NCBI GenBank assembly: GCA_004431415.1 | Contig: QPMI01000425.1 | Location: 55,262-119,261, forward strand | From: Cyanophora paradoxa CCMP329 | Taxonomy: Eukaryota > Plantae > Glaucophyta | Length of the DNA: 64,000 nt | Reading direction: 5' to 3' | In this document: piece by piece, positions 1 through 64,000 of the stretch | Layout of the letters: every line of letters starts with the position of its first letter | Numbering within the stretch: the first letter of the stretch is position 1 | Program-made: the position numbers and the translations under genes | The notes under the pieces: model-generated | Seen by the model: only the letters and a program-made list of their open reading frames with translations | Database searches by the model: none | Told to the model about the DNA's origin: nothing

Positions 1-3000
1 AGGAGATTAATTATATAATATTGTTGGGAAGGAGGGCCGGGAGGGGCGAGGTTCTCGCGGCCAGGCGCATGCACAGAGCTTGCGAATCGCTTAAACAGAA
101 TCTCGAATGCATATAGCATCGATGTGCAGGGCTGCGGAGGCGAGGGCGCGCAGAAATATGTGCAGGCCTGTCCAGGATCGAAAATTTGGCGTCGGCTGGC
201 TTTTCGTGCTTTGTCGCGGCAACAGAGGTCGCGGAAGGCTTCGTTTAGATCTCAAATGAATACTGTAGCGATGGGCATGCGTGGGGATGCGAGGGCGCGC
301 GGAAAGCTGTGCAGGTCCGTCCAGGATCGAATTTTCGGGGTGGGCTGGGTCCTCGCGGCCCGGCGCATACGCAAAGCGTGCGGAAGGCTTGATCTACATC
401 TCAGACGCTTATACTATTGTTCCGTGCATGCGCCGCGGCGCGGGCGCGCGGAAAGCTGTGCAGGCCCGTTCAGGATCGAATTTTTGCGTCGGCTGGGTTC
501 TCGTGCGCTGTCGCGCCTGCAGAGCTTGCGAAAAGCTTTAAAAAGAAGTCAACTGAAAATTGTAGCGATGCGCTCGCGTGAGGATGCGAGGGCGCGCGGA
601 AAGTTGTGCAGGTCCGTCCAGGATCGAATTTTCGGGGTCGGCTGGGTCCTCGCGGCCCGGCGCATTTAGAGACCGTGCGGAAGTCTTCTTCTACATCTCA
701 AATGCTTATACTATTGATGCGCGCATGCGCCGCGGCGTGGGCGCGCGGAAAGATCTCCGGGGCTGTGCAGGATCGAATTTTTGCCGTCAGGCACCTTTCT
801 GCGCTGTTCCGGCTCCGAAAAGCGGATATTTGGAGTGCGCAGGCCCTGCTATGTCTATGCGCACCAGTACGCCTCGAATGCGCGCGTCGCGGGACCGGGC
901 GGAACCGGCCGGATCAAAATTTCGGCCGACTCTTCGCAATGGAGCGTCGACGGCGCCCGAAATCGAGCTTGCGGCGATGCGCTCGCCCTCGCGCGTCATT
1001 CTGTATCGTTCTGGGGCGTCCCTGGCGCAGTTTCGTCGCGGGACCGGGCGGGACCGGGTCCCACTTTCTGACCCGGACTGCGTTTGTCGGAGGTTAAGTA
1101 CCGGAATTGATCCGGAGGGAAATTCGATTTTCGCGGGACGCCTACGGGGGAGCGGTCGTCTTAGGGGAGCTAGGACGCTAAAAATGGATCTAGAGGGGTC
1201 TGTGGCGGTTCGGGCAGCTGTGTAATGTCCATCAATCGCGTCCGTGTCGAGGCAGAATTAATAATTCTGCTTCGAGGGAGTGCGACACGGAAATTATTTA
1301 GCAGGGGGGATCTCGAGTGGAAAAAAAGGTTAAAAAAGGAATTTCGGTCGGCGGTTTTTGGGTTTGAGACAAGATCCGTGCTCCTGCGGAGCACTAAGTA
1401 CGGCGAAGCCTCGCGGACGCCCTCGCGGCTGTCACAGTAGGCGGGCAGCTGCAGCCCCGCCCAGTTGCATGGCCGGGCTTCAAAAGTTTCGCCGGCTTGG
1501 CACTGGGGCAATGGGCTGGCCCGCTATAGCCAGCTCGAGGGAGAGCTCGCTGGCCAGGGAGCAATGTAATGAGGAGAGCGAATATATAATGAACTAGGGG
1601 AGGAGTTGAACCGGTAACTCTTGCTTTTAACTGGTGGAGCAGATTGATAGGAGATTTATTTAATATTAATGTATTGTTGGGGGGGAGGCCCGGGAGGGGC
1701 GAGGTTCTCGCGGCCAGGCGCATGCACAGAGCTTGCGAATCGCTTAAACACAATCTCGAATGCATATAGCATCGATGTGCGGGGCTGCGGAGGCGAGGGC
1801 GCGCGGAAAGACGTGCAGGTCCATGCAGGATCGAATTTTCGGGGTCGGCTGAATTCTCGCGCCCTGTCGCGCCCTTGGGGCTTGCATTACGCTTTGAAAA
1901 GCTCTCAAATGAATATTATAGCGATGCCCATGCATGAGGACGCGAGGGCGCGCGGAACGCGGTTCAGTTCCCTCAAGGATCGAATTTTCGGGGTCGGCTG
2001 GGTCCCCGCGGCCCGGCGCATCTGCAAAGCGCGCGGAACGCTTGATCTACATCTCAAATGCTTATGCTATTGTTCCGCGCATGCGCCGTGGCGTGGGCGC
2101 GCGGAAAGATGTCCAGGCGTGTGCAGGATCGAATTTTTGCCGTCGGCTGGGTTCTCGTGCTCTTTCGCGTCTTCAAAGCTTGTGGAAAACTTTGATAAAA
2201 TCTCAAATGAATATTGCGACGATGCGCATGCGCGAGAATGCGAGGGCGCGCGGAAAGATGTTCAGGTCTGTCAAGGATCGAATTTTCGGGGTCGGCTGGG
2301 TGCTCGTGACCTGGTGCATTTAGACACCGTGCGGAAGTCTTTCTCTACATCTTAAATGGTTATGCTATCGTTCCGCGAAGATCCGTGCTCCTGCGGAGCA
2401 CTAAGTACGGCGAAGCCTCGCGGACGCTCTCGCGGCTGTCACAGTAGGCCTTGGCAGCCTAGGCCTAGCGCACTGGCCAGCGCGCTGCCCGGCCAAATGG
2501 CTGGCTGGAATTCGAAGCTGGCGGCCGGGCCATATATATGCATGCTGGCTCGCTAGCTATATATATAGCCAGAGGGCTGGGGGACGAACCTGGCTGGCCA
2601 GAGAGGAATGTAATGATCGAGGAGCTAGAGGGAATTTATAATTAGGGGAGGAGTTGGACGTACTGGCTTGCTTTTAACTGGTGGAGCATATTGAGAGGAG
2701 ATTTTATGTATTGGCTTGTGCACGTGGGGGGGGTGGGAGCCCGAGGATCCGGAGGGGCGAGGTTCTTGCAGCCAGGCGCATGCGCAGAGCTTGCCAATCG
2801 CTTAAAAAGAATCTCGCATGCATATAGTACCAATGTGCAGGGTTGCGGAGGCGAGGGCGCGAGGAAAGACGTGCAGGTCCATGCAGGATCGAATTTTCAG
2901 GGTCGGCTGGATTCTCGCGCCCTGTCGCGTTGTCGGGGGTCGCAAAAAGCTTAACGAAGATGTCAAATTACTATTGTAGCGATGCGCACGCGCGAGGATG

Positions 3001-6000
3001 CGAGGGCGCGCGGAAAGGTCTGCAGGTCTGTAGAGGATCGAATTTTCGGGGTGGGCTGGGTCCTCGCGGCCCGGCGCAGCTATAAAGCGTGCGGAAGGCT
3101 TCTTCTACATCTCAAATGCTTATGCTATTGTTCCGCGCATGCGCCGCGGCATGAGTGCGCGGAAAGATGTCCAGGCCGGTGCAGGATCAAATTTTTGCCG
3201 TCGGGTACCTTCGTGCGCTGTTCGGCATCCGAAAAGCGGATTTCGTGGGTGCGCAGGCCCTGCTATGTCTATGCGCGCCAGTGTGCATCGATTGCGCGCG
3301 TCGCGGGACCGGGTGGGACCGGCCGGATCAAATTTTCGGCCGACTCTTCGCACTGGAGCGTCGACGGCGCCCGAAATCGAGCTTGCGGCGATGCGCTCGC
3401 CCTCGCGCGTCATTCTGTATCGGTCTGGGGCGTCCCTGGCGCGGTTTCGTCGCGGGACCGCGGAAAGGTCTGCAGGTCTGTAGAGGATCGAATTTTCGGG
3501 GTCGGCTAGGTCCTCGCGGCCTGGTGCATTTATAAAGCGTGCGGAAGTCTTCTTGTACATCTTAAATGCTTATGCTATCGTTCCGCGCGTGCGCCGCGGC
3601 GCGGGCGCGCGGAAAGATGTCCGGGCCTGTGCAGGATCGAATTTTTGCTGTCGGGTACCTTCCTGCGCTGTTCGGCCTCTGAAAAGCGGATTTCGGGGGT
3701 GCGCAGGCCCTGCTATTTCTATGCGCGCTCGTACGCATCGTTTGTGCGCTTCGCGGGACCGGCCGGAACCGGCCGGATCAAATTTTCGGGCGACTGTTCG
3801 CACTGGAGCGTCGAGGGCGCCCGAAATCGAGCTTGCGGCGATGCGCTCGCCCTCGCGCGTCATTCTGTATCGCTCTGGGGCGTCCCTGGCGCGATTTCGT
3901 CGCGGGACCGGGCGGGACCGGGTCCCACCTTCTGACTCGGACTGCATTTGTCGGAGGTTAAGTACCGGAATTGATCCAGAGGGAAATTCGATTTTCGCGG
4001 GACGCCCACGGGGGAGCGGTCGTCTTAGGGGAGCCAGGACGCTAAAAATGGATCTAGAGAGGTCTGTGGGGGTTCGGGTGGGTGTGTGACTAGCGGCAAT
4101 CGCGTCCGTGTCGAGGCAGAATTATTAATTCTGCCTCGAGGGAGTGCGACACGGAAATTATTTAGCAGGGGGGATCTCGAGTGGAAAAAAAGGTTAAAAA
4201 AGGAATTTAGATCGTCGGTTTTTGGGTTTGAGACAAGATCCGTGCTCCTGCGGAGCACTAAGTACGGCGAAGCCTCGCGGACGCCCTCGCCGCTGTTACA
4301 GTAGGCCTATATATATAGGGCACTCAGCGACTGGCCAGCGGCCTGGCCGATCGCGAACAGCTTTCTGCAGCTGGCTGGAAGCTGGCTGGCTGACGGCCAG
4401 TCCAGCTAGCGCTGGCCGGCTAGAGGAATATTAATTTACTGAGGAACTAAAGGGTGGAGCAGATTGAGAAGAGATTAATTATAATATTGTTGGGAAGGAG
4501 GCCCGGGAGGGGCGAGGTTCTCGCGGCCAGGCGCATGCACAGAGCTTGCGAATCGCTTAAACAGAATCTCGCGATCGAATGTATATAGCATCGATGTGCG
4601 GGGCTGCGGAGGCGAGGGCGCGCGGAAAGACGTGCAGGTCCATGCAGGATCGAATTTTCGGGGTCGGCTGGATTCTCGCGCCCTGTCGCGTCCTCGGAGC
4701 TCGCGAAAAGCTTAACAAAGATCTCAAATTACTATTGTAGCGATGCGCACGCGCGAGGATGCGAGGGCGCGCGGAAAGCTGTGCAGGTCCGTATACGTAC
4801 AGGATCGAATTTTCGGGGTCGGCTGGGTCCTCGCGGCTCGGCGCATACGCAAAGCGTGCGGAAGTCTTTGCCTACATCTCAAATGCTTATGCTATTGTTC
4901 CGCGCATGCGCCGCGGCGTGGGCGCGCGGAAAGATGTCCGGGTCCGTGCAGGATCGAATTTTTGCCGTCGGCTGGGTTCTCGTGCTCTTTCGCGTCTTCG
5001 AAGCTTGTGGAAGGCTTTGATAAAATCTCAAATGAATATTGTAGCGATGCGCATGCGCGAGAATGCGAGGGCGTGCGGAAAGATGTTCAGGTCCGTACAG
5101 GATCGAATTTTCGGGGTCGGCTGGGTCCTCGCGGCCTGGTGCATTTAGAGACCGTGCGGAAGTCTTCTTCTACATCTAAAATGCATATGCTATCGTTCCG
5201 CGCATGCGCCGCGGCGTGGGCGCGCGGAAAGATCTCCGGGCCTGTCTAGGATCGAATTCTTGCCGTCGGGTATGTCCAGGATCGAATTTTTGCGTCGGCT
5301 GGGTTCTCGTGCCCTGTCGCGCCTGCAGAGCTTGCGAAAAGCTTTAAAAAGGAGTCAACTGAAAATTGTAGCGATGCGCTCGCGTGAGGATGCGAGGGCG
5401 CGCGGAAAGTTGTGCAGGTCCGTCCAGGATCGAATTTCCGGGGTCGGCTGGGTCCTCGCGGCCCGGCGCATTTAGAGACCGTGCGGAAGGCTTCTTCTAC
5501 ATCTCAAATGCTTATGCTATCGTTCCGCGCATGCGCCGCGGCGCGGGCGCGCGGAAAGATCTCCGGGCCTGTCTAGGATCGAATTTTTGCCGTCGGGTAC
5601 CTTCCTGCGCTCTTCCGGCTCCGAAAAGCGGATTTCGGGGGTGCGCAGGCGCTGCTATGTCTATGCGCGCCCGTACGCATCGATTGCGCGCGTCGCGGGA
5701 CCGGCCGGAACCGGCCGGATCAAATTTTCGGCCGACTCTTCGCACTGGAGCGTCGACGGCGCGCGAAATCGGGTTTGCGGCGATGCGCTCGCCCTCGCGC
5801 GTCATTCTGTATCGTTCTGGGGCGTTCCTGGCGCGATTTTGTCGCGGGACCGGGCGGGACCGGGTCCCACCTTCTGACTCGGACTGGATTTGTCGGAGGT
5901 TAAGAACCGGAATTGATCCAGAGGAATATTCGATATTCGCGCGACGCCCACGGGAGAGCGGTCGTCTTAGGGGAGCCAGGACGCTAAAATTGGCTCTAGA

Positions 6001-6175
6001 GAGGTCTGTGGGGGTTCGGGTGGCTGTGTGACTAGCAGCAATCGCGTCTGTGTCGAGGCAAAATTAATAATTCTGCCTCGAGGGAGTGCGACACGGAAAT
6101 TATTTAGCAGGGGGGATCTCGAGTGGAAAAAAAGGTTAAAAAAGGAATTTAGATCGTCGGTTTTTGGGTTTGAGA
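1..6175 (-). repeat. Higher-order tandem array (4 units, left end outside the window) with ~149-bp internal subrepeats; possible non-autonomous Helitron-like element array
   Basis: Anchor GGATCGAA recurs at 175, 324, 473, 621 and 770 (148-149-bp period) and throughout the array. Unit junction module AAGATCCGTGCTCCTGCGGAGCAC...CAGTAGG at 1371, 2378 and 4235. Terminal module ending TTTTTGGGTTTGAGA at ~1369, ~4233 and 6175. The repeat is certain; the Helitron interpretation is inference. Confidence 0.85.
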
Positions 6176-6255
6176 AAGAGGCTTCGCCTGAAAGAGGCTT
6201 CGCCTGAAAGAGGCTTCGCCTGAAAGAGGCTTCGCCTGAAAGAGGCTTCGCCTGA
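6174..6255. repeat. 5 x 16-bp tandem repeat GAAAGAGGCTTCGCCT
   Basis: Read directly; each unit contains the AGGC-TTC-GCCT hairpin (AGGCGAAGCCT on the minus strand). Confidence 0.95.
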
Positions 6256-7690
6256 CCATTACAACCTCACTGTGATTGGTCGAACATCGAAAACCACATA
6301 AAAAACTACTTTGTGGCATGCTATATGTTTTCGGACTCGCCGTGATGTGATGACCCCGAATATGTCGGTGACGCCGGTGTATACATGTATATGCTGTTTT
6401 TTTCGTTTTTTTGAGTTGTAATTTTTTGGGTTGTAATGTTTTTGGGTTGTAATGTTTTTGGGTTGTAATTTTTTAAACCATTACAACCTCACAGTGATTG
6501 GTCGAACATCGAAAACCACATAAAAAACTACTTTGTGGCATGCTATATGTTTTCGGACTCGCCGTGATGTGATGACCCCGAATATGTCGGTGACGCCGGT
6601 ATATATATGTATATGTCGTCATATGCAAAAAAAACAAAACAAAAACAAAAAAATTCAAAGTTTGGCGGGATCACACACACGGAGGTTCGGACATATATAC
6701 GAAATATATACATGACTGAATTGTTATTTTTCATAGAACTCGCATGTAGTTTGCATGTATCTTGCATAGTGGGCGGGGCGCGAGTGTATTTTAACGTGGT
6801 CTATCGTCGTACTTTGTCGTAAATATGCTAATCGTACATTTCGATTCGTACATTTCGATTGAAGTCGCAAGTTTGTGCAGGTGGGCATTTTCGGCATGCT
6901 TGCTCATGCACAAACTTGCTTTAAAAAATATAAATCTCATTTTAAAATCATAAATTAGCTCGTCCGAGTCTCACTATAACACTGTCGGCATTTATAGTAG
7001 AGACCATCCTTCGTACTTTGCTTTTTATTATACTCGCTTGCAGGCTTCTCAATCTTGCAATCCGGGCATATCTTCGATTGTACTTCGATTTTCGGACGCG
7101 TTTTTAAGACATTGTGATAGTGATCATTTTGATAGTCACGGTGGCACTCTATGCATCTCCAATATAATGTTATATTTCCCGACTTGCACTTGCGCAAAGG
7201 GAACCACGATGCAGGCTTGACCTCTTTGCACACATTGCACAGTTTACTTTTAGGTAAGGGGAGCTGATTACCCGGCATCTTTATACTTGTATAGTGGGAA
7301 ATCTTTAAGTGGGGATATACGCACTATATAAGTTAATTTAACCTATCGGTGGGGCTCACCTTGATTTTTCAAATTGGACTACTGAAAACAGTTCGACAAG
7401 GATCAGGAACATTACGCAAAAAATAGGGTCTTACTGTCCTTACTGAGAGATCGGAAGGCGGAATAAAGGCTTACTGAAAATGGTAAGGGATTAGAGAGAA
7501 GATTATATGTAGGTTTTTGTGATTGGTTTCAGTAAGGAGGAGTTAGATGTTTGAAAAATACAGTGCTAATTTATGATTTGTTACTGAGCCTTACTGAGAA
7601 ATTTGAAAATGGATAATGGGCTTACTGAGAATGGTAGTGGGGAAAGAAAGAAGAGGGCGCGCAATTGGTGGGGCTTACCTGCAAGCGAGC
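6176..7690 (-). mobile_element. Left end (TIR plus sub-terminal region) of a sibling of element A, inverted and interrupted by the 1-6175 array
   Basis: The reverse complement of 6490-7690 aligns by eye with 8876-10005. Terminus GCTCGCTTGCAGGTAAGCCCCACCAATTGCGCGC versus GCTCGCTCCAAGGTAGACCCCACCAATTGCGCGC in element A. Carries the same Zn-ribbon gene. 6255-6378 is duplicated at 6477-6600. Confidence 0.85.
6955..7278 (-). CDS. TIR-encoded tandem Zn-ribbon (CxxC...CxxC x2) protein, sibling allele
   Basis: KxCxxCKxxKPAS...CxxC twice; clearly homologous to 9268..9591. Confidence 0.75.
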   Translation of the reverse strand: MPGNQLPLPKSKLCNVCKEVKPASWFPLRKCKSGNITLYWRCIECHRDYQNDHYHNVLKTRPKIEVQSKICPDCKIEKPASEYNKKQSTKDGLYYKCRQCYSETRTS

Positions 7691-8212
7691 CAGATGCGGA
7701 GGTGGACGACGAGGAGGAGGAAGAGAATTGAACGGACCGACTCATGGCTCTGCATCTAATTCATAGATTCCATATATTCATTCATAGTTTGAACATTTGT
7801 CATGTATAGCACAATGGCGGGAGGGTAGTAACCGGGTAGCATTATATATATATAGGTTTTCGTAGGTCATTTCGCTTCGCATACGAGATAAAGAGTGTAA
7901 ATCAATTTCTTATAAAGTATCACGCAACGATGGCATACGAATCAACCGCACCGGGGCGCGGTTGGCTAGGGCGGGAAGCTGGGCGACCGCGGGCCGGGGC
8001 GCTGGAGCTCCGAGGGCGTGCTCCTGGTAGCGGACGCTAGATGGCAGGGCCAAAGCACTGGAAGAGGGCCCGGAATGCGTCGGTAAAATATTCTCACGTG
8101 CTGCATCCCTACGAAGCATGATGCACGCGACGTACACTGCGAGCACCCCTATGCTTGGTGCGCGCTTTCGATTGCGTACCCGGCCAGTCCGTGCATCTGA
8201 TCCGCGTCAACT

Positions 8213-8772
8213 ATGGCGCGTGTGAAGGTGACGCCGAAGAAATCCGATCAACGGATGGCCTCCAAGGCCGCCACCGGGTCCCGTGGTCCGCGCAGGGCCA
8301 AGACGGGAACGAAGAGTGTCATTCCGGGAAGGAAACCTCACCGTTATCGTCCAGGTGCGAATGCTATCGCCCCATATCGTACCTCGCGGTGCGTGGATGA
8401 TTACCACGTCTGCCCGAACCCGCAGGCACTGTCGCGCTTCGTGAAATCCGCAAATACCAGAAGACGACAGATCTCCTCCTTCGCAAGCTGCCGTTCCAGC
8501 GGCTGGTGCGCGAGATAGCACAGAACTACGGCATGCCGGACAAGCGCTTCCAATCCTCCAGCGTCCTTGCGCTACAGGAAGCCAGCGAGGCGTACCTTAT
8601 CGGCCTTTTCCAGGACGCAAATCTATGCGCTATCCACGCAAAGAGGTGCATTGCGACCTACTGATCATGAATACAACTACACTGCTTACATCTTACAGGC
8701 CCGACGCGCAGGGTGACGCTCATGCCAAAGGATATGCAACTCGCCCGTCGCATCCGAGGCGAGCGCACATAA
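8213..8772 (+). CDS. H3: Divergent histone H3 variant; exons 8213-8354, 8426-8645, 8712-8772
   Basis: Spliced product [11 protein letters not shown]...[40 protein letters not shown]...[48 protein letters not shown] introns at 8355-8425 and 8646-8711 restore the frame. Confidence 0.95.
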
Positions 8773-8875
8773 ATCGTACGATTTCCAGGACGTGAGGTGT
8801 GCTCCGACAACTCCGGTGTAATCCAATTCATGATAGAGTATGTTTAACGCTTCACGAGATTATGTTGCACGTACA

Positions 8876-9742
8876 GCTCGCTCCAAGGTAGACCCCACCA
8901 ATTGCGCGCGACCATTTTCAATAAGCACATTTACAGCATCACGAATCTCAGTCACAAAATCACAAATTCGCACTGAGCCACACTACATTTTTCAAACATC
9001 TAACCTCTCCTTACTGAAACCAATCACAAAAACCTACACATAATCTTCTCTCTAATCCCTTACCATTTTCAGTAAGCCCTAAAACCCTCTCTCGATTTCT
9101 CAGTAAGGACAGTAAGACCCTTATTTTTACGAAATGTTCCCGATCGTTTCCAAACTGTTTACAGTTACCCAAATTGAAAAATCAAGGTGAGCCCCACCGA
9201 TAGCTCAAATCAACATATAAAATGCGTTGATCCCCACTTAAAGGTTTCCCGCTATTTAGCTATAAAGATGCCGAGCAATCAACTCCCACTACCCAAAAGG
9301 AAGCAATGCACTATCTGCAAAGTAGATAGACCTGCATCGTGTTTTAGTTTGCGTAAATTAAAAACTGGTAATGTCGCATTGACTCCAAGATGCATCGAAT
9401 GCGACCGCGACTATCACCTTGACCTGTATCACAATGTCTTAAAAACGCGTCCGAAAATCGAAGTGCAATCGAAGATATGCTCGCACTGCAAGATTGAGAA
9501 GCCTGCAAGCGAGTATAATAAAAAACAAAGCACAAAGGATGGTCTCTACTATCAATGCCGAGAGTGTTATAGCAAAACTCGTAAGAGTTAAACCGAATTT
9601 CATTTTATATTTTTTAAAGCAAGCTTGTGCATGAGCAAGCATGCCGATAATGCCCACCTGCACACACTCGCGACTTCAATCGAAATGTTCCATTTAATGC
9701 ACTGGAACCACTCGCGCCCCGCCCACTATGCAAGATACATGC
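8876..9742 (+). repeat. Left terminal inverted repeat of element A (867 bp)
   Basis: Reverse complement of 34159-35025; the ORF translations 9187..9591 (+) and 34310..34714 (-) are identical. Confidence 0.95.
9268..9591 (+). CDS. TIR-encoded tandem Zn-ribbon protein (107 aa)
   Basis: ATG at 9268 matches the sibling's start (MPSNQLPLPK vs MPGNQLPLPK); two KxCxxC...CxxC units. Confidence 0.75.
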   Translation: MPSNQLPLPKRKQCTICKVDRPASCFSLRKLKTGNVALTPRCIECDRDYHLDLYHNVLKTRPKIEVQSKICSHCKIEKPASEYNKKQSTKDGLYYQCRECYSKTRKS

Positions 9743-10019
9743 AAACTACATGCGAGTTCTATGAAAACAATAACGATTTAGTCATGTATATATTTCGTAT
9801 ATATGTCCGAACCTCCGTGTGTGTGATCCCGCACAACTTTGAATTTTTTTGTTTTTTGTTTTGTTTTTTTTCGCATATGACGACATATACATATATATAC
9901 CGGCGTCACCGACATATTCGGGGTCATCACATCGCGGCGATTCCGAAAACATATAGCATGCCAGAAAGTAGTTTTTGAAGTGTTTTTCGATGTTCAACCA
10001 ATCGCAAGCAGGGCGAGGA

Positions 10020-10290
10020 GGCTTGTCTAGGCTTGTTGAGGCGGCTTGTCTAGGCTTGTCTAGGCTTGTCTAGGCTTGTCTAGCGGCTTGTAATTGTAAT
10101 TGTAATGCTGACGGCTTGTAATTGTAATATAGCATTCATGAGTGACAGGGGGGATACCTAAAAGGAGACAGTTCTATTCATAAAGGAGACACCGGGGATA
10201 CCATAAAGGAGACACCGGGGATACCGGATAAGAGACAGGTTTCTATTGACAGGTGTCGACAGCTGTCGTTTCTATTGACAGGTGTCACAT
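10020..10290. repeat. Sub-terminal short repeats: (GCTTGTCTAG)n, (TTGTAA)n, AAAGGAGACACCGGGGATACC x2, GTTTCTATTGACAGGTGTC x2
   Basis: Read directly. Confidence 0.8.
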
Positions 10291-10513
10291 GCAAAAAAAA
10301 CCAAACAAAAGGCAAACAAAAAACAAACAAAACAGCAAAACTAACAAAACTCGAAAAACAAACGAAACCGCACCACAAACCGTTAAACGCTTGTATCTCT
10401 TCACCAGCTCATCGCCTCGCAAAACCAAAAATAGCGCCGTGACCGTCTTGACGAGACCAGCACGCACATGTAGATATCATAGGGTCATTAAAATATGTGT
10501 CAAATAATTAATA

Positions 10514-10906
10514 ATGGATTCCCGATACCGCGGCTACCACGTAATGCTTGACTATATAACCGACCCGTTCACCGAGTCTCCGGAGGCATGCGCCGAGTGG
10601 ATCACAGCGAACCTATCGCAATATATCACAGATCGCAATATGCGCATCGTGCACCAGCACACTTGCATTTTCGATGGCTCTATTTCCCCTCCCGGTTTCG
10701 CGATTGGCTTTCTATTAGATGAGTCGCATGCCACAGCTCACTCTTATAGCGACCAGGGGCTATTAGCGATCGATATCTTTACATGCGGCTCAAATGCCGA
10801 AGCAAAGACGATGGGTATAGCACGGGACATTAACGAACTCATACAGGAAAGGCTGAAAGTGCGAAAGTGGGACTTACAGGTCGAGCAAAGGTTCCCAATT
10901 TCATAA
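10514..10906 (+). CDS. speD: S-adenosylmethionine decarboxylase proenzyme, short prokaryote/virus type (pyruvoyl-dependent)
   Basis: GxHxxxD at the N-terminus; LLDESHATAHSY self-cleavage motif (E/S-H); DIFTCG catalytic Cys motif; 130 aa. Confidence 0.88.
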   Translation: MDSRYRGYHVMLDYITDPFTESPEACAEWITANLSQYITDRNMRIVHQHTCIFDGSISPPGFAIGFLLDESHATAHSYSDQGLLAIDIFTCGSNAEAKTMGIARDINELIQERLKVRKWDLQVEQRFPIS

Positions 10907-10931
10907 AAAATGAAAAAAACGACAGATATAT

Positions 10932-11246
10932 TTAATGCTCCTTGATCGGAAACTTGCCCATTAGCGGGTGATCGAGACCCATGACATACCAGCATCGCAT
11001 AACGGGATCCCAGCGGGCTTTCTCAGCCTTCGCTTGATCCTTAAATTCATAAGGAATATCGAGGTAAACCTTCACGTTTCTTTGATACACTTGCTCATAG
11101 CTTAGAGTCTTGAACTGAGAGCATAGAGAGTGATCTTTCTTCGTGACATACCAGCATGAATTCTCACGATCCCACTTTCCACCGAGGGATTTCGCAACGT
11201 CTTTTTTATCAAACGGAATATCAACATAATACTTTTCACCCTCCAT
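10932..11246 (-). CDS. Tandem DUF5710-like protein
   Basis: Two copies of Y(V/L)DIP(F/Y)xxKDxAKxxx(G/A)(K/R)WDxxxxCWYV. Confidence 0.75.
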   Translation of the reverse strand: MEGEKYYVDIPFDKKDVAKSLGGKWDRENSCWYVTKKDHSLCSQFKTLSYEQVYQRNVKVYLDIPYEFKDQAKAEKARWDPVMRCWYVMGLDHPLMGKFPIKEH

Positions 11247-11259
11247 CTCTTTTATATTT

Positions 11260-11279
11260 ACCGGAGAAAATAATTTCGG
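11260..11279 (-). promoter_or_regulatory. Conserved upstream motif (gene-sense CCGAAATTATTTTCTCCGGT); also at 17020-17039, 17589-17601, 18150-18160, 55689-55708 and 56104-56124
   Basis: Identical 20-mer at 11260 and 17020; each copy lies ~8-31 bp upstream of an ATG. Promoter function is inferred. Confidence 0.6.
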
Positions 11280-11285
11280 GGTTTG

Positions 11286-12668
11286 TTATGAACGAGATGA
11301 CCGAAGAATGCGCGTAGTAGGGGCTGTATAGCTTGCGCTCTGATTCTTGAATGATTTATACCACCTCTGACTGTTTACCTCTGAGAGCTTCTCAGTTCCC
11401 GCGATCGTTAATTTAGCGAGCTCTCTCAGCGCCCTCTTTGTCTTTTCTGCGCGATCTTCCAATAATGCGCCTTTTGGAACACTTGCGGCGACATCTATGC
11501 CTTCTTTTTGAACCTGCCGGATAGAGGCGGCTTCTATTTCGGCTGCTTTGATTGCGTTGCCTGATGGTTCCACCACAGCTTCGACCTCTGTAATGATCTG
11601 CAATTCGTGCGGCTTAAAAAGCTTCGGCATTACGTTTCCGGATGCATCTTGCACCTCTATTGCGTTTCCTCTCCTTCCCGCAATTTTGTAGACCTCTCGG
11701 CTATACCTTTGGGTTGCCCCTTTATCGAATTTCGATCTCGGCAATAACAGGCGGACGTGGAGACCCGGCTTAAAGTCGCTGAATATATCCTTGACGATTG
11801 TGTTCTTTCTTGAAATAATAGCCGCTCGGATCCGCTCCATATCTGAGAGCTTGACATCCCCGGGTTTCATTCCTATCGTTCTGTGAATGGTGTTGTTGTA
11901 ATTGAAAACAAAGTCGTCCAATTTATCCATAAATCGCACAGTGTTATAAGCGACACAGTAATTGTTTATCATCGTTTTAAGGGTCAAATGGAAGCGATTC
12001 ATTATTCCCAGCGATGTGTGATCTCCGACCTGTTTAAAGCGGTGCTCTATCGCATTATTTTTCACGACCTCCTGAAACTCCTTTGCGATGAATTCTGAAC
12101 CGTTATCTGTTTCCAATCGAATCATCGGAGCCGGGAGCTCTGTTAGCATCTCCGCAAAAGCGGCGGCAACACTTGCGCCCTCCTTATTCTTTAACTTCTT
12201 GGCATATGCTTTTCGACTTGTCATCTCGATGAGAGTAAGGACTGCAATGTAGCCGGAATTATAGCTGCCATATGAGAGATAAAAGATGAGATCGGCTTGG
12301 TAGCACCACGGCGGGGCTGTGATGGGAATAAAAGCGGTTTGGGTCGGTGCGGGGGGCTTCTTGTTGATCTGCATAAATTCCTGTTTCGCTGCGACATCTT
12401 GCACTTCTTTCAGTGTGAGGGTCTTGTCCTCTTTTCTCAGTTCTTCGTATATTGCGGATGGGTTCTTAAAACCTGTCTTCGGGTCATACATGCGTCGCAC
12501 GATCTTAGAGGACGGGTTAGCAATGCTAAAAGGAACATCTCCTAATAAATTTGATTTTGCTTGGCGTTTTGTAATTTTTTGGGGGACTTGCTCAGTTTCA
12601 GGAACCGCGATAGGTAGTATGGTGGTCTCTGTCTCCTCTCCCGCTACCCTTCTGACGATCCGTGACAT
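11286..12668 (-). CDS. Polinton-type retroviral-like (rve) integrase
   Basis: YQADL (D1), LETDNGSEF (D2), xRFHLTLK helix with N at the third acidic position, YNNTIHRTIGMKP, and VRLLLPRSKFDKG...YSREVY at the C-terminus. Confidence 0.93.
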   Translation of the reverse strand: MSRIVRRVAGEETETTILPIAVPETEQVPQKITKRQAKSNLLGDVPFSIANPSSKIVRRMYDPKTGFKNPSAIYEELRKEDKTLTLKEVQDVAAKQEFMQINKKPPAPTQTAFIPITAPPWCYQADLIFYLSYGSYNSGYIAVLTLIEMTSRKAYAKKLKNKEGASVAAAFAEMLTELPAPMIRLETDNGSEFIAKEFQEVVKNNAIEHRFKQVGDHTSLGIMNRFHLTLKTMINNYCVAYNTVRFMDKLDDFVFNYNNTIHRTIGMKPGDVKLSDMERIRAAIISRKNTIVKDIFSDFKPGLHVRLLLPRSKFDKGATQRYSREVYKIAGRRGNAIEVQDASGNVMPKLFKPHELQIITEVEAVVEPSGNAIKAAEIEAASIRQVQKEGIDVAASVPKGALLEDRAEKTKRALRELAKLTIAGTEKLSEVNSQRWYKSFKNQSASYTAPTTRILRSSRS

Positions 12669-12686
12669 TCTTCTAATTAACCCTGT

Positions 12687-15600
12687 TTATTTTTTGCTGC
12701 AATTGCACCCGTGATGCGCGAGTTGACAATTGTCTTTAAGGTGTGGGCGCTTATTATTGATGCGATCCACGACGAGCCTGTAATTCGGATCTTGCGGCTC
12801 AATCGGAATCGGAAGGGAACAGAGCGCACAGGCGCCCTTCTGTTGCTTCTTGCGCTCTAATATCCACTCTGGCGTAATATAATCCGCCTCGTCGAAATCG
12901 CGCCCGGCACGCTGATCCTGGCATTTATAACCGCGGATCTTCGTTTTCAGATATTCGATGTAGTCACTCTTTCCTTGGAATCTGTGAATCGGTGTATAAA
13001 TCAGCACAGTGGACAGATCGCGGTTACGAGTGAGCGCGGTATAGAACCATTCGCGAGTGGTATAGCGGAACGTAGCCTCACAAATGACAATGCCCGAATC
13101 AAGTGTGAGACCTTGCGTTGAATGACCTGTTCCTGCATAAGGGAGAGAAAAATGTTCTAACATCGCACACGGAACCTCGAACGTGACGCCATCGAAAACG
13201 TCAGTTAATGTGACCATTTGCTTGGTGATTTTGGTGATCCGATAGGTGTAATTTGTGTATGCATTAATAGACTCACCCTCAGACCGCGAAATGCGTAGAT
13301 ACCTGCGACAAACGACTTCCAGACCCTTGTAGAATTTGATTCCGTTGACCTCTACGGTTGCAATATTTACTTTTCGTCTATCGTGCATCAGTTTGTTATA
13401 GGCTAAGGTCATTTCGTTTCTGTAAGCGATGCCAAAGTAGCCGTCAGGAATTGCGTTTAGATCATTAATTGTCGGCAACCCGTATTTCGAGATAATCTGT
13501 GCGGCTTCGAGTCCGTTTTCGAAGAGATCCTCTTTAATCGCCCGAATTAATTCACGGTCTGTCTCCTTCTTGTGCCGCTTGTTAATGCGTAGACTCAGGA
13601 CGTTAGGGAACATGCTCTGCACAGCGCGCTTATAGTAGCCCTTGCGATCAGAAACCGATAGCTCATCATTAATCGGTTCATTTTGATAGGTGTCGCCATT
13701 AGCCAAATATTTGATATCCGGATAGCGATCGATAAACGACTTGATCTTAGCGAGATCTTTTACGGAATACGCGAATATCTCGTCGAACATAATGTGACTG
13801 AACTCGGAGACGAACGCCCTCTGGTCTTTTTCGCTCATAGCCTCTTCGTAGGTCTGATCATTTGAGACACGGATCCCGAGAACATTATACAAAGTGCGAA
13901 CGGTGATATTCTCGATTCCGCGGACTTTGAGAGAGTCCCTCAGCTCTGCGCACTGTTTGTTATAGGGGCAAATAACTAAGCAATTCGACTTTTGAGATGC
14001 GAAACAGTTAATACCGAGTGTCGACTTTCCACTTCCGGGCATGTCAGCAAGGACAAGCATACGATTATGGAGCTTCGCAACCCAATTAAAGCACTCCGGA
14101 TTAAATTCGTCCCTCAGCGAGAACCGGTTAATGAGTGTCTCGGGATCCTGAAATTCGAGAGTTACACCCCGTGGTGGGCGGAGTGCATTCTCAGGGCATC
14201 TTTTCCCGGGAATATAGCTGAATTTGCCCATGTTCTCAAACGCATTTCGGTCGAACTCTTTCTTACTTGTCCATGAACCTTCGATATATAGACAGTCCGT
14301 TCTGATCCCGGCAACCTTGTGCCCGCGCGCTGTCAGGCGCTTGTATTGCGCAAACATATTAGCGCGGTTACGATCGTAAATATGAAAGTGGATAGGAAGG
14401 AATCCGTTAACGAGCTCGCGGTGGGAGCTGATCTTAACGAAATAGATGTGACCTTCGAATTCGCTAAGAGTTTTGACACGTTTCGAATTCTTAGGATTGA
14501 AAGTAAACACCTCTACTGTTCCTCCGCATTCTTGGGCGAACCTCTCAGCCTCGGCACGGTTGTAGAACATTTTCGTGGATGTTTGCGAGTCTTGGAATTT
14601 GCCGAGCATTCCGATATCTTTCACTAAAAGGTGCTTCTTGTCTGTGGTTTGAATGTCACTTGAAAGCACTTTCTTCATCTCAGAGATCGACGTATTGGGC
14701 ACCAAATGCGAAGGCTCCGCGACCGCGATAATCTCTATCTTGTCCTTTACGTCCGCCCAATGCATGGAGAGAGTGTAGCCTGTCATGAAATTATAACAGC
14801 GACCACTCACGGAAAATGCGCGATCCAGAATAATTTCGATTCCGTCAATCTTGCGAGACATGGCGGCATCATAATCAATGTCCTCATCGTCGGCGAAAGT
14901 CGCTTGCTCTCTCTCAAACGCAACGACACGCACGTAGTAGATCGCGTATTCGAGAATATCGCTTCCCGCTTTAAAGGGAACGAAGTCATCGAATACATTG
15001 TATTTCGGAAGATATTGCATGCCTTTCAGTATCGAAGGATAGCACTTCGCCATATCGACAGCTGTGTAGGTAGCTTTCGGGTTCGGCTTATAGAAAAAGC
15101 CGCTTAGTGCGGATCGCTTGTAGTGCGTGAGAATTTCGCGCATGTTCGGGCTGTAATGTGAGATATTCGTCGCATTTAGTAGCGACTCGCGGAAACCCTT
15201 ACCGATTTCACAGACCTTATTATAATACTCTTCTGTTTCGAAATCTTGCTCAATAAAGTGGTCGGTTGTGCGTGGATCTTTGATAGAGAACATCGAGCCA
15301 TTAGCTTTGAATGTGATGCTGTCGATCTGTTTCGATGGTGTTAGCTTCACAGCGGGCTCATATCGCATTTTCAGGAACGTGAATAGAAGACCTTCCAGAC
15401 CTTCGCGCCCAGTGTAAAGAATGCGGATGAAACTGCGCTCGTCAGGCGATAGTTTTAATTGCGTGATCTTTAACAGATCCTTGGATGTGTGCGCGAAGAT
15501 ATCGTGAGTAAGACACGTCGGAATTTTATAGAGTGCTAACGAAGAGGTCGACTTAGGAACATGATTATCGAGCTCTTCGACCTCCATCTTTGCCATGCGC

Positions 15601-16997
15601 ATTTCGAGCGACTTGATGTTATCGTTGAATATATAGATATGCTTGTTGTGAATCATAAAGTGAATATTGCGGGGATTGATATTTTTGTTAATTGATTCTG
15701 CCGCGAATTTGTATACTAACTTTCCGTCGACATCAAAGACGCGGAAGCCTGTCTGGATTCTCTTACAGAATTTCTCAATATGGCGGAGGGTGAGAGCCAG
15801 AGAGTCGCCAGGTGTGCGTTCGCGACCGTGAAAGAATTTATAGAGACCGTCGTAGGACATAGTTAAGTCAGTATATCGCGGTTTTGGCGCCTCCTGACAC
15901 TTCTTAATGGACGCTCCCCATGTGGAGATGATCATATCGTAGCCGCAAGCGTTAGATGTCGATGATTTGGGAAGCTCAATAATATCTTCGAACTCAGACG
16001 CGTTTGGATTTAATGTGTAGTCTGTGAATTTGCTCATAATCGCGGTGCATCGCATGCTGTCCATTAGCTCCTCATCCAGAAACGCATAGCGATTTCCAGG
16101 GATAGCACCGGCTCCGTCATCTTCGACACCTTCGTCCCCATCGATCACGACCTCATGAACAGTTATAAAGGCATCATCGACACTGCCGCCAAAATCATCG
16201 AAACCTTTGCGTAGTTTTTTCTGTTCCTCGGTTGGTGGTGTCTTAAAGAAGAACATCTCGTATGCTTGTCCGAAAGTTCCCAGACCAATCTTCAATTCAT
16301 CGTAGTTTTCGAGTAAATCGAAGATTGAATCTCTCTCTTCCGAATAATAACGATTTTGAGCGGTGAGAATTCCATACACTCTATCGATCTTTGCCAGAGC
16401 AAAGTTTCGCAACACCCTCACCGAAACTGTCTCTCTTATATTCTGGTAGGTGACAAAGGTTCTGTCTTTTATATATGTTCCGGGAATTCCGGGAATAACA
16501 ATTACCTCCGACGACCGAGCACCGGATCCAGGTCCCCATAGCTTGAACGTAATTGTTGCGAGAGTTTCCGGATCGTATGCGGCGATTGGATCGAGAATAG
16601 TGCGTTTAATCGCATCCTCTACCGCTTTTAGTTTACCTCTCTGCTGCTTCGCTTCGAGTTTCGCTTCTTTCGCCCGTTTCTGTTCTCGTTTGCGATCGAA
16701 GCGCTGTAAACGCTTCGCCTCTTGTTCTTTTTGCTTTTGCTTTTCTATATTAACTTGGGTGCGAGCGGCGCGCTTCTCTTTCCGCTCTGCCCTGCGGAAA
16801 ACGCGGGGATTAATGATTCCATTCAGCGTATCCCGAATGTCTATCAGCGTTTGGAGCTTGGGCTTCCGATTCATTGTGTTGTGCATCGCCCAATGCGCCT
16901 GTTCTTCGGTTAGCAAATCCTGACTCAATCCCTGCATAATGTATCCGATAATTTCATCCCGAACATTGTTAGCGATTCTGTTGGTTGCGCGCGGCAT
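12687..16997 (-). CDS. Multidomain replication protein: N-terminal domain, vOTU-like protease, pPolB-like palm, SF1 (RecD/Pif1-like) helicase and C-terminal HNH-like Zn domain
   Basis: NACGYD...HNKHIY (Cys/His pair); PolB motifs AVDMAKCYPS, KDIGMLGK and IRTDCLY; helicase motifs DMPGSGKS, FDEI, GDTYQNEP, GHSTQGLT and YTALTR; CALC...DRINNKRPHLKDNCQLAHHGCN. Confidence 0.8.
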   Translation of the reverse strand: MPRATNRIANNVRDEIIGYIMQGLSQDLLTEEQAHWAMHNTMNRKPKLQTLIDIRDTLNGIINPRVFRRAERKEKRAARTQVNIEKQKQKEQEAKRLQRFDRKREQKRAKEAKLEAKQQRGKLKAVEDAIKRTILDPIAAYDPETLATITFKLWGPGSGARSSEVIVIPGIPGTYIKDRTFVTYQNIRETVSVRVLRNFALAKIDRVYGILTAQNRYYSEERDSIFDLLENYDELKIGLGTFGQAYEMFFFKTPPTEEQKKLRKGFDDFGGSVDDAFITVHEVVIDGDEGVEDDGAGAIPGNRYAFLDEELMDSMRCTAIMSKFTDYTLNPNASEFEDIIELPKSSTSNACGYDMIISTWGASIKKCQEAPKPRYTDLTMSYDGLYKFFHGRERTPGDSLALTLRHIEKFCKRIQTGFRVFDVDGKLVYKFAAESINKNINPRNIHFMIHNKHIYIFNDNIKSLEMRMAKMEVEELDNHVPKSTSSLALYKIPTCLTHDIFAHTSKDLLKITQLKLSPDERSFIRILYTGREGLEGLLFTFLKMRYEPAVKLTPSKQIDSITFKANGSMFSIKDPRTTDHFIEQDFETEEYYNKVCEIGKGFRESLLNATNISHYSPNMREILTHYKRSALSGFFYKPNPKATYTAVDMAKCYPSILKGMQYLPKYNVFDDFVPFKAGSDILEYAIYYVRVVAFEREQATFADDEDIDYDAAMSRKIDGIEIILDRAFSVSGRCYNFMTGYTLSMHWADVKDKIEIIAVAEPSHLVPNTSISEMKKVLSSDIQTTDKKHLLVKDIGMLGKFQDSQTSTKMFYNRAEAERFAQECGGTVEVFTFNPKNSKRVKTLSEFEGHIYFVKISSHRELVNGFLPIHFHIYDRNRANMFAQYKRLTARGHKVAGIRTDCLYIEGSWTSKKEFDRNAFENMGKFSYIPGKRCPENALRPPRGVTLEFQDPETLINRFSLRDEFNPECFNWVAKLHNRMLVLADMPGSGKSTLGINCFASQKSNCLVICPYNKQCAELRDSLKVRGIENITVRTLYNVLGIRVSNDQTYEEAMSEKDQRAFVSEFSHIMFDEIFAYSVKDLAKIKSFIDRYPDIKYLANGDTYQNEPINDELSVSDRKGYYKRAVQSMFPNVLSLRINKRHKKETDRELIRAIKEDLFENGLEAAQIISKYGLPTINDLNAIPDGYFGIAYRNEMTLAYNKLMHDRRKVNIATVEVNGIKFYKGLEVVCRRYLRISRSEGESINAYTNYTYRITKITKQMVTLTDVFDGVTFEVPCAMLEHFSLPYAGTGHSTQGLTLDSGIVICEATFRYTTREWFYTALTRNRDLSTVLIYTPIHRFQGKSDYIEYLKTKIRGYKCQDQRAGRDFDEADYITPEWILERKKQQKGACALCSLPIPIEPQDPNYRLVVDRINNKRPHLKDNCQLAHHGCNCSKK

Positions 16998-17166
16998 CTC
17001 TATTAGTTCTTTTAAAATAACCGGAGAAAATAATTTCGGCGCAATCTACCAAATTCTCCTTTTCATACCCTTGTCGCCAATTCTTTAAGTGCTTTTTTGA
17101 CGGATGCGGGGAATAAAAAGGGAGTTAAAAAATTAATCATTTTTTGCATCGTGCGGATACTTTCCG

Positions 17167-17580
17167 CTACGAAGTTTTTGCGTTCTCGACGACATGCTTT
17201 CGGGGTCTTCCAGCGGGCTTTTGCGGTTGGGGTTTAGCGGGCGGATTCAGCTTGCGTTCCGCTCTCTTTCTGCGTTGGTATTCCCTTGCCTTCTCTCGGA
17301 TTTTCTCCCGATACTCTTCATCATCTTGGTATCGCTGCTGTTTACGAATTGCAATCTTTTGTAGCTGCTCCGGGGTAAATACAGTCGCTTCCCCTGCGGC
17401 TAATCGCTCCTGCTTTTGTCTCTGATGCTTGTTTCGCTGCCGCTCTGCATCTTTCTCGCGTTTTAGTCTTAATCTCTCCGCCTTCTCCTCTTCTGTGATC
17501 ACCTTCTTCGGTCGCCCTGGTCTGCGCTTTTCCTGCTGTGCCGCCATCGCCTCTTGGTTTGAAATCTTGGGTTTCGCCAT
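17167..17580 (-). CDS. Small basic AT-hook DNA-binding protein
   Basis: RRPGRPKK and GRPRK motifs; RYQDDEEYRE shared with 55733..55960. Confidence 0.75.
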   Translation of the reverse strand: MAKPKISNQEAMAAQQEKRRPGRPKKVITEEEKAERLRLKREKDAERQRNKHQRQKQERLAAGEATVFTPEQLQKIAIRKQQRYQDDEEYREKIREKAREYQRRKRAERKLNPPAKPQPQKPAGRPRKHVVENAKTS

Positions 17581-17704
17581 TTACTATAACCGGAGAAAAT
17601 AGTTTTTTGTCACTCTGTATTATTTCCCTTGCCCTTATATACCTTTTACCGAAACCTTCAATTTTTGCGCTCGGATCGATACAAGCGCCACCGAAATTCA
17701 CCGC

Positions 17705-18118
17705 TCAATAATCGTTCCAGACGGTTCTTTCTTGTTGCTGAGGATATACATAAGGGTTTGTTAAGCTGTCATCGTCGCCTAATGCCATTTGATCCAATCT
17801 ATACATCGGATAAGGGGAGTCAGCGCGAAAATGTCCTTCCACAAATTCGGAACATGAGCGCCTTCTAATATGCTCTACATGCACGTCCTCTATCTGAGCG
17901 GTTTCGATATTAGAACTCATAGCCGTGGGCACAGGCGAGGGCGATCGAGAACGTGGGTGGTTGTGATTGTCGCTGTGGTTAGAATATACAGAAAGGCGCC
18001 TACCTCCATTCTCGTCGTCAGAAATATTAACCTCTACGGTTGTATCGCAGCAGGAGTTATGGCACGTGCTCGTGAAATGTAAATGAAACATCTCAATGCA
18101 TTGTGTGATGAAATTCAT
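17705..18118 (-). CDS. Conserved small Cys-Cys protein of unknown function
   Basis: N-terminus (IEMFxLH..S.CHxxCC...GGRRLS) homologous to 55299..55532. Confidence 0.75.
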   Translation of the reverse strand: MNFITQCIEMFHLHFTSTCHNSCCDTTVEVNISDDENGGRRLSVYSNHSDNHNHPRSRSPSPVPTAMSSNIETAQIEDVHVEHIRRRSCSEFVEGHFRADSPYPMYRLDQMALGDDDSLTNPYVYPQQQERTVWNDY

Positions 18119-18318
18119 CGATCCTACAAGGACGCAACGTATTAAATATCGGAGAAAATAAAAGGGAATGAGGCTATTGCTTGCTCGTGTGTTTCCTTAT
18201 GAGTTGGTCGACCTTATAATGCTGTTTATGGAGCCGACCTGTCCCTTTTGCAAGGGAATCCATATTAAAACTCGCTCTAAATACGGGCGGATTCATTTAT
18301 GTTTGAACGACTTGCATA

Positions 18319-18990
18319 TTAGAAGCGACGACGCCCACCGAACATAGATGACAGATTGGCACCCGGCTGTGCATGCACACCCGATGGGTTAACGAAACCG
18401 CCCGGCTTTGGTGCATTTTCAGCTATGACTGTCTCTTTTCTTTCGACTGTCTGAACATCGGGAACAGTCGCCCGCTTCTTTTCCATTTCCACACGAACCG
18501 CTTGCTTAATCAGCTTGCGCTGTTTGTATTCCTTAGTGAAATCATCAAAGGCTCTCACAGTAGTGTCGTAGGTAGCTAAACGCGCTTCCAGAGCCCTAAA
18601 CTTCTCCTCTAATTCCTGACCGACTTTCTCGCCCTTGGTCACATAGACAGATGCCCGCTTTTTAGGGGCTTCCATAGATGCAGGTAAAGCGGCTGTGGCT
18701 TCGGCTTTTACCACTTTATTATCAGTTAGCTTTTCGCCTGTGAGCTGTGATTCAGCAAGGGATTGATCCGCCAGCTTTCTATCAGTGGAATCGACCGGCT
18801 CCCGCTTAGCATCCACCTTTTGAGCACGCTCTGAAACCTTGGTATTCGGATCAATTAGGTCGAAATCTATTTGGTCAGAAGCCGCAGCACCACCAGTGCG
18901 ACCGGCATCCTCAATAGCAGTCGATTTACCAGCCACCGCAGCGCTTTGGTCGTCCATTCGAATTGCTTTTCGCGAGTTCTTGGATGGCAT
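18319..18990 (-). CDS. Conserved hypothetical coiled-coil protein (possible virion core protein)
   Basis: Same position and similar sequence (MPSK start, coiled coil, KETxI) as 54537..55271. Confidence 0.7.
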   Translation of the reverse strand: MPSKNSRKAIRMDDQSAAVAGKSTAIEDAGRTGGAAASDQIDFDLIDPNTKVSERAQKVDAKREPVDSTDRKLADQSLAESQLTGEKLTDNKVVKAEATAALPASMEAPKKRASVYVTKGEKVGQELEEKFRALEARLATYDTTVRAFDDFTKEYKQRKLIKQAVRVEMEKKRATVPDVQTVERKETVIAENAPKPGGFVNPSGVHAQPGANLSSMFGGRRRF

Positions 18991-19013
18991 TTACCATTAT
19001 GCGAGAAATTTAT

Positions 19014-19925
19014 TCAAAATTTACCCAATTTTTTCGCAAATTTTGGGCGGCGCTTTTCTTGGTATGCCAGCAATAGATTGGGGTCTTTGAGAAGGTCGGC
19101 TTCGATTATTCTTTTGGTGGATCGCTTTAAGGTGGCGACATTTCCACTCACAGGTTTCGTAATATCTGTGGTTTGGGGTTGGGCATCGTTTACCTCGCTC
19201 GAACTCTGTTTTACCGGCTGTTTACCAGCGGTCTTTATCTCGTCCACCGGCTTTTTAAAGAAGCGCTTGAATTTATATTCGTCAGGCACCGGATCAGCCT
19301 TGCCAACAGAGAATTCCAGGCTATATTTCGCATTGTTTACCACGATCACCTGATAGCTGTGACTGTATTCGGTCATCACCTTCTCGAACCACCGCTTTTC
19401 GTATGGATTAAACTCGTCCTCGGCGCTCTCCATCTCCTTTCTATTCGGCAATGAGAACAGGAATATATATTCGGCGTTTACTCTGAGTGTCGGCGAGATC
19501 TTCGTGAGTTTCTGTGACAAAATCCAGACGCTCACAAACAGATGGCGTCCAGCCGTGAAAAGACGATTTAATATAGGCTCACCCTTTCCCGACATCGATA
19601 AACTCGGATTATCAATAAAATCGTCCAGCACAATTAACAGGTTACCGACTTTCTCATTTTTCTTGATCCTCTCCTTGCGTTTCTCTATTATATTGTCGAT
19701 CAGCTTATGGTCGAAATCCTCATACAGATACGATGTGACATTGTCGTATTGATGATTCCAGATCGTGGAGGCGAAAATCATCACCGAATCTATCTTGTCC
19801 TCGTTGTGGTAAAGCAGGTATTTCAAAAACACTGACTTCCCAGTTGCAGTTTTGCCCACAAAAACGGCGCGATTCGGAAATTCCAGGCTTTCCGGGTCAA
19901 ACTCATCCAATCCTTGTGCATCCAT
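19014..19925 (-). CDS. A32-like (FtsK/HerA) genome-packaging ATPase
   Basis: Walker A GKTATGKS, Walker B LLIVLDD, GRH, SQK and LRVNAEY; probable start MDAQG at 19925. Confidence 0.93.
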   Translation of the reverse strand: MDAQGLDEFDPESLEFPNRAVFVGKTATGKSVFLKYLLYHNEDKIDSVMIFASTIWNHQYDNVTSYLYEDFDHKLIDNIIEKRKERIKKNEKVGNLLIVLDDFIDNPSLSMSGKGEPILNRLFTAGRHLFVSVWILSQKLTKISPTLRVNAEYIFLFSLPNRKEMESAEDEFNPYEKRWFEKVMTEYSHSYQVIVVNNAKYSLEFSVGKADPVPDEYKFKRFFKKPVDEIKTAGKQPVKQSSSEVNDAQPQTTDITKPVSGNVATLKRSTKRIIEADLLKDPNLLLAYQEKRRPKFAKKLGKF

Positions 19926-19971
19926 TTCCCTTATTAGAAAGATATAAAAATTACGAAACGCCACAGCCTGA

Positions 19972-21420
19972 TTAAGCGCTGATGCGAGAAATACCGTTGG
20001 CATTCATTACAAGGATATTGTGGCAGTAAGCCGAAATCTGAACACTGACCTTCGACCAGGTGGCGAGGGGTGTGCCATTGGGTGTGAGGATTAGGAAGCT
20101 CGACGCTGATTGCGTTAGATCGACGTAGCCAGTCGCCTTCTCACCTTTGAGCGCCGCTTTACCATCGAGAGCAAAGCAGAAGCCAGTGTAAATGGGGCGC
20201 TTGTTGCTATCGATCCAGTTGGTCATCTTGAATTTATCGGCGAGCTCCATAGCCGCAGATTGCAGCGGGACACCAGTGTTAGAATATAGGTAATTGTTGT
20301 TATTTAGAACTTGCATCACGACATTATCATCGAAGGCAAGGGTGCGGACAGTAGAGTGCCCTCCTTTATTATCGCCGAGTGTGTTTTCGTCGCGAACCTT
20401 GACAACAAGTGCGTAAACAAGTCCCGAAATTTGAGATAGCGACAGGCGCAGACCAGAGCCGAGAGCAAGACCGGTATAATCCGCAAACTGAATATCAGTG
20501 TAGGGGATGGCGATGCCAGAGGTCTTAACACGAGTAATGATTTCGCCCATTGTTTCCTCATCGATGTTAACAGCATCCATAATAAGACGAGGGGTCGTCA
20601 TTTCCAGATTCGCAAGTGCAGGTGTAGGTGTGAGAGCCGCACTATCGAAAATCGCAGTGGCATTAGGGTGAGCTAAGGTCTTAATATTTCCGAAAGCAGC
20701 CGCAACAGCAAGCGTCGTCTCGCCATCAGTAGAGTTGGCAGCAGTAATTGCAGTCGTGTTATTCTGAGCGTAAACGCCAGGAACCGCCGCAGTTTCGAGA
20801 AGCGCAGGGGTTTGGAAATATACTTCGACCGCGATTTCGGATGGGAGCGCACCGATGGGCACACCAGCATCGAGGAAGCTTGGAATTCGCATGGTAAAAA
20901 TGCCGCCAGCTTGATTGCCGCCCTCTACCTTCGGTCCGAGATGTAGCCCATGCTTGCGCTTCTTTTGCTCGAATTCAGCCGGAGAGTTAGCGAGGAAGGC
21001 GTAATCTACCAGTCGCTCAGCGGGAATAATTTGCTCATACGACCCGTATTTAATGCTGACTCGCTGAACAAACGATCCAGGAAGCCCGCGGACGAATCCA
21101 GTATTGAATAGATCAGCCGAGCAGTCAGCAGAGGTCTTGGCGATGGCAGTCAGCGCCTTCGCCGATGGAATGGTAACTTGGAGGCTAATACCATTGCACC
21201 AATTGTAGCGAGGGAGATAGAAGACCACACGAGTGGTAGCACCAGTAGAGGAGAACAGATTGCCGGGATCCGCAATTGGGAGCACCTCAACACGAGAAGG
21301 CTTGAATTGTTTATCAACGCCCACAATAAATCCGCGATCCAAAAGCATGCTCTTGTAATCCTCCGGGGTTTCCAGGACGGATTTGAGCGTGAGGCGGGAA
21401 AGCGAGGTCGTGGGATCCAT
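19972..21420 (-). CDS. Putative double jelly-roll major capsid protein
   Basis: 482 aa, beta-rich, between the penton and the ATPase; homologous along its length to 52293..53666 (F.LPRYN.C, LSQISGLVY, GYVDLT). The fold is inferred. Confidence 0.78.
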   Translation of the reverse strand: MDPTTSLSRLTLKSVLETPEDYKSMLLDRGFIVGVDKQFKPSRVEVLPIADPGNLFSSTGATTRVVFYLPRYNWCNGISLQVTIPSAKALTAIAKTSADCSADLFNTGFVRGLPGSFVQRVSIKYGSYEQIIPAERLVDYAFLANSPAEFEQKKRKHGLHLGPKVEGGNQAGGIFTMRIPSFLDAGVPIGALPSEIAVEVYFQTPALLETAAVPGVYAQNNTTAITAANSTDGETTLAVAAAFGNIKTLAHPNATAIFDSAALTPTPALANLEMTTPRLIMDAVNIDEETMGEIITRVKTSGIAIPYTDIQFADYTGLALGSGLRLSLSQISGLVYALVVKVRDENTLGDNKGGHSTVRTLAFDDNVVMQVLNNNNYLYSNTGVPLQSAAMELADKFKMTNWIDSNKRPIYTGFCFALDGKAALKGEKATGYVDLTQSASSFLILTPNGTPLATWSKVSVQISAYCHNILVMNANGISRISA

Positions 21421-21452
21421 ATTTCGTTTTATCTTCCGTTGAGAAATTAATT

Positions 21453-22739
21453 TTAGAAGAACGGATTATTTTTTACAGCCACCCCACTCAACGCATTCGT
21501 TAAATTTCCGCAATGAGGGTAGTCCTCATATAGCATTTTTGCGAATCCCTTATTAACAATGCGCTGTAAATCGTCGTCGGGCTCATCCACTCCCATAGTA
21601 ATTTCCAAAATGAATGTGTGCTCGCAGCTTCCGAGGAAATACCTATAACCGCTCTCCGTGAGAATTTGAACGGTTAAACTATCAAAGGAGAGGCGGGTGT
21701 TAAAGTATTTCGTGAAAGCATCCGCCCCATAATTAATTAGCTCAGCATCAGCATAGGCTGTGCCTTTCGAAATCGGGATCTTAGCGAGGAATCCATTAGT
21801 AGCCTCGGTGCATGTCGTAAAAAGCGAGCAGTCCGGCTCTGTGATCTTTAAAACTATTGCATTATCCGGTGTATAATCAGGGGCAGTGCCTCCGGCTATG
21901 CCTAAGACCAGAGCCGTCGAATTATAATTGCGGAATGCATCACCAGCTGAGTAAACGACACCACTCCCAGCAAAGGCTGTGTAGCCCGATCCGTTGTATT
22001 GATCTATCATTATATTCTCTCTGATCGATGTAAACCCGAGAAGAGTCATCGTGCGATAGGCGAGCACCTTTCTTTCATTCGCAGTAGACCCAGTGGCATT
22101 ACTCGGTCCATATTTCGTGAAAGCTATGTAGACATAATCACTCGAATAAAAGCATATGGCATTTAATGTGCTCTCAAAACGACATCGCACCACCGGGTAA
22201 AAGGTTCCCCCTGTCGATGCGTAGCTTGGATTAATTTTTGTGTCGATCATATCCTTGATGTAGTTGCCAGTTCCATTTTTCGTTAAGATGTTATCGATTG
22301 CAGTGGCAAGGTCGGTTCCAGTGGAGTATGTGCCAGGAGGGATCGTAATCGCTACGTCCCTGTATCGGGTATATCTTCTGAAAGTGTTTAGGTAATCAGG
22401 CGGTATATAGTTGCCTTGGTCGCCGAAATCTATCGCTTTGTATGCTTCGTATATTGCAGTTGCCTGTGAATCTCTGATTTCCTGAGTGGCACCATTCAGC
22501 TGACCGCTCGAAAATCGGTAAGGAAATGATATGAAAATCGTATTTGCATCATCGGCTTTTGTCTCCCCGATTTCAGTATAGAATTGAGGGCTTGGAACCG
22601 TGGGAATCGTGTTGGAAAACTCGATCTGTCGCACAGCGATGCTCTTCACATTGTGGTATTGCTTTGGAAGGGTCACCTTATAGGAATGAGCCGAGCCCTC
22701 TGATCGATCACGGCTACTGATGCTGAGATACTCTCGCAT
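21453..22739 (-). CDS. Minor capsid (penton-like) protein 1
   Basis: ISSRDRS...SYKVTLP...NVKSI...EFSN at the N-terminus and LTVQI...HTFILEI at the C-terminus, as in PLV/NCLDV pentons; start MREYL at 22739. Confidence 0.8.
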   Translation of the reverse strand: MREYLSISSRDRSEGSAHSYKVTLPKQYHNVKSIAVRQIEFSNTIPTVPSPQFYTEIGETKADDANTIFISFPYRFSSGQLNGATQEIRDSQATAIYEAYKAIDFGDQGNYIPPDYLNTFRRYTRYRDVAITIPPGTYSTGTDLATAIDNILTKNGTGNYIKDMIDTKINPSYASTGGTFYPVVRCRFESTLNAICFYSSDYVYIAFTKYGPSNATGSTANERKVLAYRTMTLLGFTSIRENIMIDQYNGSGYTAFAGSGVVYSAGDAFRNYNSTALVLGIAGGTAPDYTPDNAIVLKITEPDCSLFTTCTEATNGFLAKIPISKGTAYADAELINYGADAFTKYFNTRLSFDSLTVQILTESGYRYFLGSCEHTFILEITMGVDEPDDDLQRIVNKGFAKMLYEDYPHCGNLTNALSGVAVKNNPFF

Positions 22740-22766
22740 TTTATTCTTTATTAATAGGAAATAAAA

Positions 22767-23741
22767 ATGATTCGGAAGCCAGTTAACGATTTCTATAATG
22801 GCAAGTTTACGAGGGTCAATGTTAATATCGATTCTATTGAGCGCAGTGCAGGGCACCCGGGAGAATATACAGTAAAGCTTTCTCAGCGACTTCTGAACGT
22901 AAAAGGGGTGCGCATTGCGAGCGCCGAGCTCCCAAACACGATTTATGCTGTCACCGATAATTCCAGAGGCGTGACCATACAGGGAATGACGAACAGCATC
23001 ACCTTTTCCCCTTTCCCTGATATAGGAAACTACACCCCCGCGATTTGGGGATATGGTAATAAGAACTTAGGCTATTCGGGCAGCTTTGTAGATGTGGATC
23101 CTCTCACAAGCGAAAGCGTCACAGTCTACTACAAGTGGCTCTATAATCCAGCGACTATGAAAATTACGTTTTATTCGAGCATTCCCCTCACACTGAGCTG
23201 TGCACATGACGACTTCGCAAGGTTCCATGGAATGATCAAAGGGGATATTTATCAAACAATTCCAGTTGGTGAGGGTTCAGAGCATCTCACGGTAGACTAT
23301 TTACCCCTCACACCCAGCAATCCAAAATACTCATTTCTACAAGCCTATGAGGGCAAAACAAAATACCCCGCCGGAATATCTGTGCTTCCATTCCCTCTCG
23401 AACATGCAGTGACCTTCCCAAATGCGATTAATCTAAATCCGACCCCCTATGTTTACCTACAAATTAAAGAGTTTACTCCCTTTTACGACAGGTATATGGT
23501 AGCAGCAAAGACAGATGAGGGCGGAAATGCAAACCTCGCTAAGATCCCACTAACCAGCCCCTTGGGATCGTTTGTTTACTACCTGACATTCCGCAGAATC
23601 GATACTGTGGAGTTCTTTAATTCCCACGATCAGGCTTATGATATAGACACCCTCACAATTAAATGGCTCGATGCCTACAATAATGTAGTCGACTTTAATG
23701 GCGTTAATCACAGCTTTATATTAGAGGTGCTATCGGGTTAA
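22767..23741 (+). CDS. Minor capsid (penton-like) protein 2
   Basis: NIDSIERS...YTVKL...SAELPNTIY; LTIKWLDAYNNVVDFNGVNHSFILEV. Confidence 0.85.
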   Translation: MIRKPVNDFYNGKFTRVNVNIDSIERSAGHPGEYTVKLSQRLLNVKGVRIASAELPNTIYAVTDNSRGVTIQGMTNSITFSPFPDIGNYTPAIWGYGNKNLGYSGSFVDVDPLTSESVTVYYKWLYNPATMKITFYSSIPLTLSCAHDDFARFHGMIKGDIYQTIPVGEGSEHLTVDYLPLTPSNPKYSFLQAYEGKTKYPAGISVLPFPLEHAVTFPNAINLNPTPYVYLQIKEFTPFYDRYMVAAKTDEGGNANLAKIPLTSPLGSFVYYLTFRRIDTVEFFNSHDQAYDIDTLTIKWLDAYNNVVDFNGVNHSFILEVLSG

Positions 23742-23759
23742 AATAATCTTATATTACAA

Positions 23760-26700
23760 ATGAGTATCACGAATCTCCCCTTTATCACTCGGGAAACCTT
23801 GTATTTGGATGACGGTTTCGAGCTCAGCAGTAACATTACCGCTTCCAATGTGACCATATCTTCGAACCTTGTGGTAAAAGACTTTCTATTAAATCAGAGC
23901 AACCTTGAATATATTGATATCACCAGCAATCTCCCTTTTACCTATGGCACTGATAACTCAGCCCTCGTTATCTATCATGGGGGCTCGCCTGTTGCATTCT
24001 TTGGCAGCAATTTCCCCACAGTGAGAACCTTCAAGCACGAAATCAATAAAGCCCGCCCCATCCCACTGACAGCTGTCGTCGAATGGGATCCTGTTAAGTA
24101 TTCGCAGAGCATCACAAGCAATATCACCCTCACTCGACCGCATTTAATTGATGTCATGGGGGTCGACCTTGTAAAGGAGTTTTATAGCGAGCGATTTACC
24201 AGAAATGAGCGAGATGTAGCCCAGGATCTCGAAATTTCTGGTTTATCAATTGCTACCGCAGCAAACACGGCAGGGCTCGCCGTTCTAACAGGAGCTATCA
24301 CCATCACTGATGCGATCATGTATTTATCCCGCGATTTGGTGCCTTTGCTCGATCATCAATTTAATCTCGGGCAATCTAACACTGATGCTGTTAAGAAATG
24401 GCTCAATGTGTATGCCTATGATGGGTGGTTTGATGACTTGCACACGACCAATTTTTATAGCACGACCTCAAAAACAAGTAACATAATCTTGCCTTTCAAT
24501 CACTCAGTCCGACCCAGTGATTTACCCACTGATGAGAGAGCTCTGATCAGCTATAACGACTTTAACAGCAATCTTTCCCGCTCAGTTTCGCGAACTGAGA
24601 CCTACACTGTCGAGGGATACCCTCAGCAGCTCGCAAATGGGGTCTATGTCGCTTATGTAGGCAAACCTACATATACATTCACTTGGGATCAGTTGGGTGT
24701 CACAGGTTTGGAGAGTATACCCACTGTTTCATTGGTGGATCACACAACTTATTATAATCCTATCACTAACAATAATGAATCTAATAAAGCGTTTATCCAA
24801 AATGTCACCTCCACAGGGTTTCAGGTCTCGTTTGTCATTAACGAGACATACAATTTACTTATCATCCGAAACAACTCATTGAGTTCCGAAGCTACTATTA
24901 GTTTCACTCTCACCATCAATTACATTAGCCCTGTATTCGATAGCAAACCCAGAGTAAAGGTTTACCGAGATTTACAAGGTAGCAATATCGTGCCCTTCTC
25001 ACAGAATTTCGATCTTGGGGCGAATTCTTTAAGGTGGAACACAGTTTATTCTTTGAGTGCAAACACCTGTAATATTGTGGTCGCAGGATCATCGGCTACT
25101 ATTGGAGAACTGACCGCCCCTTTTAGAAAGGAGTATCTCAGAGAACTGTATATAACAAAGTCTGATTTACCAGATGCTATTTCGTTGGTGCTCTCCCCCA
25201 CTCCCAGTATATCCTATCACAATGTGAAAGACACAAGTAATGTAGTGCAGAGGGGAAGCAAAGTATTCCAGGCATCCGAGATATCAGCATCAACATATAG
25301 ATACCTTGCAGGGGTTCCAGCGAATTTTAATTTCACATTTGAGACACCATTTGTTTCCCCTCCTACTATTGAAATAACTGACACGAATTTGTATGTGATC
25401 AATAATGGGTCGACCACCTCTATTAACAATGCACCAGCCGGCTACTCCCCATTTGTTGCAACTAACATAACAACCACCGGCTTCACACTTGTCGGAAATG
25501 CAACAGTGACATATGCTCTTACAGCATATCCTGTTGGGTTGTATTTTGCGAAATTTAATCTTTCAGCGATCCCACCTGTGTCCCTTTCTCCTCCCTTTAC
25601 TATCAATTGGAAGGCAACAGGAACTATTCCGCGATTTGACCCCGAAGACCGCTTGAAAATAAGGTATCCTCTCGATGTGACCGACCTCCATACTACGAGA
25701 ATAAATGGGCAGAATTTCGTATTTAATGGAACCAATGCAACTCTGATCGATAATCGAGTAACGAATAATTACTTTTTCGATTCTCGATATATTAATACTT
25801 GCAATATTGTCATACAGAACACGTTTGAGAATCGAAGTAAGACCTTATCAGTCACCTTGCCCACTCACTCGAATGTCTCAGATGGATTTCACTATTATCT
25901 TTTCAATCGCAATTACACCTCATATATTCCATACCCTTCTGAGACTGTCAACATGAGCTATCCCAGAGTCACCCTTACATCGACCAATGCTGACTTCTTT
26001 GGATCCACGGACTTTATGACCTTCTTTGCTTTCACATCGTCCACAGATGGTCTCTTAGTTTATTACACTTTCAGATATGATGCTGTTTGGACTCAGCTTG
26101 ACAGCCACCCAAATACAGATGTAATCGAAGTGGGCGATAAGAAATATATTAAAACCGCTTCCCCATGGGTGTGCACTGTCCGGCTCGATGATAGATACAC
26201 TCCCAACCTAAATAGCATCGGAATGCACTCGACTTGCAATATTTATGTGCAAGGTGCAATTTCGGCTACCAAATATTTCGAGGGTGGGAACTGTGATGCA
26301 GCCCATAGGTTGCTATCGAGAAATGGGCTCTTTGAGTCATTTAGTGGGACAGCTCTACCGCCATTTATCAGGGACACAGTCTATGATACTACATGCAATA
26401 TTTGGGTGTGCCGATCTGTGAGCAATCCACCTGTGACAAAGGAATTATATAAATATCTCTCAGATACCTATGGTGCAATTACAGGGTCTTCAACAGGAAA
26501 TCCAGCAACGGCTCCCATCGTGTTTGCGAATGCATACACAGCGCCGACATCATTAGCAGGGTCGACAGAGCCGCCACCAAACGATCCCAATCCGAACCAG
26601 CCTAACCCAGATCCCGATTCAAAAGATCCCCCTACAACTAATCCAGATCCAAACACACCACCGGCTATGTGGATGCACATTGCAAATGGGATCGGCTATG

Positions 26701-29700
26701 TGGATGCTATGGCAGGCACAGCCTTTCGAAATCTAAATTGCAACTGTGTGGGAGGGTGGATGTTTCAGATCTGTTCAAATGTCGATCCTACTATTGATCC
26801 CGCCACGATTACCTTTGATTGCAATTTATTCGCCCCCAAAACCATTTTCTCCATCACTTGCAATCTTGTTAATTCGGATGTTCCCATTATAGCACCTATT
26901 ATTGGGGCAAGTAACATATATATACAAAAAATGCCTGTGGCTACTCAGGACTTTGTGTCGTCCAATTACCTATCCCTTGCAGGTGGAACAATTACAGGTG
27001 ATCTGACAGTGAATGATACATTAGAGATAAAAAACAAAATCCTTATTGGAAACAATGAGATTTTAAGGGCGCCTTTAAACTTCTTAGATTTCGATGCTGG
27101 GGGTTTGTCTCAATGCCTTCTACGATTTAATGCAAGTTTAGATGATGCTTGGGAAAATAATGTATTGGTCTTTGAACTTGTTAATAAGGGAAATGCTAAT
27201 GTTATCCAAAAACTGATACAGTCAGGAAGCGTAGTATTCAAAACTTCGGGAGGTCCTAATAACAAACCCTTTTATGATGTAGCAGAGACCAATAGCTTCT
27301 CTACATTCCGTTATTCCTTCTCTTCTACAAATGCAGCAGGTTATGAAACGATTGATTTCAGTGGAGGGATAACTATTGCATGTGTGATTAAATTAAGAAG
27401 CGCTGAACCGCTTGAACCTATTTTACAGTTTGATGGATCTTCTTCACTTGGTAGTGTAGGGCAGATTTGGAGTATCTCCAAAGGTCAATGGGGTGATGGT
27501 TTCGTTTTAAACATCAGTAAATTAGACCAATCTACTTTCAGGGTTCCACTCACACTTGACGAAGTGGATTCTTGGACAATCTATGACATCACAATAACAA
27601 GCACATCCGTGAAAGTGGGTGTTAATGCAAAAGAGAGACAGACTTTTTCAATTACAAATGGTTCTCACCTACCCCGAAATGATGTAAAGTATGTATATTT
27701 GGGAAGTCAATACTCGAAATTCGACCTGTGCGAATTCTATTGTTTCACAAGAGTCTTAACAGCCGAGGAACTATATAATTTACGATGGTATCTTCATCAA
27801 TTCTACGGATTTGTGGAAGACCCTACAAACCCAATACCAAGAGATGATAATAAACTACTCATCAAGACTCAGGAACTACAAGTAACAGGGATGAACTTAG
27901 CAACCACCAATGGTGTAGCAGCATTACTTACAGAATTCACAACCTCGAATGTAGTAAACGGATGGTTAAATAAATACACCACTTCAAATGTTGTGGAGGG
28001 TTGGATTGCAGATTCAGAAGCGTTGTTAGATAACTACTTACCATTAACAGGTGGAACTATCACAGGAAATCTTAGCGTGAGCAATCAAGGGAACACTGAC
28101 AGCAAACTCAAAATATATGAGAACACTTTCAAATTGGATTATTTGGATGTCTCGACGTTTAATGTCCTTTCAGTTCTTAATGTTTTCGTTTGGGTCAGAG
28201 CAAGGGACAACATGAAAGATGGAACGATAGTGAGTGGACTTGGAAACGGAGCAGGAGACGTTTGGTTTGATAATAACCCTGAGACACCGAATTTTCTTCT
28301 TGGGTTTGGTAATGTTGCTGGGAACTCGACACAAATTAAGAATAATGGAGGTCCTAACAACAAACCTTATTTTAATTCGTATCCTACAATTAACTTCAAC
28401 TTTTCAGCCTATAATACGTGGGGGGCTGAGTGTGAACTTTTCATGAGCCAAACTTCACAGCAACATTTAACTGTGTTTTTCGTCGCGAAATTCACAGATA
28501 CAGCACCTCCAAATGTAGAGAACGTTTTATCTTTGAGTTATGGAACCACAAATTGGAGCATCAATAAATGGAATAATGGTGCGACTTGTTATATTCAGGT
28601 TTCTAATGGGGTTGGAGCAGCAGGATTAGGTGAAAGCACTTCACCAAGTAACGCAAAAGCAGAAATTACATACTCCGAAATGACGACATGGACACTCTAC
28701 GAAGTAACAGTCTCTCCTTCCACTGTTACATTTGGGATCAATGGTAGCAATAGAAGTGTTGCAAATGTTACAAACATGTTCCCCAATAACCTTGTTACTG
28801 AAAGTCGTATTGGCTCTTCAACCTCCAAACAAGATTTAGCAGAGCTAATAGTGATTATTAAACCAACAACAGAAATCGTGAAGGACAACATACGAAGTTA
28901 TCTCCTCCAAAAATACGGCTATCCTGAGCCATTGGACAATCCTTTCGCCAGTGACCCTAACAAACTTCTTCTCCAAACAAACAGTCTGAGAGTTACAGGA
29001 AGTCTTATAGCTAACAACCTCCAATATACAGCACCAGCACCAGGAGGTGGTTTTATTATCAAAGATTTTCAAACAAGTTCAAGCCTTCAAGATGCAGAAA
29101 TTACTGCTATCAATGCCCAAATTACACAGATACAAGAAAGCATAGATAGTATCAATACCAATTTAGAACCTTTAACCACTTCTAATATAGTTGAAGAATG
29201 GATAGCACCTTTAACGGCATCGAATGTGGTTCATGAATGGATAGCACCTTTAACGGCATCGAATGTAGTTCAAGAGTGGGTAGCTCCCCTGACTGCTTCC
29301 AATGTAGTCCAGGAGTGGATAGCCCCCCTGACTGCTTCCAATGTAGTTCAAGAGTGGATAGCCCCATTGACTGCTTCCAATGTAGTTCAAGAGTGGATAG
29401 CACCACTGACTGCTTCTAATGTGGTTCAAGAATGGATTGCTCCAAAGGCAGATATGATCGCCATTAAAGATCATGTTTCTTCCAACTACTTACCACTCAC
29501 AGGTGGAACAATCACAAGCAATTTGAGTGTCAATGGAAATCTCGCCATTGGTTCGAATACATTGCAAGAGTTGAACAAAGATTACTACCAAATAACAGCA
29601 AGCAATGATCCCGCTTCTAGTATTCCCAATTGCCTCTTTGCATGGAAAGCCTCAGGGGTTCATGGTGAATCCGCATTCAATTCCAATCTTTTCAATAGAG

Positions 29701-32700
29701 TCCCAAATGCTTTGATTCCATCAATTAAAGTGGCTTTTGGAAACAGTTCGTATTTTACATCAAATGCAGAAATCAATAACCAATTCACTATAACAACTCC
29801 TTCCGTAGACAGTATGGCTGCATTTTCCTATCCGCATGTAACAATAGATTGGTCATTAGGATTCACATACTTTGCGATAGGTAAATACAACCAGTCACCA
29901 AGTGTTGTTGATCATCTACGGATAATGAGGACAGAATCACCAAACAGAACTGTTTATTATGGTATCAAGTCAAATACAACACTTGGAATGACAAGTTTTG
30001 TAATATCGGGAGCGCTACAAGCGACCCCTTCTATCACTGTTCCTTCTATGCTAAATAAATGGTATTACACAGACCAAACAATCACCTCCGATTCTTATAC
30101 AGTAGGTTTGAATGGTGTAGATATCCAAACTGTCACAGGGACTAATTATTTGCCTAATTCCAGAGTAAACTTTTTTGGACTTGGACTGACTGTTGGAGGT
30201 AGTATTGCCGAAATTATAGTATTCAACAGAGCATTGACAAATGATGAAAAACGTGATGTGAGGTATTATATTCAACAAATGTATGGGTTTCCAATTACTC
30301 AACCTCTGACATTTTACAGGGGGTTAAAGATCACATCACCTGAGACAGTGATTGATAATCTTACTGTTACAAGTAATGCTAATCTTCCTCATCATCCAAC
30401 ATCAAATGTGGTTCAAGGTTGGATACAAAACCACACACACACGAAAGCGCAAATTACAGATTTCGCCCATACTCACACCAAAGATCAGATCACAGATTTC
30501 GCCCATACTCACACCAAAGATCAGATCACAGATTTTGCCCATACTCACACCAAAGATCAGATCACAGATTTTGCCCATACTCACACCAAAGATCAGATCA
30601 CAGATTTTGCCCATACTCACACCAAAGATCAGATCACAGATTTTGCCCATACTCACACCAAAGATCAGATCACAGATTTTGCCCATACTCACACCAAAGA
30701 TCAGATCACAGATTTTGCCCATACTCACACCAAAGATCAGATCACAGATTTTGCCCATACTCACACCAAAGATCAGATCACAGACTTTGCCCATACTCAC
30801 ACCAAAGATCAGATCACAGATTTTGCCCATACTCACACCAAAGATCAGATCACAGATTTTGCCCATACTCACACCAAAGATCAGATCACAGATTTTGCCC
30901 ATACTCACACCAAAGATCAGATCACAGATTTTGCCCATACTCACACCAAAGATCAGATCACAGACTTTGCCCATACTCATCTATGGGAGCATATCACAAA
31001 TCCTCCATTAACTTTCCCACCTGATTCACATACTCATGATTATTCCGAAATCACAAACTCTAACCACAGACATCCGTGGAACGAAATCGATTTACAACCT
31101 ACTTTCGCCTCAGCAGGTAATGTTATGAATGATGGGACGAATGGTGTGAGTCTCTACCAAAAGATAGACATTGCCGAAAGGTTACAATTAAATGACTATT
31201 ACGTTAATCGAAAAGGAATTGAAGCAGGCACCACAATGGATGGCGAATTATACATTAAACAACCTTCAAGATCTCAAATGGTTTCAGCAGGTGGGGTGGG
31301 GGTTATAGATACCAAACCAGGTCTGTTTTTGACAAGTTATTATAATGATGATATTCCATTAACAGCAGGTTTACCACCACTTCCATTAGATCCAGTGAGT
31401 TATGATGATAAAGACGCCATTTTACAAGTGAACGTTACAGATGTAAGCGCAACCGATGGATCAAGACCGAAAATAATATTTAGTCGCTCGAAATTCAATT
31501 ATGTCCCACTTGTGGGACAACCATATGATGGTCACGGGAAATGTGAGATGGCGTGGATCAAAACATTAGCAGGTGGCGCCCTTGAAGTCAATCAGAGAAT
31601 GGCGGCGAAAAACTTACACAATGAAACCCTTTCAGGTATTGTTACAGATGATTACCTTGAAAGCAAAAATTATGTAGATGATACAGAACTTGCAGCAATT
31701 CGTGAAGATTATGTGACAAAACCAGAACTTCAAGAATATGTGACTGAACCTGAACTTAATGTAGCATTATCTAATTATCTACCACTCAAAGGTGGAACCA
31801 TCACGAGCAACTTGGTTGTGACAAGCAACCTTACAGTTGGAGGAAAAATACAAATGGGAACCGGAAGCTATTTAGAATCTTATCGTGAAAATAAATATCG
31901 AATCACTTCCAATTTTGATCCAGCTTCTAATATTTCAAATTGTCTTTTTGCATGGAAAGCCTCAGGTGTTCACGGTGAATCCGCGTTCAATTCTAATCTT
32001 TTCAATAGAGTCCCAAATGCTTTGATTCCATCAATAAAAGTGGCTTCGGGAAACACTTCATATTTTACATCAAATACAGAAATCAATAACCAATTCACTA
32101 TAACAACTCCTTCCGTAGACAGTATGGCTGCATTTTCCTATCCGCATGTAACAATAGATTGGTCATTAGGATTCACATACTTTGCGATAGGTAAATACAA
32201 CCAGTCACCAAGTGTTGTTGATCATCTACGGATAATGAGGACAGAATCACCAAACAGAACTGTTTATTATGGTATCAAGTCAAATACAACACTTGGAATG
32301 ACAAGTTTTGTAATATCGGGAGCGCTACAAGCGACCCCTTCTATCACTGTTCCTTCTATGCTAAATAAATGGTATTACACAGACCAAACAATCACCTCCG
32401 ATTCTTATACAGTAGGTTTGAATGGTGTAGATATCCAAACTGTCACAGGGACTAATTATTTGCCTAATTCCAGAGTAAACTTTTTTGGACTTGGACTGAC
32501 TGTTGGAGGTAGTATTGCCGAAATTATAGTATTCAACAGAGCATTGACAAATGATGAAAAACGTGATGTGAGGTATTATATTCAACAAATGTATGGTTTT
32601 CCAATTACTCAACCAATCTTAACTCGGGAAACTCTTAATATTGTAGGAAAAGACAGATTAACACTTAGCAATTTGGAGATACCCACACACAATCACACAA

Positions 32701-34115
32701 AAGATCAGATCACAGATTTTGCCCACACACATTCCCGATTAGAGATACCCGATTTTGCACACGTTCACACAAAAGCTGAGATTTCAGATTTTGACCACAC
32801 ACACACATGGAATAGTATCACAGATAAGCCTTTAACATTTACACCTTCACCACATCCACATTTATGGAGTCATATTACGGATAGACCCACCTTATCAGCA
32901 GTTGCAACAAGCGGAAATTACGATGATCTGATAAATAAACCAACATACACTTCACCGACAAATTTTGATGCTACAAGTGGTATTTCCACAGACCGCACAG
33001 GAGATTGGAGAAATTATAGTGGGCAACCATTAACAAATACAGACACTTCGACATTCACATGGCCCGATAACAATTTGGATTGTAGTAGCTGTAAGATGTA
33101 TTGGAATGTTCCAACAGGAATGAAATCATGTTATATCTATTATACGTGTCAGTATGACAGTAGATACTTTGATGTTGTTGGAATTAAACCATCAACCGAT
33201 ACTTATACTCGTTTACGAGTAAATGCCTATGCTCCTGGATATAATTTTGCAGAAGATTTTAAACAGTTTGCTGCAATAAATTGTGAAGGACTTGTTAAAG
33301 TTGGTGTTCAAGGAAGGATAGGAAGAATTTATCTTCCAGGTCCGATTACTGTTGGATGGAGCAAAAACCCCGCTATATCGTCACACAGTGGTTACTTCCA
33401 TTGGGATAATATATACGGAAAGCCAACAGCTTCTACGACTGTCGGTCCTCACTCTCACACAAAATCAGATATCACAGATTTTGCACATTCACACACAAAG
33501 GCAAATATCACAGATTTCGCACACACTCACACTAAATCAGAAATCACGGATTTCCCAATCTTAGACCCATTTGTAGCCAATACGATCACAGGTAACACAA
33601 TTACAGCCAACAATACCATGTATGTGGGATCCGGTCAAATTTACCAACCGAATGCGCCACTTTATTTGGAACAATGGTTCTTCCACAATTCCGCAAATAT
33701 TTACGATAAAACGTTATTATGTCGGGGAAATGCTTACGCAAGGGCATACTATGCAATGGATGAAACAGATAATACAAAGATCGCAAAACTTGTTTCAGAA
33801 CAACGGGTCAATAAAGACCAGTATATACAAACAGGGAGTTTCTCAAAATCTTTAACAATCACAGGTCCAGGTCATTGGGGATTTCCACAGGTTGTCACAT
33901 TCCCAAAAGCATTTGCGGCAGCCCCAGAAGTGGTTCTCAATCTGATACAAGGATATAATGGTGGTTCATATGTATTGGTATATGGTGTCACAAGTTCCAC
34001 AACAACAACATTTACTATTCATGCAACAATTTCGGCAAATTCTGCATTTAATGAAAGCATTGGACTTTTCCACTATCAAATGAGTTATATTGCAACAGGA
34101 AAAATGGTAGCATAG
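23760..34115 (+). CDS. Giant (3451 aa) modular fibre/adhesin-like virion protein
   Basis: Four YLxLxGGTITxxL fibre motifs, each followed by a ConA/LamG-like module ending (AE/CE)xxxxxRxLT-like; HTH fibre repeats; three FxxxFxxxPxV...T.TGF-type lectin-like modules, one at the C-terminus. Confidence 0.8.
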   Translation: MSITNLPFITRETLYLDDGFELSSNITASNVTISSNLVVKDFLLNQSNLEYIDITSNLPFTYGTDNSALVIYHGGSPVAFFGSNFPTVRTFKHEINKARPIPLTAVVEWDPVKYSQSITSNITLTRPHLIDVMGVDLVKEFYSERFTRNERDVAQDLEISGLSIATAANTAGLAVLTGAITITDAIMYLSRDLVPLLDHQFNLGQSNTDAVKKWLNVYAYDGWFDDLHTTNFYSTTSKTSNIILPFNHSVRPSDLPTDERALISYNDFNSNLSRSVSRTETYTVEGYPQQLANGVYVAYVGKPTYTFTWDQLGVTGLESIPTVSLVDHTTYYNPITNNNESNKAFIQNVTSTGFQVSFVINETYNLLIIRNNSLSSEATISFTLTINYISPVFDSKPRVKVYRDLQGSNIVPFSQNFDLGANSLRWNTVYSLSANTCNIVVAGSSATIGELTAPFRKEYLRELYITKSDLPDAISLVLSPTPSISYHNVKDTSNVVQRGSKVFQASEISASTYRYLAGVPANFNFTFETPFVSPPTIEITDTNLYVINNGSTTSINNAPAGYSPFVATNITTTGFTLVGNATVTYALTAYPVGLYFAKFNLSAIPPVSLSPPFTINWKATGTIPRFDPEDRLKIRYPLDVTDLHTTRINGQNFVFNGTNATLIDNRVTNNYFFDSRYINTCNIVIQNTFENRSKTLSVTLPTHSNVSDGFHYYLFNRNYTSYIPYPSETVNMSYPRVTLTSTNADFFGSTDFMTFFAFTSSTDGLLVYYTFRYDAVWTQLDSHPNTDVIEVGDKKYIKTASPWVCTVRLDDRYTPNLNSIGMHSTCNIYVQGAISATKYFEGGNCDAAHRLLSRNGLFESFSGTALPPFIRDTVYDTTCNIWVCRSVSNPPVTKELYKYLSDTYGAITGSSTGNPATAPIVFANAYTAPTSLAGSTEPPPNDPNPNQPNPDPDSKDPPTTNPDPNTPPAMWMHIANGIGYVDAMAGTAFRNLNCNCVGGWMFQICSNVDPTIDPATITFDCNLFAPKTIFSITCNLVNSDVPIIAPIIGASNIYIQKMPVATQDFVSSNYLSLAGGTITGDLTVNDTLEIKNKILIGNNEILRAPLNFLDFDAGGLSQCLLRFNASLDDAWENNVLVFELVNKGNANVIQKLIQSGSVVFKTSGGPNNKPFYDVAETNSFSTFRYSFSSTNAAGYETIDFSGGITIACVIKLRSAEPLEPILQFDGSSSLGSVGQIWSISKGQWGDGFVLNISKLDQSTFRVPLTLDEVDSWTIYDITITSTSVKVGVNAKERQTFSITNGSHLPRNDVKYVYLGSQYSKFDLCEFYCFTRVLTAEELYNLRWYLHQFYGFVEDPTNPIPRDDNKLLIKTQELQVTGMNLATTNGVAALLTEFTTSNVVNGWLNKYTTSNVVEGWIADSEALLDNYLPLTGGTITGNLSVSNQGNTDSKLKIYENTFKLDYLDVSTFNVLSVLNVFVWVRARDNMKDGTIVSGLGNGAGDVWFDNNPETPNFLLGFGNVAGNSTQIKNNGGPNNKPYFNSYPTINFNFSAYNTWGAECELFMSQTSQQHLTVFFVAKFTDTAPPNVENVLSLSYGTTNWSINKWNNGATCYIQVSNGVGAAGLGESTSPSNAKAEITYSEMTTWTLYEVTVSPSTVTFGINGSNRSVANVTNMFPNNLVTESRIGSSTSKQDLAELIVIIKPTTEIVKDNIRSYLLQKYGYPEPLDNPFASDPNKLLLQTNSLRVTGSLIANNLQYTAPAPGGGFIIKDFQTSSSLQDAEITAINAQITQIQESIDSINTNLEPLTTSNIVEEWIAPLTASNVVHEWIAPLTASNVVQEWVAPLTASNVVQEWIAPLTASNVVQEWIAPLTASNVVQEWIAPLTASNVVQEWIAPKADMIAIKDHVSSNYLPLTGGTITSNLSVNGNLAIGSNTLQELNKDYYQITASNDPASSIPNCLFAWKASGVHGESAFNSNLFNRVPNALIPSIKVAFGNSSYFTSNAEINNQFTITTPSVDSMAAFSYPHVTIDWSLGFTYFAIGKYNQSPSVVDHLRIMRTESPNRTVYYGIKSNTTLGMTSFVISGALQATPSITVPSMLNKWYYTDQTITSDSYTVGLNGVDIQTVTGTNYLPNSRVNFFGLGLTVGGSIAEIIVFNRALTNDEKRDVRYYIQQMYGFPITQPLTFYRGLKITSPETVIDNLTVTSNANLPHHPTSNVVQGWIQNHTHTKAQITDFAHTHTKDQITDFAHTHTKDQITDFAHTHTKDQITDFAHTHTKDQITDFAHTHTKDQITDFAHTHTKDQITDFAHTHTKDQITDFAHTHTKDQITDFAHTHTKDQITDFAHTHTKDQITDFAHTHTKDQITDFAHTHTKDQITDFAHTHTKDQITDFAHTHTKDQITDFAHTHLWEHITNPPLTFPPDSHTHDYSEITNSNHRHPWNEIDLQPTFASAGNVMNDGTNGVSLYQKIDIAERLQLNDYYVNRKGIEAGTTMDGELYIKQPSRSQMVSAGGVGVIDTKPGLFLTSYYNDDIPLTAGLPPLPLDPVSYDDKDAILQVNVTDVSATDGSRPKIIFSRSKFNYVPLVGQPYDGHGKCEMAWIKTLAGGALEVNQRMAAKNLHNETLSGIVTDDYLESKNYVDDTELAAIREDYVTKPELQEYVTEPELNVALSNYLPLKGGTITSNLVVTSNLTVGGKIQMGTGSYLESYRENKYRITSNFDPASNISNCLFAWKASGVHGESAFNSNLFNRVPNALIPSIKVASGNTSYFTSNTEINNQFTITTPSVDSMAAFSYPHVTIDWSLGFTYFAIGKYNQSPSVVDHLRIMRTESPNRTVYYGIKSNTTLGMTSFVISGALQATPSITVPSMLNKWYYTDQTITSDSYTVGLNGVDIQTVTGTNYLPNSRVNFFGLGLTVGGSIAEIIVFNRALTNDEKRDVRYYIQQMYGFPITQPILTRETLNIVGKDRLTLSNLEIPTHNHTKDQITDFAHTHSRLEIPDFAHVHTKAEISDFDHTHTWNSITDKPLTFTPSPHPHLWSHITDRPTLSAVATSGNYDDLINKPTYTSPTNFDATSGISTDRTGDWRNYSGQPLTNTDTSTFTWPDNNLDCSSCKMYWNVPTGMKSCYIYYTCQYDSRYFDVVGIKPSTDTYTRLRVNAYAPGYNFAEDFKQFAAINCEGLVKVGVQGRIGRIYLPGPITVGWSKNPAISSHSGYFHWDNIYGKPTASTTVGPHSHTKSDITDFAHSHTKANITDFAHTHTKSEITDFPILDPFVANTITGNTITANNTMYVGSGQIYQPNAPLYLEQWFFHNSANIYDKTLLCRGNAYARAYYAMDETDNTKIAKLVSEQRVNKDQYIQTGSFSKSLTITGPGHWGFPQVVTFPKAFAAAPEVVLNLIQGYNGGSYVLVYGVTSSTTTTFTIHATISANSAFNESIGLFHYQMSYIATGKMVA
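29169..29441 (+). repeat. 7 x 39-bp coding repeat (PLTASNVVQEWIA)
   Basis: Read directly; units differ mainly at synonymous positions. Confidence 0.95.
29606..32614 (+). repeat. Near-identical ~700-bp intragenic duplication (29606-30304 and 31916-32614)
   Basis: Constant 2310-bp offset; the antisense ORFs at 30051 and 32361 are nearly identical. Confidence 0.9.
30432..30971 (+). repeat. 15 x 36-bp coding repeat (HTHTKDQITDFA)
   Basis: Read directly; 540 bp / 36. Confidence 0.97.
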
Positions 34116-34158
34116 AATGTCGTTTATTTTTATTTTTCATAGAGCATGCATACGAAAG

Positions 34159-35025
34159 GCATGTATCTTGCATAGTGGGCGGGGCGCGAGTGGTTCCAGT
34201 GCATTAAATGGAACATTTCGATTGAAGTCGCGAGTGTGTGCAGGTGGGCATTATCGGCATGCTTGCTCATGCACAAGCTTGCTTTAAAAAATATAAAATG
34301 AAATTCGGTTTAACTCTTACGAGTTTTGCTATAACACTCTCGGCATTGATAGTAGAGACCATCCTTTGTGCTTTGTTTTTTATTATACTCGCTTGCAGGC
34401 TTCTCAATCTTGCAGTGCGAGCATATCTTCGATTGCACTTCGATTTTCGGACGCGTTTTTAAGACATTGTGATACAGGTCAAGGTGATAGTCGCGGTCGC
34501 ATTCGATGCATCTTGGAGTCAATGCGACATTACCAGTTTTTAATTTACGCAAACTAAAACACGATGCAGGTCTATCTACTTTGCAGATAGTGCATTGCTT
34601 CCTTTTGGGTAGTGGGAGTTGATTGCTCGGCATCTTTATAGCTAAATAGCGGGAAACCTTTAAGTGGGGATCAACGCATTTTATATGTTGATTTGAGCTA
34701 TCGGTGGGGCTCACCTTGATTTTTCAATTTGGGTAACTGTAAACAGTTTGGAAACGATCGGGAACATTTCGTAAAAATAAGGGTCTTACTGTCCTTACTG
34801 AGAAATCGAGAGAGGGTTTTAGGGCTTACTGAAAATGGTAAGGGATTAGAGAGAAGATTATGTGTAGGTTTTTGTGATTGGTTTCAGTAAGGAGAGGTTA
34901 GATGTTTGAAAAATGTAGTGTGGCTCAGTGCGAATTTGTGATTTTGTGACTGAGATTCGTGATGCTGTAAATGTGCTTATTGAAAATGGTCGCGCGCAAT
35001 TGGTGGGGTCTACCTTGGAGCGAGC
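34159..35025 (-). repeat. Right terminal inverted repeat of element A
   Basis: Reverse complement of 8876-9742, followed by the TSD CGTACA. Confidence 0.95.
34310..34633 (-). CDS. TIR-encoded Zn-ribbon protein, second copy
   Basis: Translation identical to 9268..9591. Confidence 0.75.
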   Translation of the reverse strand: MPSNQLPLPKRKQCTICKVDRPASCFSLRKLKTGNVALTPRCIECDRDYHLDLYHNVLKTRPKIEVQSKICSHCKIEKPASEYNKKQSTKDGLYYQCRECYSKTRKS

Positions 35026-35699
35026 CGTACACTCAATGCAACGGATTGAAAACCGTAATAAAGCCCGTTGAGTAACGTGATCGACCAACCATCGGACGTG
35101 CACTAATTCAGCGGCACGTTATCGAATACAGCTGCACATGCTACTTGCATACTGCAGTGACTCGCTCATGTTGCACAGTCTTCCACTACTCTGGGTAATG
35201 CCTGGAGACGGGGGGCTGGTCCAGTTGGAAGCCAGCGCCGGGTTGCTTGCGGGGGGGGCATGGCGGGAGCGACGGAGTACGGGGCACTATGGGGCGGCAA
35301 GGACGATGCGCTGCGGCGGGCCGGTGCATGGGGGCGGAGCGCGCGGGGCGGAGGGCGATGGGCTGCCTCCACATCTCTCGGCTGACGTGCGCAAGATTGT
35401 GCTCACCCCGGTCGCCATCGCCCTTGCATGACCGACTCATCATATCGCTGACGGATGACGTTTGCCACGTTCTCGTCCGCGCTCCTGTAACGACATCGGA
35501 ATCAAGATTTTATAGTATGGCGAAGTGTAGAGACGTGTTGACAAATTAAAGGGAGAGGGGGGCGACGGTACATGAGGAGGGGGGGGAGGGCGGTAGGGGG
35601 GGAGGGGGGTATGGAGCTTACCGCCGAATGGCCTCCTCCGCGAGTACGGCCACCTGCATTGCAAGAGTCAGCCGTCATACTGAAAACGTCATTATCGGT

Positions 35700-38600
35700 A
35701 GTCCTATGCTTCGGTATGATTGAGTGTAAAAATCGTGTGGACCCTACAGTCGATCAAGTACAGAATCAAATCGAGCCGGCCGGGGACGCCGATGCCGGCG
35801 CCTTTGCAAATCTCCACCAGCCGACCCCGAAACATCTTCATTGGATACAGCAGCAGCTCCGGCCCTGTCAATGGCAGCTCCTGCATGCACTGTAACCTGC
35901 TGCAGCGTTGGCTGAGAGTTCGCGTAAGGGAAAATGGACGGACTCTGGAGATCCATCAGGGAGCGTGACAAATTGGCGAATATACGCGAGGACGGTGGGA
36001 GGCGTCCAGGTCATCACCGTCGCGGAGTCCGGGCCCACGGTACCCGGAGGTTGGGCTCCCATGTTCCCCGTGTTATCGTCGTCGACGCTGTCGCTCGCGG
36101 CATGTACCGGTGCGTTGGCATCTGACGTTGGATTACTAGGTGGTCAGAGACGACGTTCCAATAGAATATAACTTCGCTAGATCTAAAGTTGCTAGCTCAG
36201 GCACTGATAGCGCCTGCACGACCGCACGTCCGTAATAGCGCACCTGCCTCCGGTCGTACTCTCTCGGTTCTCGCCCCTGCTCTCCGAATTAATCGGGTAG
36301 CCCGAATATTTAAACTCGATAGGTAATAATTCGCACACCCTCTGATGAGACTTTAGCCTTCTTCGAGTTCCGCGTGTTCGCACTTGGGCCCCCGTCCTTC
36401 TTTGCAGCAGAAGAGCTCTCCTCGATCACACTACCCGCCGATTCGTACGCCTCCTCGTCCTCGTACGCGTCCTCCCCATCCGTCTCGCCCTCTACTCAAG
36501 GCGCCATGCGTCAGCGATTACTCACATCGCATCGCTCGACATACCACTACTGGTTTCAGCGTTGTACTTGGGGCAGGTCTTCATGTGATTGGACAGGGTC
36601 TTCTTGCTGGCATACGTGCGATTGCAATTAGCAGCGGGGCAAGGGAGACGGTCGTCGTCGGCCTTCTTGCTCGTAGCTTCGGAAGCTGCTGGATAAATTC
36701 AATGAGTACCGTTCGCACACCAGCCGGCGCACATGAGAGGCATGTTTGGCACCTGACTTCCGTTTGCATGCATCAATGTGCGTCCCCTTTCCTTTGAACG
36801 TTATGCCACAGTTATCACAAATAAACGGCGCCTGCTTCTTTCGCGCTTTCCCAGACGATCCTGCATCTCAGTCAGATCGGCTGCAGTTATGCATGATGTA
36901 TGGGGAATGCAGTCAGCGATCGTGACCGTACCCCGTGACGCCTCGGTGCCCTTTCCAGCATCAGTCGACTCCGCCCCCTTCGAACCCTCGCGCTGGTTGC
37001 CTGCAATTGAGTCTAAGGGGTCGCTCCCTCGAGGGTGTTCGGGGACCTCTTAAATTCAACGCATCCTGCCGCTCACCAGGCCCTCCGGGTTGACTGTCTA
37101 TATCTCGAGACTTGCCTGCGAGCATGTGAACTGTGACCATCTCGAGTGGATATTACGGTGCACCGGTTGCGTACCTTTCGATGTGGCGACGGGTGGTACG
37201 CCCGCCACCTCGCCTGCTTCCTTGCCCTTGCCAGTACCGCGCGATGACGCCATGCCTGCGGGCTCGAAGGACAATTAACTGCCGTATCCTTGCGACAGAC
37301 GCTGCTCCCTTCGTTCGTGCACCTGATGAACGAACCGTAGTCTGGGGGGGGCTTGATGCCCGCTCTTGTTTCACTTCGTCCGGGCGCCGCCACAGATTGG
37401 GCGGCGCAGGGACATTCGATCTCGTTGTTCTCGCCTGGGGGGGGCTTGATGTCCGTTCTTGTTTCACTTCGTCCGGGCGCCGCGACATATTGGGCGGCGC
37501 AGGGACATTAGATCTTGTGGTTCGCATTGCATCGGCGGGCTCGACTTTCGGCTGTACAGCGCGACCATCTTTGTACGCATCAGAACTACATATATCGCGC
37601 CAATTTCAAAGTTCCAATGACCGCACCTGTGCTGTGACGCCGCGGGCTCTTCTCTGATAGGCGCATCCCATCTGCGGCTCCAGCATTGCTGCCGCCTATT
37701 ACGCCTGGCACCCCGCCCGAGCCTGCCGCAGAGCCGAACCGAGGTTGTCAGTCGCATCGTTCTAGCGGGGCTGCGCGCATGCACCTGCTATGTCGCCTTG
37801 GTCGCTCGAACCTGGTCCTGGGCCAATCGTGACGTCACACCGCGAGCCATCGGAGGTCAGTTCCTTCACTCCGGCTGATCCACTATCGCTGCCGCCGAGT
37901 GTACATGCGCCCCCGTCCAAGCCTGCCGCCAACCCGAAGTTGTCAGTCGCTTCGTTCGAGAGGGGTTCCGGGCAGGCACCTGCGATGTCGCCTTCAGCCG
38001 GCGCGCTCGCAGTCTGACTGTCGCCTTCCGCGGGGTTATTTGCCGTCGCCGCCGCGCGCGCCGTCCCGCCCGTGTCCTTTGCACCTTCTGCCGAGTCCAG
38101 ATCGATCACGGCTCGATTACAGTCAGCGTCAGGGCGCGGCGCTCGCTTAGTCTACGGTATCACCTGGAGCTCCGTCGCCTTCGGCATCGCCTGAAAGCGC
38201 CGGCGCCTCGCTCGTCGTCTTTCTCGACTCCATTGTCTCGTCGGCCGAGTCCAGATCAATCACTGCTCCAGTCCGGTCAACGCCAGCACGCTGCGCTTCC
38301 GTGGCACTCTCACCTGATTGAGCCGCTAGCGCTCCTGCCGTACTGTTCCCTTCCATGTCCCTTTCGGCCGCGCCACCGCCCTCGTCGTCTTGTGCGACCC
38401 TCTTGGTACGATCGTCGCCGGCGTGCGGCGAACCACACTCTTGCTCCATGTGCACCTAGTGCTGCGGCTGTCAGCTGGTTCCCTGTGGTGATGCTGTGCA
38501 CGTGCACCCGACGCTCTGGTCTTCAGCTTCCTTACCTGCTCGCACCTGGCGTCTTACGCGCTTATTTCAACGTGTACCCCTTCGACCAGCCGTCCTGGAC

Positions 38601-38700
38601 GGCTGCTCCCTTAGCTTCATTATAAGCTCATACTCGGAAGCCCGACGTCGACGGGCGGCGGCTGGGCTCCTGGTGCGACACGGGGATTGATCAGGCGGCG
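35700..38700 (-). other. Possible multi-exon host or transposon gene of unknown function
   Basis: Minus-strand low-complexity acidic/Ala-rich ORFs (37762..38109 and 38147..38455, both with IDLDSA) and plausible splice sites; no recognisable domain. Confidence 0.25.
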
Positions 38701-40788
38701 GAGGTCCGGATCGCTGGGCGCAGTTACCGTAGTACGTATACGGGCGGAGACTCGCCAGACGCGTACGTATACGTACACCGGATCCTGCGTACTAGTCGAT
38801 CGCCGCGCCGGCGCTGCGGCTGGCGCCGGGCCGCACCTCCGATCCGGGCCGGGCCGGCGGCGGGCCGCGCCCGGCCTGCGGCAATAAGCAATTGCAAGGC
38901 ATGAGGAAGACCTGCAAACCCTCCGATATTATATTACCTGCATCAAATCGATGTAACATAGCTAGCTACCAATATTAATAGCGCTCTCGCCGGGCCTAGG
39001 CGTCCGGATCCGGATCCTGGCCGCGGCCGGGTCGAGGTCCCCCGGCAGCGGGCGCGCGAGGGTAAAATATAAGAGGTGGAGCTCGAGCGGCCGCGGGCGC
39101 TAAATCTAGTACTAGTACTAGTACTGATAATTGTTGCGCGTTGATGCAAACACTCCGAATTACCTGCAGCTGATCGATGCAGCACAGCTATATAGCTAGC
39201 TGCCAATATTAATAGCGCTCTACACGACTCTCCTCCTCTCGCGATTGCAGATCTAGACCCCCGCCGCCGGGAGCTCGATGTCGTACCCCATCATTCCTTC
39301 TACCCTTCCAATTTTCATCCCTCAGCACTCTCGCTCCTCCCTATTTACCCGGTTTAATTCTGATGATATATACGAAATATTTCAAAATTACGTACGCCGG
39401 CTACTATAGGTATTAAATATTTGAATTCTGCGTGAAAATTATATATGTTGTCCGGATATCGATCTATCCTTCTGGCATTTTAAACATTTCCGTGCCGGCG
39501 GAGACCTGATACAGACCAGAGGCTGCACTGCCCCGGGGCAGGACTGTTTATTCACTGCTTAGATGTCCGTCACATCGAGGTTCCTCTCGAGCTAGGTTTG
39601 GCTATTAGGTATAGTGTGAATGATTGTTAAAGATTCTCTGGGGGTATGCTAATGGGACAATTAATGGGTTTTTATATATATGCTATATACTATTATTTAT
39701 ATATGATATATATATGATTTATACTAGCGGATATTATATATATACTATATATTATATTGTGTGTCTAATAATAATATATATCGGCTAATATATTATTATA
39801 TACTTAATTAAAGTATATACATAGGCAGGAGTTTCAGGTTCGCAGTACCCAGGTCTAACGTTAACGTTGTTTGCGCGCCCGGCAGGAGTTTCAGGTTCGC
39901 AGTACCCAGGTCTAACTTCATCCCTGTGCCAATCGGACATCGCCGATCGCCGACTGGCGCAGTGCATGTGGATGTTGCAATGTCTTGTACTTGGCTGACT
40001 GAGTATGGCATACAGTATGCTTGCCTCCAGATCGTGCTGGTCGATTCGTGCGGTCGGATATCGATGGAATTGGTGTTGTCGTACCCCGGTACCAGATCGT
40101 CCCCGCGCCAGTCGAACGTCGACGGTGCCCGACTGGCGCAGGGCATGTATGGTTTACAATGGCTTCTAAATCGGTCACTGAGGTGGGCTAACCTTTTGTT
40201 TGCCTTCCGAGCGTGATCTTCAGCGCGGACGATTCGGCTGGAGTCAAGTGCACTGTACCCGTGTGTGTGTTCATCCCTGTGACTGGTTGTATTTAGTACC
40301 CCACAGGAGAGCGCCGCATCGCGCGGCTGCTCGTCCTCAAGTGAGGATCGATGCGATCATGCTGTGGTAGCGGCGTCGAACGGGAAGCACCGCGAGCACT
40401 CCCATGGCCACACGTTGGTGCGCCTTGTCATCCCTTTGTTACCGCCGTAGTGCAATGGTGAAGTCGCAGGCGTGCAACTCCGTCGTGCCTTCGTTGCGCC
40501 TCCGGATCCGCCCCGTCCTGAACGCCTTCGTTGCGCCCCCGGCTGCCCCCGTCCTGAGGCAGCCGGGACGCAAGTGCGCGTTTCCCCGCCCTTCGGCGCC
40601 GCGCGCGCTTCGCACGACAGGGCGAGTGCAGGGCTATCGTCTACGCGACGTCTATCGTCTATAGGTGCACGGCTGTCGCCCGGGTGCCGCAGTGCGCGAG
40701 GTGCGGTGGAGCGGATCTTGCTTGCCGGCAGGGCGCCCTGTCTGCCACCGACTTCTGATCAAACTGGCCGCAGATGAGCTATAGCTAG

Positions 40789-43200
40789 CGCTTTGTCGCT
40801 TCCTGTCGCTCTCGCTCGTTGGCTGCATGACTTCGGGCGGGGCGCGCCCGGCAGACCGTCCCTCACGCTTGGTGCGCGCCTCCCCGCCCTTAAACGCCGC
40901 TCCGTGCGCAACGGGGCGGGAGCAGGAGACCTGAATTGGAGGCGCGCCTGTCGCGCTTCGCGGTGCCGGAGTAGCTGCGCCTACCGCACTCCCGAGCCTC
41001 CGAGCGCGGCGCCGACAGCCTCTCGCGTCGCTCGCGTTCGTGAAAGCGGCCGCCGCGGGCCTCTCGGACCGAACGTCTCTCGGGCCTCGAGGAGGTGCGG
41101 GCTGGGGGGGGGGGGGGGCGCCGCAGGGGTACGCGCCAACGCTTTCGCCGCAGCTTGATTCCACTCTGGGGGACGACGCTGGGCCCGCCCTGGAGCCCCT
41201 CGCCTCCGGGGCCGCCAACTCCTCCCTTCGTGCCCCCCGCCTCTGCGGCCCGTGCGCCCCGCCCCATCTTCACGCGCTTTGTCGCTTCCTGTCGCTCTCG
41301 CTCGTTGGCTGCATGACTTCGGGCGGGGCGCGCCCGGCAGACCGTCCCTCATGCTTGGTGCGCGCCTCCCCGCCCTTAAACGCCGCTCCGTGCGCAACGG
41401 GGCGGGAGCAGGAGACCTGAATTGGAGGCGCGCCTGTCGCGCTTCGCGGTGCCGGAGTAGCTGCGCCTACCGCACTCCAGAGCCTCCGAGCGCGGCGCCG
41501 ACAGCCTCTCGCGGCGCTCGCGTTCGTGAAAGCGGCCGCCGCGGGCCTCTCGGACCGAACGTCTCTCGGGCCTCGAGGAGGTGCGGGCTGTGGGGGGGGG
41601 GGGGCGCCGCAGGGGTACGCGCCAACGCTTTCGCCGCAGCTTGATTCCACTCTGGGGGACCGGCCGCCGCGGGCCTCTCGGACCGAACGTCTCTCGGGCC
41701 TCGAGGAGGTGCGGGCTGGGGGGGGGGGGGCGCCGCAGGGGTACGCGCCAACGCTTTCGCCGCAGCTTGATTCCACTCTGGGGGACGACGCTGGGCCCGC
41801 CCTGGAGCCCCTCGCCTCCGGGGCCGCCAACTCCTCCCTTCGTGCCCTCCGCCTCTGCGGCCCGTGCGCCCCGCCCCATATTCACCCCCCCCCTCCCCCC
41901 CCCCAACCAACCAACCCTACAACTCCGTACCCCTGTGCCCCTGGACCTCGATGTGACGGATATCTTCGCCGCAGCTTGATTCCACCCTGGGGGACCGGCC
42001 GCTGCGGGCCTCTCGGACCGAACGTCTCTCGGGCCTCGAGGAGGTGCGGGCTGTGGAGGGGGGGGGGGGGGAGCGGGGGGGCACTGCAGGGGTACGCGCC
42101 AACGCATTCGCCGCAGCTTGATTCCACTCTGGGGGACGACGCTGGGCCCGCCCTGGAGCCCCTCGCCTCCGGGGCCGCCAACTCCTCCCTTCGTGCCCTC
42201 CGCCTCTGCGGCCCGTGCGCCCCGCCCCATCTTCACCCCCCCTCCCCCCCCCAACCAACCAACCCCTACAACTCCGTACCCCTGTGCCCCTGGACCTCGA
42301 TGTGACGGATATCTTCGCCGCAGCTTGATTCCACCCTGGGGGACCGGCCGCTGCGGGCCTCTCGGACCGAACGTCTCTCGGGCCTCGAGGAGGTGCGGGC
42401 TGTGGAGGGGGGGGGGGGGGGGGGGGGGCACTGCAGGGGTACGCGCCAACGCATTCGCCGCAGCTTGATTCCACTCTGGGGGACGACGCTGGGCCCGCCC
42501 TGGAGCCCCTCGCCTCCGGGGCCGCCAACTCCTCCCTTCGTGCCCCCCGCCTCTGCGGCCCGTGCGCCCCGCCCCATCTTCACCCCCCCCTCCCCCCCCC
42601 CCAACCAACCAACCCCTACAACTCCGTACCCCTGTGCCCCTGGACCTCGATGTGAAGGACATCTTCGCCGCAGCTTGATTCCACTCTGGGGGACCGGCCG
42701 CTGCGGGCCTCTCGGACCGAACGTCTCTCGGGCCTCGAGGAGGTGCGGGCTGTGGGGGGGTGGAGGGGGGGCGCCGCAGGGGTACGCGCCAACGCTTTCG
42801 CCGCAGCTTGATTCCACTCTGGGGGACCGGCCGCCGCGGGCCTCTCGGACCGAACGTCTCTCGGGCCTCGAGGAGGTGCGGGCTGTGGGGGGCGGGGGGG
42901 GCGCCGCAGGGGTACGCGCCAACGCTTTCGCCGCAGCTTGATTCCACTCTGGGGGACCGGCCGCTGCGGGCCTCTCGGACCGAACGTCTCTCGGGCCTCG
43001 AGGAGGTGCGGGCTGTGGAGGGGGGGGGGGGGGGGGGGGGGGGGGGCACTGCAGGGGTAAGCGCCAAAGCATTCGCCGCAGCTTGATTCCACTCTGGGGG
43101 ACGACGCTGGGCCCGCCCTGGAGCCCCTCGCCTCCGGGGCCGCCAACTCCTCCCTTCGTGCCCTCCGCCTCTGCGGCCCGTGCGCCCTGCTCCGCGCTCA
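40789..43200. repeat. GC-rich complex minisatellite with variable poly-G/poly-C tracts
   Basis: Recurrent blocks GGGCCTCTCGGACCGAACGTCTCTCGGGCCTCGAGGAGGTGCGGGCTG and CGCCGCAGCTTGATTCCAC; the first unit repeats at ~486 bp. Confidence 0.9.
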
Positions 43201-45000
43201 CCTCCCCTCTTCCGCCCTTCTCTCTCCCCCCGCCGCACACCGCGCTTCGCACGACAGGGCGAGCGCAGGAGACCTGTTTCGCGGCTGCTTCAAGGCTTCG
43301 CGGTGGAGGCTGCCAGGAAGCAGCGGCGACCGTCTATCGCGCTTGGTGCGCGCCTCGCCGTCCTCCGACGCCGCTCCGAGGGGGGGTGGGGGGGGAGGGG
43401 GGGAGGGGCTGACGCGACGTATTTGAAGGCGCGCCCCCCCCTCCCCCCCTCCCCTCCCCCTCCCCTCCACCCCTCCCCGCCGACCTCTCCTCTCTCCCGG
43501 CCCACTCCCGCCTCTGGACTGACGCCGTGCAACCTGGGCCCCGTGGCACGCCGGATGGGCGGCGGGCGGTAATCGCAGCGCCTTCACTGCAGTGAGCACA
43601 CGGGCCCACGTTCCCCATCTGGAACCCCCCTCAATTGCAGACGTGTTTGTTTTGTGATTATTGTTGTTTTTCAGCAGGAGGGCCCGGGGCGAGGCCGTCC
43701 GGCCCCACCGCATGCGCACGATCGCGAGGGATGGTTGGGGGCTAATATTACTGGGATATGCATCTGGCGCTATCAAGATCATGATATCGATCGATATTAA
43801 CATGCATATGCATATCGATTTCTTCGTTCTTCGTTTTCGTCATATAGATGGCTCAGCAGCTAGCGCTAGCTAGCTACGAGGCTGTAGCTACAGGTGGTTC
43901 CAGGGGTGCTGGCCATGCATATTGCACCTATGTCTCGATATGCACTGGCGGCATGCCCGCTCGTGTTCATGATCAGCGGCGCCGGCGGCGGAGCGCGCCG
44001 GCTTCAGTTCCAATTTCTATTTCAGTTCCCACGCATGGTATACCCCCCTTCCCATAACGGCACGTCAGCAAGCTTGTCGGCGCGCCCCTGCAGCAGGCGC
44101 GTGCGATCTGATTCAGTGACTGGTTGTCTCTCGGCACGCGTACGGCCGCCAGGCCGCGGGTGCGGCTGCAACGTAGAGGACGCGGGCAGGAATTCGAAGC
44201 AGTTACGCCGGCGGCCCGTATACGTATGCGTCTCAAGCTTTAGCTTAAGCTTTCCAACTCTGTGTGCGTGCGCCCGTATGCGTACTACGGTAAGCTTGTC
44301 GACTCGAGTCGACGTCCTTCGGCGACGGAGCCTGCCGCAGTGCTCGAGATCGCAAGCAGCTGCAGCTTCAGCACAGAAGCTTTAGTCTTCAGCGCCGGCC
44401 GCGCGGCGTCACGGCGTCTCTGCAGCGGAGGCGGTTGAGAAGTAGTAGGTGCCCAACGTTGACTTTCGCCGGCCGCTTGGTGCACTTTTCCCACCCTTAT
44501 AGATCGATATCTATATATACCTGCCGACGGGGGGCTGCGCGACGAGCTGAGCGCAGCCTGGCAGGCGTCTTGAATTGCAGCGCTAGCGCCGCGACCCGCG
44601 GCCGTCCGTGTCCTTGACCCTCGAGCTCAGTGCCGTGCATCCTCCCGCGCTGCCGCAGTGCGCATGCCCGCGCGCCGCGCCGCGGGCCCGACCATCACAG
44701 CTCATTCGAACTCACCCGTTCGGTGCGCGCCTCACCAGCCTTAAGCTTCGGTGGGGTGGATGCTGAATCGTTGATTATAATGCGGGGAAGCAGCGGCGGC
44801 CTTGTCCTATATCTGCGCAGCGTCGATGTCTTCTAGATCCTCCATGTCGACGTCGACGCCATTTGCATCACATCATCTGCATCGGACGTTCCATCATGCC
44901 ATGGCCAGTTCACCTACGGCGATGTTCATGCCTGCGCGGGTTTGTGTGATTCTGTCCCTGCTTCATGATCAGGGCCTGCAGCTGATTCTGTCGCGGGCAT

Positions 45001-48000
45001 TTGCAATCGTGCAACGCGCAGTTCTCATTCCGATGTACTGTCCTTCCGTCGTGCACTGCAAGTTTCGAACTTGAAAATGACTGGCGTTATCATATGGCGG
45101 CCGCACACGATGTTACCTTGGATAACATATTTCCGTGCGGATATTGTGGAGCTGTGCTACCAGATCGTTCAGGCTGGGAAACGCATCGGACATTACAGCA
45201 TCGCGCCACGTTCAATCGTATAGAACGGCGTGCACATGCGCAAGGTGCGAATTATGACTGCGCAAGGTGCATTCCCAGAAACTGTATGCGTATAACAATG
45301 GCTATCGATTGCAGCACGTCAAGTAATGCACCGTAACAACTTGTCCGATACTGTACGACAATCAATGACATCATGCAACGCTGGTACGTCTGCAAATTGA
45401 CAGAGGATTTCTAATCAAGACTTCGAATGAATGTTTATAAATACAGAGCGGAAAGCTGCGAGTCGCAGGCAGCTCGACCACGCAACGAAGCGTGCCCAAC
45501 AAGCGCAAAACGCAGGTATACACTATTTAATTCCAAGCGATATATACACTAACGTTTCGTTTGATTTATCGTGCAGCTCGGCAAGCAACGAATCCACTTC
45601 GCAGTGCTCAATACCAGGCACGCAGTGCCTACAATCGACGTTTTCGCCATTTGGAACAGAACACGAATTTCGACAATGTCCTCAAGAAGTGCGCACTAAA
45701 TAACTGATATCGAAAATATGCATACGTAGTCCGTCGGTCCCGGGCTGATCATGATCATAACGCTCTTTTCAGTTTTGAGCCCTGCCAGTTCTGGAACGAA
45801 ATTGGCAATCCGGTCCTTAAAGAGGCAACAAAGCTCTTTTTCCTAAAACTCTACTGTTTCCGCCGACTGTGCAGTTGTTGCACTGAGTCCCGGCGTGCCG
45901 ACAAGCTTTATCAAGTGAAGTGCAAGTGCGTCTCCGGTGAAGCCGGACACTTGTCGCTTGCACACAGCACAGATTGCCCGTGCAAGGCCACAGACGCTTG
46001 CTGTCACGCGTGTTCTGTGATGCGTCTGCATTGTATACCGGGTGCCCAAGCTGCCGTCGAGTTGTGTCATCGTTGCCACTCCTTCAAATGTTCAACTGAG
46101 CGACCGTTCTGCCCGTTCTCACGCGAGGTGGGTAAATTCGAATTTTCGCCATTCGATACCAACGTTCGCACAATGCACACTGTTTACGTGTACACAGAAT
46201 CGTGTACACTGTGTGGAGGTGGACGATCATACTCGAAATTTATTATCGGATTTGACATTTCCAGAGCTCTTGATGTGCCAGCGCGTCAACAATTACCAGG
46301 TAATATTCTTCTTAATATATATTCTGGATAGGTGTTCGTTAATCAATCTGATGCTTTAAGGCTTCAACCGCATAGTTGATCCATGTGCGTGGTCCCAAGG
46401 GGAAGAACGGGCGCAAACTGGGAGGAGGGCAACTCGGCTCCCAGGGCCGCGTGATCTTCGTGCCATGCAATCCAATCAACAACCTTAAATCGATTTTCCC
46501 ACTACCACCGAGAGGCAACGTCTGCCTGGTAAATCAGCGGAAGCCTAAAGGTGGCGAAACCTGGTACAACCGTGTCAGACTGGACAAGTGCTTTGAAGTA
46601 CTCGAGTGTCTTCGTCATACTACGAAGCACATATACTACCAGGATATCCAGTTGCGGGATCCAAACGACCCAGAGTTGATGGCAGAAATTGACAAGTGGA
46701 ATTTGGGGACAACAGACAATGTCATTAATCCTCGTGATGTCGACGAGTCAGACAGTGATGACTCGGACCGTGATGGTCCAGACTCTACTCCTATGAACCG
46801 TCCAATATGTCCTTCAGTCGCGGTCAATTTGAAAGGGACTTCTCTCAGCACGCTTCCTGTCAACTCTGGACGCATAATACGTGCTCATTCGCCAGAAGCC
46901 GATGTGTGTTCATTTTTGTCTGTTTATCCAACAGGTGCAAAGCATTCCAGACGACCACTAGCACTCTTAAGCTTTCAGATCCTGATTGGTGCTTTACAGG
47001 AACACATGGGTTACATGATCCAGCAAGACCTATCCCGCTATCTGCTCGTGAATTCTTTTCACACAGATGCCTTGCATCTTCATCAGCGCCCTTCCAGCGT
47101 GATCCAGCCGCTCTCCTGAATTCTGTTTCGATCATTTTGGATGATGATGCATGGCGTGGATTTAACTTTGTGCGAGACCACATCGTCAACCCATCTTCCC
47201 GCGACATCCTTGCGGCACACGAACTGCACGAGGGTGAGGCATTGACGGTGGCAGAAGCGCTCAAGCTCCTTGACTGCATTGTGGACGACTATTCACTCGA
47301 CGCTCTAACCATCCGCAACCGTTGTTATCGCACGATGACCCGAAATGTTCGTGTTGGCTCGTGCTGTTTTAATGTGCTTTGAATATTGAATCGCGTGCGG
47401 GCACAGGTGCGCGGAACTGCAGCGTATTGGACCTCTGCAAAAAATAAACTTCACAGCATGTTCACGACAGTGGGCTTCCCCCATATTTACATGACGCTCT
47501 CCAGCGATGATCTTCACTGGCCTGACCTCCTCCGGGCAATTGATCCAGTCAAATTTCAGAGCAGCTCCGACGTCCTTGAATTCACGAAGAATCGGGACGC
47601 TGTGGTTAAACTGCTGAACGACAACCCAGGGATTGTGGCTGAGCATTTCGACGAGCGAATTCGTGCAATGCTGGATTTATTCCAATCCGACGCTGGCGAG
47701 GTCTTGTTTGGTTGGCCCGTTGTCGACTTCTTTATCCGGTGCGCATTTGATGTCGCTGGCGCTTATAATTAATTTAAATTCCCATATTCGTGGCTGCCTT
47801 AATCGATTATAATTTATGCTCGCATACGTAGGTACGAAGTCCAGAGCCGCGGATCTTTGCATGCACATCTTGTGTTGTGGCTGGGAGAGCGGACTCGTGA
47901 TGGTGTTGTTTCTCCTCCTCCAAACTTGGACCCAGAGGATCCTGCGTTCAATGCCGAGCAAGTTTGTGCATGGCTTGATATGGTTGTCAAGACAGAGGTG

Positions 48001-48623
48001 CGTCTATTGCTATACATATAATTAGAAATTAAGAAATCTATTTTTGAACCCCCTCCCTATGGACAGCAACCTCGCACGGATGGGCCATTCGCACAACCAT
48101 GGGCTACCCGGCGACTGGAGGACTACGTTGCACGCTTCAATCGACACAGGCACTCCCACACATGTCAGATCGATCCTGCGGCATCATTCAAGTACCGTCG
48201 GCAACGTAAACTCCCTACTGTCGATGAGAATGCAGAGCTTCACGACCCGCTCCCCGAATCAGCACGCAACAATGTCCTTGAAGACCAGCTGGCTGCTATG
48301 GAGAAAGCAGCTCCAGCCGAGCATATTGCGCGTTCAGCACGGATCGCAAGATTTATGGCAGAGTACAAGGAACGCTGTAAATGTCGCTTTGGGTTTCCAC
48401 AGGTTTTCGCTTCGAAGACTCATCTACGAAGTTCCCACGAGGAACGGTTTCTGTGTCGTGGTGACAAGGAGGTCATCTTCATGCGGCACACGCAGGAAGA
48501 CAGGTACACCAACAATTTTCACGACATTATTATACAGCTCTGGCAAGCAAACATGGACATTCAAGTGGTTACCAACCCCTACAAGATTGCGTCCTACATC
48601 CTGGGCTACATGACAAAGGATGA
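45001..48623 (+). mobile_element. Helitron/Helentron Rep(-helicase) gene, intron-containing, truncated by element B
   Basis: Two C2H2 fingers; DUF6570-like GQLGSQGRVIFVP...VRLDKCFEVL; VRGTAAYW...GFPHIYMTLSSDDLHWPDL; spliced HUH motif FFIR/YEVQSRGSLHAHLVLW (intron 47739-47831); CRFGFP; WQANMDIQ...YILGYMTKDE. The 5' boundary is approximate. Confidence 0.88.
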
Positions 48624-48708
48624 ACACATATGTATAAACTTATTTAAATCCCTCCGCTTCGCGCTTCGCGCTCCGCTCCTGGATTTAAATAAGTTTATAC
48701 ATATGTGT
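48624..48708. other. Terminal hairpin: perfect 28-bp stem with a 29-nt GC-rich loop
   Basis: ACACATATGTATAAACTTATTTAAATCC (48624-48651) pairs with GGATTTAAATAAGTTTATACATATGTGT (48681-48708). Confidence 0.92.
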
Positions 48709-49032
48709 CAAAATTAATACTAAAATACGTATTTATCGATTAAATTCTTTAACTTTTTATGCAAACTTTGTATAAATTAATGCAAACTTTGTATTAAAAA
48801 TGAAAAACGCGTTTAACTTTATGCATATTTACGATTGAATCAATTGATCTTATATCGATTGATTATGTTCTTTGTCGATTACATATAAAACTGCGATTAA
48901 TTTGCATTAAACTACTTAAAGATCGATATAATCGCGATTAAATTGCATAAATTCGCATAAACTCGATATATCTCTCTGGTATTGAAGTAGACCACCGCCC
49001 ATTCTGTATCGAAAAACGCAAAAAATGTCCCA

Positions 49033-49280
49033 GAGTTGCATTGTGTCCAATTGAACAATCGATGAGATTGCTGATGTACATTTTTGCACCGAAAAAGTGT
49101 CACAGAGTTGCATTATCTCCAATTAAACAATCGATTAGATTGCGGGATTTTCTATTGGAATATATCGGAACTGCATTATGTCCAATTAAACAATCGATGA
49201 GATTGCGGATGCATATTTTAGATCGAAAAAGTGTCACAGAGTTGCATGGTCTCCAATTGAACAATCGATTAGATTGCATA
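49033..49280. repeat. 4 degenerate ~64-72-bp sub-terminal repeats
   Basis: TGCAT(T/G)..TCCAATT(G/A)AACAATCGAT(G/T)AGATTGC four times. Confidence 0.85.
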
Positions 49281-49390
49281 TGTTCTATAAAACAGAATAA
49301 ATGAATTCAAGTGTGACAGGTAGTATTCAAATGATATTCAGTAAGAGATAGTTTTGTTTTTGAGAAAGTCAGTAAGAGGGGTGGAATGTC

Positions 49391-49826
49391 TGTGACGCCT
49401 GTGACGGCTGTGACGCCTGTTTTCAGAAGTCTGTCATTTTTGAAAATTTTAAAAAGTTTGAAAGTAGGTGTCACAGGCGTCACAGGCGTCACACTCAATT
49501 AAATTAGGTGTCACAGCGAAATTGCAGACGATATCCAGTAAGACAACTTCGCATTTTCAAAAAGGTTGATTAATGGATAGTGTTTTGTAGGTGTCAGAGG
49601 TGTCACAAGACGGATTTCAGTAAGACAAGAATATATTCTCGAAAATCTCAGTAAGAGAAAGAGATTCCATTTTTAATTGGGTGTGACGCCTGTGACGGCT
49701 GTGACGGCTGTTTTCAGAAGTCTGTCATTTTTGAAAATTTTAAAAAGTTTGAAAGTAGGCGTCACAGGCGTCACAGGCGTCACAGTCAATTAAAGAGGCG
49801 TCACAGTCAATTAAATAGGTGTCACA
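49391..49826. promoter_or_regulatory. Two copies of an iteron-like palindromic module (putative replication origin)
   Basis: Three 9-bp TGTGACG(C/G)C units, a ~50-bp AT-rich spacer, then inverted GG(C/T)GTCACA units; at ~49391-49492 and ~49682-49783. Confidence 0.6.
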
Positions 49827-50028
49827 CCCGATTATCTGACCATTTTCAGTAAGACCATCTGAAATTCTGAATTTCTCAGTGTCAACTAACTCGGAAATCG
49901 CAATACTCTATGTTTCTCCGATTTCTCCAACCCTGAAAACACACCTGTTATTCTCTCATCTATCTCATGAGATACTCTCGTTTCGCCAAAAATTGACAAA
50001 CGATTTCCCATCATGCTGTAAAGGAAAC

Positions 50029-50283
50029 ATGCCGATTAACCAGCAGTATTACAATTACTATGGGCATTACTTCTTGATTGTCAAGAAACTCCCAGAGCAT
50101 TATGAGATCTTCCAAGAGATGGGATTGCGAATTACAAGGAGATCAACCCTTTGTAGATTCTTGAAAAAGAATGGTGCTAAATGGGATAAGACAATTCGCC
50201 AATGGTATACAGAAGATCCCAAGAGTCCCTTACTTGATATTTTCGAAACAGTGAATTTGGATCAGTTTAATCATTTCCGATAG
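50029..50283 (+). CDS. Small DUF5710-like protein
   Basis: LKKNGAKWDKTIRQWY motif; ATG at 50029 preceded by AAAATTGA at 49989. Confidence 0.55.
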   Translation: MPINQQYYNYYGHYFLIVKKLPEHYEIFQEMGLRITRRSTLCRFLKKNGAKWDKTIRQWYTEDPKSPLLDIFETVNLDQFNHFR

Positions 50284-51199
50284 CCAGAAACTCCAACTGG
50301 AATGAGTTGTCAATCCCATTCATATCTACAAGATCACCATAATAATCGCGAAACTCAACTGTTAACTCTCTAATCACCAGGTTTCGATCGGTTATTTTTA
50401 TGTATTCACTGTGCTCTCCACTGTGATAAACATACTGCCCAATATCTTTACTTAACTGCAATCTGAGAATCGCCCCTTGATTCTGTGGTTGAGATTGTGG
50501 GACAATATTGTGGTTTGTAGCAAATGGGGAGAGTTCTTTAATGTGCATGTACAAGTACTGTTCTGCATTCATATCTGTCATCTTGGCTGCTTCTAACTTG
50601 TAGTTTAAGCGAGATGCCTCGAATTCATATCCTGTGAATGTTATTCCCCATTGGGGATGGTTTGGGGTGATTGGTACTCCTGCAAAATATAGGAAATTCT
50701 CTGGGGCATATAAAGACCTTGCAGACTCTGGGAAATCGTAGGTTTGCTCAATTGAAGCGACCCAATCAACAGAACTCACCCCAAGAAGTTTACCCAATCG
50801 CTGTGTAGATGCTACCAATTCGAATTGAACATTACTGTAAAACTCCAACTTGTAGGAGGTAGGATTGTAGTAGACCTTGAATGCATATGTGAGATTGTTG
50901 CTCCCAGTAAAGGTGAAATTCAGACCATAATTATATGGACTGGTGACCCCGAAATGCCCTTGATTAATATAACCACTTGGGAGAAGGAAGACCTGTTTGG
51001 TTTCAGAGATGCCTTGGTAGAAGAATCTGACAAGAAGGTGGTCTGTTCCAATGGAATTATAGATGCTGTTGGGGATCTCTGCATACAAAACTCGACATTC
51101 TCTTGGTTTGGTCACTGGGGTTGTGAGTGAAACTTTGTAGGAGTTTTCTATTTGTCCATCTGATCGGTCTCTGCTATCTATATTGACCAGCCGAATCAT
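50267..51199 (-). CDS. Minor capsid (penton-like) protein, counterpart of 22767..23741
   Basis: NIDSRDRS...AEIPNSIY...LTVEFRDYYGDLVDMNGIDNSFQLEF. Confidence 0.85.
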   Translation of the reverse strand: MIRLVNIDSRDRSDGQIENSYKVSLTTPVTKPRECRVLYAEIPNSIYNSIGTDHLLVRFFYQGISETKQVFLLPSGYINQGHFGVTSPYNYGLNFTFTGSNNLTYAFKVYYNPTSYKLEFYSNVQFELVASTQRLGKLLGVSSVDWVASIEQTYDFPESARSLYAPENFLYFAGVPITPNHPQWGITFTGYEFEASRLNYKLEAAKMTDMNAEQYLYMHIKELSPFATNHNIVPQSQPQNQGAILRLQLSKDIGQYVYHSGEHSEYIKITDRNLVIRELTVEFRDYYGDLVDMNGIDNSFQLEFLAIGND

Positions 51200-51227
51200 T
51201 TTAATATATGTTTATAGATAAAAGAAG

Positions 51228-52238
51228 ATGCCTGTGGATTACATCGAAGTGAGCTCTTTCAATACAATTTCGGGAGATGGACCAACTTCGAGTTTTATTG
51301 CTCGCCTCCCTAGCACCTATGAATTTGTGAGAGCAGTAAGACTGGTTTCAGCAGAATTCTATAACAGCATTCCCATGGTGAGTGGTGAAACCAAAGTAGG
51401 AGATGTGACAATAGATAATGCAATCTACCTTTATTGGTCTGAATATTATTCTGGTGCAGGAAGCACTGGTATTCCAACTGATCGACCTGCTGCCGATTAT
51501 GAGCAATGGAAGCACATTGTGATAAGTCGCAGCACACCCATTCAAAACCACCAACAACTGGTGAATGTAATTAACTCCAAACTTGCATTGAGAGAGCCAC
51601 CAGTAGCAATTCGCTGTAAATGGGATGATACACTGAAACGAGTAATATTCCATTCCACCATACCGTTTTACCTGGCTTTCTCAACTGCAATAAACCCAAC
51701 CCAGGCGCAGATTCAGAGGTTTTTGAGTTCTGCTCGACTGCTTGGTCTTGATCCTGGGAGATATGGTAACACCCCAATCCAATCACAAGTTTATAATACT
51801 CTGACTGATGGTATCTTTACTGGGTCGATGGTGCATGGTATCATATCTTCATTTGAACCTGAAAAGACCAGGGATAGTGTTCTGTTTGTGAGAGTAAAGG
51901 AGTTGGGTGATCTGGTTCAATGTGGTGATGGTCTCCTCACTGGATATTTCCACAAAATCGTTGTTCCAGATAAAGATTATGGTGAGCATGTCGTTTATAA
52001 TTCGACAGAAGCCCATCCGATTTATAAATACTATAACAAGAATCTGGGACTTTCCACATTTTCGGTTGATATTGTGAATGCAGTTAATGAACCAATTGAT
52101 TTCGAGGGTCAACCTGTCCACCTCACCTTCGAAATTCGATATGGTGATGAACCTGCTGGTGATCCTGTGTACGAATACTTCAAGAGGAGAATGGCGGAAA
52201 CACATCCATCTTATCCTGTTATTGCGAATTTTGCGTAA
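51228..52238 (+). CDS. Minor capsid (penton-like) protein, counterpart of 21453..22739
   Basis: YIEVSS...LP...VRAVRLVSAEFYNSIP; FSVDIVN...LTFEI. Confidence 0.8.
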   Translation: MPVDYIEVSSFNTISGDGPTSSFIARLPSTYEFVRAVRLVSAEFYNSIPMVSGETKVGDVTIDNAIYLYWSEYYSGAGSTGIPTDRPAADYEQWKHIVISRSTPIQNHQQLVNVINSKLALREPPVAIRCKWDDTLKRVIFHSTIPFYLAFSTAINPTQAQIQRFLSSARLLGLDPGRYGNTPIQSQVYNTLTDGIFTGSMVHGIISSFEPEKTRDSVLFVRVKELGDLVQCGDGLLTGYFHKIVVPDKDYGEHVVYNSTEAHPIYKYYNKNLGLSTFSVDIVNAVNEPIDFEGQPVHLTFEIRYGDEPAGDPVYEYFKRRMAETHPSYPVIANFA

Positions 52239-52292
52239 AATCAAGGATCATTGGTGAATTTTTTATGTTGCAGTATAATAAAAGAGATAATC

Positions 52293-53666
52293 ATGGATAT
52301 TACTTCGACCCTCCAACGTCTTTCTCTGAAAGAAGCTCTAACAACCCCGGAAGAAGCCAAGGCGTTCTTCTTGGACAACTCTCTCATGCTTGGTCTTGAA
52401 TCCAAGTCGAAGCCAGTTCTTGTTGTTGTGAACCCAAGCAACACTTTCGAGAATAATGCTGGAAATCGCATTTCTTTCAAGCTCCCTCGCTACAATTTCT
52501 GTGGAAAACTCGAACTTGCGTTTGACCTTCCAGCTGTCACTTTTGCTGGTGATACCGACCTTGTTCGCAATGGATACGTTCGCCCAGTTGGTGCTCTTGT
52601 CTCTCGACTTGAAATTACCTATGGATCTTACACCTTCCATGTGCCTTCTGATTTCCTCGCTCATTTCCCTCTTATCTATTACAGTGAGGATCAACTCGCC
52701 AAGAAGAAGCGTTCAATGGGAATGGTTCATGGTATCCCTGCCCATGGAACCAACCGACTTGGTGGGTCATTTTTCACTGAAATCCCAGTCCCATGGCTAA
52801 ACCACTACCTACCTCTTGGTGCTCTCTCAGGAGAAATGGTGGTAACTGTCTGGTTCAAGGATGCTGGAAAGGGTTATGTTGAGACTTCTTATGGTGGTCG
52901 TGCTCTTCCTGTTGTTGGTGGAACAGCTGCTGATAAGACAGAGGATGATGGACTTGGTGCTACTGCTAATGCTACTCTTGCCCATGTTGGTCAACAAATC
53001 ACCACTTTTGGAATTGGTGCAACAACAACCCCCGAAATTAAAGTCACTTCTCCTCGTCTTTACATGCATGCTATTAATGTTTCTGATGAACTGTTTGCTA
53101 CTGTCATTGAGAAGGTGAAGACCACTGGTATGGCTATTCCTGCTCTGGATATTGGTTTTGTAGACAGTGTCAATTTTGCTGCAAAAGGCAATGCTCAACC
53201 AAATCGTATTAACCTGTCACAGATCTCTGGTCTTGTCTATGGTCTTCTTGTTTCAGTTCGTGATGCCGCAGGTATTGATGGTTTCAATGGTTCCCACAGT
53301 GTCCTAAAAACGCATGCTAACTCAAAAGACATTACTTTCACTGTTGAAATTAATGGTCAACGTCTCTATGCTACTGAGCCCATCCCTCTCCTCAAAGGTG
53401 CCGAATTAATTGCGGATGCCTTCAAGTGCTCAAATATGGACAAGGTTGCAGACAAATATGTCCTCAGTGGTCTACCATTCTGTGTTGATGGAGAGAAAGC
53501 GATTCGCAACATTGCCCAGTCTGGCTATGTTGATCTCACGAACTCCTCCTCTTCTTTCCTTACTCTATACATGCCTTCTGACCAGACAATCACAGTTAAT
53601 GTTCGTGCTCTCATGCACAGTTTCATTATTGTTGACAAAGATGGTCTTCGTCGCATTAATCTGTAA
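52293..53666 (+). CDS. Putative double jelly-roll major capsid protein
   Basis: Homologous to 19972..21420 (MDITSTLQRLSLK vs MDPTTSLSRLTLK); same gene context. Confidence 0.78.
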   Translation: MDITSTLQRLSLKEALTTPEEAKAFFLDNSLMLGLESKSKPVLVVVNPSNTFENNAGNRISFKLPRYNFCGKLELAFDLPAVTFAGDTDLVRNGYVRPVGALVSRLEITYGSYTFHVPSDFLAHFPLIYYSEDQLAKKKRSMGMVHGIPAHGTNRLGGSFFTEIPVPWLNHYLPLGALSGEMVVTVWFKDAGKGYVETSYGGRALPVVGGTAADKTEDDGLGATANATLAHVGQQITTFGIGATTTPEIKVTSPRLYMHAINVSDELFATVIEKVKTTGMAIPALDIGFVDSVNFAAKGNAQPNRINLSQISGLVYGLLVSVRDAAGIDGFNGSHSVLKTHANSKDITFTVEINGQRLYATEPIPLLKGAELIADAFKCSNMDKVADKYVLSGLPFCVDGEKAIRNIAQSGYVDLTNSSSSFLTLYMPSDQTITVNVRALMHSFIIVDKDGLRRINL

Positions 53667-53728
53667 AACCATTATCAGTAACGTTTCGTTATTTTTATCT
53701 ATCTTTAATAAGAAAGATCTACAAAGCC

Positions 53729-54485
53729 ATGTCTGACGTTCCCGAATTTAATGCTGCTGAGATGATTAAACCCCTTTTCGCGTATTAGCAATCGGAAAAA
53801 GCGCGACGGGCAAGTCAGAAGCCGTAAAATATTGGCTAAAACAACTTCACGATGCGAAAAAGTTAGATGTTGTTCTTGTTATAAGTGGACATCATTCAAT
53901 CATTTTTGGGATGATGTCGCAACATTACAGCTCGGTAAATGGGATGCGCCTTACATCGCTAAACTTCTCGATGAAAGACAAGAGAAAATTGAGAAAGGAG
54001 AACCCGTTAATCAATTATGTGTTGTTCTCGATGATCTTATAGACAATGAGATTGTAGACCTTACCCGTGATAAAATTATTGGATCTCTGTATTCGCGCGG
54101 CCGCCACTCGGCGATTACAATTTTCTGCATAACTCAGAAACTGCGTAAGGTTTCTTCAACCATTCGCGTCAATTCGGATTATGCAATGTTCCTCAGTGCC
54201 GCCAATCGCAAAGAACTGGAAGCCATTGAAGAAGAATACAATATCATGCGGGATAAAGACGCTTTCTATAAGATGTTTGAGGAATACGTTCACTCCTATC
54301 AGTTTCTCATTTGGAGTTCTGCGAATTATTCGGTGGAATACTACGTTGATAAAGCGGAACTCGTTAAAGACTTTAAGTTTCCTCGGTTCCACAGGAAGCC
54401 CAAAAAGAAAGAGGACGAATTACCACCTCCACAGAAAGAGGAAGCCCCAAAGAGGTCAAGAGTGGTGTTCATTCGAATAAACTGA
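53729..54485 (+). CDS. A32-like packaging ATPase with two apparent frameshifts near the 5' end
   Basis: MSDVPEF start; IGKSATGKS (Walker A) in a second frame; VVLDD, GRH, TQKL and IRVNSDY in ORF 53832..54485. Confidence 0.85.
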
Positions 54486-54536
54486 TGCGATATAAGAGAG
54501 GTTTATAAAATAATCTCTGCTTCTAATAAATATACA

Positions 54537-55271
54537 ATGCCTTCCAAACGCAAAGTTGGTGTTCCTGCTGGTGCTATGTCATATTCTGCATCCTCTGGAA
54601 CCGGTTCTATTAACACAGAGCCCATGAAATTCAATGGTGTCAATGAAGTTAAAGCATCACAGCAACAAGAAGATCCCCTCAATGCTGCTTACGAAGAATC
54701 ACCAGATGATAAAGCTCCCCAAGCTTCCACAAGTGACCAGTTGAATATTTCGCCCGAAACCTCTAAGATGAAGGCAGTTGGTGAAGGTGCTCGTCGAATT
54801 ATTGGTGCTGCTGATGACAAAGGACTGGGTCTCCAAGATCTGTCCCTTGCTCGCAAAGGTGAAGGTGTATCCAAAGAATCAGACAAGGTAATTCAATCCA
54901 TGGCTGGTGAGGTAACCTACAAGGTCGCACCTACACAGAATATCCATCGAATTCCCAAAGCCCAATGGGACGAAATGACTGCGAAACTTAAAGATCTGGA
55001 AGCGAAATCCAGTGCTCTTGAACAGTATGTCTCTGAGAAGAAAGAGAGAGCGAAATTAAAGGAGATGCTGCGAAAGGAGGTGTATAGAATGGGAATCACT
55101 GGTCTCCCAGATAAGCAATTCATTGGTAAGAAAGAGACTCAAATTGATGAGCAGGCAGTTGATGAGATGAAGACCAAAACCCAAAAGGGCACCATTGAAC
55201 CTGGTGCTACCAAATCAGAGGTCGATAAAGGTGTTGCCCCAACAGTATATAAACGACGAGTATGGCTTTAA
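54537..55271 (+). CDS. Conserved hypothetical coiled-coil protein
   Basis: Homologous to and syntenic with 18319..18990. Confidence 0.7.
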   Translation: MPSKRKVGVPAGAMSYSASSGTGSINTEPMKFNGVNEVKASQQQEDPLNAAYEESPDDKAPQASTSDQLNISPETSKMKAVGEGARRIIGAADDKGLGLQDLSLARKGEGVSKESDKVIQSMAGEVTYKVAPTQNIHRIPKAQWDEMTAKLKDLEAKSSALEQYVSEKKERAKLKEMLRKEVYRMGITGLPDKQFIGKKETQIDEQAVDEMKTKTQKGTIEPGATKSEVDKGVAPTVYKRRVWL

Positions 55272-55298
55272 TTATCTCGCATTAAGAGAGAGAGCATC

Positions 55299-55532
55299 AT
55301 GGATTTCTTGCGAAAAATCATAGAGATGTTTAATCTCCACATTGTGAGCAATTGTCACAGTGGCTGCTGTGAAACCAAAGTCGAAATCGAGTTTTCAGAT
55401 ACTGAAAGCCACGGATCTGGTGGTAGGAGATTATCCACAGACTCGGTGGATTTCGAGGAGCATATTAAAACAGAGACTGTGAGGCGACGCTCTGTATCTT
55501 TCACAGATCCGAAATTAAATCTCGGAAATTAA
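55299..55532 (+). CDS. Conserved small Cys-Cys protein
   Basis: Homologous to 17705..18118. Confidence 0.75.
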   Translation: MDFLRKIIEMFNLHIVSNCHSGCCETKVEIEFSDTESHGSGGRRLSTDSVDFEEHIKTETVRRRSVSFTDPKLNLGN

Positions 55533-55732
55533 TATCGAATGCTCAGTCTCTCTGAGATCTATGCTATCCTTGAAAGGAAATCCGCTGAATATGCAACAGA
55601 AGACGCAATAAAAAAGCGTAGACAGGAACTGGTCTCGATCTGCAAAAAATGACAAGGGATTTAAGGGTAAGGTGTGTTTGATTGGTGAACCGGACAAATT
55701 ATTTTCTCGTCCCATTATAAGGAACATATCAA

Positions 55733-55960
55733 ATGGAAACTGAATCTGTGGTCGAATTCGAACTTGCAATGAGCGAGGTGGATCCCAATGAGAGGAAAAG
55801 GTTGTATGACCGCTTGTATTTCCAGAAACGCTATCAAGATGAGGAATTTCGAGAAGTATATCGTAAAAAGGCACTGGAACGATATTATCGCAGGAAAGCT
55901 GCTGAGATGGATCCCAATAATCCAGTGAAACGCCCAGTAGGTCGTCCCAGAAAATACTGA
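55733..55960 (+). CDS. Small AT-hook protein
   Basis: KRYQDEEFRE...KRPVGRPRKY; homologous to 17167..17580. Confidence 0.75.
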   Translation: METESVVEFELAMSEVDPNERKRLYDRLYFQKRYQDEEFREVYRKKALERYYRRKAAEMDPNNPVKRPVGRPRKY

Positions 55961-56153
55961 ACCGCCCCCAAAGTCCCAGATATCCGCTGAATCCTTTTTG
56001 TTACCATGATCAATCGACTTTTCGATGGATCATTACCATACATCGAGCGCCAATCGGAGAACCCAAAGGTATTTAAAGGTTAGGCGCCAAAAAATGACAA
56101 GCGACCGGAGAAATTAATTTCTCCATTAAGGATAAGAAGCCCCGATTGTTGAA

Positions 56154-58517
56154 ATGAACGCTGCCGCCAAGAAATCCCTGAAACGCCTTGTTGAATGGCT
56201 TCGTGAAGACGATGTCCTGTCTGAGAATATCGTTATTCCTGTTGATCCTGATACCAAAAAGCCACTTTTCGCTCATAAAGACGGAACCTGGTCTTGGGAT
56301 AAATTCGATGAAGCCCTGAAATCCGGTAAATATACTGCTTGGGGCATTCTCGCTCGTAATATCCTGGTAATTGACTTCGACCAAGAGGAGGATTTCGCCA
56401 AATTCGAGGAGCAATTCCCTGATGATTTCGGTGGTGTTAATCCTCTTGCTAAAACCAAAAAAGGATATCATGCATTCTTCGCTCGACCTGCTGAATTCGA
56501 CACCATTAAGATCTGGGATAAAGCGGGTGCATTCAAAGGAAACCCCAAGATCGACTGCAAAACGATTGCATCCACTGGGACTGCTGGGGTGATTAATGTT
56601 TGCCCCAGTCCCAACAAAACATGGATCAGAGAGCCATGGGCATCTGAGTGTGAGTTAAATGAACCCACTGCTGAGTTGCAAAAGTGGATTGTTGAAAACT
56701 ACGAATTCCCCAAAGGTGCACATTCTTATTATGCAAGGTGCGCTGAGGAGAATTTGCAGAAACATATTCTTTCTAAACTCGAAGAATTCGGTTTCATCTT
56801 GCCCACAATCATCAATGAGACCAAGATGGGATACAATTTCACTGCTGAGAACAAAGGTCTGGTCTGTCCCTGCTGCAAGGGAAGCCATGACTCGAACAAT
56901 TGGTATATTGTTCAAGGGAAGGAGAAGGACAAATATATTGTTTCGAGTTACAGTGCAAACTGCAAGAAGCGACTTATCACAATTCGTGTGAAGGAAGAGA
57001 CAGATGCGAATATCGAAAATCTGATTGATCGGTCTGCTGGATCTGATGGTGCCCATTATGATGTTGCACAGGTTGCCTATCTTGTTCTGCAAGACAAATA
57101 CAAGTATTCCAACAAGACCTGGTTCAAGTTCAATGATGTATGTGGGATTTGGGAGATGGATGAAACTGGGAAGCGAATCTTTCTCTGTTTGAGCTGCAAG
57201 GTCTGTCCAGTTTATCTTCAACGTTCTGTTCAACTCGCACAGAGAGCTCTTCGTGATGAAGAGAACCGCAATTCCTTGGAGGAAAGGTCAAAGATTCTGC
57301 TGGGAATTGCTAAGAGCCTCAAACAGACTACATACAGAACTGCACTTATGTCTGATCTTTCAGTTCTGTTCAGTGACAAGACCTTTTTCGAGAGACTTGA
57401 TACTGTTCCCAACATCATTGGATTTACAAATGGTGTATTTGACTTGAACTCCATGACTTTTCGAAAGGGACTCCCAGATGATATGGTGAGCAAGACTGTT
57501 GGCTACGATTATACCACAGAAATCGACCAAGAGAAGGTTGCAAAGATTAAATCCATCTATGCAGATATTATTGAATCGGATACAGACCGCGAATTCATGC
57601 TGGGATTAATCGCCTATGCCCTGAGTGGTTTGACAGAAAATCAGAGATACACTTGCTGGACTGGAATTGGAGCAAATGGGAAATCACTGCTCCAAGAGTT
57701 GGTGAAAGACACATTTGGTGAGTATTATGGGTCACTGGACATGACATATTGGACTAAACCCAAGAAGAGTTCGTCAGAGGCTTCCCCAGAACTTGCTTGC
57801 ATTCTTGGTAAACGAATTGTTTTCAGTAATGAAGCAGAAGATGGTGATATGCTTCAACTGAACAAAATCAAACAGGTTACTGGTGGGAATGAGATGAAGG
57901 TTCGAGCTCTTTTCAAAGATCTTGTTACATTCATTCCCATGTTCCAGTTGTTCTTGTCCACAAATGACAACCTGGGAATCAGTAAACCAGATGCAGCAAT
58001 CCAAAGGCGAATTATCTACTACCGATTCGAAAATGTCTTCAAGGTCGATCCTCAGCCTGGTGAGAAGAAAGCAGATACCACTCTAATGCGCCTAATGAAG
58101 AATGATGACGATTATAAAATGGCGCATATGTCCATTCTCCTGGAAATGTGGAGAACCCATTCTCTCAATGAATTCGTCACCAAACCACCCCAGTCCATTG
58201 TTGATCAAGGTGTTGAATATTTCAATGAGAATGACAAGATTGGAGAATGGATTCGTGAGAGTTATGAACTCACCAAGAGTCAAGGGGATTTCGCCACAAG
58301 TGAGTCCATTATCAGTCACTTTAAGATGGATCACATGGGCAAATCTGATGAGAAAATCACAGAATGCACTATCTTGAAGAGACTTCGCGAAGTCTTTAAT
58401 GTGAAGGCTGAGAGAAAGCGAGTCAATGGTGTTCTTGCTCGTGGCTACTTTGGGATCAAAAAGAAGCATAGTCGCAAGTTGGTGGATGACAGTGATGTTG
58501 AAGGTGGGGATGAGTAA
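56154..58517 (+). CDS. Prim-Pol (AEP) primase fused to a D5-like SF3 helicase
   Basis: LVIDFD and TKKGYHAFF (Prim-Pol); CPCCKGSH Zn motif; IGFTNGVFDL (D5_N); GIGANGKS Walker A; KRIVFSNE Walker B; LSTN sensor; IQRRI. Confidence 0.92.
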   Translation: MNAAAKKSLKRLVEWLREDDVLSENIVIPVDPDTKKPLFAHKDGTWSWDKFDEALKSGKYTAWGILARNILVIDFDQEEDFAKFEEQFPDDFGGVNPLAKTKKGYHAFFARPAEFDTIKIWDKAGAFKGNPKIDCKTIASTGTAGVINVCPSPNKTWIREPWASECELNEPTAELQKWIVENYEFPKGAHSYYARCAEENLQKHILSKLEEFGFILPTIINETKMGYNFTAENKGLVCPCCKGSHDSNNWYIVQGKEKDKYIVSSYSANCKKRLITIRVKEETDANIENLIDRSAGSDGAHYDVAQVAYLVLQDKYKYSNKTWFKFNDVCGIWEMDETGKRIFLCLSCKVCPVYLQRSVQLAQRALRDEENRNSLEERSKILLGIAKSLKQTTYRTALMSDLSVLFSDKTFFERLDTVPNIIGFTNGVFDLNSMTFRKGLPDDMVSKTVGYDYTTEIDQEKVAKIKSIYADIIESDTDREFMLGLIAYALSGLTENQRYTCWTGIGANGKSLLQELVKDTFGEYYGSLDMTYWTKPKKSSSEASPELACILGKRIVFSNEAEDGDMLQLNKIKQVTGGNEMKVRALFKDLVTFIPMFQLFLSTNDNLGISKPDAAIQRRIIYYRFENVFKVDPQPGEKKADTTLMRLMKNDDDYKMAHMSILLEMWRTHSLNEFVTKPPQSIVDQGVEYFNENDKIGEWIRESYELTKSQGDFATSESIISHFKMDHMGKSDEKITECTILKRLREVFNVKAERKRVNGVLARGYFGIKKKHSRKLVDDSDVEGGDE

Positions 58518-58584
58518 ACAAAACAGAATCGATTCTAATACTGATTGAATTTCTTATTTTTTAAAAACCTTACTGTAAATGGTT

Positions 58585-58725
58585 TGTGTGACAGCTGTGA
58601 CACCTTTTTAATTGAGTGTGACGCCTGTGACGCCTGTGACGCCTACTTTCAAACTTTTTAAAATTTCAAAAATCTACAAACCTCTGAAAACAGGTGTCAC
58701 AGGCGTCACAGGCGTCACACCCAAT
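58585..58725. promoter_or_regulatory. Third, inverted copy of the iteron module, directly downstream of the primase-helicase
   Basis: TGTGACGCC x3, AT-rich spacer, GG(C/T)GTCACA x3; the spacer is similar to the reverse complement of ~49419-49467. Confidence 0.6.
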
Positions 58726-58873
58726 TAACCACAGACTCCCCCCTGTGGGTCGATGACTTTTTCGATTCTTTATCGGACAATATAAAAAAACGTATCGTAA
58801 ATCGGTGTGTTTTGACAAAAATTGACTGGCGATTTAAGGGATCATTGCGTTTTCCCTTTGACTTTGACAGAAC

Positions 58874-59065
58874 ATGGATTATTTCGACGAAATTCAGCGG
58901 CAGCTGGTCGAAAAGAATGATATTGCAGAGGTAGCGGAATATATTGCAAAGATCAGAGCCAGTAATGGTAGACCATATCAAAAGAAGCGATTGTATGCAA
59001 GCAGACTCGACACAGTAAATGTATATGTCCCCAAAGGCACGAATGTGCGAATTATCAGAACCTGA
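58874..59065 (+). CDS. Small hypothetical protein
   Basis: 63-aa ORF filling the intergenic gap, preceded by AAAATTGA (58818) and GATTTAAGG. Confidence 0.5.
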   Translation: MDYFDEIQRQLVEKNDIAEVAEYIAKIRASNGRPYQKKRLYASRLDTVNVYVPKGTNVRIIRT

Positions 59066-59121
59066 AAAATTCGAAATGCGTTCAAATTGCCCAAAAATAA
59101 TATGTTCCCTTAAAGTAAAAG

Positions 59122-62100
59122 ATGCCCCGCCAATCCAATAGAATCATCAAAGAGAAAAAAAACGAAATACTCGGTCTTTTAGGAACCCTTTTAGTCACTG
59201 GTGATATCACAGAATTCGAATATGATCGCCAGGCAGCAATCCTGGATAGGAGACCAAGATTATCTCAACTCACAGAAATTACAAATCGACTGTATGATCG
59301 TTTTGAGAAAATGGAGGAATTCAGGGATGAAGGTTTAAGGTTGGGAACAATTGAACCCGAGATTGAAGATGGGGAAGCAATGAACAAAGCATATTCCTGG
59401 TTAACCTATCGAGCAAGAGGTGAGGTTATCCAAGATGGGATTGAATTCTTGGAGAGAATTGCACCCAATCTACCACAGAGACTCAGACAGAAACTCCAAG
59501 ACCTGAGAGCAATTAAAACTCGTCTCACATTCATCTGTAAATTCACCAAAGTGAGTGATCCAAGGGTGTGGATCACCAAATTCATTTACAGTGATTACTT
59601 TGTCATCACAAGATCACGAAATATTGATGTTGAACTGCGAAATGCCCTTCAATCCATGCAGGAGCAGATGATGCAGGTGGACAGTTACAGACTGGATCGC
59701 ATTGAGATGCTGAGAGTGGTAATAATGTCTTATGCTCCTGTGGGTGGTTGCTTCTTCTCAACACCTGAGTGGATTGGATCAAAGAGAGCAACTGTGAATG
59801 TCAAGAATATTGATGGTCAAGACTGCTTCAAGTATGCAATCTTGGCTTACCTGCACCGAAATGATATTAATAAACACAAGAGCAATGAACCCAGCCAGTA
59901 TAGAAGATGGTTAAACGAACTCAATTTCGAGGGCATCCAATTTCCAGTTGCCTGTGATGCAGAGGTGATTGATCGATTTGAGGAGCAGAACCCTGAACTG
60001 AGTATCAACATTTATGGGGCAGATAATCAAGCACAGTGCTTCTATCCTCTTCACCAATCCAGCAACCCCAGGAGAAAGACCAAGATTAACCTTTTATTAA
60101 TCGAAAACGAAGAGGATGATAGAGGGCATTATATCACCATCATGTCTCTGAGTAGACTTCTGAAAACCACCTTTGATAAAGCCCATGATGGTCGCATTTA
60201 TTACTGTGAGACCTGTCTGTCTCGTTTCAGAACTCAGGAGAAGCTGGATGTTCATATAGAAGCGAATCGCTGCATTGATTGGAGGGAGAGCAAAGGTAAA
60301 TGCCCAAAATCTGGAAGTCACATTGCATTTGGGCTTCAACATCTTCGCAAAACTGTGTGGCTTCCCACTATCTGCTATGTGAAAATGGATAGTCACTCGG
60401 TTCCAATTGATGAGAACCGCAGCAAGAGAGAGGTAAAATCGGTTTCTCTAACAGTTGTGATGGGGGATGAGGTGATCTCTCATTATTTCGAGGGATCAGA
60501 TACACTTGGTGCTCTGTTTACCACTCTCACAGAGATCAGACCCCAAGTAATCCGCACTCTATTCACCAATATTCCAATGCACCCACTCACAGAAGAGCAG
60601 AAAGCACAATACAAGATCACTAAACACTGTTATATCTGTGCTGAACGATTTACCCATGAGAATTTCCCAGTGAGAGACCATTGTCATCAATCAGGAGCAT
60701 TTATTGGGAAAGCATGTCGAAACTGCAACCTCCACAGGAGAATCTCAAAGCAAACGAAAGTAGCAATTGTGGTGGATCACATGGATGAATGTGGACACGA
60801 AATATTCCGCAAAATTGCACAGCAAGATGATAAACTTCGTGTTGAGATCCTGAGCAAGAATTTCGATCAATACCTCTCCCTGCAATGGGGCATGTGGAAA
60901 TTCATAGATGCTTCGCACTTCATGGACTTCCAGGCAGTGGATGCAAGTGATCTAATGGGTAAATTCCAGACTTTCCGAGAATTGGCGTTTTCCCAATATG
61001 GATTAGATCCTGCCCATTATGTTTCGGCTCCTGGATTATCCTGGGATGCAATGCTAATTTACACCAGAGCAAAGATCGAGCAGATCAGTGATGTAGGGCA
61101 ATACGAATTTATTGAGAGGGCAATTCGAGGTGGGTTTGCTACAATGCCTACTCGATATGCAAAGGTGGAAAACCCAGATGACCATATAGTTCTCTTGGAT
61201 GCAAATAATCTGTATGGTTATGCTCTCATTCAAGAACTGCCCATTGGAGATTTTCGTTGGGAAGATGTCACAGAGGCACTTAAAGAGACCCAAGGACGAA
61301 GTGCCTTTATTGAAGTAGACCTGGAATACCCACAAACTCTCACAGATCATTACGATTTTCCACTTGTAGTAATAAAGAACAGTCACCACCGAAATGCTGG
61401 GTGGGTATCAACAAAAACTACTGATATCACAGGTGAGAAGATAAGCAAAGACCCCAAACTCACAGCAACATTCTCGCCCAAAAACAACTATGTGATTTCC
61501 CAACCTCTCTTGATCTATCTTGTGAGCAAAGGTATTATAATCACGAAGGTTCACAGGGTTCTCTCATTTGCAACCTCTGCATTTATGAAGAGTTATATTG
61601 ATCTAAATACGAAACTGAGGCGCCAATCTATGTCCAGATTCGAGAGTGACTTCTTTAAATTAATGAACAATGCAATCTATGGTAAATGCTCGAATCATGC
61701 AGGGGTCGCTCTGTGGTTAAGATTGCTAACAGTGAGAAACTCTGCAAGAAATATGCTGCAAGTCCACTCATCAAGGCAACCAATGTATTAACGAAAAAGC
61801 TGTTGCCTTTGAGATGTACTCAAAGCATGTTCACTTAGATAAACCTGTTGCAATTGGTGCTTTGTGCTGGATTTCGCGAAACTCCATAATAGCAGGTTCT
61901 TTATGATGTGGTGAGGAGAACTTGGGAAACAGCAGAGCTACTATTCCATGATACAGATTCTTTCTGTCTACTGCTGCATACAAATGATCTAAATAATGAG
62001 ATGAAGCGAATTTCTGACACCTGGATTGCAGTAATTATGATACTGCCACCCTCTCTATGATAGGAGAAATCGCTTGATTCCAGGTAAATATAAAAACGAG

Positions 62101-62389
62101 TTTCCAATGCAAAGATTGTGGAGTATGTAGGTCTGAGATCGAAACTCTATGCTTTCAGAACTGAGACCTTTGATAAAATAAGATGTCTGGTACTCCTCAA
62201 AGAGGTTCACTTTGATGATTTCAAGAGATGCCTGTTTGAAGGCATCACCAAAACAGTAGCAGTAGTAAACAAGCGAAGACAAGACCACAACCTATATGAT
62301 TGGAGAGCAGAAGGGTGGCTCTAAACCAACTCGATAGCAAAAGGAAGATATTAGACGATGGAATTCACAGCATTCCATTTGGGCTCTAA
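59122..62389 (+). CDS. Polinton-type protein-primed family B DNA polymerase; frameshifted after ~61690
   Basis: vOTU-like NIDGQDCFKYAIL...GHYITI; EndoVII-like CYIC...VRDHCH...CRNCNL; YGLDPAHY; DANNLYG; KLMNNAIYGK; FHDTDSF and LDSKRKILDDGIHSIPFG in shifted frames. Confidence 0.9.
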
Positions 62390-62570
62390 TCTACTTCATC
62401 AATCTTTCTTTTTCTTTGGTTTCGCTCTCCAAGAAGTAAAAACCGCGAATTAAATGCAGCAGCCATATACATCTTAATCCTGATCATTGGGGCTCAATTG
62501 CAAAGTAGTTGGAATTGTGTTCTCCTTCCACACAGACTCTTGCATTTATTATATGAGAGATAAGGTAAAG

Positions 62571-63945
62571 ATGCCTTCTACACAAATAGGATTGAGACAA
62601 CCACCAAGAATTGTGAGAAAAGAGGCAATTGAAGATCGAGGAATATTCTGCCATCACATTCCAGTGGAGGAGAAGAGCAGTCGAATATTAAAAAGATCAG
62701 AGATGGTCAAGCAATTAATCCAGAGACACTCCCAGCTGAGACAGCACCAAAAGAGTCGAAGATTGCTAAGAAGTTCTATGATCCCAGGACAGGCTACAAG
62801 GGATTTACTGCAATGAGACAGGAACTACCAGAGGAGAACTACAAGAAGATGAGAATGGTATGATAAGCAGGAGGTTGTCCAAATTAATGCACCCACCCTA
62901 TCTCGAAAAGAGATCCATGATTCCAATTAGGCAACCCTTGATACCTATGTATGATCTGCTCTTCTTTCCTGCATACAAAAGCAGAATGATGGTTATGATA
63001 CATTTATGAGTGCAATGGATCAACCCTGAGAACAGGGTTCATATTCAATGAGAGACAAAAGTGCTCTACTACACTTGCAGCATTCAAGCAACTTGAACAG
63101 AGAGTCCCCAGACCAATTGTTCGCATTCAGAGTGACAGTGGAAGCGAATTTACCAATGTTATTCACAGATTATTTGGGAACAAATTCATTGAGCATCAAC
63201 TAAGTGATGTTGCAGATCACAGAACCCAAGGTCGATTGAAGCCTTTAACAGACAGATCAAGAGATTGATCACAAACTACTGCATTGCAAATAATACTGCA
63301 CGATTTTTTGATGTGTTGGGTGATATTGAGTATAATTATAATAATACCATTCACTCTGCAACAAGAGAAAACCAGCAGAGACCACAGAAGCCCACTACAA
63401 AGAGATTGTGAATATGGAGGATCAGAGATTCAAGAAATCGATTGAGTATCTTGATGCTCTGAAACCTGGAATGTTTGTGAGAGTGAAAGTTGAAAAGAAT
63501 CCATTTGCAAAGCAGGGAGTGAATTGGTCTCGAATTGTTTATAGTGTGGAGGCAGAGAGGGCTTCAAGTTCAGAATCAGAAGTCCCAGTGGTGAGATAGT
63601 TGATGGTAGATTCGCTTTTCATGAACTGCTGCCCATTAAAGGTGTTGAGTATCATGAAACTCCCACAGTGGATGCTCTTGAACAGGCAAAAGAGGAAGCC
63701 AGGGTTGATTCAGCAATCAGAAAGGAGGGCATAGAAAAGCAAGTGAAGTACCAAAAGAACCCCTCACAGAAGCAAGAGCACAAAAGAAGGGAGAGTAGAG
63801 AAAGAATTAAAGAAGTTGACCATAGCAGGAACCCAGAAATTATCAGAAGTTAACAGTCAGAGTGGTATAATGACTTTTCAACCACCAAGAAACATATACT
63901 GCACCCAAACTCGATTAATTAACGAAGTGGTCAGAGGAAATAGAT
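62571..63945 (+). pseudogene. rve integrase, multiply frameshifted (decay or assembly error)
   Basis: Fragments IQSDSGSEFT, IEAFNRQIK, YNYNNTIHSA and VRVKVEKNPFAKQGVNWSRIVY; N- and C-terminal similarity to the element A integrase (RIVRK; VNSQ; YTAP). Confidence 0.85.
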
Positions 63946-64000
63946 TAACAACGCTTTCGGAATCTCTTAGACCTCTGGCGAATTTTCCTCATTTGTCTAT

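Follow-up and report, generated by a model that had tools for sequence, protein, structure and literature searches.

Elements A and B of Cyanophora paradoxa: probable old sister types of one integrating virus that differ in their replicases

A 64,000-nucleotide stretch of Cyanophora paradoxa CCMP329 DNA (the window) was analysed. It held a complete endogenous virus (element A), a second element whose right end lies beyond the window (element B), and a one-ended fragment (end C). A and B are probably long-diverged sister types of one integrating virus with double jelly-roll capsid proteins, in which the gene order was kept and the replication machinery was replaced long ago, with the break within the polymerase gene. 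The features of A, B and C were as follows.

6176–7690, minus: end C, one-ended fragment of an A-type terminus
8876–35025: element A, complete endogenous virus, 26,150 bp, 90% coding
8876–9742, plus: A left TIR, with a 107-aa Cys-rich ORF (9268–9591) and TCAGTAAG motifs
10514–10906, plus: A S-adenosylmethionine decarboxylase-like gene (Pfam AdoMet_dc, E 1.4e-11)
10932–11246, minus: A DUF5710 protein (Pfam E 4e-24)
11286–12668, minus: A rve (DDE) integrase, intact (Pfam rve, E 1.4e-12)
12687–16997, minus: A replicase, predicted 1436-aa Tlr1-type pPolB-SF1 helicase fusion; lineage leader, residues 1–58
17167–17580, minus: A AT-hook protein
17705–18118, minus: A Cys-Cys protein
18319–18990, minus: A MPSK protein
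19014–20003, minus: A A32-type packaging ATPase (Pfam Pox_A32, E 6.7e-10)
19972–21420, minus: A MCP, 35% identical to B MCP; family model
21453–22739, minus: A penton-like protein 1; four-penton profile matches PBCV-1 chain P1
22767–23741, plus: A penton-like protein 2, in divergent orientation to penton 1
23760–34115, plus: A fibre-like protein, 3451 aa (10.4-kb gene), with internal and PTR-like repeats and an H-type lectin at the C-terminus
34159–35025, minus: A right TIR
48624–64000, plus: element B, from its left end to the window edge
48624–48708: B terminal palindrome, 28-bp arms (DNA fold z -10, 0/200 shuffles)
49391–49806: B subterminal iteron palindromes, two copies
50029–50283, plus: B DUF5710-like gene
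50267–51199, minus: B penton-like protein 2
51228–52238, plus: B penton-like protein 1
52293–53666, plus: B MCP, 61% identical to Cyanophora protein P0002
53729–54485, plus: B A32 ATPase, frameshifted in the present assembly
54537–55271, plus: B MPSK gene
55299–55532, plus: B Cys-Cys gene
55539–55960, plus: B AT-hook gene, broken in the present assembly
56154–58517, plus: B AEP primase-polymerase fused to a D5/SF3 helicase, intact, 787 aa (Pfam Prim-Pol, D5_N, DUF5906)
58594–58728, minus: B internal iteron palindrome, 92% identical to the subterminal ones and inverted
59122–62390, plus: B Polinton-type pPolB, with the lineage leader, an endonuclease-VII-like insert and a shortened exonuclease, predicted to be inactivated; tail out of frame in the assembly
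62571–63910, plus: B rve integrase, with many indels in the present assembly and a C-terminal tail common to the A integrase

The ends of element A formed a perfect 867-bp TIR pair, flanked by the 6-bp TSD CGTACA (8870–8875 and 35026–35031). An empty insertion site was present in other sequencing runs; the target unit itself occurs in about 5–6 copies, so this site may be a paralogue. With identical TIRs, a clean TSD and the empty site as basis, the insertion of A is likely recent. DNA folding gave no fold at the A terminus (z 0.1). At 48653 the single-copy host contigs stopped, and the depth rose about 30-fold or more from there. The read depth of the A type and of the B type was about 20–40 times single-copy in both cases (depth is not copy number), and together with the TIR, TSD and empty-site signs it suggests that recent activity is likely. 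For the A core no RNA record was listed, which says nothing about its expression. The numerous frameshifts of B look largely like assembly errors. End C was about 82% identical to the TIR of A (TIR ORF 76%), in agreement with an earlier note on this DNA, which had placed a third sibling end there.

Eight genes were collinear between A (minus strand) and B (plus strand). The order common to both elements, replicase position included, was two pentons, MCP, A32 ATPase, MPSK, Cys-Cys, AT-hook, replicase and rve integrase. Gene order, identities and shuffle tests thus bear out the collinear virion block with integrase described in the earlier note. The likeness of the small genes was never reached by 500 shuffles (MPSK z 6.6, Cys-Cys z 24, AT-hook z 12; 0/500 each), which upholds the claimed conservation of these three genes between A and B. 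The TCAGTAAG-type sites numbered 17 against 2.4 expected, and 17/17 lay within the ends of A, B and C. TTTCTCC was found upstream of four A genes and of the B AEP-SF3 gene (5 of 22 upstream windows), and a broader degenerate upstream motif was not enriched (21 vs 15.9 expected; 12/100 shuffles equally high). The upstream motifs said to be the same are therefore common as regards the terminal sites and only partly shared as regards TTTCTCC. The integrase and ATPase of B matched their A counterparts better than any of 5 integrases and 7 ATPases taken from other elements.

A profile of both MCPs had only three other matches among 1.84 billion representatives, and the two MCPs appear to fall in one small capsid lineage. 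The AF2 model of the B MCP, built from a 5-sequence alignment, had a pLDDT of 69 and a pTM of 0.74 (the single-sequence fold gave a pLDDT of 32 only). The model aligned with the PBCV-1 capsid at Z 29.4 (rmsd 3.0, 349 aligned), with Sputnik at Z 15.5 and with mavirus at Z 14.9, and Foldseek gave E 4e-17 to the iridovirus and PBCV-1 capsids. Both capsid proteins are thus predicted to be double jelly-roll proteins; the earlier note had named the lack of this fold as a ground for giving up its reading, and this did not occur. The structural and feature ranking put Nucleocytoviricota capsids first, at 10–15% identity; the PDB rows hold no PLV or Polinton MCP, so this ranking may reflect the library.

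None of the five family MCPs matched any Pfam family at E 1; the controls, three Polinton MCPs (E 1e-41 to 1e-56) and the virophage-type MCP of L003 (E 4e-41), did. A Polinton-type MCP (PF21738) was rejected for A and B because they had no Pfam match where the control Polinton MCPs scored. A virophage-type MCP was rejected as well, with no Pfam match to the Sputnik MCP and Z values far below that of PBCV-1. The profile of the four A and B pentons matched PBCV-1 chain P1 (E 1.7e-5), which we take to be a penton, and Pox_A32 matched above the cut-off in both elements. With a double jelly-roll MCP, a penton and an A32 ATPase, A and B belong to the Polinton-like viruses in the broad sense. A also has the size of a PLV, 15–40 kb as an integrated genome with TIRs and target duplication.

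Relatives of this lineage were few. The word-based homologue search with the A MCP returned nothing among 7995 candidates, and the IMG/VR and metagenome locus scans, which are sensitive to close relatives only, returned none for the MCPs; likewise, locus scans of that sensitivity returned none for the ATPase, the A replicase or AEP-SF3. The ATPase had no match in the phage collection, PDB sequence searches with the B MCP, the B pPolB and the A replicase gave nothing significant, and an Atlas search with MPSK gave no usable lead. The MCP-pair profile against three other capsid candidates, and the penton profile against two other penton candidates, yielded weak matches or none. No protease was found by Pfam among 14 A ORFs; a protease-like control ORF in L003 escaped Pfam too, so a divergent adenain/Ulp1-type protease may be present in A. 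None was seen in the visible part of B.

In the A replicase, weak Pfam SF1 matches lay at residues 975–1329 (best E 8e-4), and residues 306–1435 (1130 residues) were 25% identical to the metagenome protein P0005, which carries PF01443; a C-terminal SF1 helicase is predicted on this basis. The vOTU, palm, HNH and TP motifs seem present by eye, with no Pfam or PDB match. In B, the Pfam matches and the palindrome agree with the earlier note, which had placed a Prim-Pol/D5 SF3 helicase, an iteron module and a Polinton-type pPolB in the replication slot. The B pPolB was 31–41% identical to polymerases in eight IMG/VR loci. Three of these loci had a Polinton-type MCP, one a virophage MCP and two a capsid-sized ORF with no Pfam match; in the remaining two, no capsid candidate was scanned. 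An MCP of the A/B lineage was found in 0/8. These comparisons support an origin of the two replicases in different classes that are found with other capsid types.

The catalytic bodies of the A and B replicases did not align with each other, and each aligned with proteins outside the lineage. Residues 1–70 of the A replicase and the B pPolB matched mutually (z 7.5 and 7.8, 0/300 shuffles; 31% over 58 residues, pairwise BLAST E 0.009). Scored against the whole protein, the leader was equalled by 1/100 shuffles. The match began at Met1 in both elements, at the same genomic position, and the leader was absent from the eight other polymerases compared. Since the A fusion and the B pPolB share this short N-terminal leader only, the exchange likely fell inside the gene. 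The slot is probably better read as A replicase against B pPolB, with AEP-SF3 as an extra gene.

The B pPolB lacked the ExoI and ExoII aspartates kept in 7/7 relatives, and 93–100 residues of the exonuclease region common to all seven. An independent contig crossed the deletion point with no gap. The proofreading exonuclease of B therefore appears to be lost, and both sisters would then pair an exonuclease-less polymerase with a helicase. Loss of the exonuclease has been proposed to accompany gain of a helicase, a rule that so far rests on two cases (Krupovic 2024, PMC11161782). A complete pPolB (exonuclease and palm) with rve, as expected of Polintons, was found in neither element: A carries an SF1 fusion, and the exonuclease of B is damaged.

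The 92%-identical palindromes bracket the capsid-AEP segment of B (49391–58728) in inverted orientation, and B could be a composite in which this capsid and AEP-SF3 unit was joined to a pPolB-integrase unit of transpoviron-like kind. Barth et al. report replicases with repeats on either side, and a Cyanophora locus where transpoviron-like units occur beside a lone AEP gene. Against a composite, the integrase and the polymerase leader of B are closest to those of A and in A's order, the depth is high across all of B, and no palindrome joint or loose end was among the best-supported ones listed. A composite origin is rather improbable.

Replacement of the whole gene between AT-hook and integrase, with the leader likeness due to chance or convergence, is improbable. 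The leader is short and basic, and whole-replicase exchange is the mode commonly reported; however, a match from Met1 in both proteins at one genomic position, with none in eight other polymerases, argues for a break within the gene.

The earlier note had read the locus as a precise cassette swap on a fixed chassis, within one closely related lineage living in a single host; here this reading was weighed as a fairly recent event. The same genes do bound the slot on both sides, and the A and B types are both multi-copy in one host. However, identity between A and B was 35% for the MCP, 38% for the ATPase and 22–26% for the pentons (22–38% overall), the best DNA match was 59 bp at 78%, and the flanks of the replicase slot were not alignable. 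The CpG content also differed (0.2–0.6 in B vs 1.1–1.4 in the A core), which points to separate histories. The termini, the fibre and the accessory genes differ, and the position of the 10.4-kb fibre gene of A is taken in B by the DUF5710 gene and the left end; the chassis is fixed in part only. On these identities A and B appear to be distantly related, old sister types of one capsid lineage, and at such a distance a precise exchange among close relatives is beyond demonstration. The note's version is very unlikely. Vertical descent of both replicases from one ancestral pPolB, diverged in place, is hardly credible, for although Tlr1-type fusions derive from pPolB (PMC11161782) and the leader is common to both, each catalytic body aligns outside the lineage and not with its sister.

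Under the preferred reading of old sisters with a break in the polymerase gene, the rve integrase would insert the linear genome and yield the 6-bp duplication. Replication of excised A would start at the blunt TIR ends and rely on one enzyme, its protein-primed, exonuclease-less polymerase-SF1 fusion. In B, copying would fall to the exonuclease-dead Polinton-type polymerase, aided by the separate AEP-SF3 primase-helicase acting at the iteron palindromes and the terminal hairpin. The A32 ATPase would package the DNA into capsids of MCP and two pentons, with no maturation protease. The first 60 or so replicase codons, the replicase promoter and the downstream integrase would have stayed with the lineage; the catalytic body would have been exchanged with a shared Polinton, PLV and virophage pool in at least one sister, and AEP-SF3 with its iterons would have arrived in B as an added gene. 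The TTTCTCC motif of A upstream of this gene speaks for this reading. A more specific version is tentative and may well be wrong: an in-gene engine swap with a lineage-specific leader, independent loss of proofreading and gain of a helicase in B, and ends rebuilt (hairpin, iterons) for the new primase-helicase.

The value of the locus lies in a clean case. A glaucophyte host carries both an intact virus that inserted recently and its multi-copy sister, and their capsid lineage has hardly any relatives in public protein sets. The leader common to both hints at the point where replicase exchanges break, and the predicted dead exonuclease beside a helicase in B fits the proposed loss and gain rule. 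If true, two active sisters in one culturable alga would allow a direct test of this pairing. No giant virus partner is known for the glaucophyte host to our knowledge, and A and B might therefore serve as reporters for one.

The novelty expected by the earlier note largely falls away. The capsid family was already counted in the C. paradoxa genome, for which Bellas et al. 2023 (PMC10120064, Tables S1, S2 and S4) count 366 MCP genes, 272 in one cluster and 94 in another. As far as its Table S2 is shown, row 106 and P0002 (61% to the B MCP) are one protein, and row 107 looks closer still by eye. One Cyanophora PLV has a PTR-PTR-H-lectin fibre, as in A (PMC10120064; Bulzu et al. 2025, PMC12220804). 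In the accessible parts of these publications, Cyanophora elements appear as capsid-gene counts or domain rows, with no gene map, replicase comparison, leader or exonuclease loss. The texts covered by the literature search held no gene-by-gene account of both architectures for this lineage, and the search returned no paper pairing a PLV with SAM decarboxylase.

Replicase switching is also described. For the Polisuviricotina, three preprints (bioRxiv 10.64898/2026.10.13.758929; 10.64898/2026.06.19.733378; 10.64898/2026.07.28.741278) report members of a single MCP cluster that switched replicases, copies in synteny whose replicases differ, swapped domains, pPolB together with D5 in one element, pPolB-D5 double replicases in one host, and an association of terminal palindromes with non-pPolB replicases. 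That a capsid module can stay stable while its replicases change is thus in print, and A and B are an example and not the discovery of the principle. In the text covered, the closest swaps are more recent than that of A and B (70–100% DNA identity) or exchange helicase domains on AEP/PolA, and a leader kept across two pPolB-derived classes was not found.

The NCLDV-like PLVs (Zora VC102, VC218, Zephyr) and Mriyaviruses resemble A in size (20–30 kb), in TIRs and often in rve; the Nucleocytoviricota-first ranking of the MCP model, which may reflect the library, and the penton profile match to PBCV-1 P1 may be further likenesses. Pfam gave no match to HUH or VLTF2/3 in A. Glaucophytes are not mentioned in the accessible main text of the paper on these viruses.

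B resembles the mavirus-type set in its exonuclease-less pPolB, separate SF3 helicase and rve integrase. It differs in that its capsid is not virophage-type, an AEP primase is fused to its helicase and its visible part shows no protease; its polymerase is Polinton-type, carries an endonuclease-VII-like insert and has lost part of the exonuclease. A resembles Tlr1 and the pPolB-S1H PLVs in its rve integrase and its large fusion ending in an SF1 helicase and a C-terminal nuclease-like domain, and differs in its capsid lineage, two pentons, 3451-aa fibre and SAM decarboxylase (PMC11161782). Unlike those viruses, A has a sister with another replicase class.

Element A, a complete endogenous virus, and its sister element B shared one gene order: two head-to-head penton genes, the major capsid protein (MCP), the A32 ATPase, three small genes (MPSK, Cys-Cys and AT-hook), the replicase and the rve integrase. 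The collinear block claimed in the earlier note was thus found in both elements, and the three small genes were true homologues, with none of 500 shuffles scoring as high for each. Protein identity between A and B was 35% for the MCP, 38% for the ATPase and 22-26% for the pentons, and the strongest DNA match was 59 bp at 78%. These low values showed an old divergence, against the precise swap within one closely related lineage that had been proposed. The proposed fixed chassis held from the pentons to the integrase, but the order outside this block varied. Next to penton 2, A had a 3451-aa fibre-like gene; this place in B was taken by the left end of B together with a DUF5710 gene, which in A was located 3' of the integrase. 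A TCAGTAAG-type motif was the only feature common to the ends of A and B; its 17 sites, where 2.4 were expected, all lay within ends.

Pfam analysis of the A replicase (1436 aa) revealed weak SF1 helicase matches near the C-terminus, and residues 306-1435 aligned at 25% with one metagenome protein bearing PF01443 (P0005). The B pPolB shared 31-41% identity with the polymerases of eight IMG/VR loci. Three of these loci carried a Polinton-type MCP, one a virophage MCP and two a capsid-sized ORF without Pfam match; no capsid candidate was scanned at the remaining two. No MCP of the A/B lineage was found at the eight loci. On IMG/VR contig L003, a Polinton-type pPolB and a Sputnik-family virophage capsid occurred together (6-3839 and 10170-12044). 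Since the catalytic bodies of the A and B replicases gave no alignment and each matched outside proteins, the two replicases have different outside relatives, whereas for capsid, ATPase and integrase A and B were each the other's strongest match within the set compared.

Over some 58 N-terminal residues, counted from Met1, the A fusion and the B pPolB matched each other (z 7.5 and 7.8, 0/300 shuffles), and this leader had no match in eight other polymerases. The signal was modest (31% identity), one of 100 whole-protein shuffles scoring as high. The common leader suggests that the A fusion and the B pPolB occupy the orthologous slot, with the exchange inside the gene and the AEP-SF3 added. The TTTCTCC upstream motif of A genes also preceded the B AEP-SF3 gene.

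Alignment of the B pPolB with seven relatives (the partial IMG/VR locus L006 was excluded) showed that the ExoI aspartate was replaced by lysine (residue 421), the ExoII aspartate was missing, and near residue 602 the B protein lacked 93-100 residues that all seven relatives have. The aspartate of ExoIII was kept, as were the first two of the polymerase motifs. A contig from sequencing run X24 spanned the deletion point without gaps. The exonuclease of B is, judged from these residues, inactivated, so that in both sisters a protein-primed polymerase lacking an exonuclease is paired with a helicase.

A two-MCP profile searched against 1.84 billion representatives found only three proteins: P0002 of Cyanophora paradoxa (61% identity to the B MCP, 39% to the A MCP), P0003 (35-37% to the A/B MCPs) and P0004 (24-25%). 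Because none of the five lineage MCPs matched a Pfam family while Polinton and virophage control MCPs scored strongly, A and B are classed as one small lineage whose capsid is neither of Polinton nor of virophage type. Bellas et al. 2023 (PMC10120064) report two clusters of MCP genes for Cyanophora paradoxa, with 272 and 94 members (366 in all). Among the representatives, one MCP was P0002 over the part shown, and another was seemingly nearer the B MCP, judged by eye. The host is thus probably Cyanophora or a closely allied glaucophyte. Structure prediction, proposed as a check of the double jelly-roll fold, gave a model from five family sequences (pLDDT 69, pTM 0.74) that matched this fold. 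The top match was the PBCV-1 double jelly-roll capsid (Z 29.4, rmsd 3.0, 349 residues), with faustovirus and ASFV next; Sputnik (Z 15.5) and mavirus (Z 14.9) scored lower. An Atlas look-up of the MCP indicated NCLDV-type capsid clusters, and a profile of four penton candidates matched PBCV-1 chain P1 (E 1.7e-5). The NCLDV-first ranking of capsid and penton may partly be an effect of which capsids are solved.

Element A (8876-35025) had identical terminal inverted repeats (TIRs) of 867 bp and a flanking 6-bp duplication, CGTACA. All 14 listed ORFs were open and together spanned 90% of A. The window had no Ns and contained three low-GC islands (40-44% GC) amid host DNA of 55-62% GC.

Features of A and the flanking DNA
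8213-8771, + strand: divergent histone H3-like gene with two introns; unit directly beside both A and end C
9268-9591 and 34310-34633: Cys-rich ORF, 107 aa, within the TIR; two identical copies in A, end C copy 76% identical
10514-10906, + strand: S-adenosylmethionine decarboxylase-like gene of A
23760-34115, + strand: fibre-like gene of A, 3451 aa; 12-aa repeat (36 bp, about 16 copies), 13-aa repeat, internal duplication 2310 bp apart
45700-48623, + strand: Helitron Rep-like fragments (Pfam Helitron_like_N, E 6e-14); single-copy depth, truncated by the B left end

The proposed third sibling end, C (6176-7690), proved to be a copy of the A terminus at 82% identity, and was one-ended. No DNA folding was found at the end of A, and no paper pairing S-adenosylmethionine decarboxylase with Polinton-like viruses turned up in the literature searched. 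Splicing of the H3-like gene (introns of 71 and 66 nt) was confirmed in run X21. Contigs of four other runs agreed with the window along the host gene (7687-8875) but departed from it beyond that point. In an X21 contig, the 30 letters given equalled the window from 35032 onward, indicating an A-free site with a single duplication copy; this site may be a paralogue instead of an allele, because the host unit beside A had a depth about 5-6x single-copy (364 vs 64, run X1). More than half of the sampled words of A were present in 20 of the 24 runs listed (17 studies, one organism). Most long contigs of A and B types had about 20-40x single-copy depth in runs X1 and X9, depth not being equal to copy number. 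Positions 1-6175 formed a GC-rich repeat array of 149-bp subunits within larger units of about 1-3 kb (X1 depth about 1000x single-copy), and 40788-43233 held tandem repeats (130-620 bp) of very high GC content that included long G runs.

The left boundary of B fell within a Helitron-like ORF at about 48624, the point at which X1 and X9 single-copy contigs ended and depth climbed; the right side extended past the window edge. The B terminus was a 28-bp hairpin, and iteron palindromes were also present. The subterminal 700 bp (48748-49411) had several-fold the depth of the B body, which hints at short derivatives or additional genomic ends. The ATPase, AT-hook, polymerase tail and integrase of B were out of frame in this assembly. 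In contigs of other runs, most differences from the integrase region were gaps: 524 bases of one had 12 gaps and 3 substitutions, and 527 bases of another had 10 gaps and 3 substitutions, these contigs often having full depth. Since gaps dominated over substitutions, the frame breaks would be better explained by long-read errors left uncorrected in a multi-copy repeat than by decay. The CpG observed/expected ratio was 0.2-0.6 in B (48624-64000; lowest in the integrase), 1.1-1.4 in the A core (11286-23741) and 0.63 in the A fibre gene; this contrast may reflect methylation histories that differ, or the fibre gene may have originated separately.

The modular reading of the earlier note was correct in outline and the feature is real, but the divergence is old and does not amount to a precise recent swap. 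That a stable capsid goes with changeable replicases is a principle already known. A Cyanophora assembly locus is included in the Barth et al. 2026 preprint (10.64898/2026.10.13.758929). No gene-level account of the A/B lineage was found in the literature compared (for the preprints, main text), which also comprised parts of the Bellas and Sommaruga 2026 preprint (10.64898/2026.06.19.733378), PMC12220804, PMC8502044 and PMC13215967. A bolder reading combines a swap within the gene, another independent case of exonuclease loss accompanied by helicase gain, and rebuilt ends; it is less likely than not, and would be of greater import if true.

Integration would be mediated by rve with a 6-bp duplication, as family knowledge suggests. 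Excision would be followed by linear replication, in A protein-primed from blunt ends; B would be copied by its dead-exonuclease polymerase, with AEP-SF3 acting at the iterons and hairpin. The A32 ATPase would package DNA into capsids of MCP and penton, and the lectin-tipped fibre of A may serve in attachment. No transcription genes were found by Pfam among the scanned ORFs of A and B.

In Krupovic et al. 2024 (PMC11161782), Tlr1-type elements have a pPolB-S1H with an rve integrase, and A had the same architecture, its vOTU and palm being recognized by eye only. The same paper describes mavirus and Tlr1-type elements as pairing an exonuclease-less polymerase with a helicase, which A and B resemble; OmPLV is a counter-example, with exonuclease and helicase both present (PMC12721341). 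Terminal palindromes are associated with non-pPolB replicases by Haro et al. 2026 (10.64898/2026.07.28.741278), and B fits this association.

Follow-up and report, generated by a model that had tools for sequence, protein, structure and literature searches.

Not every protein with the fold of the SAM decarboxylase SpeD acts on SAM. In the study of Li et al. 2023 (PMC10407285), proteins from Marine Group II and III archaea (MGII/III), Poseidoniales, Gimesia, Solirubrobacter, Nannochloropsis and Tribonema form one clade (SpeDA) with arginine-only activity. The results given there for the assayed members report no ornithine or lysine activity, and the members tested failed in speD complementation. 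In MGII, speDA shares gene clusters with speB and speY, and the known SpeD-derived ornithine decarboxylases (ODCs) make up a single clade with diagnostic Gln, Thr, Phe and Tyr residues (PMC10407285). The same source gives S63, H68 and C83 of the T. maritima enzyme as the residues needed for processing. In the viral world, pyruvoyl arginine decarboxylases are reported from phages only in the consulted sections of a virosphere survey (PMC9992855).

Polinton-like viruses (PLVs) are usually viewed as minimal capsid-plus-replication modules. A fusion of polymerase and helicase is a described mark of these viruses (PMC5499653), a 6-bp target duplication is the rule for such elements (PMC12220804), and small elements with NCLDV-type capsids have been described (bioRxiv 10.64898/2026.06.19.733378). 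The presence of the AdoMet_dc domain (PF02675) in such elements is already tallied, without interpretation, in Table S6 of Bulzu et al. 2025 (PMC12220804), which counts it in 66 of 156 glaucophyte elements, 17 of 57 from Cryptomonas pyrenoidifera, 10 of 177 from C. borealis and 45 of 706 from Rhodomonas lacustris, with zero in the other host groups, the 17 reference PLVs and the 40 virophages. It stands there as a bare AdoMet_dc column, unmentioned in the main text. Full-text literature searches returned no paper joining polinton with adenosylmethionine decarboxylase, or polinton-like virus with polyamine, and virophage with the enzyme name gave nothing about such elements in the text retrieved. 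The enzyme name is absent from the supplements of PMC10120064, and the word decarboxylase from the main texts of two 2026 preprints. The gene described here is of a known enzyme kind in a new setting, with an unusual carrier.

The window, by which we mean the whole 64-kb stretch of DNA that was analysed, contains an element of 26,150 bp spanning 8876-35025 (Table 1). It has perfect 867-bp terminal inverted repeats, and CGTACA is duplicated on both sides, bearing out the earlier note's description of a 26-kb integrated virus bounded by such repeats. These repeats and the 6-bp duplication, together with the rve integrase, the packaging ATPase (Pox_A32) and a replication protein that is PolB-derived with a superfamily 1 helicase, place the element among the PLVs. 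The PolB-like motifs of that protein were read by eye, and its helicase and endonuclease parts come from profiles. We rejected the assignment to a Polinton (Maverick) proper, for which an intact pPolB and a maturation protease serve as the criterion; a Pfam scan of 12 ORFs of the element matched neither DNA_pol_B_2 nor a protease.

Table 1. Features of the element and its borders, in window coordinates.
Feature	Position	Strand	Basis
Target-site duplication CGTACA, left copy, 6 bp	8870..8875		X1 contig match ends at 8875
Left terminal inverted repeat, 867 bp, identical to right	8876..9742
107-aa Cys-rich ORF within repeat, resembles endonuclease VII / HNH zinc-finger parts	9268..9591	+
Predicted class 1b SpeD-fold pyruvoyl decarboxylase proenzyme, SpeDA-like clade	10514..10906	+	profile, fold, tree
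104-aa protein, two DUF5710 repeats, convergent with decarboxylase gene	10932..11246	-
Retroviral-type (rve) integrase	11286..12668	-
1436-aa replication protein: degenerate PolB-like motifs, superfamily 1 helicase, C-terminal endonuclease VII-like domain	12687..16997	-
Basic 137-aa protein, weak AT-hook match	17167..17580	-
A32-like packaging ATPase	19014..20003	-	Pox_A32 39.3 bits
Likely major capsid protein, NCLDV-like by language-model features	19972..21420	-
Likely minor capsid (penton-like) protein	21453..22739	-	position and counterpart in second element
Second likely minor capsid protein	22767..23741	+	weak DUF5901 match
3451-aa fibre/tail-like protein, repeats, C-terminal H-type lectin domain	23760..34115	+
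Right terminal inverted repeat	34159..35025
Mirror copy of 107-aa Cys-rich ORF	34310-34633	-
Target-site duplication CGTACA, right copy	35026..35031

The likely major capsid protein, the candidate for the double jelly-roll capsid expected of a PLV, has 38% identity with its counterpart in a second element in the window. Atlas places it at 0.98 to Capsid_N/Capsid_NCLDV clusters with recognition below the threshold of the tool; it gave no Pfam, PHROG or PDB sequence match, and its single-sequence fold has a pLDDT of 32. The GC content is 43.5% in the element against 55-62% in the flanks, and its CpG o/e of 1.01 indicates no depletion. Within the fibre-like gene there is a 699-bp internal duplication (29606-30304 and 31916-32614, 97.6%) and a short-period repeat array at 30431-30979. 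Single-protein scans with the decarboxylase gene, capsid, ATPase and P0151, together with a capsid alignment, found no loci of free-living relatives in viral contigs, and matches to capsid, penton and integrase were absent from the 42 viral loci with a SpeD homologue.

The insertion point lies approximately 100 bp past the stop codon of an intron-containing histone H3-like host gene (8207-8773, plus strand), and the presence of this gene shows the host to be a eukaryote. The encoded histone scores 88 bits with Pfam Histone and diverges in its N-terminal tail. An inverted remnant of a related element end at 6100-7690 is 82% identical to 8947-10003; it includes a separate copy of the 107-aa Cys-rich ORF and ends short of the decarboxylase. 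The second Polinton-like element, at approximately 49000-64000 and cut by the window end, contains two penton-like genes, a capsid gene, ATPase and integrase in pieces, a primase-D5 helicase and pPolB. Its CpG o/e is 0.61, compared with 1.01 in the first. Within this second element, at window positions 49380-49806 and 58595-58730, lie repeats of about 130 bp that are inverted relative to each other, in part palindromic, and contain TGTGACGCC units; similar units are found in the first element at 10240-10290. No SpeD homologue was found in the visible part of the second element. The stretches 1-6200 and 40800-43200 are GC-rich host DNA with long-period tandem duplications, where none of the ORFs tested has a Pfam match.

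The first element carries an intact class 1b SpeD-fold gene. The frame is unbroken and its translation has 130 aa, with ESH at residues 70-72 and FTCG at 89-92; the earlier note was right that this is an intact gene of the SpeD family with these two motifs. The product scores 45.1 bits with Pfam AdoMet_dc, where the cut-off is 25, and 48.4 bits with TIGR03330, below the equivalog cut-off of 75.65; divergence alone could also explain this shortfall. Ser71, His76 and Cys91 align with S63, H68 and C83 of the T. maritima enzyme (1tlu), and are invariant across a 77-row alignment. Self-cleavage of the proenzyme is predicted at Glu70-Ser71, with the Ser codon at 10724-10726. The AlphaFold2 model has a mean pLDDT of 96.8, and the five best structures that Foldseek returns for it, among them 2iii, 1vr7 and 1tlu, are all class 1b AdoMetDCs, from Aquifex and Thermotoga (E 2e-8 to 3e-7), with a TM of about 0.7 and 20-24% identity. 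No second SpeD homologue was found elsewhere in the window.

The gene is not peculiar to this one copy of the element. At least half of the words of 10000-13000 are present in 19 listed sequencing runs, all under one organism label, and contigs cover the gene in all three of the runs examined. Its absence from other copies, which the earlier note would have taken as fatal to its proposal, is therefore not what we observe. A contig of run X1 matches the left flank and stops exactly at 8875, and this fits an empty insertion site. Contigs from X1 and X11 diverge directly upstream of the gene, with loose ends at 10505, so the gene has more than one upstream context among the copies. Synonymous changes account for 19 of the 23 variants listed in four element genes, beyond which there are 250 more.

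These data bear on whether the gene is a passenger from a host or giant virus, non-processing or weakly active and kept by hitch-hiking. The best full-length identity to any relative is only about 46%, the sequence just upstream (10505) differs in some copies, and the gene is missing from what can be seen of the second element, all of which would suit a passenger. Against this, frame and triad are intact, both of the variants listed in the decarboxylase gene among other copies are synonymous, and the domain recurs in 138 elements of four host groups (PMC12220804 Table S6). We give the passenger explanation little credence.

We compared the protein with its relatives using phmmer against 1.84 billion representatives, giving 294 matches at E<=1e-3, of which the best full-length ones are approximately 46% identical. 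A single-sequence word search with the element gene gave no match. Among the 141 relatives parsed from the best 150 of the 294, Asp precedes the cleavage motif in 139, and in all 141 Pro is missing from the third position after the catalytic His, where canonical SpeD has the proline of HTWP. Across the phmmer relatives the shared pattern is SPPGF..LDESH..AHCY...G.LA.D.FTCG, with RF at the end. The element protein and its SpeDA relatives have in common the signature SPPGF..[LI]DESH..AH.Y...G.LA.D.FTCG..RF. With respect to the candidate prolines of Li et al. (the 'gamma' proline, Fig. 8), Pro59 is kept and the HTWP proline is Ser79. We rejected the latter as a clean marker of AdoMetDC, as the validated AdoMetDC of phiYS40 also lacks it. 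A literature search for the substrate-binding residues of T. maritima found no paper.

Three maximum likelihood trees were calculated, with SH-aLRT as the only branch support, and of the SpeDA clades of Li et al. they cover that of MGII, Gimesia and the stramenopiles. In the first (112 rows, a rank-chosen subset of 396 domains after redundancy reduction), the element protein lies in a 95-row clade with the MGII rows at a support of 98. The second, with 62 rows and a mixture model, separates it at 99 from 13 canonical rows that include the validated enzymes of S-PM2, phiYS40 and P2559S. The third has 79 rows, with the addition of 13 archaeal canonical rows and 14 divergent, mostly ODC-type, rows, and again splits it from the canonical proteins at 99. 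A plasmid search for outgroup sequences gave no match. The protein falls between planctomycete-like and MGII groups in the 62- and 79-row trees, and in the 112-row tree its subclade is sister to, not within, the MGII and planctomycete group. This subclade comprises 18-29 mostly unnamed rows with supports of 96-98 (14 rows at 87 in the 79-row tree); it includes PQ-loop and deoxyhypusine synthase (DHS) fusions and no named assayed member. Profile scores point the same way, at 119.6 bits for MGII versus 55.8 for canonical proteins. All three trees group the protein with MGII and planctomycete-like proteins apart from canonical SpeD. In AU tests on some 129 columns, which are weak tests, forcing the protein together with all canonical rows gave p=0.386, with the giant-virus canonical rows p=0.093, with the phage canonical rows p=0.049 and with the archaeal canonical rows p=0.048.

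The gene neighbourhoods of prokaryotic relatives were analysed in GTDB, where a clade-biased pattern found 549; the figures that follow are for the best 80, all labelled as MGII-type or broader euryarchaeal. The MGII-type proteins are approximately 38-54% identical to the element protein over the best segment. A DHS/speY-like gene lies within 4 kb at 79 of the 80 loci and an agmatinase-like gene at 31, and all 11 of the genomes checked that lack an adjacent agmatinase-like gene have an arginase/agmatinase-family gene elsewhere. All 20 MGII-type genomes examined have a SpeD domain, and spermidine synthase was found in none of these (incomplete) assemblies versus 10 of 14 controls. By gene content, these neighbourhoods correspond to the speB-speDA-speY homospermidine set. 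Cluster look-ups did not find the assayed accessions of Li et al. 2023, so that the connection with them is made through taxon and gene order.

Fusions provide a further indication. The 38 relatives of at least 200 aa in the top 150 include five with DHS (one under the cut-off), four with PQ-loop, three with NNMT, two with SET (one under the cut-off) and one with an arginase-family domain, and none with spermidine synthase. A search for longer forms, in which 7993 candidates were scored, gave six matches, of which three are fused to DHS, one to PQ-loop and none to spermidine synthase. Several PQ-loop proteins are reported to transport arginine and other cationic amino acids, and the PQ-loop fusions could couple transport to decarboxylation. 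P0044 and P0049 (the latter with DHS under the cut-off) are listed as fusions of a SpeDA-like domain with an NNMT methyltransferase and DHS; P0004, P0014, P0035, P0036, P0172 and P0289 are also listed among the fusion relatives, of NNMT/DHS or PQ-loop type. The triple fusions could make N-methylated polyamines.

On the strength of phylogeny, neighbourhoods and fusions, we conclude that the element enzyme is probably a pyruvoyl arginine decarboxylase of the SpeDA type that makes agmatine and does not act on SAM. The label of SAM decarboxylase given in the earlier note is probably wrong, and its warning of homologues with Arg or Orn as substrate was well placed. A true AdoMetDC, supplying dcSAM to a host spermidine synthase or draining SAM to blunt silencing by methylation, is in our judgement unlikely. 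The names assigned by Pfam, PHROG and Atlas point to it, as do the match of catalytic triad and fold, and a pair of class 1b homologues from giant viruses have been validated as AdoMetDCs (PMC9992855). Fusions to SAM-dependent methyltransferases occur among the relatives (NNMT in 3 of 38, SET in 2 of 38), and the p value of 0.386 leaves room for a basal position. It is opposed by the score under the TIGR03330 equivalog cut-off, by the separation from all canonical rows at 98-99, and by prokaryotic relatives whose genes lie in speY clusters and whose genomes lack spermidine synthase. Moreover the members of the SpeDA clade tested for complementation did not rescue a speD mutant (PMC10407285).

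The enzyme might instead decarboxylate ornithine (or lysine), ornithine giving putrescine directly with no need of a host agmatinase. A eukaryotic host pathway would be able to use putrescine directly, the DHS and PQ-loop fusions would suit any basic amino acid, and one phage homologue uses both Arg and Orn (PMC9992855). Yet the SpeD-derived ODCs are one clade with its diagnostic residues, and the ODC-type rows lie across a branch with a support of 99. These rows have QLIETSLISGH (as in Fig. S5 of PMC10407285) where the element protein has LDESHATAH; over the slightly longer segment used to define the SpeDC ornithine decarboxylases, the comparison is LDESHATAHSY against IETSLISGHFA. Lysine was used by no homologue among those assayed. 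We regard this as quite improbable.

If arginine is the substrate, we lean towards a role in polyamine supply. The proenzyme would cleave itself at Ser71 and decarboxylate L-arginine to agmatine, so that on activation of the element an arginine-to-agmatine route would arise without need for pyridoxal phosphate. Agmatine would then pass to putrescine through host enzymes of the agmatinase type, and putrescine to spermidine through further host enzymes; viral translation, DNA replication and packaging would be served by the increased polyamines, the part in packaging being an inferred one. No gene using agmatine was found in the element, and with no next-step gene present putrescine and spermidine would need to come from host enzymes. 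Such reliance on the host has been proposed for pelagiphage enzymes, and spermidine is reported to support eIF5A hypusination and virus replication (PMC9992855). The link to polyamines made in the earlier note stands. Its second suggestion, that the enzyme drains SAM and blunts silencing, loses its basis with the assignment to the SpeDA lineage. PLVs have been suggested to counter silencing through Tet-like genes (bioRxiv 10.64898/2026.06.19.733378). For the present enzyme such an effect would require SAM as substrate and a high flux, for which there is no support in the data, and the element shows no CpG depletion (o/e 1.01); we consider it highly improbable.

A quite different role for the same reaction would be that of a metabolic weapon in the triangle of host, giant virus and Polinton-like virus, in which a giant virus would wake the element and the enzyme would then deplete arginine and fill the cell with agmatine. 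Hypusination is inhibitable by guanidino-amines. In a host without agmatinase, agmatine would be a dead-end guanidino-amine, and spermidine-dependent translation and the giant-virus yield would be throttled. We consider this a long shot. If true, a virophage-like element would for the first time be known to have a metabolic defence gene, one taken from a SpeDA pool held in common with giant viruses.

Viral contigs contain SpeD homologues of both types, canonical with HTWP (L101, L103-L125) and SpeDA-like (L086-L100, L121). Several of the SpeDA-like loci adjoin giant-virus genes (RNA polymerase, poly(A) polymerase, AEP-D5 primase, A32 ATPase), and the SpeDA-like genes of giant-virus-like contigs may be unrecognised viral arginine decarboxylases. 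The giant-virus rows lie outside the subclade of the element protein in all three trees, and there is hence no support for a direct giant-virus donor. Giant-virus-like contigs with the SpeDA-like clade are L087, L088, L089, L090, L091, L092, L093, L095, L096, L100 and L121; L086 is phage-like, and in L092 the gene adjoins an ATG8-like gene. Spermidine synthase is found in none of the six viral records with the SpeDA-like type and in none of the eight with the canonical type, and its absence does not therefore separate the enzyme types. The lack of a spermidine synthase partner pointed out in the earlier note is real as far as the 12 scanned ORFs of the element go, and is uninformative in a virus.

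A recurrent metabolic gene would suggest that the PLV cycle is limited by, or acts on, the arginine and polyamine pools of the host. Should arginine prove to be the substrate, a eukaryotic virus would be seen to have a pyruvoyl arginine decarboxylase, and many genes labelled AdoMetDC in such elements and in giant viruses would be misnamed.

Compared with the SpeDA proteins of MGII, Gimesia, Nannochloropsis and Tribonema (PMC10407285), the element protein has the same class 1b size and fold, triad and signature, and shares their branch in three trees; unlike the genes of that clade, its gene is stand-alone and intronless, in a small integrated eukaryotic virus, and has no speB or speY partner. 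With the class 1b AdoMetDCs of Thermotoga, Aquifex, cyanophage S-PM2 and the Heterosigma virus it shares the fold, ESH and FTCG, but it has HSYSD in place of HTWPE and an Asp before ESH. With the viral arginine decarboxylases, the pyruvoyl enzyme of pelagiphage HTVC201P and the PLP enzyme of chlorovirus PBCV-1 (PMC9992855), it would have in common an arginine-to-agmatine step added by the virus, and HTVC201P, as the element would, depends on host enzymes downstream. HTVC201P, which is outside the trees presented here, is placed nearer the ODC clade in PMC10407285, unlike the element protein; the PBCV-1 enzyme has another fold and the virus its own downstream genes, and neither is a small integrating virus. 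As a carrier, the element resembles the PLVs of Bulzu et al. 2025 (PMC12220804) in its terminal repeats, 6-bp duplication, rve integrase, A32 ATPase, capsid module and fibre.

Follow-up and report, generated by a model that had tools for sequence, protein, structure and literature searches.

Upstream motifs common to two endogenous polinton-like viruses of Cyanophora paradoxa and their possible use by a giant-virus helper

Introduction

The question raised by this locus, a stretch of 64,000 nucleotides from Cyanophora paradoxa CCMP329 (hereafter the window), is which transcription machinery reads A and B, a related pair of endogenous polinton-like viruses (PLVs) that it contains. The initial annotation had proposed, from motifs recurring upstream of start codons, that a giant virus does so. 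We find a two-part upstream code common to A and B, both motifs being enriched, strand-biased and found at matching places, and the best reading of it is transcription driven by a co-infecting giant virus, a reading to which we would give about an even chance. The lifestyle itself, in which a giant virus activates endogenous PLVs, is already known from other algae, and giant-virus endogenous elements have been reported in C. paradoxa (PMC12344493, available in part).

Two related polinton-like viruses

Element A (Table 1) has the size, ends and integrase of a PLV (14-40 kb, terminal inverted repeats, a 5-6 bp duplication): it spans 26.15 kb between inverted repeats of 872 nt, reported as 100% complementary, is flanked by an identical 6-bp sequence and encodes a PF00665 integrase, and its empty site is spanned by RNA-type contigs. 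Element B is decaying, with interrupted reading frames for A32, PolB and rve and a CpG observed/expected ratio of 0.59. The packaging ATPase of A matches PF04665 at E 6.7e-10, its orthologue in B being one of the interrupted frames. A double jelly-roll capsid is predicted by Foldseek, the A capsid model (pLDDT 59) aligning in the PDB with iridovirus (E 2.5e-15) and PBCV-1 (5e-15) capsid chains and in BFVD at E 2.6e-17, where the named matches are nearly all capsid proteins; by sequence, the capsid protein had no match in the PDB. With the same model of pLDDT 59, the Sputnik and mavirus capsids rank only 39-44, below those of iridovirus, chlorovirus and EhV. The nearest named relative of the capsid comes from the glaucophyte C. 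paradoxa, and the capsids of A and B are 38% identical.

Adjoining the capsid gene, where a PLV is expected to have its minor capsid (penton) genes, are orthologous reading frames of 428 and 324 aa in A and 336 and 310 aa in B, which have no significant family match. The AT-hook protein, 56% identical over 50 aa, is the best-conserved small gene common to A and B, and the matches of the B primase-helicase include the D5 of Bodo saltans virus (31%). The A frames scanned had no family match to a cysteine maturation protease, which is expected of virophages, although a divergent one could escape detection. Neither an RNA polymerase subunit nor TBP, TFIIB or another general transcription factor was found in the scanned frames (Pfam, NCBIfam, PHROG); for TBP, none of the scanned frames matched PF00352 at E up to 0.01, nor did any of 14 proteins at E up to 1, with B seen to position 64000. 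No recognised sequence-specific DNA-binding fold occurred among the frames scanned. All of these frames are continuous, whereas the adjoining host gene has introns. Spacers of 18-54 nt occur within the elements, and the start codons of divergent genes lie only 27 (A) and 28 nt (B) apart; comparably close divergent starts are a feature of compact large-DNA-virus promoters.

Table 1. Positions of the elements, genes and upstream motifs, counted from the first nucleotide of the window
Feature	Position	Strand	Remarks
Target-site duplication of A, left copy	8870..8875	+	identical 6-bp flanks
Terminal inverted repeat of A, left	8871..9742	+	with 107-aa zinc-finger gene (9268-9591)
Element A, intact endogenous PLV, 26.15 kb	8876..35025	.	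inverted repeats, 6-bp flanks, rve, A32, double jelly-roll capsid
CACTTAAAG before A zinc-finger gene	9235..9243	+	weaker motif class
A S-adenosylmethionine decarboxylase gene	10514..10906	+	Pfam PF02675
A DUF5710 gene	10932..11246	-	
TTTCTC site, half-site 12/12 gene-sense and partial dyad	11260..11283	-	core -25 from A DUF5710 gene
A retroviral-type integrase	11286..12668	-	PF00665 (rve)
A protein of 1436 aa with SF1 helicase and, at its C-terminus, endonuclease VII-like domain	12687..16997	-	PolB-like motifs by eye, without profile match
TTTCTC site, half-site 12/12 gene-sense and partial dyad	17020..17043	-	core -34 from A helicase gene
Core CAAAAAWTGA	17137..17146	-	-149 from A PolB-like/SF1 helicase gene; absent from initial annotation
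A 137-aa basic AT-hook protein, candidate DNA binder	17167..17580	-	orthologue of B 55733-55960
TTTCTC half-site 12/12 gene-sense	17589..17600	-	core -20 from A AT-hook gene
Core CAAAAAWTGA	17658..17667	-	-87 from A AT-hook gene; absent from initial annotation
TTTCTC half-site 11/12 gene-sense	18148..18159	-	core -41 from A 137-aa gene
Short AWWWTCTC core	19003..19010	-	-20 from A 223-aa gene
A packaging ATPase (A32), counted from internal ATG	19014..19925	-	PF04665
31-nt block between A capsid stop and A32 start	19930..19960	-	absent from initial annotation
A major capsid protein	19972..21420	-	Foldseek against capsid chains
Short AWWWTCTC core	21441..21448	-	-28 from A major capsid gene
A 3451-aa fibre-like protein, tail repeats and C-terminal H-type lectin	23760..34115	+	
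Terminal inverted repeat of A, right	34159..35030	-	with zinc-finger gene copy (34310-34633)
Target-site duplication of A, right copy	35026..35031	+	identical 6-bp flanks
Element B, related decaying PLV	48900..64000	.	left end approximate (~49 kb); right end beyond window
Early-type core	49987..49996	+	-42 from B DUF5710-like gene
B major capsid protein	52293..53666	+	
31-nt block, B copy	53682..53712	+	ahead of A32
Short AWWWTCTC core	54510..54517	+	-27 from B 244-aa gene
Short AWWWTCTC core	55271..55278	+	-28 from B 77-aa gene
Early-type core with AATGACA	55643..55652	+	-90 from B 75-aa gene; TTAAGG 8 nt downstream
B dyad site, half-site 11/12 antisense	55689..55712	+	gene-sense core -32 from 75-aa gene
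Early-type core with AATGACA	56088..56097	+	-66 from B D5 primase-helicase gene
B dyad site, half-site 12/12 antisense and 10/12 sense	56104..56127	+	starts 6 nt past early core
B D5-like primase-helicase	56154..58517	+	
Early-type core	58816..58825	+	-58 from B 63-aa ORF preceding PolB; TTAAGG 8 nt downstream
B protein-primed DNA polymerase B, first open frame	59122..61791	+	PF03175

The upstream motifs

An unbiased search for words with one wildcard in the 24 upstream regions of A and B, set against 300 dinucleotide shuffles, returned CAAAAA.TGA in six genes, TTA.TTTCTC in six and A.TTTCTC in eight, each above all 300 shuffles (family-wise p 0.0033). The earlier view that the two elements share upstream motifs is borne out, the motifs being positionally enriched, and the individual sites that it listed all exist, 0-3 nt from where they had been placed.

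The first motif, CAAAAAWTGA, unites AAAATTGA and AAAAATGAC, which are a single motif. It occurs six times in the window against 0.84 expected (0/100 shuffles), always in gene sense and 42-149 nt upstream of a start codon, a placement with P about 8e-5 when only intergenic DNA is considered. The core precedes solely replication and other non-structural genes, 6/13 of these as opposed to 0/11 structural genes (Fisher p 0.016, the classes being our own assignment and the sample two related elements); seven of the 13, the integrase and B PolB included, have no core of their own. The bare 8-mer AAAATTGA, which had been put forward as an upstream signal, is at chance level over the window (5 copies, 5.5 expected; 66/100 shuffles reach 5), and two of its five copies lie in coding DNA (53170, 53985). 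What survives is its position, since 3/24 upstream windows contain it against 0.37 expected (p 0.0065, for a pattern picked after looking), and an upstream copy at 17658 (minus) had been overlooked. In form and placement CAAAAAWTGA corresponds to the early promoters of giant viruses, such as AAAATTGA in mimivirus and AATGACA in chlorovirus. All six cores fit WWWWWTGW, the early pattern of mesomimiviruses (10.1101/2022.07.28.501842), whereas the longer consensus WWWWWTGWWWWW (PMC11502894) is fulfilled by just one, that upstream of the A helicase gene, both sources being available in part.

The second motif, AWWWTCTC, stands in gene sense at -20 to -41 of 10/24 genes, that of the capsid included, while in the remaining 14 the TTTCTC core is missing from this interval; its longer form WATTTTCTCCG has four copies against 0.08 expected (0/100 shuffles). 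Six non-structural genes are preceded by an extended form of it, a 12-bp half-site that reads in sense at four A sites (12, 12, 12 and 11 of 12) and in antisense at two B sites (11 and 12 of 12); this long form includes a CpG. Such a half-site and dyad resemble an operator, and may represent the predicted site of a dimeric protein. All four A sites (11260, 17020, 17589, 18148-18150) are gene-sense on the minus strand, as originally described; the same description of the B sites holds for the shorter AWWWTCTC core and fails for the CCGGT-bearing 15-mer, which is antisense there (one mismatch at 56104, three at 55689). The perfect palindrome noted at 56104 is real, its 18 bp spanning 56107-56124. 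As for resemblance to giant-virus promoters, the form, strand and distance of CAAAAAWTGA agree with it, whereas the main motif of the initial annotation, ATTATTTTCTCCGGT, occurs in both orientations and matched no giant-virus promoter, nor did the TTTCTC element match any of the giant-virus motifs, in the portions of the literature available. An exact 17-mer had 12 matches in IMG/VR, each of them single, nine inside long reading frames and both giant-virus MAG contigs among these nine; pattern scans of the same collection yielded no multi-copy contig.

TTAA(A/G)G words, also listed initially, form a weaker motif class than these two. The sites exist, and among patterns again picked after looking YTTAAAG occupies 5/24 windows against 0.8 expected (nominal p 0.0005), TTAAGG 3/24 against 0.88 (p 0.053) and TATCTA, standing for the mavirus/CroV late promoter (TCTA in an AT-rich context ahead of most genes), 3/24 against 1.03 (p 0.083); no TTAA(A/G)G-type word is in the top 12 of the unbiased search at any of four lengths. 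A further copy of CACTTAAAG lies at 17083-17091 (minus), and one is preserved in a remnant end (7311, minus). The 31-nt block is 26/31 identical between A and B (p 0.001 against shuffles), and three of seven A/B spacer pairs align better than shuffles. The motifs are preserved at orthologous or syntenic spacers despite the 38% capsid identity, and of 17 intergenic substitution sites listed among family variants none touches the core, which makes up 56 of 293 bases (P 0.024, for the 40 of 66 rows listed). Outside the elements the window has about 21 kb of DNA with one recognised host gene, and there AWTTTCTC and AAAAWTGAC occur 0 times per kb. Mimiviridae genes end in hairpins whose stems measure about 13 bp or more; A has no perfect stem of at least 9 bp, and B only that of its palindrome, of 9 bp. 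Coding DNA is poor in T-tracts on either strand, so that these provide no strand-specific termination signal.

A helper and its alternatives

Since one of their motifs resembles the early promoters of giant viruses, giant-virus infection is likely to turn on A and B. The CAAAAAWTGA core would be an early promoter read by the giant virus's transcription apparatus: on infection the early factors of the helper would bind it, transcripts would start about 10-20 nt downstream, with the TTTAAGG found 8 nt past two B cores as a candidate start site, and replication proteins would be made first. The TTTCTC element just ahead of the start codon is likely to be a second, later-stage signal, its short core driving or tuning later genes such as that of the capsid, while the extended half-site and palindrome at the six non-structural genes are predicted to bind a dimeric protein, for which the AT-hook protein common to A and B is a candidate, so that early expression would be damped or switched. 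Protection of the host would be a further step beyond helper-driven activation.

As proof of a helper, however, the early-type core does not suffice. It is equally near to the AATGACA of chloroviruses, which lack an RNA polymerase and depend on that of their host (PMC5294985, available in part), and since these viruses use a near-identical motif with the host's enzyme, the core alone does not show a helper. The motifs could instead be promoters for host RNA polymerase II, a chlorovirus-like early element being served by host or virion-borne factors in a helper-free cycle silenced by CpG methylation; we consider this possible, if rather unlikely. AATGACA is present in 2/6 cores, at -85 of the B 75-aa gene and -61 of the B primase-helicase gene, within the -60 to -90 hot spot of chlorovirus AATGACA / ATGACAA (PMC5294985), although the other chlorovirus motifs ARNTTAANA, GTNGATAYR and AAAAATANTT occur in 0/24 upstream regions. 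According to the sources available in part, phycodnaviruses mostly lack an RNA polymerase, PLVs are able to replicate on their own, without giant viruses (PMC10945749), and cryptophyte PLV capsid transcripts occur without detectable giant viruses (PMC12220804). Silencing would agree with the methylation of CpG by C. paradoxa in repeats and viral genes, the CpG depletion of B and the CpG within the long half-site. Against host transcription stand the absence of the motifs from the non-element DNA, albeit with its single recognised host gene, the short spacers, which leave scant space for host-type 5' UTRs, and the intronless frames beside an intron-bearing host gene. Moreover, the zinc-finger gene is preceded by an E2F-like site that is not preserved in a diverged remnant copy.

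Either the helper or the host polymerase can coexist with a circuit encoded by the elements themselves, which would provide the main signal and in which the TTTCTC dyad would be the operator of an AT-hook or zinc-finger protein that sets latency against replication and the A-rich core merely an accessory AT-rich promoter element. The two orientations of the half-site point this way, as does its presence ahead of the well-conserved AT-hook gene itself in both A and B, as autoregulation would predict; but AT-hooks bind the AT-rich minor groove with little sequence specificity, the frames contain neither a recognised sequence-specific fold nor TBP, and ten gene-sense short cores within a narrow range of distances from the ATG suit a directional promoter element, which leaves such a circuit improbable. 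That the TTTCTC sites mark the 3' end of the upstream gene, for termination or polyadenylation, instead of serving the downstream gene is very unlikely. At five of the ten the spacer is so short that a stop codon, too, is no more than about 25 nt away, and a short hairpin could arise in RNA from the B palindrome. In all five long spacers (124-200 nt), however, the core is 20-41 nt from the next ATG and away from the preceding stop (P about 4e-5, the window having been picked after looking), and the A sites are mostly half-sites, incapable of forming the hairpin. The chance frequency of the AAAATTGA 8-mer and a sample of just two related elements would accord with motifs that match AT-rich spacers by chance or survive neutrally from a common ancestor, but these readings are largely refuted, and hardly credible, given the family-wise significance against composition-matched shuffles and the recurrence of the motifs ahead of non-homologous genes within each element as well as their persistence between such diverged ones.

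Comparison with known systems

The comparisons below draw on sources available in part. With respect to distance, the cores of A and B (42-149 nt) fit the early ranges of both mimivirus ('within 150 nt') and chlorovirus (PMC5294985). The EMALEs and mavirus of Cafeteria burkhardae (PMC8547959, PMC10945749) are likewise integrated, bounded by terminal inverted repeats and equipped with an rve integrase, and also have variable insertion sites and, as motif searches showed, upstream motifs that are specific to the type. EMALEs are, however, true virophages, and their type 4 carries the CroV late motif TCTA, whereas TATCTA is not enriched here (3/24, p 0.08), a protease is undetected and, by capsid fold, mavirus and Sputnik rank below giant viruses. 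Gezel-14T (PgVV-14T) is a PLV of Phaeocystis globosa that depends on PgV-14T and has the early motif of its helper upstream of the polymerase gene (10.1101/2022.07.28.501842); A and B similarly bear a giant-virus early-type motif ahead of non-structural genes. In that case the helper was isolated and the motif taken from its early genes, whereas the helper of A and B is a putative one. Gezel-14T also differs in having a tyrosine recombinase and TVpol in place of an rve integrase with PolB-like/SF1 helicase or D5 plus PolB, and the accessible text on it holds no mention of the TTTCTC dyad.

For C. paradoxa itself, Table S6 of PMC12220804 gives 156 PLVs (read as an element count), 139 with PF04665, 66 with PF02675 and 0 in nine protease columns, and one of these PLVs has a PTR-PTR-H_lectin fibre resembling that of A; the word 'promoter' has 0 occurrences in the main text of that paper. 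Finally, in Tetraselmis striata, which is a green alga, endogenous PLVs are reactivated by TetV-2 and reduce the giant-virus yield (10.1101/2025.10.09.676808). The single promoter passage in the available text of that study concerns EMALEs, and its PLVs resemble A and B in that the structural module is conserved while replication modules are swapped.

Upstream motifs of the two proviruses

The initial annotation had tentatively attributed transcription of both proviruses, the intact polinton-like virus (PLV) A and its decaying relative B, to a giant-virus helper. All the motif sites on which it relied lie within 0-3 nt of where it had placed them, and the four A sites claimed as gene-sense are so oriented; at the B sites the short core is gene-sense but the long form of the motif lies on the opposite strand. 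The word AAAATTGA is no signal by itself, with 5 copies against 5.5 expected and 2 of them in coding DNA, and at such a chance frequency the 8-mer alone proves nothing. So that patterns were not picked by eye, every word of 8, 9, 10 or 12 letters that has a single wildcard and two or more G/C was counted in the 150-nt upstream regions of 24 genes and compared with 300 dinucleotide shuffles. Two motif families beat every shuffle: CAAAAA.TGA in 6 genes, and TTA.TTTCTC in 6 with A.TTTCTC in 8 (family-wise p 0.0033 for each). The annotation's TTAA(A/G)G motif fared less well, no word of this kind reaching the top 12 at any length. Its form YTTAAAG is nominally enriched (5/24 genes against 0.8); it is preserved in the diverged remnant of a second A-family element, and one family variant turns it into TTAAGG.

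The first family has the core CAAAAAWTGA, which unites AAAATTGA and AAAAATGAC of the initial annotation and adds two sites in A. Six copies occur in 64 kb where 0.84 are expected (0/100 shuffles), every one gene-sense and 42-149 nt ahead of a start codon, a placement with a chance of ~8e-5 among intergenic positions, and with gene classes of our own assignment they precede 6 of 13 non-structural and none of 11 structural genes (p 0.016). At two B sites the core is followed after 8 nt by TTAAGG, a candidate transcription start site. A degenerate 24-letter pattern of the B core had 0 matches in IMG/VR.

The second motif, AWWWTCTC, is found gene-sense at -20 to -41 in 10/24 genes, the A capsid gene included, against an expectation of 0.9 genes in 100-nt windows. 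At 6 non-structural genes it is extended to a 12-bp half-site ending CCGGT, which is sense in A (12, 12, 12 and 11 of 12 matching) and antisense in B (11 and 12 of 12), where it completes an 18-bp palindrome beginning 6 nt after motif 1. With a directional short core and a long site placed either way round, motif 2 looks like a promoter element on which a predicted binding site for a dimeric protein is superimposed. No match to motif 2 was found among published giant-virus motifs, and the accessible parts of PMC8400408, PMC8502044, 10.64898/2026.07.28.741278 and 10.64898/2026.10.09.758095 hold no motif matching those of A and B. The 12 single matches of a 17-letter dyad pattern in IMG/VR are best taken as chance, since 9 of them fall within long ORFs and just 2 have an ATG no more than 60 nt away.

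Conservation of spacers and other signals

Three of seven orthologous or syntenic A/B spacers align above chance, two carrying motifs 1 and 2 and one carrying a 31-nt block before the ATPase gene; alignment of the remaining four pairs is not above chance. The block, new relative to the initial annotation, gives the best-scoring spacer alignment and is a candidate terminator-plus-promoter. The divergent penton-candidate genes have start codons 27 nt (A) and 28 nt (B) apart, and the almost pure A/T gap between them is a minimal bidirectional promoter. Contigs from two DNA runs hold many family variants at 16960-17730; among the 40 of 66 rows listed, 0/17 intergenic substitution sites fall within motif cores, which make up 56 of 293 intergenic bases (P 0.024, a weak result).

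Several other signals were rejected or found no support. T-tracts of the poxvirus type (TTTTTNT terminators) are depleted on both strands, and the hairpins required by the mimivirus rule are absent. The punuivirus AAANAACATAAG, the TetV TCCGGA and the marseillevirus-type motif AAATATTT each occur in 0/24 upstream regions, and DTAAG as a general start motif is near expectation (10/24 against 8.9). An E2F-like site is lost in the remnant copy, and GGCGAC before the helicase gene contains 3 variant sites.

The elements and their class

The window contains two low-GC blocks (GC 0.435 and 0.417 against a background of 0.59). Element A encodes an rve integrase, an A32 packaging ATPase, S-adenosylmethionine decarboxylase, DUF5710, a helicase-bearing replication protein of 1436 aa and a fibre-like protein of 3451 aa with an H-type lectin at its end. 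The replication protein (12687-16997, minus strand) apparently combines three parts: a degenerate PolB-like domain, its motifs read by eye, an SF1 helicase and, at the end, a region resembling endonuclease VII. The fibre gene carries in-frame repeats of 36 nt (12 aa, His-rich) and 39 nt (13 aa) at 30323-31123 and 29125-29475, and one of its domains is duplicated internally, the copies ~2.3 kb apart. Two TGACAGSTGTC dyads in the subterminal spacer (10247-10287) resemble the TALE-homeodomain (MEIS/TGIF/KNOX) dimer site and would hint at control by the host life cycle.

Element A is inserted ~100 nt past the stop codon of a histone H3-like host gene, and the remnant lies ~1.2 kb away across the same gene. 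RNA-type contigs from three runs in two studies, in which this gene is spliced at GT..AG, continue into the sequence right of A; an empty site therefore exists in those samples, and the insertion is polymorphic or confined to one allele. When 6-24 kb is divided into 30 bins, each of the three RNA-type contig sets covers no more than 4-5 of them, and nearly all of this cover lies over the host gene or the ends of repeats; it was not counted as evidence, since such contigs are incapable of showing absence. A loose end at 7687 occurs in four runs, as if the remnant were missing there. Host tandem arrays occupy 1-6250 and 40788-43500 (a 149-nt unit; ~350-nt units with poly-G tracts), and in the first of them a near-palindrome of 29 nt recurs (1247, 4111 and 6053).

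Genes of B are orthologous to those of A and mostly syntenic (38% for the capsid and for the ATPase, 29-56% for small genes). Unlike A, B carries a D5 primase-helicase and PolB; its ATPase, PolB and integrase frames are interrupted, and it is depleted in CpG, with an o/e of 0.59 where A has 1.01. Its left end (49380-49830) holds nested inverted arrays of TGTGACGCC that recur as an inverted 134-nt copy at 58587-58730, between D5 and PolB; B may have arisen by fusion of two elements or may have an internal origin. The heptamer CAGTAAG/CTTACTG, of which each A end has 4 copies and the B left end 6, and which is repeated in the remnant too, is a candidate origin or end-binding iteron common to the families. 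Directly left of B lie Helitron-like helicase fragments (47458-48717) and a 28-bp hairpin (48624-48708).

Positions of the elements and of features in and around them
Feature	Position	Strand	Remarks
Element A	8876-35025		872-nt terminal inverted repeats, 6-bp target duplication
Target duplication copies	8870-8875 / 35026-35031		flank A
Histone H3-like host gene	8213-8772	+	divergent, two introns; read by eye
Remnant end of second A-family element	6271-7690		~82% identical
Zinc-finger gene of the remnant	6955-7278
Element B	from near 49 kb		continues beyond window
Capsid protein, A	19972-21420	-
Capsid protein, B	52293-53666	+
31-nt block, A	19930-19960	-	capsid stop to ATPase start; 26/31 identical to B
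31-nt block, B	53682-53712	+	capsid stop to ATPase start
Gap of penton-candidate divergent genes, A	22740-22766
Gap of penton-candidate divergent genes, B	51200-51227
CAGTAAG/CTTACTG sites	9010-9116, 34791-34891, 49339-49853, 7436-7627, 58569-58575

For the 482-aa protein of A the predicted fold (model pLDDT 59) is that of a double jelly-roll capsid, with Foldseek E values of 2.5e-15 to an iridovirus capsid and 5e-15 to that of PBCV-1. Out of 1.84 billion proteins, a search with a profile made from both capsids retrieved 3 relatives, of which a gene model of Cyanophora paradoxa scored best; no homologue of the capsid came up in a word-indexed protein search. The host is probably a glaucophyte. 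No related loci were found in viral contigs with the capsid, the integrase, a 5-sequence capsid alignment or an ATPase alignment, nor in metagenomes with a 2-sequence capsid alignment or an ATPase alignment. Recognised by predicted fold alone, the A and B capsids are a distinct PLV capsid lineage. In the traits that could be tested (capsid fold, A32 ATPase and, for A, size, inverted repeats, target duplication and integrase) the elements are PLVs; no protease, a virophage trait, was detected in the A ORFs scanned, and the modelled capsid fold (a moderate model, pLDDT 59) is closer to giant-virus capsids than to the virophage type. Elements A and B may function in a virophage-like manner without belonging to the virophages.

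Which machinery reads the motifs

The ORFs scanned yielded no hit to an RNA polymerase subunit and none to TBP or TFIIB, which means that the genes must be read by machinery from elsewhere. On a model patterned on Gezel-14T, which we hold about as probable as all others together, the early machinery of an infecting giant virus would read motif 1 and switch on the replication genes first, motif 2 would drive or tune later expression, and its palindromic form would act as an operator. Circumstantial support is seen in the start codons of the penton-candidate genes lying so close together, in giant-virus endogenous elements described from C. paradoxa (PMC12344493, accessible text), and in the reactivation shown for endogenous PLVs of Tetraselmis (10.1101/2025.10.09.676808, accessible text). 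The main rival, that host RNA polymerase II reads the motifs, is less probable though a serious contender: chloroviruses, without a polymerase of their own, use a near-identical early element (PMC5294985), only one of the six cores fits the longer WWWWWTGWWWWW consensus, neither mimivirus-type hairpins nor strand-specific T-tracts occur, and helper-free expression or replication is reported, in the accessible parts of PMC12220804 and PMC10945749, for some PLVs.

A self-encoded operator, compatible with reading by helper or host, is rather unlikely. The TTTCTC sites are very improbable as terminators, AWWWTCTC lying near the next ATG in all 5 long spacers, which argues for a 5' element. That the motifs are chance is scarcely credible. 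The motifs of A and B are real, and the extra feature without an explanation is the two-way TTTCTC operator-like site. A further, doubtful reading is a hybrid switch in glaucophyte PLVs, in which a helper-sensing giant-virus early promoter would be overlain by a CpG-containing palindromic operator bound by an own or methylation-sensitive dimeric regulator. If true, the two motifs together would be the sequence fingerprint of a glaucophyte giant virus, and the third primary-plastid lineage would possess antiviral proviruses that can be induced; a role of these proviruses in host defence, raised in the initial annotation, is extrapolation.

Comparison with known systems

A few integrated PLVs depend on giant viruses for activation and others replicate alone; motifs 1 and 2 offer a cheap, direct test in an alga that is probably culturable. 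Glaucophyte PLVs have been catalogued already, among them one of C. paradoxa with an A-like fibre architecture (PMC12220804, accessible text). A promoter analysis of them was not found in the open-access literature, from which closed-access papers and supplements may differ; the main texts of PMC12220804 and PMC10120064, as far as accessible, lack the word promoter, and that of PMC10120064 mentions neither Cyanophora nor glaucophytes. Nor did that literature yield a description of an orientation-independent TTTCTC dyad for PLVs or virophages, for which it would be an additional regulatory layer.

That endogenous PLVs and virophages have motifs ahead of their genes which are read as helper signatures is an established theme (10.1101/2022.07.28.501842, 10.64898/2026.07.28.741278, PMC11502894, PMC8547959, PMC10945749, in their accessible parts). 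According to the accessible text of PMC5294985, AAAATTGA is the early promoter of mimivirus and CroV and the core at a delayed-early gene of IIV-6, and chloroviruses have the early element AATGACA at -60 to -90. Should a giant virus share the early core, the range of helper-dependent PLVs would take in the glaucophytes, and the motif would be a pointer to the giant virus that infects them. In shape, strand and distance CAAAAAWTGA matches the early promoters of mimivirus, CroV, IIV-6 and chloroviruses, and it is also like the motif common to Gezel-14T and its helper (10.1101/2022.07.28.501842).

Follow-up and report, generated by a model that had tools for sequence, protein, structure and literature searches.

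A long palindrome with three GNA mini-hairpin motifs at the probable left tip of an integrated Polinton-like virus in Cyanophora paradoxa

A Polinton-like virus integrated in the genome of Cyanophora paradoxa CCMP329 (element B) very probably begins with an 85-nt palindrome, which forms its left tip at the junction where the element interrupts a host Helitron Rep gene. The loop of the palindrome carries three GNA mini-hairpin motifs, all on the strand that has its 3′ end at this terminus. Our leading explanation, which we hold at somewhat less than even confidence, is that the palindrome is a fold-back telomere, in which the single-stranded 3′ end would fold onto itself to prime the synthesis that completes it. 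All coordinates refer to the window, that is, the whole stretch of 64,000 nucleotides analysed (contig QPMI01000425.1), which also contains a sister virus, element A.

Results

The palindrome and its loop

The palindrome (48624-48708) consists of a 28-bp stem free of mismatches and a 29-nt loop (Table 1). An earlier note had claimed such a perfect stem for these 85 nucleotides, and the claim is borne out by the sequence, by shuffling and by folding statistics. Among stems with loops of up to 100 nt it is the longest perfect one in the whole 64-kb window. Across 100 dinucleotide shuffles of 48624-64000 the longest stem per shuffle averaged 10.4 bp and never exceeded 15 bp, compared with the 28 bp observed. 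The folding z-scores of the hairpin were -11.5 on the minus strand and -10.1 on the plus strand, and none of 200 shuffles folded equally well. No second copy was found in the 64-kb window, the exact stem pattern had no matches in IMG/VR, and an Rfam search with the hairpin returned no family at threshold, the microRNA matches being far below it.

On the minus strand the loop reads as the earlier note wrote it, with GCGGAGC at 48676-48670 followed by GCGAAGC at 48669-48663 and again at 48662-48656. The GCGNAGC motifs are confined to this strand, whose 3′ end is the terminus, and the complementary strand has none. Three such motifs were reached by 2 of 20,000 dinucleotide shuffles of the loop, a control that does not model tandem repetition, the loop being a 7-bp tandem repeat. 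GNA loops alone form mini-hairpins of this type, which melt at 76 °C (GAA) or 73 °C (GGA), resist exonucleases and bind SSB poorly (Kimoto and Hirao, PMC13037366). A nearest-neighbour model favours another fold of the loop, at -30.2 versus -21.9 kcal/mol for the form with three mini-hairpins. Since the standard energy model prefers this other fold, the three-mini-hairpin form is adopted from the published work and not from computation; according to the same authors, current parameters fail to account for mini-hairpin stability (PMC13037366).

Triple GCGRAGC arrays were surveyed elsewhere, in three phage contigs and in 80 of at least 119 metagenome stretches. No closing stem among the 90 arrays of these 83 loci exceeded 8 bp, and tblastn of nine A and B proteins against the 83 loci gave no match. 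In all three phage contigs (L001-L003; G001-G003) the array lies shortly behind a T7-type terminase gene, a thyX gene or both, and this region may lie close to the end of the genome. Arrays with short closing stems at three further loci (L012, L019 and L026) adjoin sequence that, by eye, is like the 3′ end of a tRNA; arrays in such a position are possibly a mark of integrative elements.

The junction with the host gene

Homology to Helitron Rep proteins ends at Glu201 of the 48022 frame (codon 48622-48624), at the first base of the stem, and the window sequence passes directly into the stem. All three homologues continue with Pro after this position. Because Rep homology stops at Glu where the homologues go on with Pro, the junction is placed at 48624-48626. 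The GC content drops from 50% before the hairpin to 31% behind it. Placement of the hairpin at the terminus of B, as the earlier note had it, is thus supported. The 85-nt palindrome is flanked by GGATGA on the left and CAAAAT on the right, with no flanking direct repeat. GGATGA had been put forward as the expected 6-bp target-site duplication; it stands as one candidate, and the register of the junction equally allows GATGAA and ATGAAC.

Identity with a Helitron 3′ hairpin was considered and rejected. Helitron 3′ hairpins are short and GC-rich, and lie just before the 3′ end of the element, after the helicase gene. The present stem has a GC content of 21% and interrupts the Rep gene at a point where the homologues continue.

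Table 1. Features of the terminus, of element B and of element A in the window
Feature	Position	Strand	Details
Broken host Helitron Rep gene, cut by B	47383..48624	+	Helitron_like_N, E 5.6e-14
Candidate 6-bp target-site duplication	48618..48625	+	GGATGA, GATGAA or ATGAAC by junction register; 6-bp length inferred from element A
Outer arm of terminal palindrome	48624..48651		28 bp, 21% GC; first 1-2 bases possibly host-derived
Loop	48652..48680	-	29 nt, 72% GC; three abutting GCGNAGC mini-hairpin motifs
Inner arm of terminal palindrome	48681..48708		pairs with outer arm
Four degenerate 62-nt direct repeats, subterminal non-coding region of B	49010..49283		
Iteron-type palindrome 1	49391..49493		three 9-bp TGTGAC-type repeats, AT-rich core, three inverted repeats
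Iteron-type palindrome 2	49682..49784		95% identical to palindrome 1
B major capsid protein, predicted double jelly-roll	52293..53666	+	nearest relative Cyanophora paradoxa, 59%
B A32-type packaging ATPase	53766..54485	+	Pox_A32, E 2.7e-05; 38% to A's ATPase; frame broken near start
B Prim-Pol/D5-type primase-helicase (AEP-S3H)	56154..58517	+	open frame, 787 aa
Iteron-type palindrome 3	58616..58720		about 100 bp behind primase-helicase stop codon
B family B polymerase	59122..62288	+	frame break near 61690
B retroviral-type (rve) integrase	62729..63881	+	fragments in several frames; homologous to A's
Comparison element A	8876..35025		867-bp identical terminal repeats, CGTACA duplication, plain 5′-GCTCGCTCC ends, polymerase-SF1 helicase fusion
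CAGTAAG clusters	7436-7627, 9016-9110, 34791-34885, 49339-49847, 58575		hold 21 of the 24 occurrences in the window, together with the A remnant

Genes of element B

Element B encodes a capsid protein predicted to be a double jelly-roll and an A32-type packaging ATPase, the pair of proteins by which it is placed among the Polinton-like viruses. The structural model of the capsid protein, of low confidence (pLDDT 54), matches PBCV-1 capsid proteins with a best E of 7e-15, and the Atlas matches Capsid_N clusters at 0.98, a recognition below the threshold of the tool. Only two relatives of this protein were found among 1.84 billion representatives. Two further B genes are homologous to neighbouring capsid-region genes of A, and their place in the gene order suggests a minor capsid role. 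Several reading frames of B are broken, possibly by assembly errors; the break in the polymerase gene reflects either decay or an assembly error. The window ends at 64000, before the right end of B, and the hairpin is known from one end of one copy. Searches by capsid, primase-helicase, A's integrase and the polymerase pair found no loci related to A or B.

The B polymerase was compared with the homologues listed (120 of 1125 found). The Asp and Glu of ExoI, kept in all 119 other homologues listed, are missing from B and from P0003, its nearest relative. Both have also lost about 90 residues ahead of exonuclease motif III, and have a segment of 21 aa where the median in the other homologues listed is 115. 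In its exonuclease B departs from the canonical polinton pPolB (TP-vOTU-EXO-PALM), which has active motifs I-III. The vOTU Cys and His, the Asp-His-His-Asn of the endonuclease VII domain and polymerase motifs A and B are all kept. Exonuclease loss accompanied by helicase gain has been described before (10.1101/2024.03.18.585575).

The terminal-protein domain of the polymerase is altered in the loop that carries the GSGW-type motif in 94 of the 119 homologues listed. This motif is absent from B, whose loop is shorter and reads VDSY, with Asp, as in P0003, where 107 of the 119 listed have Ser. From the description given in 10.1101/2024.03.18.585575, the Ser of the GSGW loop would be the linking residue. 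The linking residues described by Krupovic et al. all lie near Gly or Pro, and neither residue is found near Ser188 of B. Structure prediction gives the terminal-protein fold at high confidence (mean pLDDT 88). In the model Ser188, in a DSY context common to B and P0003, falls between helix 2 and strand 4, in the loop that holds linking residues. The idea that the terminal protein is dead was dropped, given this position of Ser188 and the kept fold. The model of the domain resembles Y-family polymerase domains by weak matches (best E 1.3e-3), a resemblance that has been predicted for the terminal-protein domain (10.1101/2024.03.18.585575).

Iteron-type palindromes as candidate origins

Three iteron-type palindromes were found in B, two of them within 1.2 kb of its tip. 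Their pattern occurs at three places in the window and in none of 100 shuffles. A pattern drawn from them matched five IMG/VR contigs, all of bacterial viruses and representing about three independent groups. Each of the five matches lies downstream of a D5, Prim-Pol or VapE-type gene, at 0.1 kb or less in three and at 1.9 and 3.2 kb in the other two, distances that carry no control. In SaPIs the origins are iterons directly behind primase-helicase genes (PMC7581432). We regard the palindromes of B as putative origins for its primase-helicase. Together with that enzyme they point to an internal start of replication, which would leave a linear end to be finished.

Element A and its surroundings

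The capsid proteins of A and B are 33% identical and their ATPases 38%. On sequence grounds the two are members of one virus family with different replication genes. The helicase of A's polymerase-SF1 helicase fusion was identified by Pfam, and its polymerase motifs were read by eye. A ends in 5′-GC...GC-3′ and its end forms no stem like that of B, which agrees with the earlier note; the note's view of AG...CT as the usual ends does not describe the norm in this family. Only short motifs are common to the terminal regions of A and B. End type and replication genes thus differ together between A and B, and the co-variation proposed earlier stands to this extent, on a sample of two. Derivation of B's loop from the terminus of A was considered and found weak, as 3.6-6.5% of GC-matched controls score as well.

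A 58-aa N-terminal segment is common to the B polymerase (59122-59295) and the A polymerase-helicase (16997-16824), with 31% identity and a pairwise E of 0.001, the rest of the two proteins being unrelated. The motif CAGTAAG occurs 24 times in the window, and 21 of these occurrences are in the terminal regions of A, of an A remnant and of B, or beside the third iteron palindrome of B; it is possibly a shared protein-binding site. The remnant is a solo A-type right end (6271-7690), about 82% identical, which ends 5′-GCTCGCT like A; five tandem GGCGAAGCC mini-hairpin repeats accompany it on the minus strand at 6172-6252.

A also encodes an S-adenosylmethionine decarboxylase (10514-10906, E 1.4e-11) and a fibre-like protein of 3451 aa (23760-34115) with internal repeats of 36 and 39 bp. 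The fibre-like protein has PTR and C-terminal H_lectin domains, a layout reported only from a Cyanophora virus (PMC12220804); this layout and the Cyanophora paradoxa relative of the B capsid protein point to a glaucophyte alga as the likely host. A divergent histone H3-like gene with short introns, read by eye, lies about 100 bp to the left of A (8213-8773). GC-rich repeats of the host, with periods of 149 bp and roughly 350 bp, occupy 1-6000 and 40788-43230 and gave no tRNA or Rfam match.

Discussion

How the end of B might be completed

Fold-back priming is the explanation that we favour, although all of its enzymatic steps are ones that we infer. The primase-helicase would fire the internal iteron origins, and replication from these would leave a 3′ overhang. 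The folded 28-bp stem would then supply a paired 3′-OH next to unique template, the GNA mini-hairpins would shield the loop, and the proofreading-less family B polymerase would extend the folded 3′ end. A nick opposite the stem, for which the endonuclease VII domain of the polymerase and the integrase are candidates, would reopen the hairpin to give the extended palindrome, the form that the integrase would insert.

We prefer fold-back priming mainly because the arms are AT-rich and free of mismatches, which suggests that one arm was copied from the other. It is also supported by the presence of the GNA motifs on the strand that has its 3′ end here (a one-in-two coincidence), by the position at the junction, by the iteron palindromes and by the loss of exonuclease residues in B and P0003. 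Elements of Halocafeteria with terminal palindromes preferentially use non-pPolB replication genes, which lends further support (bioRxiv 10.64898/2026.07.28.741278). Several points count against it. The terminal-protein fold is kept, with Ser188 in the linking loop and an intact vOTU Cys and His, and Mavirus, which has an exonuclease-less pPolB and an S3H helicase, likewise retains the terminal-protein domain (10.1101/2024.03.18.585575). The hairpin comes from one end of one copy, and the iteron matches are bacterial, from about three independent groups. If the loop were inverted in each round, mini-hairpins confined to one strand would be lost from half of the ends. The tip of B starts with an ACAC repeat, and protein-primed ends carry short repeats, which this one resembles.

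The earlier note had also suggested that the excised genome may have fold-back ends, but had not weighed protein-primed patching, which the retained terminal-protein domain of B keeps open. Patching of the Streptomyces type is the main and a strong rival, even if we think it rather unlikely to be the answer. The folded 3′ overhang with its GNA loops would act as a protein scaffold, the terminal-protein domain would prime the missing 5′ strand, and the loop would never invert. Such a role fits the terminal-protein fold, the position of Ser188 in a DSY context that P0003 also has, the kept vOTU catalytic residues and the confinement of the GNA motifs to the 3′ strand, and Streptomyces telomeres do use internal origins and G:A-closed hairpins on a 3′ overhang (PMC4513846). 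It fits less well with the shorter loop, with the absence of the GSGW-type motif of most homologues listed and of Gly or Pro near Ser188; moreover, patching would seem to need no mismatch-free, AT-rich stem of 28 bp. The same arms would also fit a single recent event, and the palindrome could be the one-off product of fold-back or template-switch repair, at integration or at a later break, the real end of B then lying in or behind the loop. Accidental annealing is named as an alternative by the authors of the Halocafeteria study, but in their material such tips recur in every complete member of five subtypes (bioRxiv 10.64898/2026.07.28.741278). The terminal 10-13 nt of A resemble part of B's loop (9/10 with a gap), a likeness that is weak, was noticed post hoc and has a score reached by the 3.6-6.5% of GC-matched controls given above. 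Three GNA motifs inside the loop are not what one would expect of chance, and we consider a one-off origin improbable.

The tip could also be a protective cap, or a signal for integrase or packaging, with no role in priming. The exonuclease resistance and poor SSB binding of GNA mini-hairpins (PMC13037366) would suit a cap, triple GCGRAGC arrays recur in unrelated DNA (three phage contigs and at least 119 metagenome stretches), and the Halocafeteria palindromes are associated with particular integrases as well (bioRxiv 10.64898/2026.07.28.741278). No array among the 90 surveyed has a closing stem of more than 8 bp, however, so the 28-bp stem of B needs a reason of its own, and we give this explanation a low probability. 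No higher do we rate the possibility that a very small inverted-repeat element of separate origin, or an artefact of assembly, coincides with the junction by chance. MITEs have short inverted repeats with a spacer, a layout that counts for such an element, and the several frame breaks in B, if they are assembly errors, would count for an artefact. Against both, the hairpin abuts the break in the host gene with no intervening bases. It is present as a single copy in the window, without a direct repeat around the 85 nt and without an Rfam family at threshold, which speaks against the independent MITE that the earlier note had named among the refuting outcomes. The sequences flanking the hairpin are different and unique, unlike those of a fold-back read chimera.

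B bears on the question of how Polinton-like viruses with a primase-helicase complete their ends. It supplies a defined 85-nt substrate, candidate origins and two candidate enzymes, and its plain-ended sister A, in the same window, is a natural control. A global survey of tips is called for in the Halocafeteria preprint (bioRxiv 10.64898/2026.07.28.741278), and palindrome screens with a gap limit of 10 nt would overlook tips like that of B.

Comparison with known systems

The terminus had been described as parvovirus-like, and the likeness of shape holds: in autonomous parvoviruses, too, a long stem at the 3′ terminus carries small loop hairpins, the 'rabbit ears' (PMC4513846). The likeness does not extend to the virus: B exceeds 15 kb, has a predicted double jelly-roll capsid and encodes a packaging ATPase. 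Pfam scans detected no HUH Rep in the reading frames covered, B being incomplete here; the adjacent HUH-type Rep is that of the interrupted Helitron. In SaPIs, as in B, short iterons are repeated immediately behind the gene for a primase-helicase (PMC7581432), but SaPIs are bacterial satellites, and B has two further iteron copies near its end.

Mavirus and the EMALEs have an exonuclease-less pPolB, an S3H helicase and an rve integrase (10.1101/2024.03.18.585575), as does B, and in EMALE04 the terminal repeats change along with the version of the primase/helicase (PMC10945749). B differs from them in its PLV-type capsid, in its polinton-type polymerase with endonuclease VII and in the fusion of AEP to the helicase. 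The portions of these two sources that were searched make no mention of a terminal hairpin.

With Streptomyces telomeres B has in common an encoded terminal protein, internal origins (putative in B) and a folded 3′ end with G:A-closed triloop hairpins, which in B are recognised from their motifs (PMC4513846). It differs in its one long perfect stem, its B-family polymerase, its capsid and its integrase. Neither Tap nor Tpg appeared among the families matched in the Pfam scans of the B frames. A Streptomyces-like plan in a eukaryotic virus is conceivable but doubtful: a phage-type primase-helicase would fire internal iteron origins, a proofreading-dead polymerase would have taken on the completion of the ends, working on a folded 3′ overhang with three GNA mini-hairpins, and ends, origins and enzymes would be swapped as one module between sister viruses.

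The closest parallel is found in Halocafeteria seosinensis, and the preprint on its elements is the sole description of terminal hairpins in these viruses that we found in the literature covered, subscription journals lying outside it. The main texts of PMC10120064, PMC12220804 and PMC12721341 contain neither 'hairpin' nor 'palindrom'. In Halocafeteria, palindromes stand beside the duplication in all complete members of virophage subtypes 1, 2, 5 and 6 and of PLV subtype 4; they are tied to non-pPolB replication genes, and a hairpin-priming model has been proposed (bioRxiv 10.64898/2026.07.28.741278). Like these elements, B is integrated, has an rve integrase and carries its palindrome at the tip beside the host junction, and the same model would apply. 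Their example is a palindrome of 52 nt, and gaps of up to 10 nt were allowed in their screen, so the structured 29-nt loop of B falls outside it. B also retains a pPolB, with motifs A and B intact, beside its AEP-S3H, and its host belongs to an unrelated lineage; GNA mini-hairpins and iteron origins are not mentioned in the accessible part of the preprint (bioRxiv 10.64898/2026.07.28.741278). Palindromic tips tied to replication genes are thus already known from that work, and what B adds is a long loop with three GNA mini-hairpin motifs, iteron-type candidate origins and a polymerase without proofreading.
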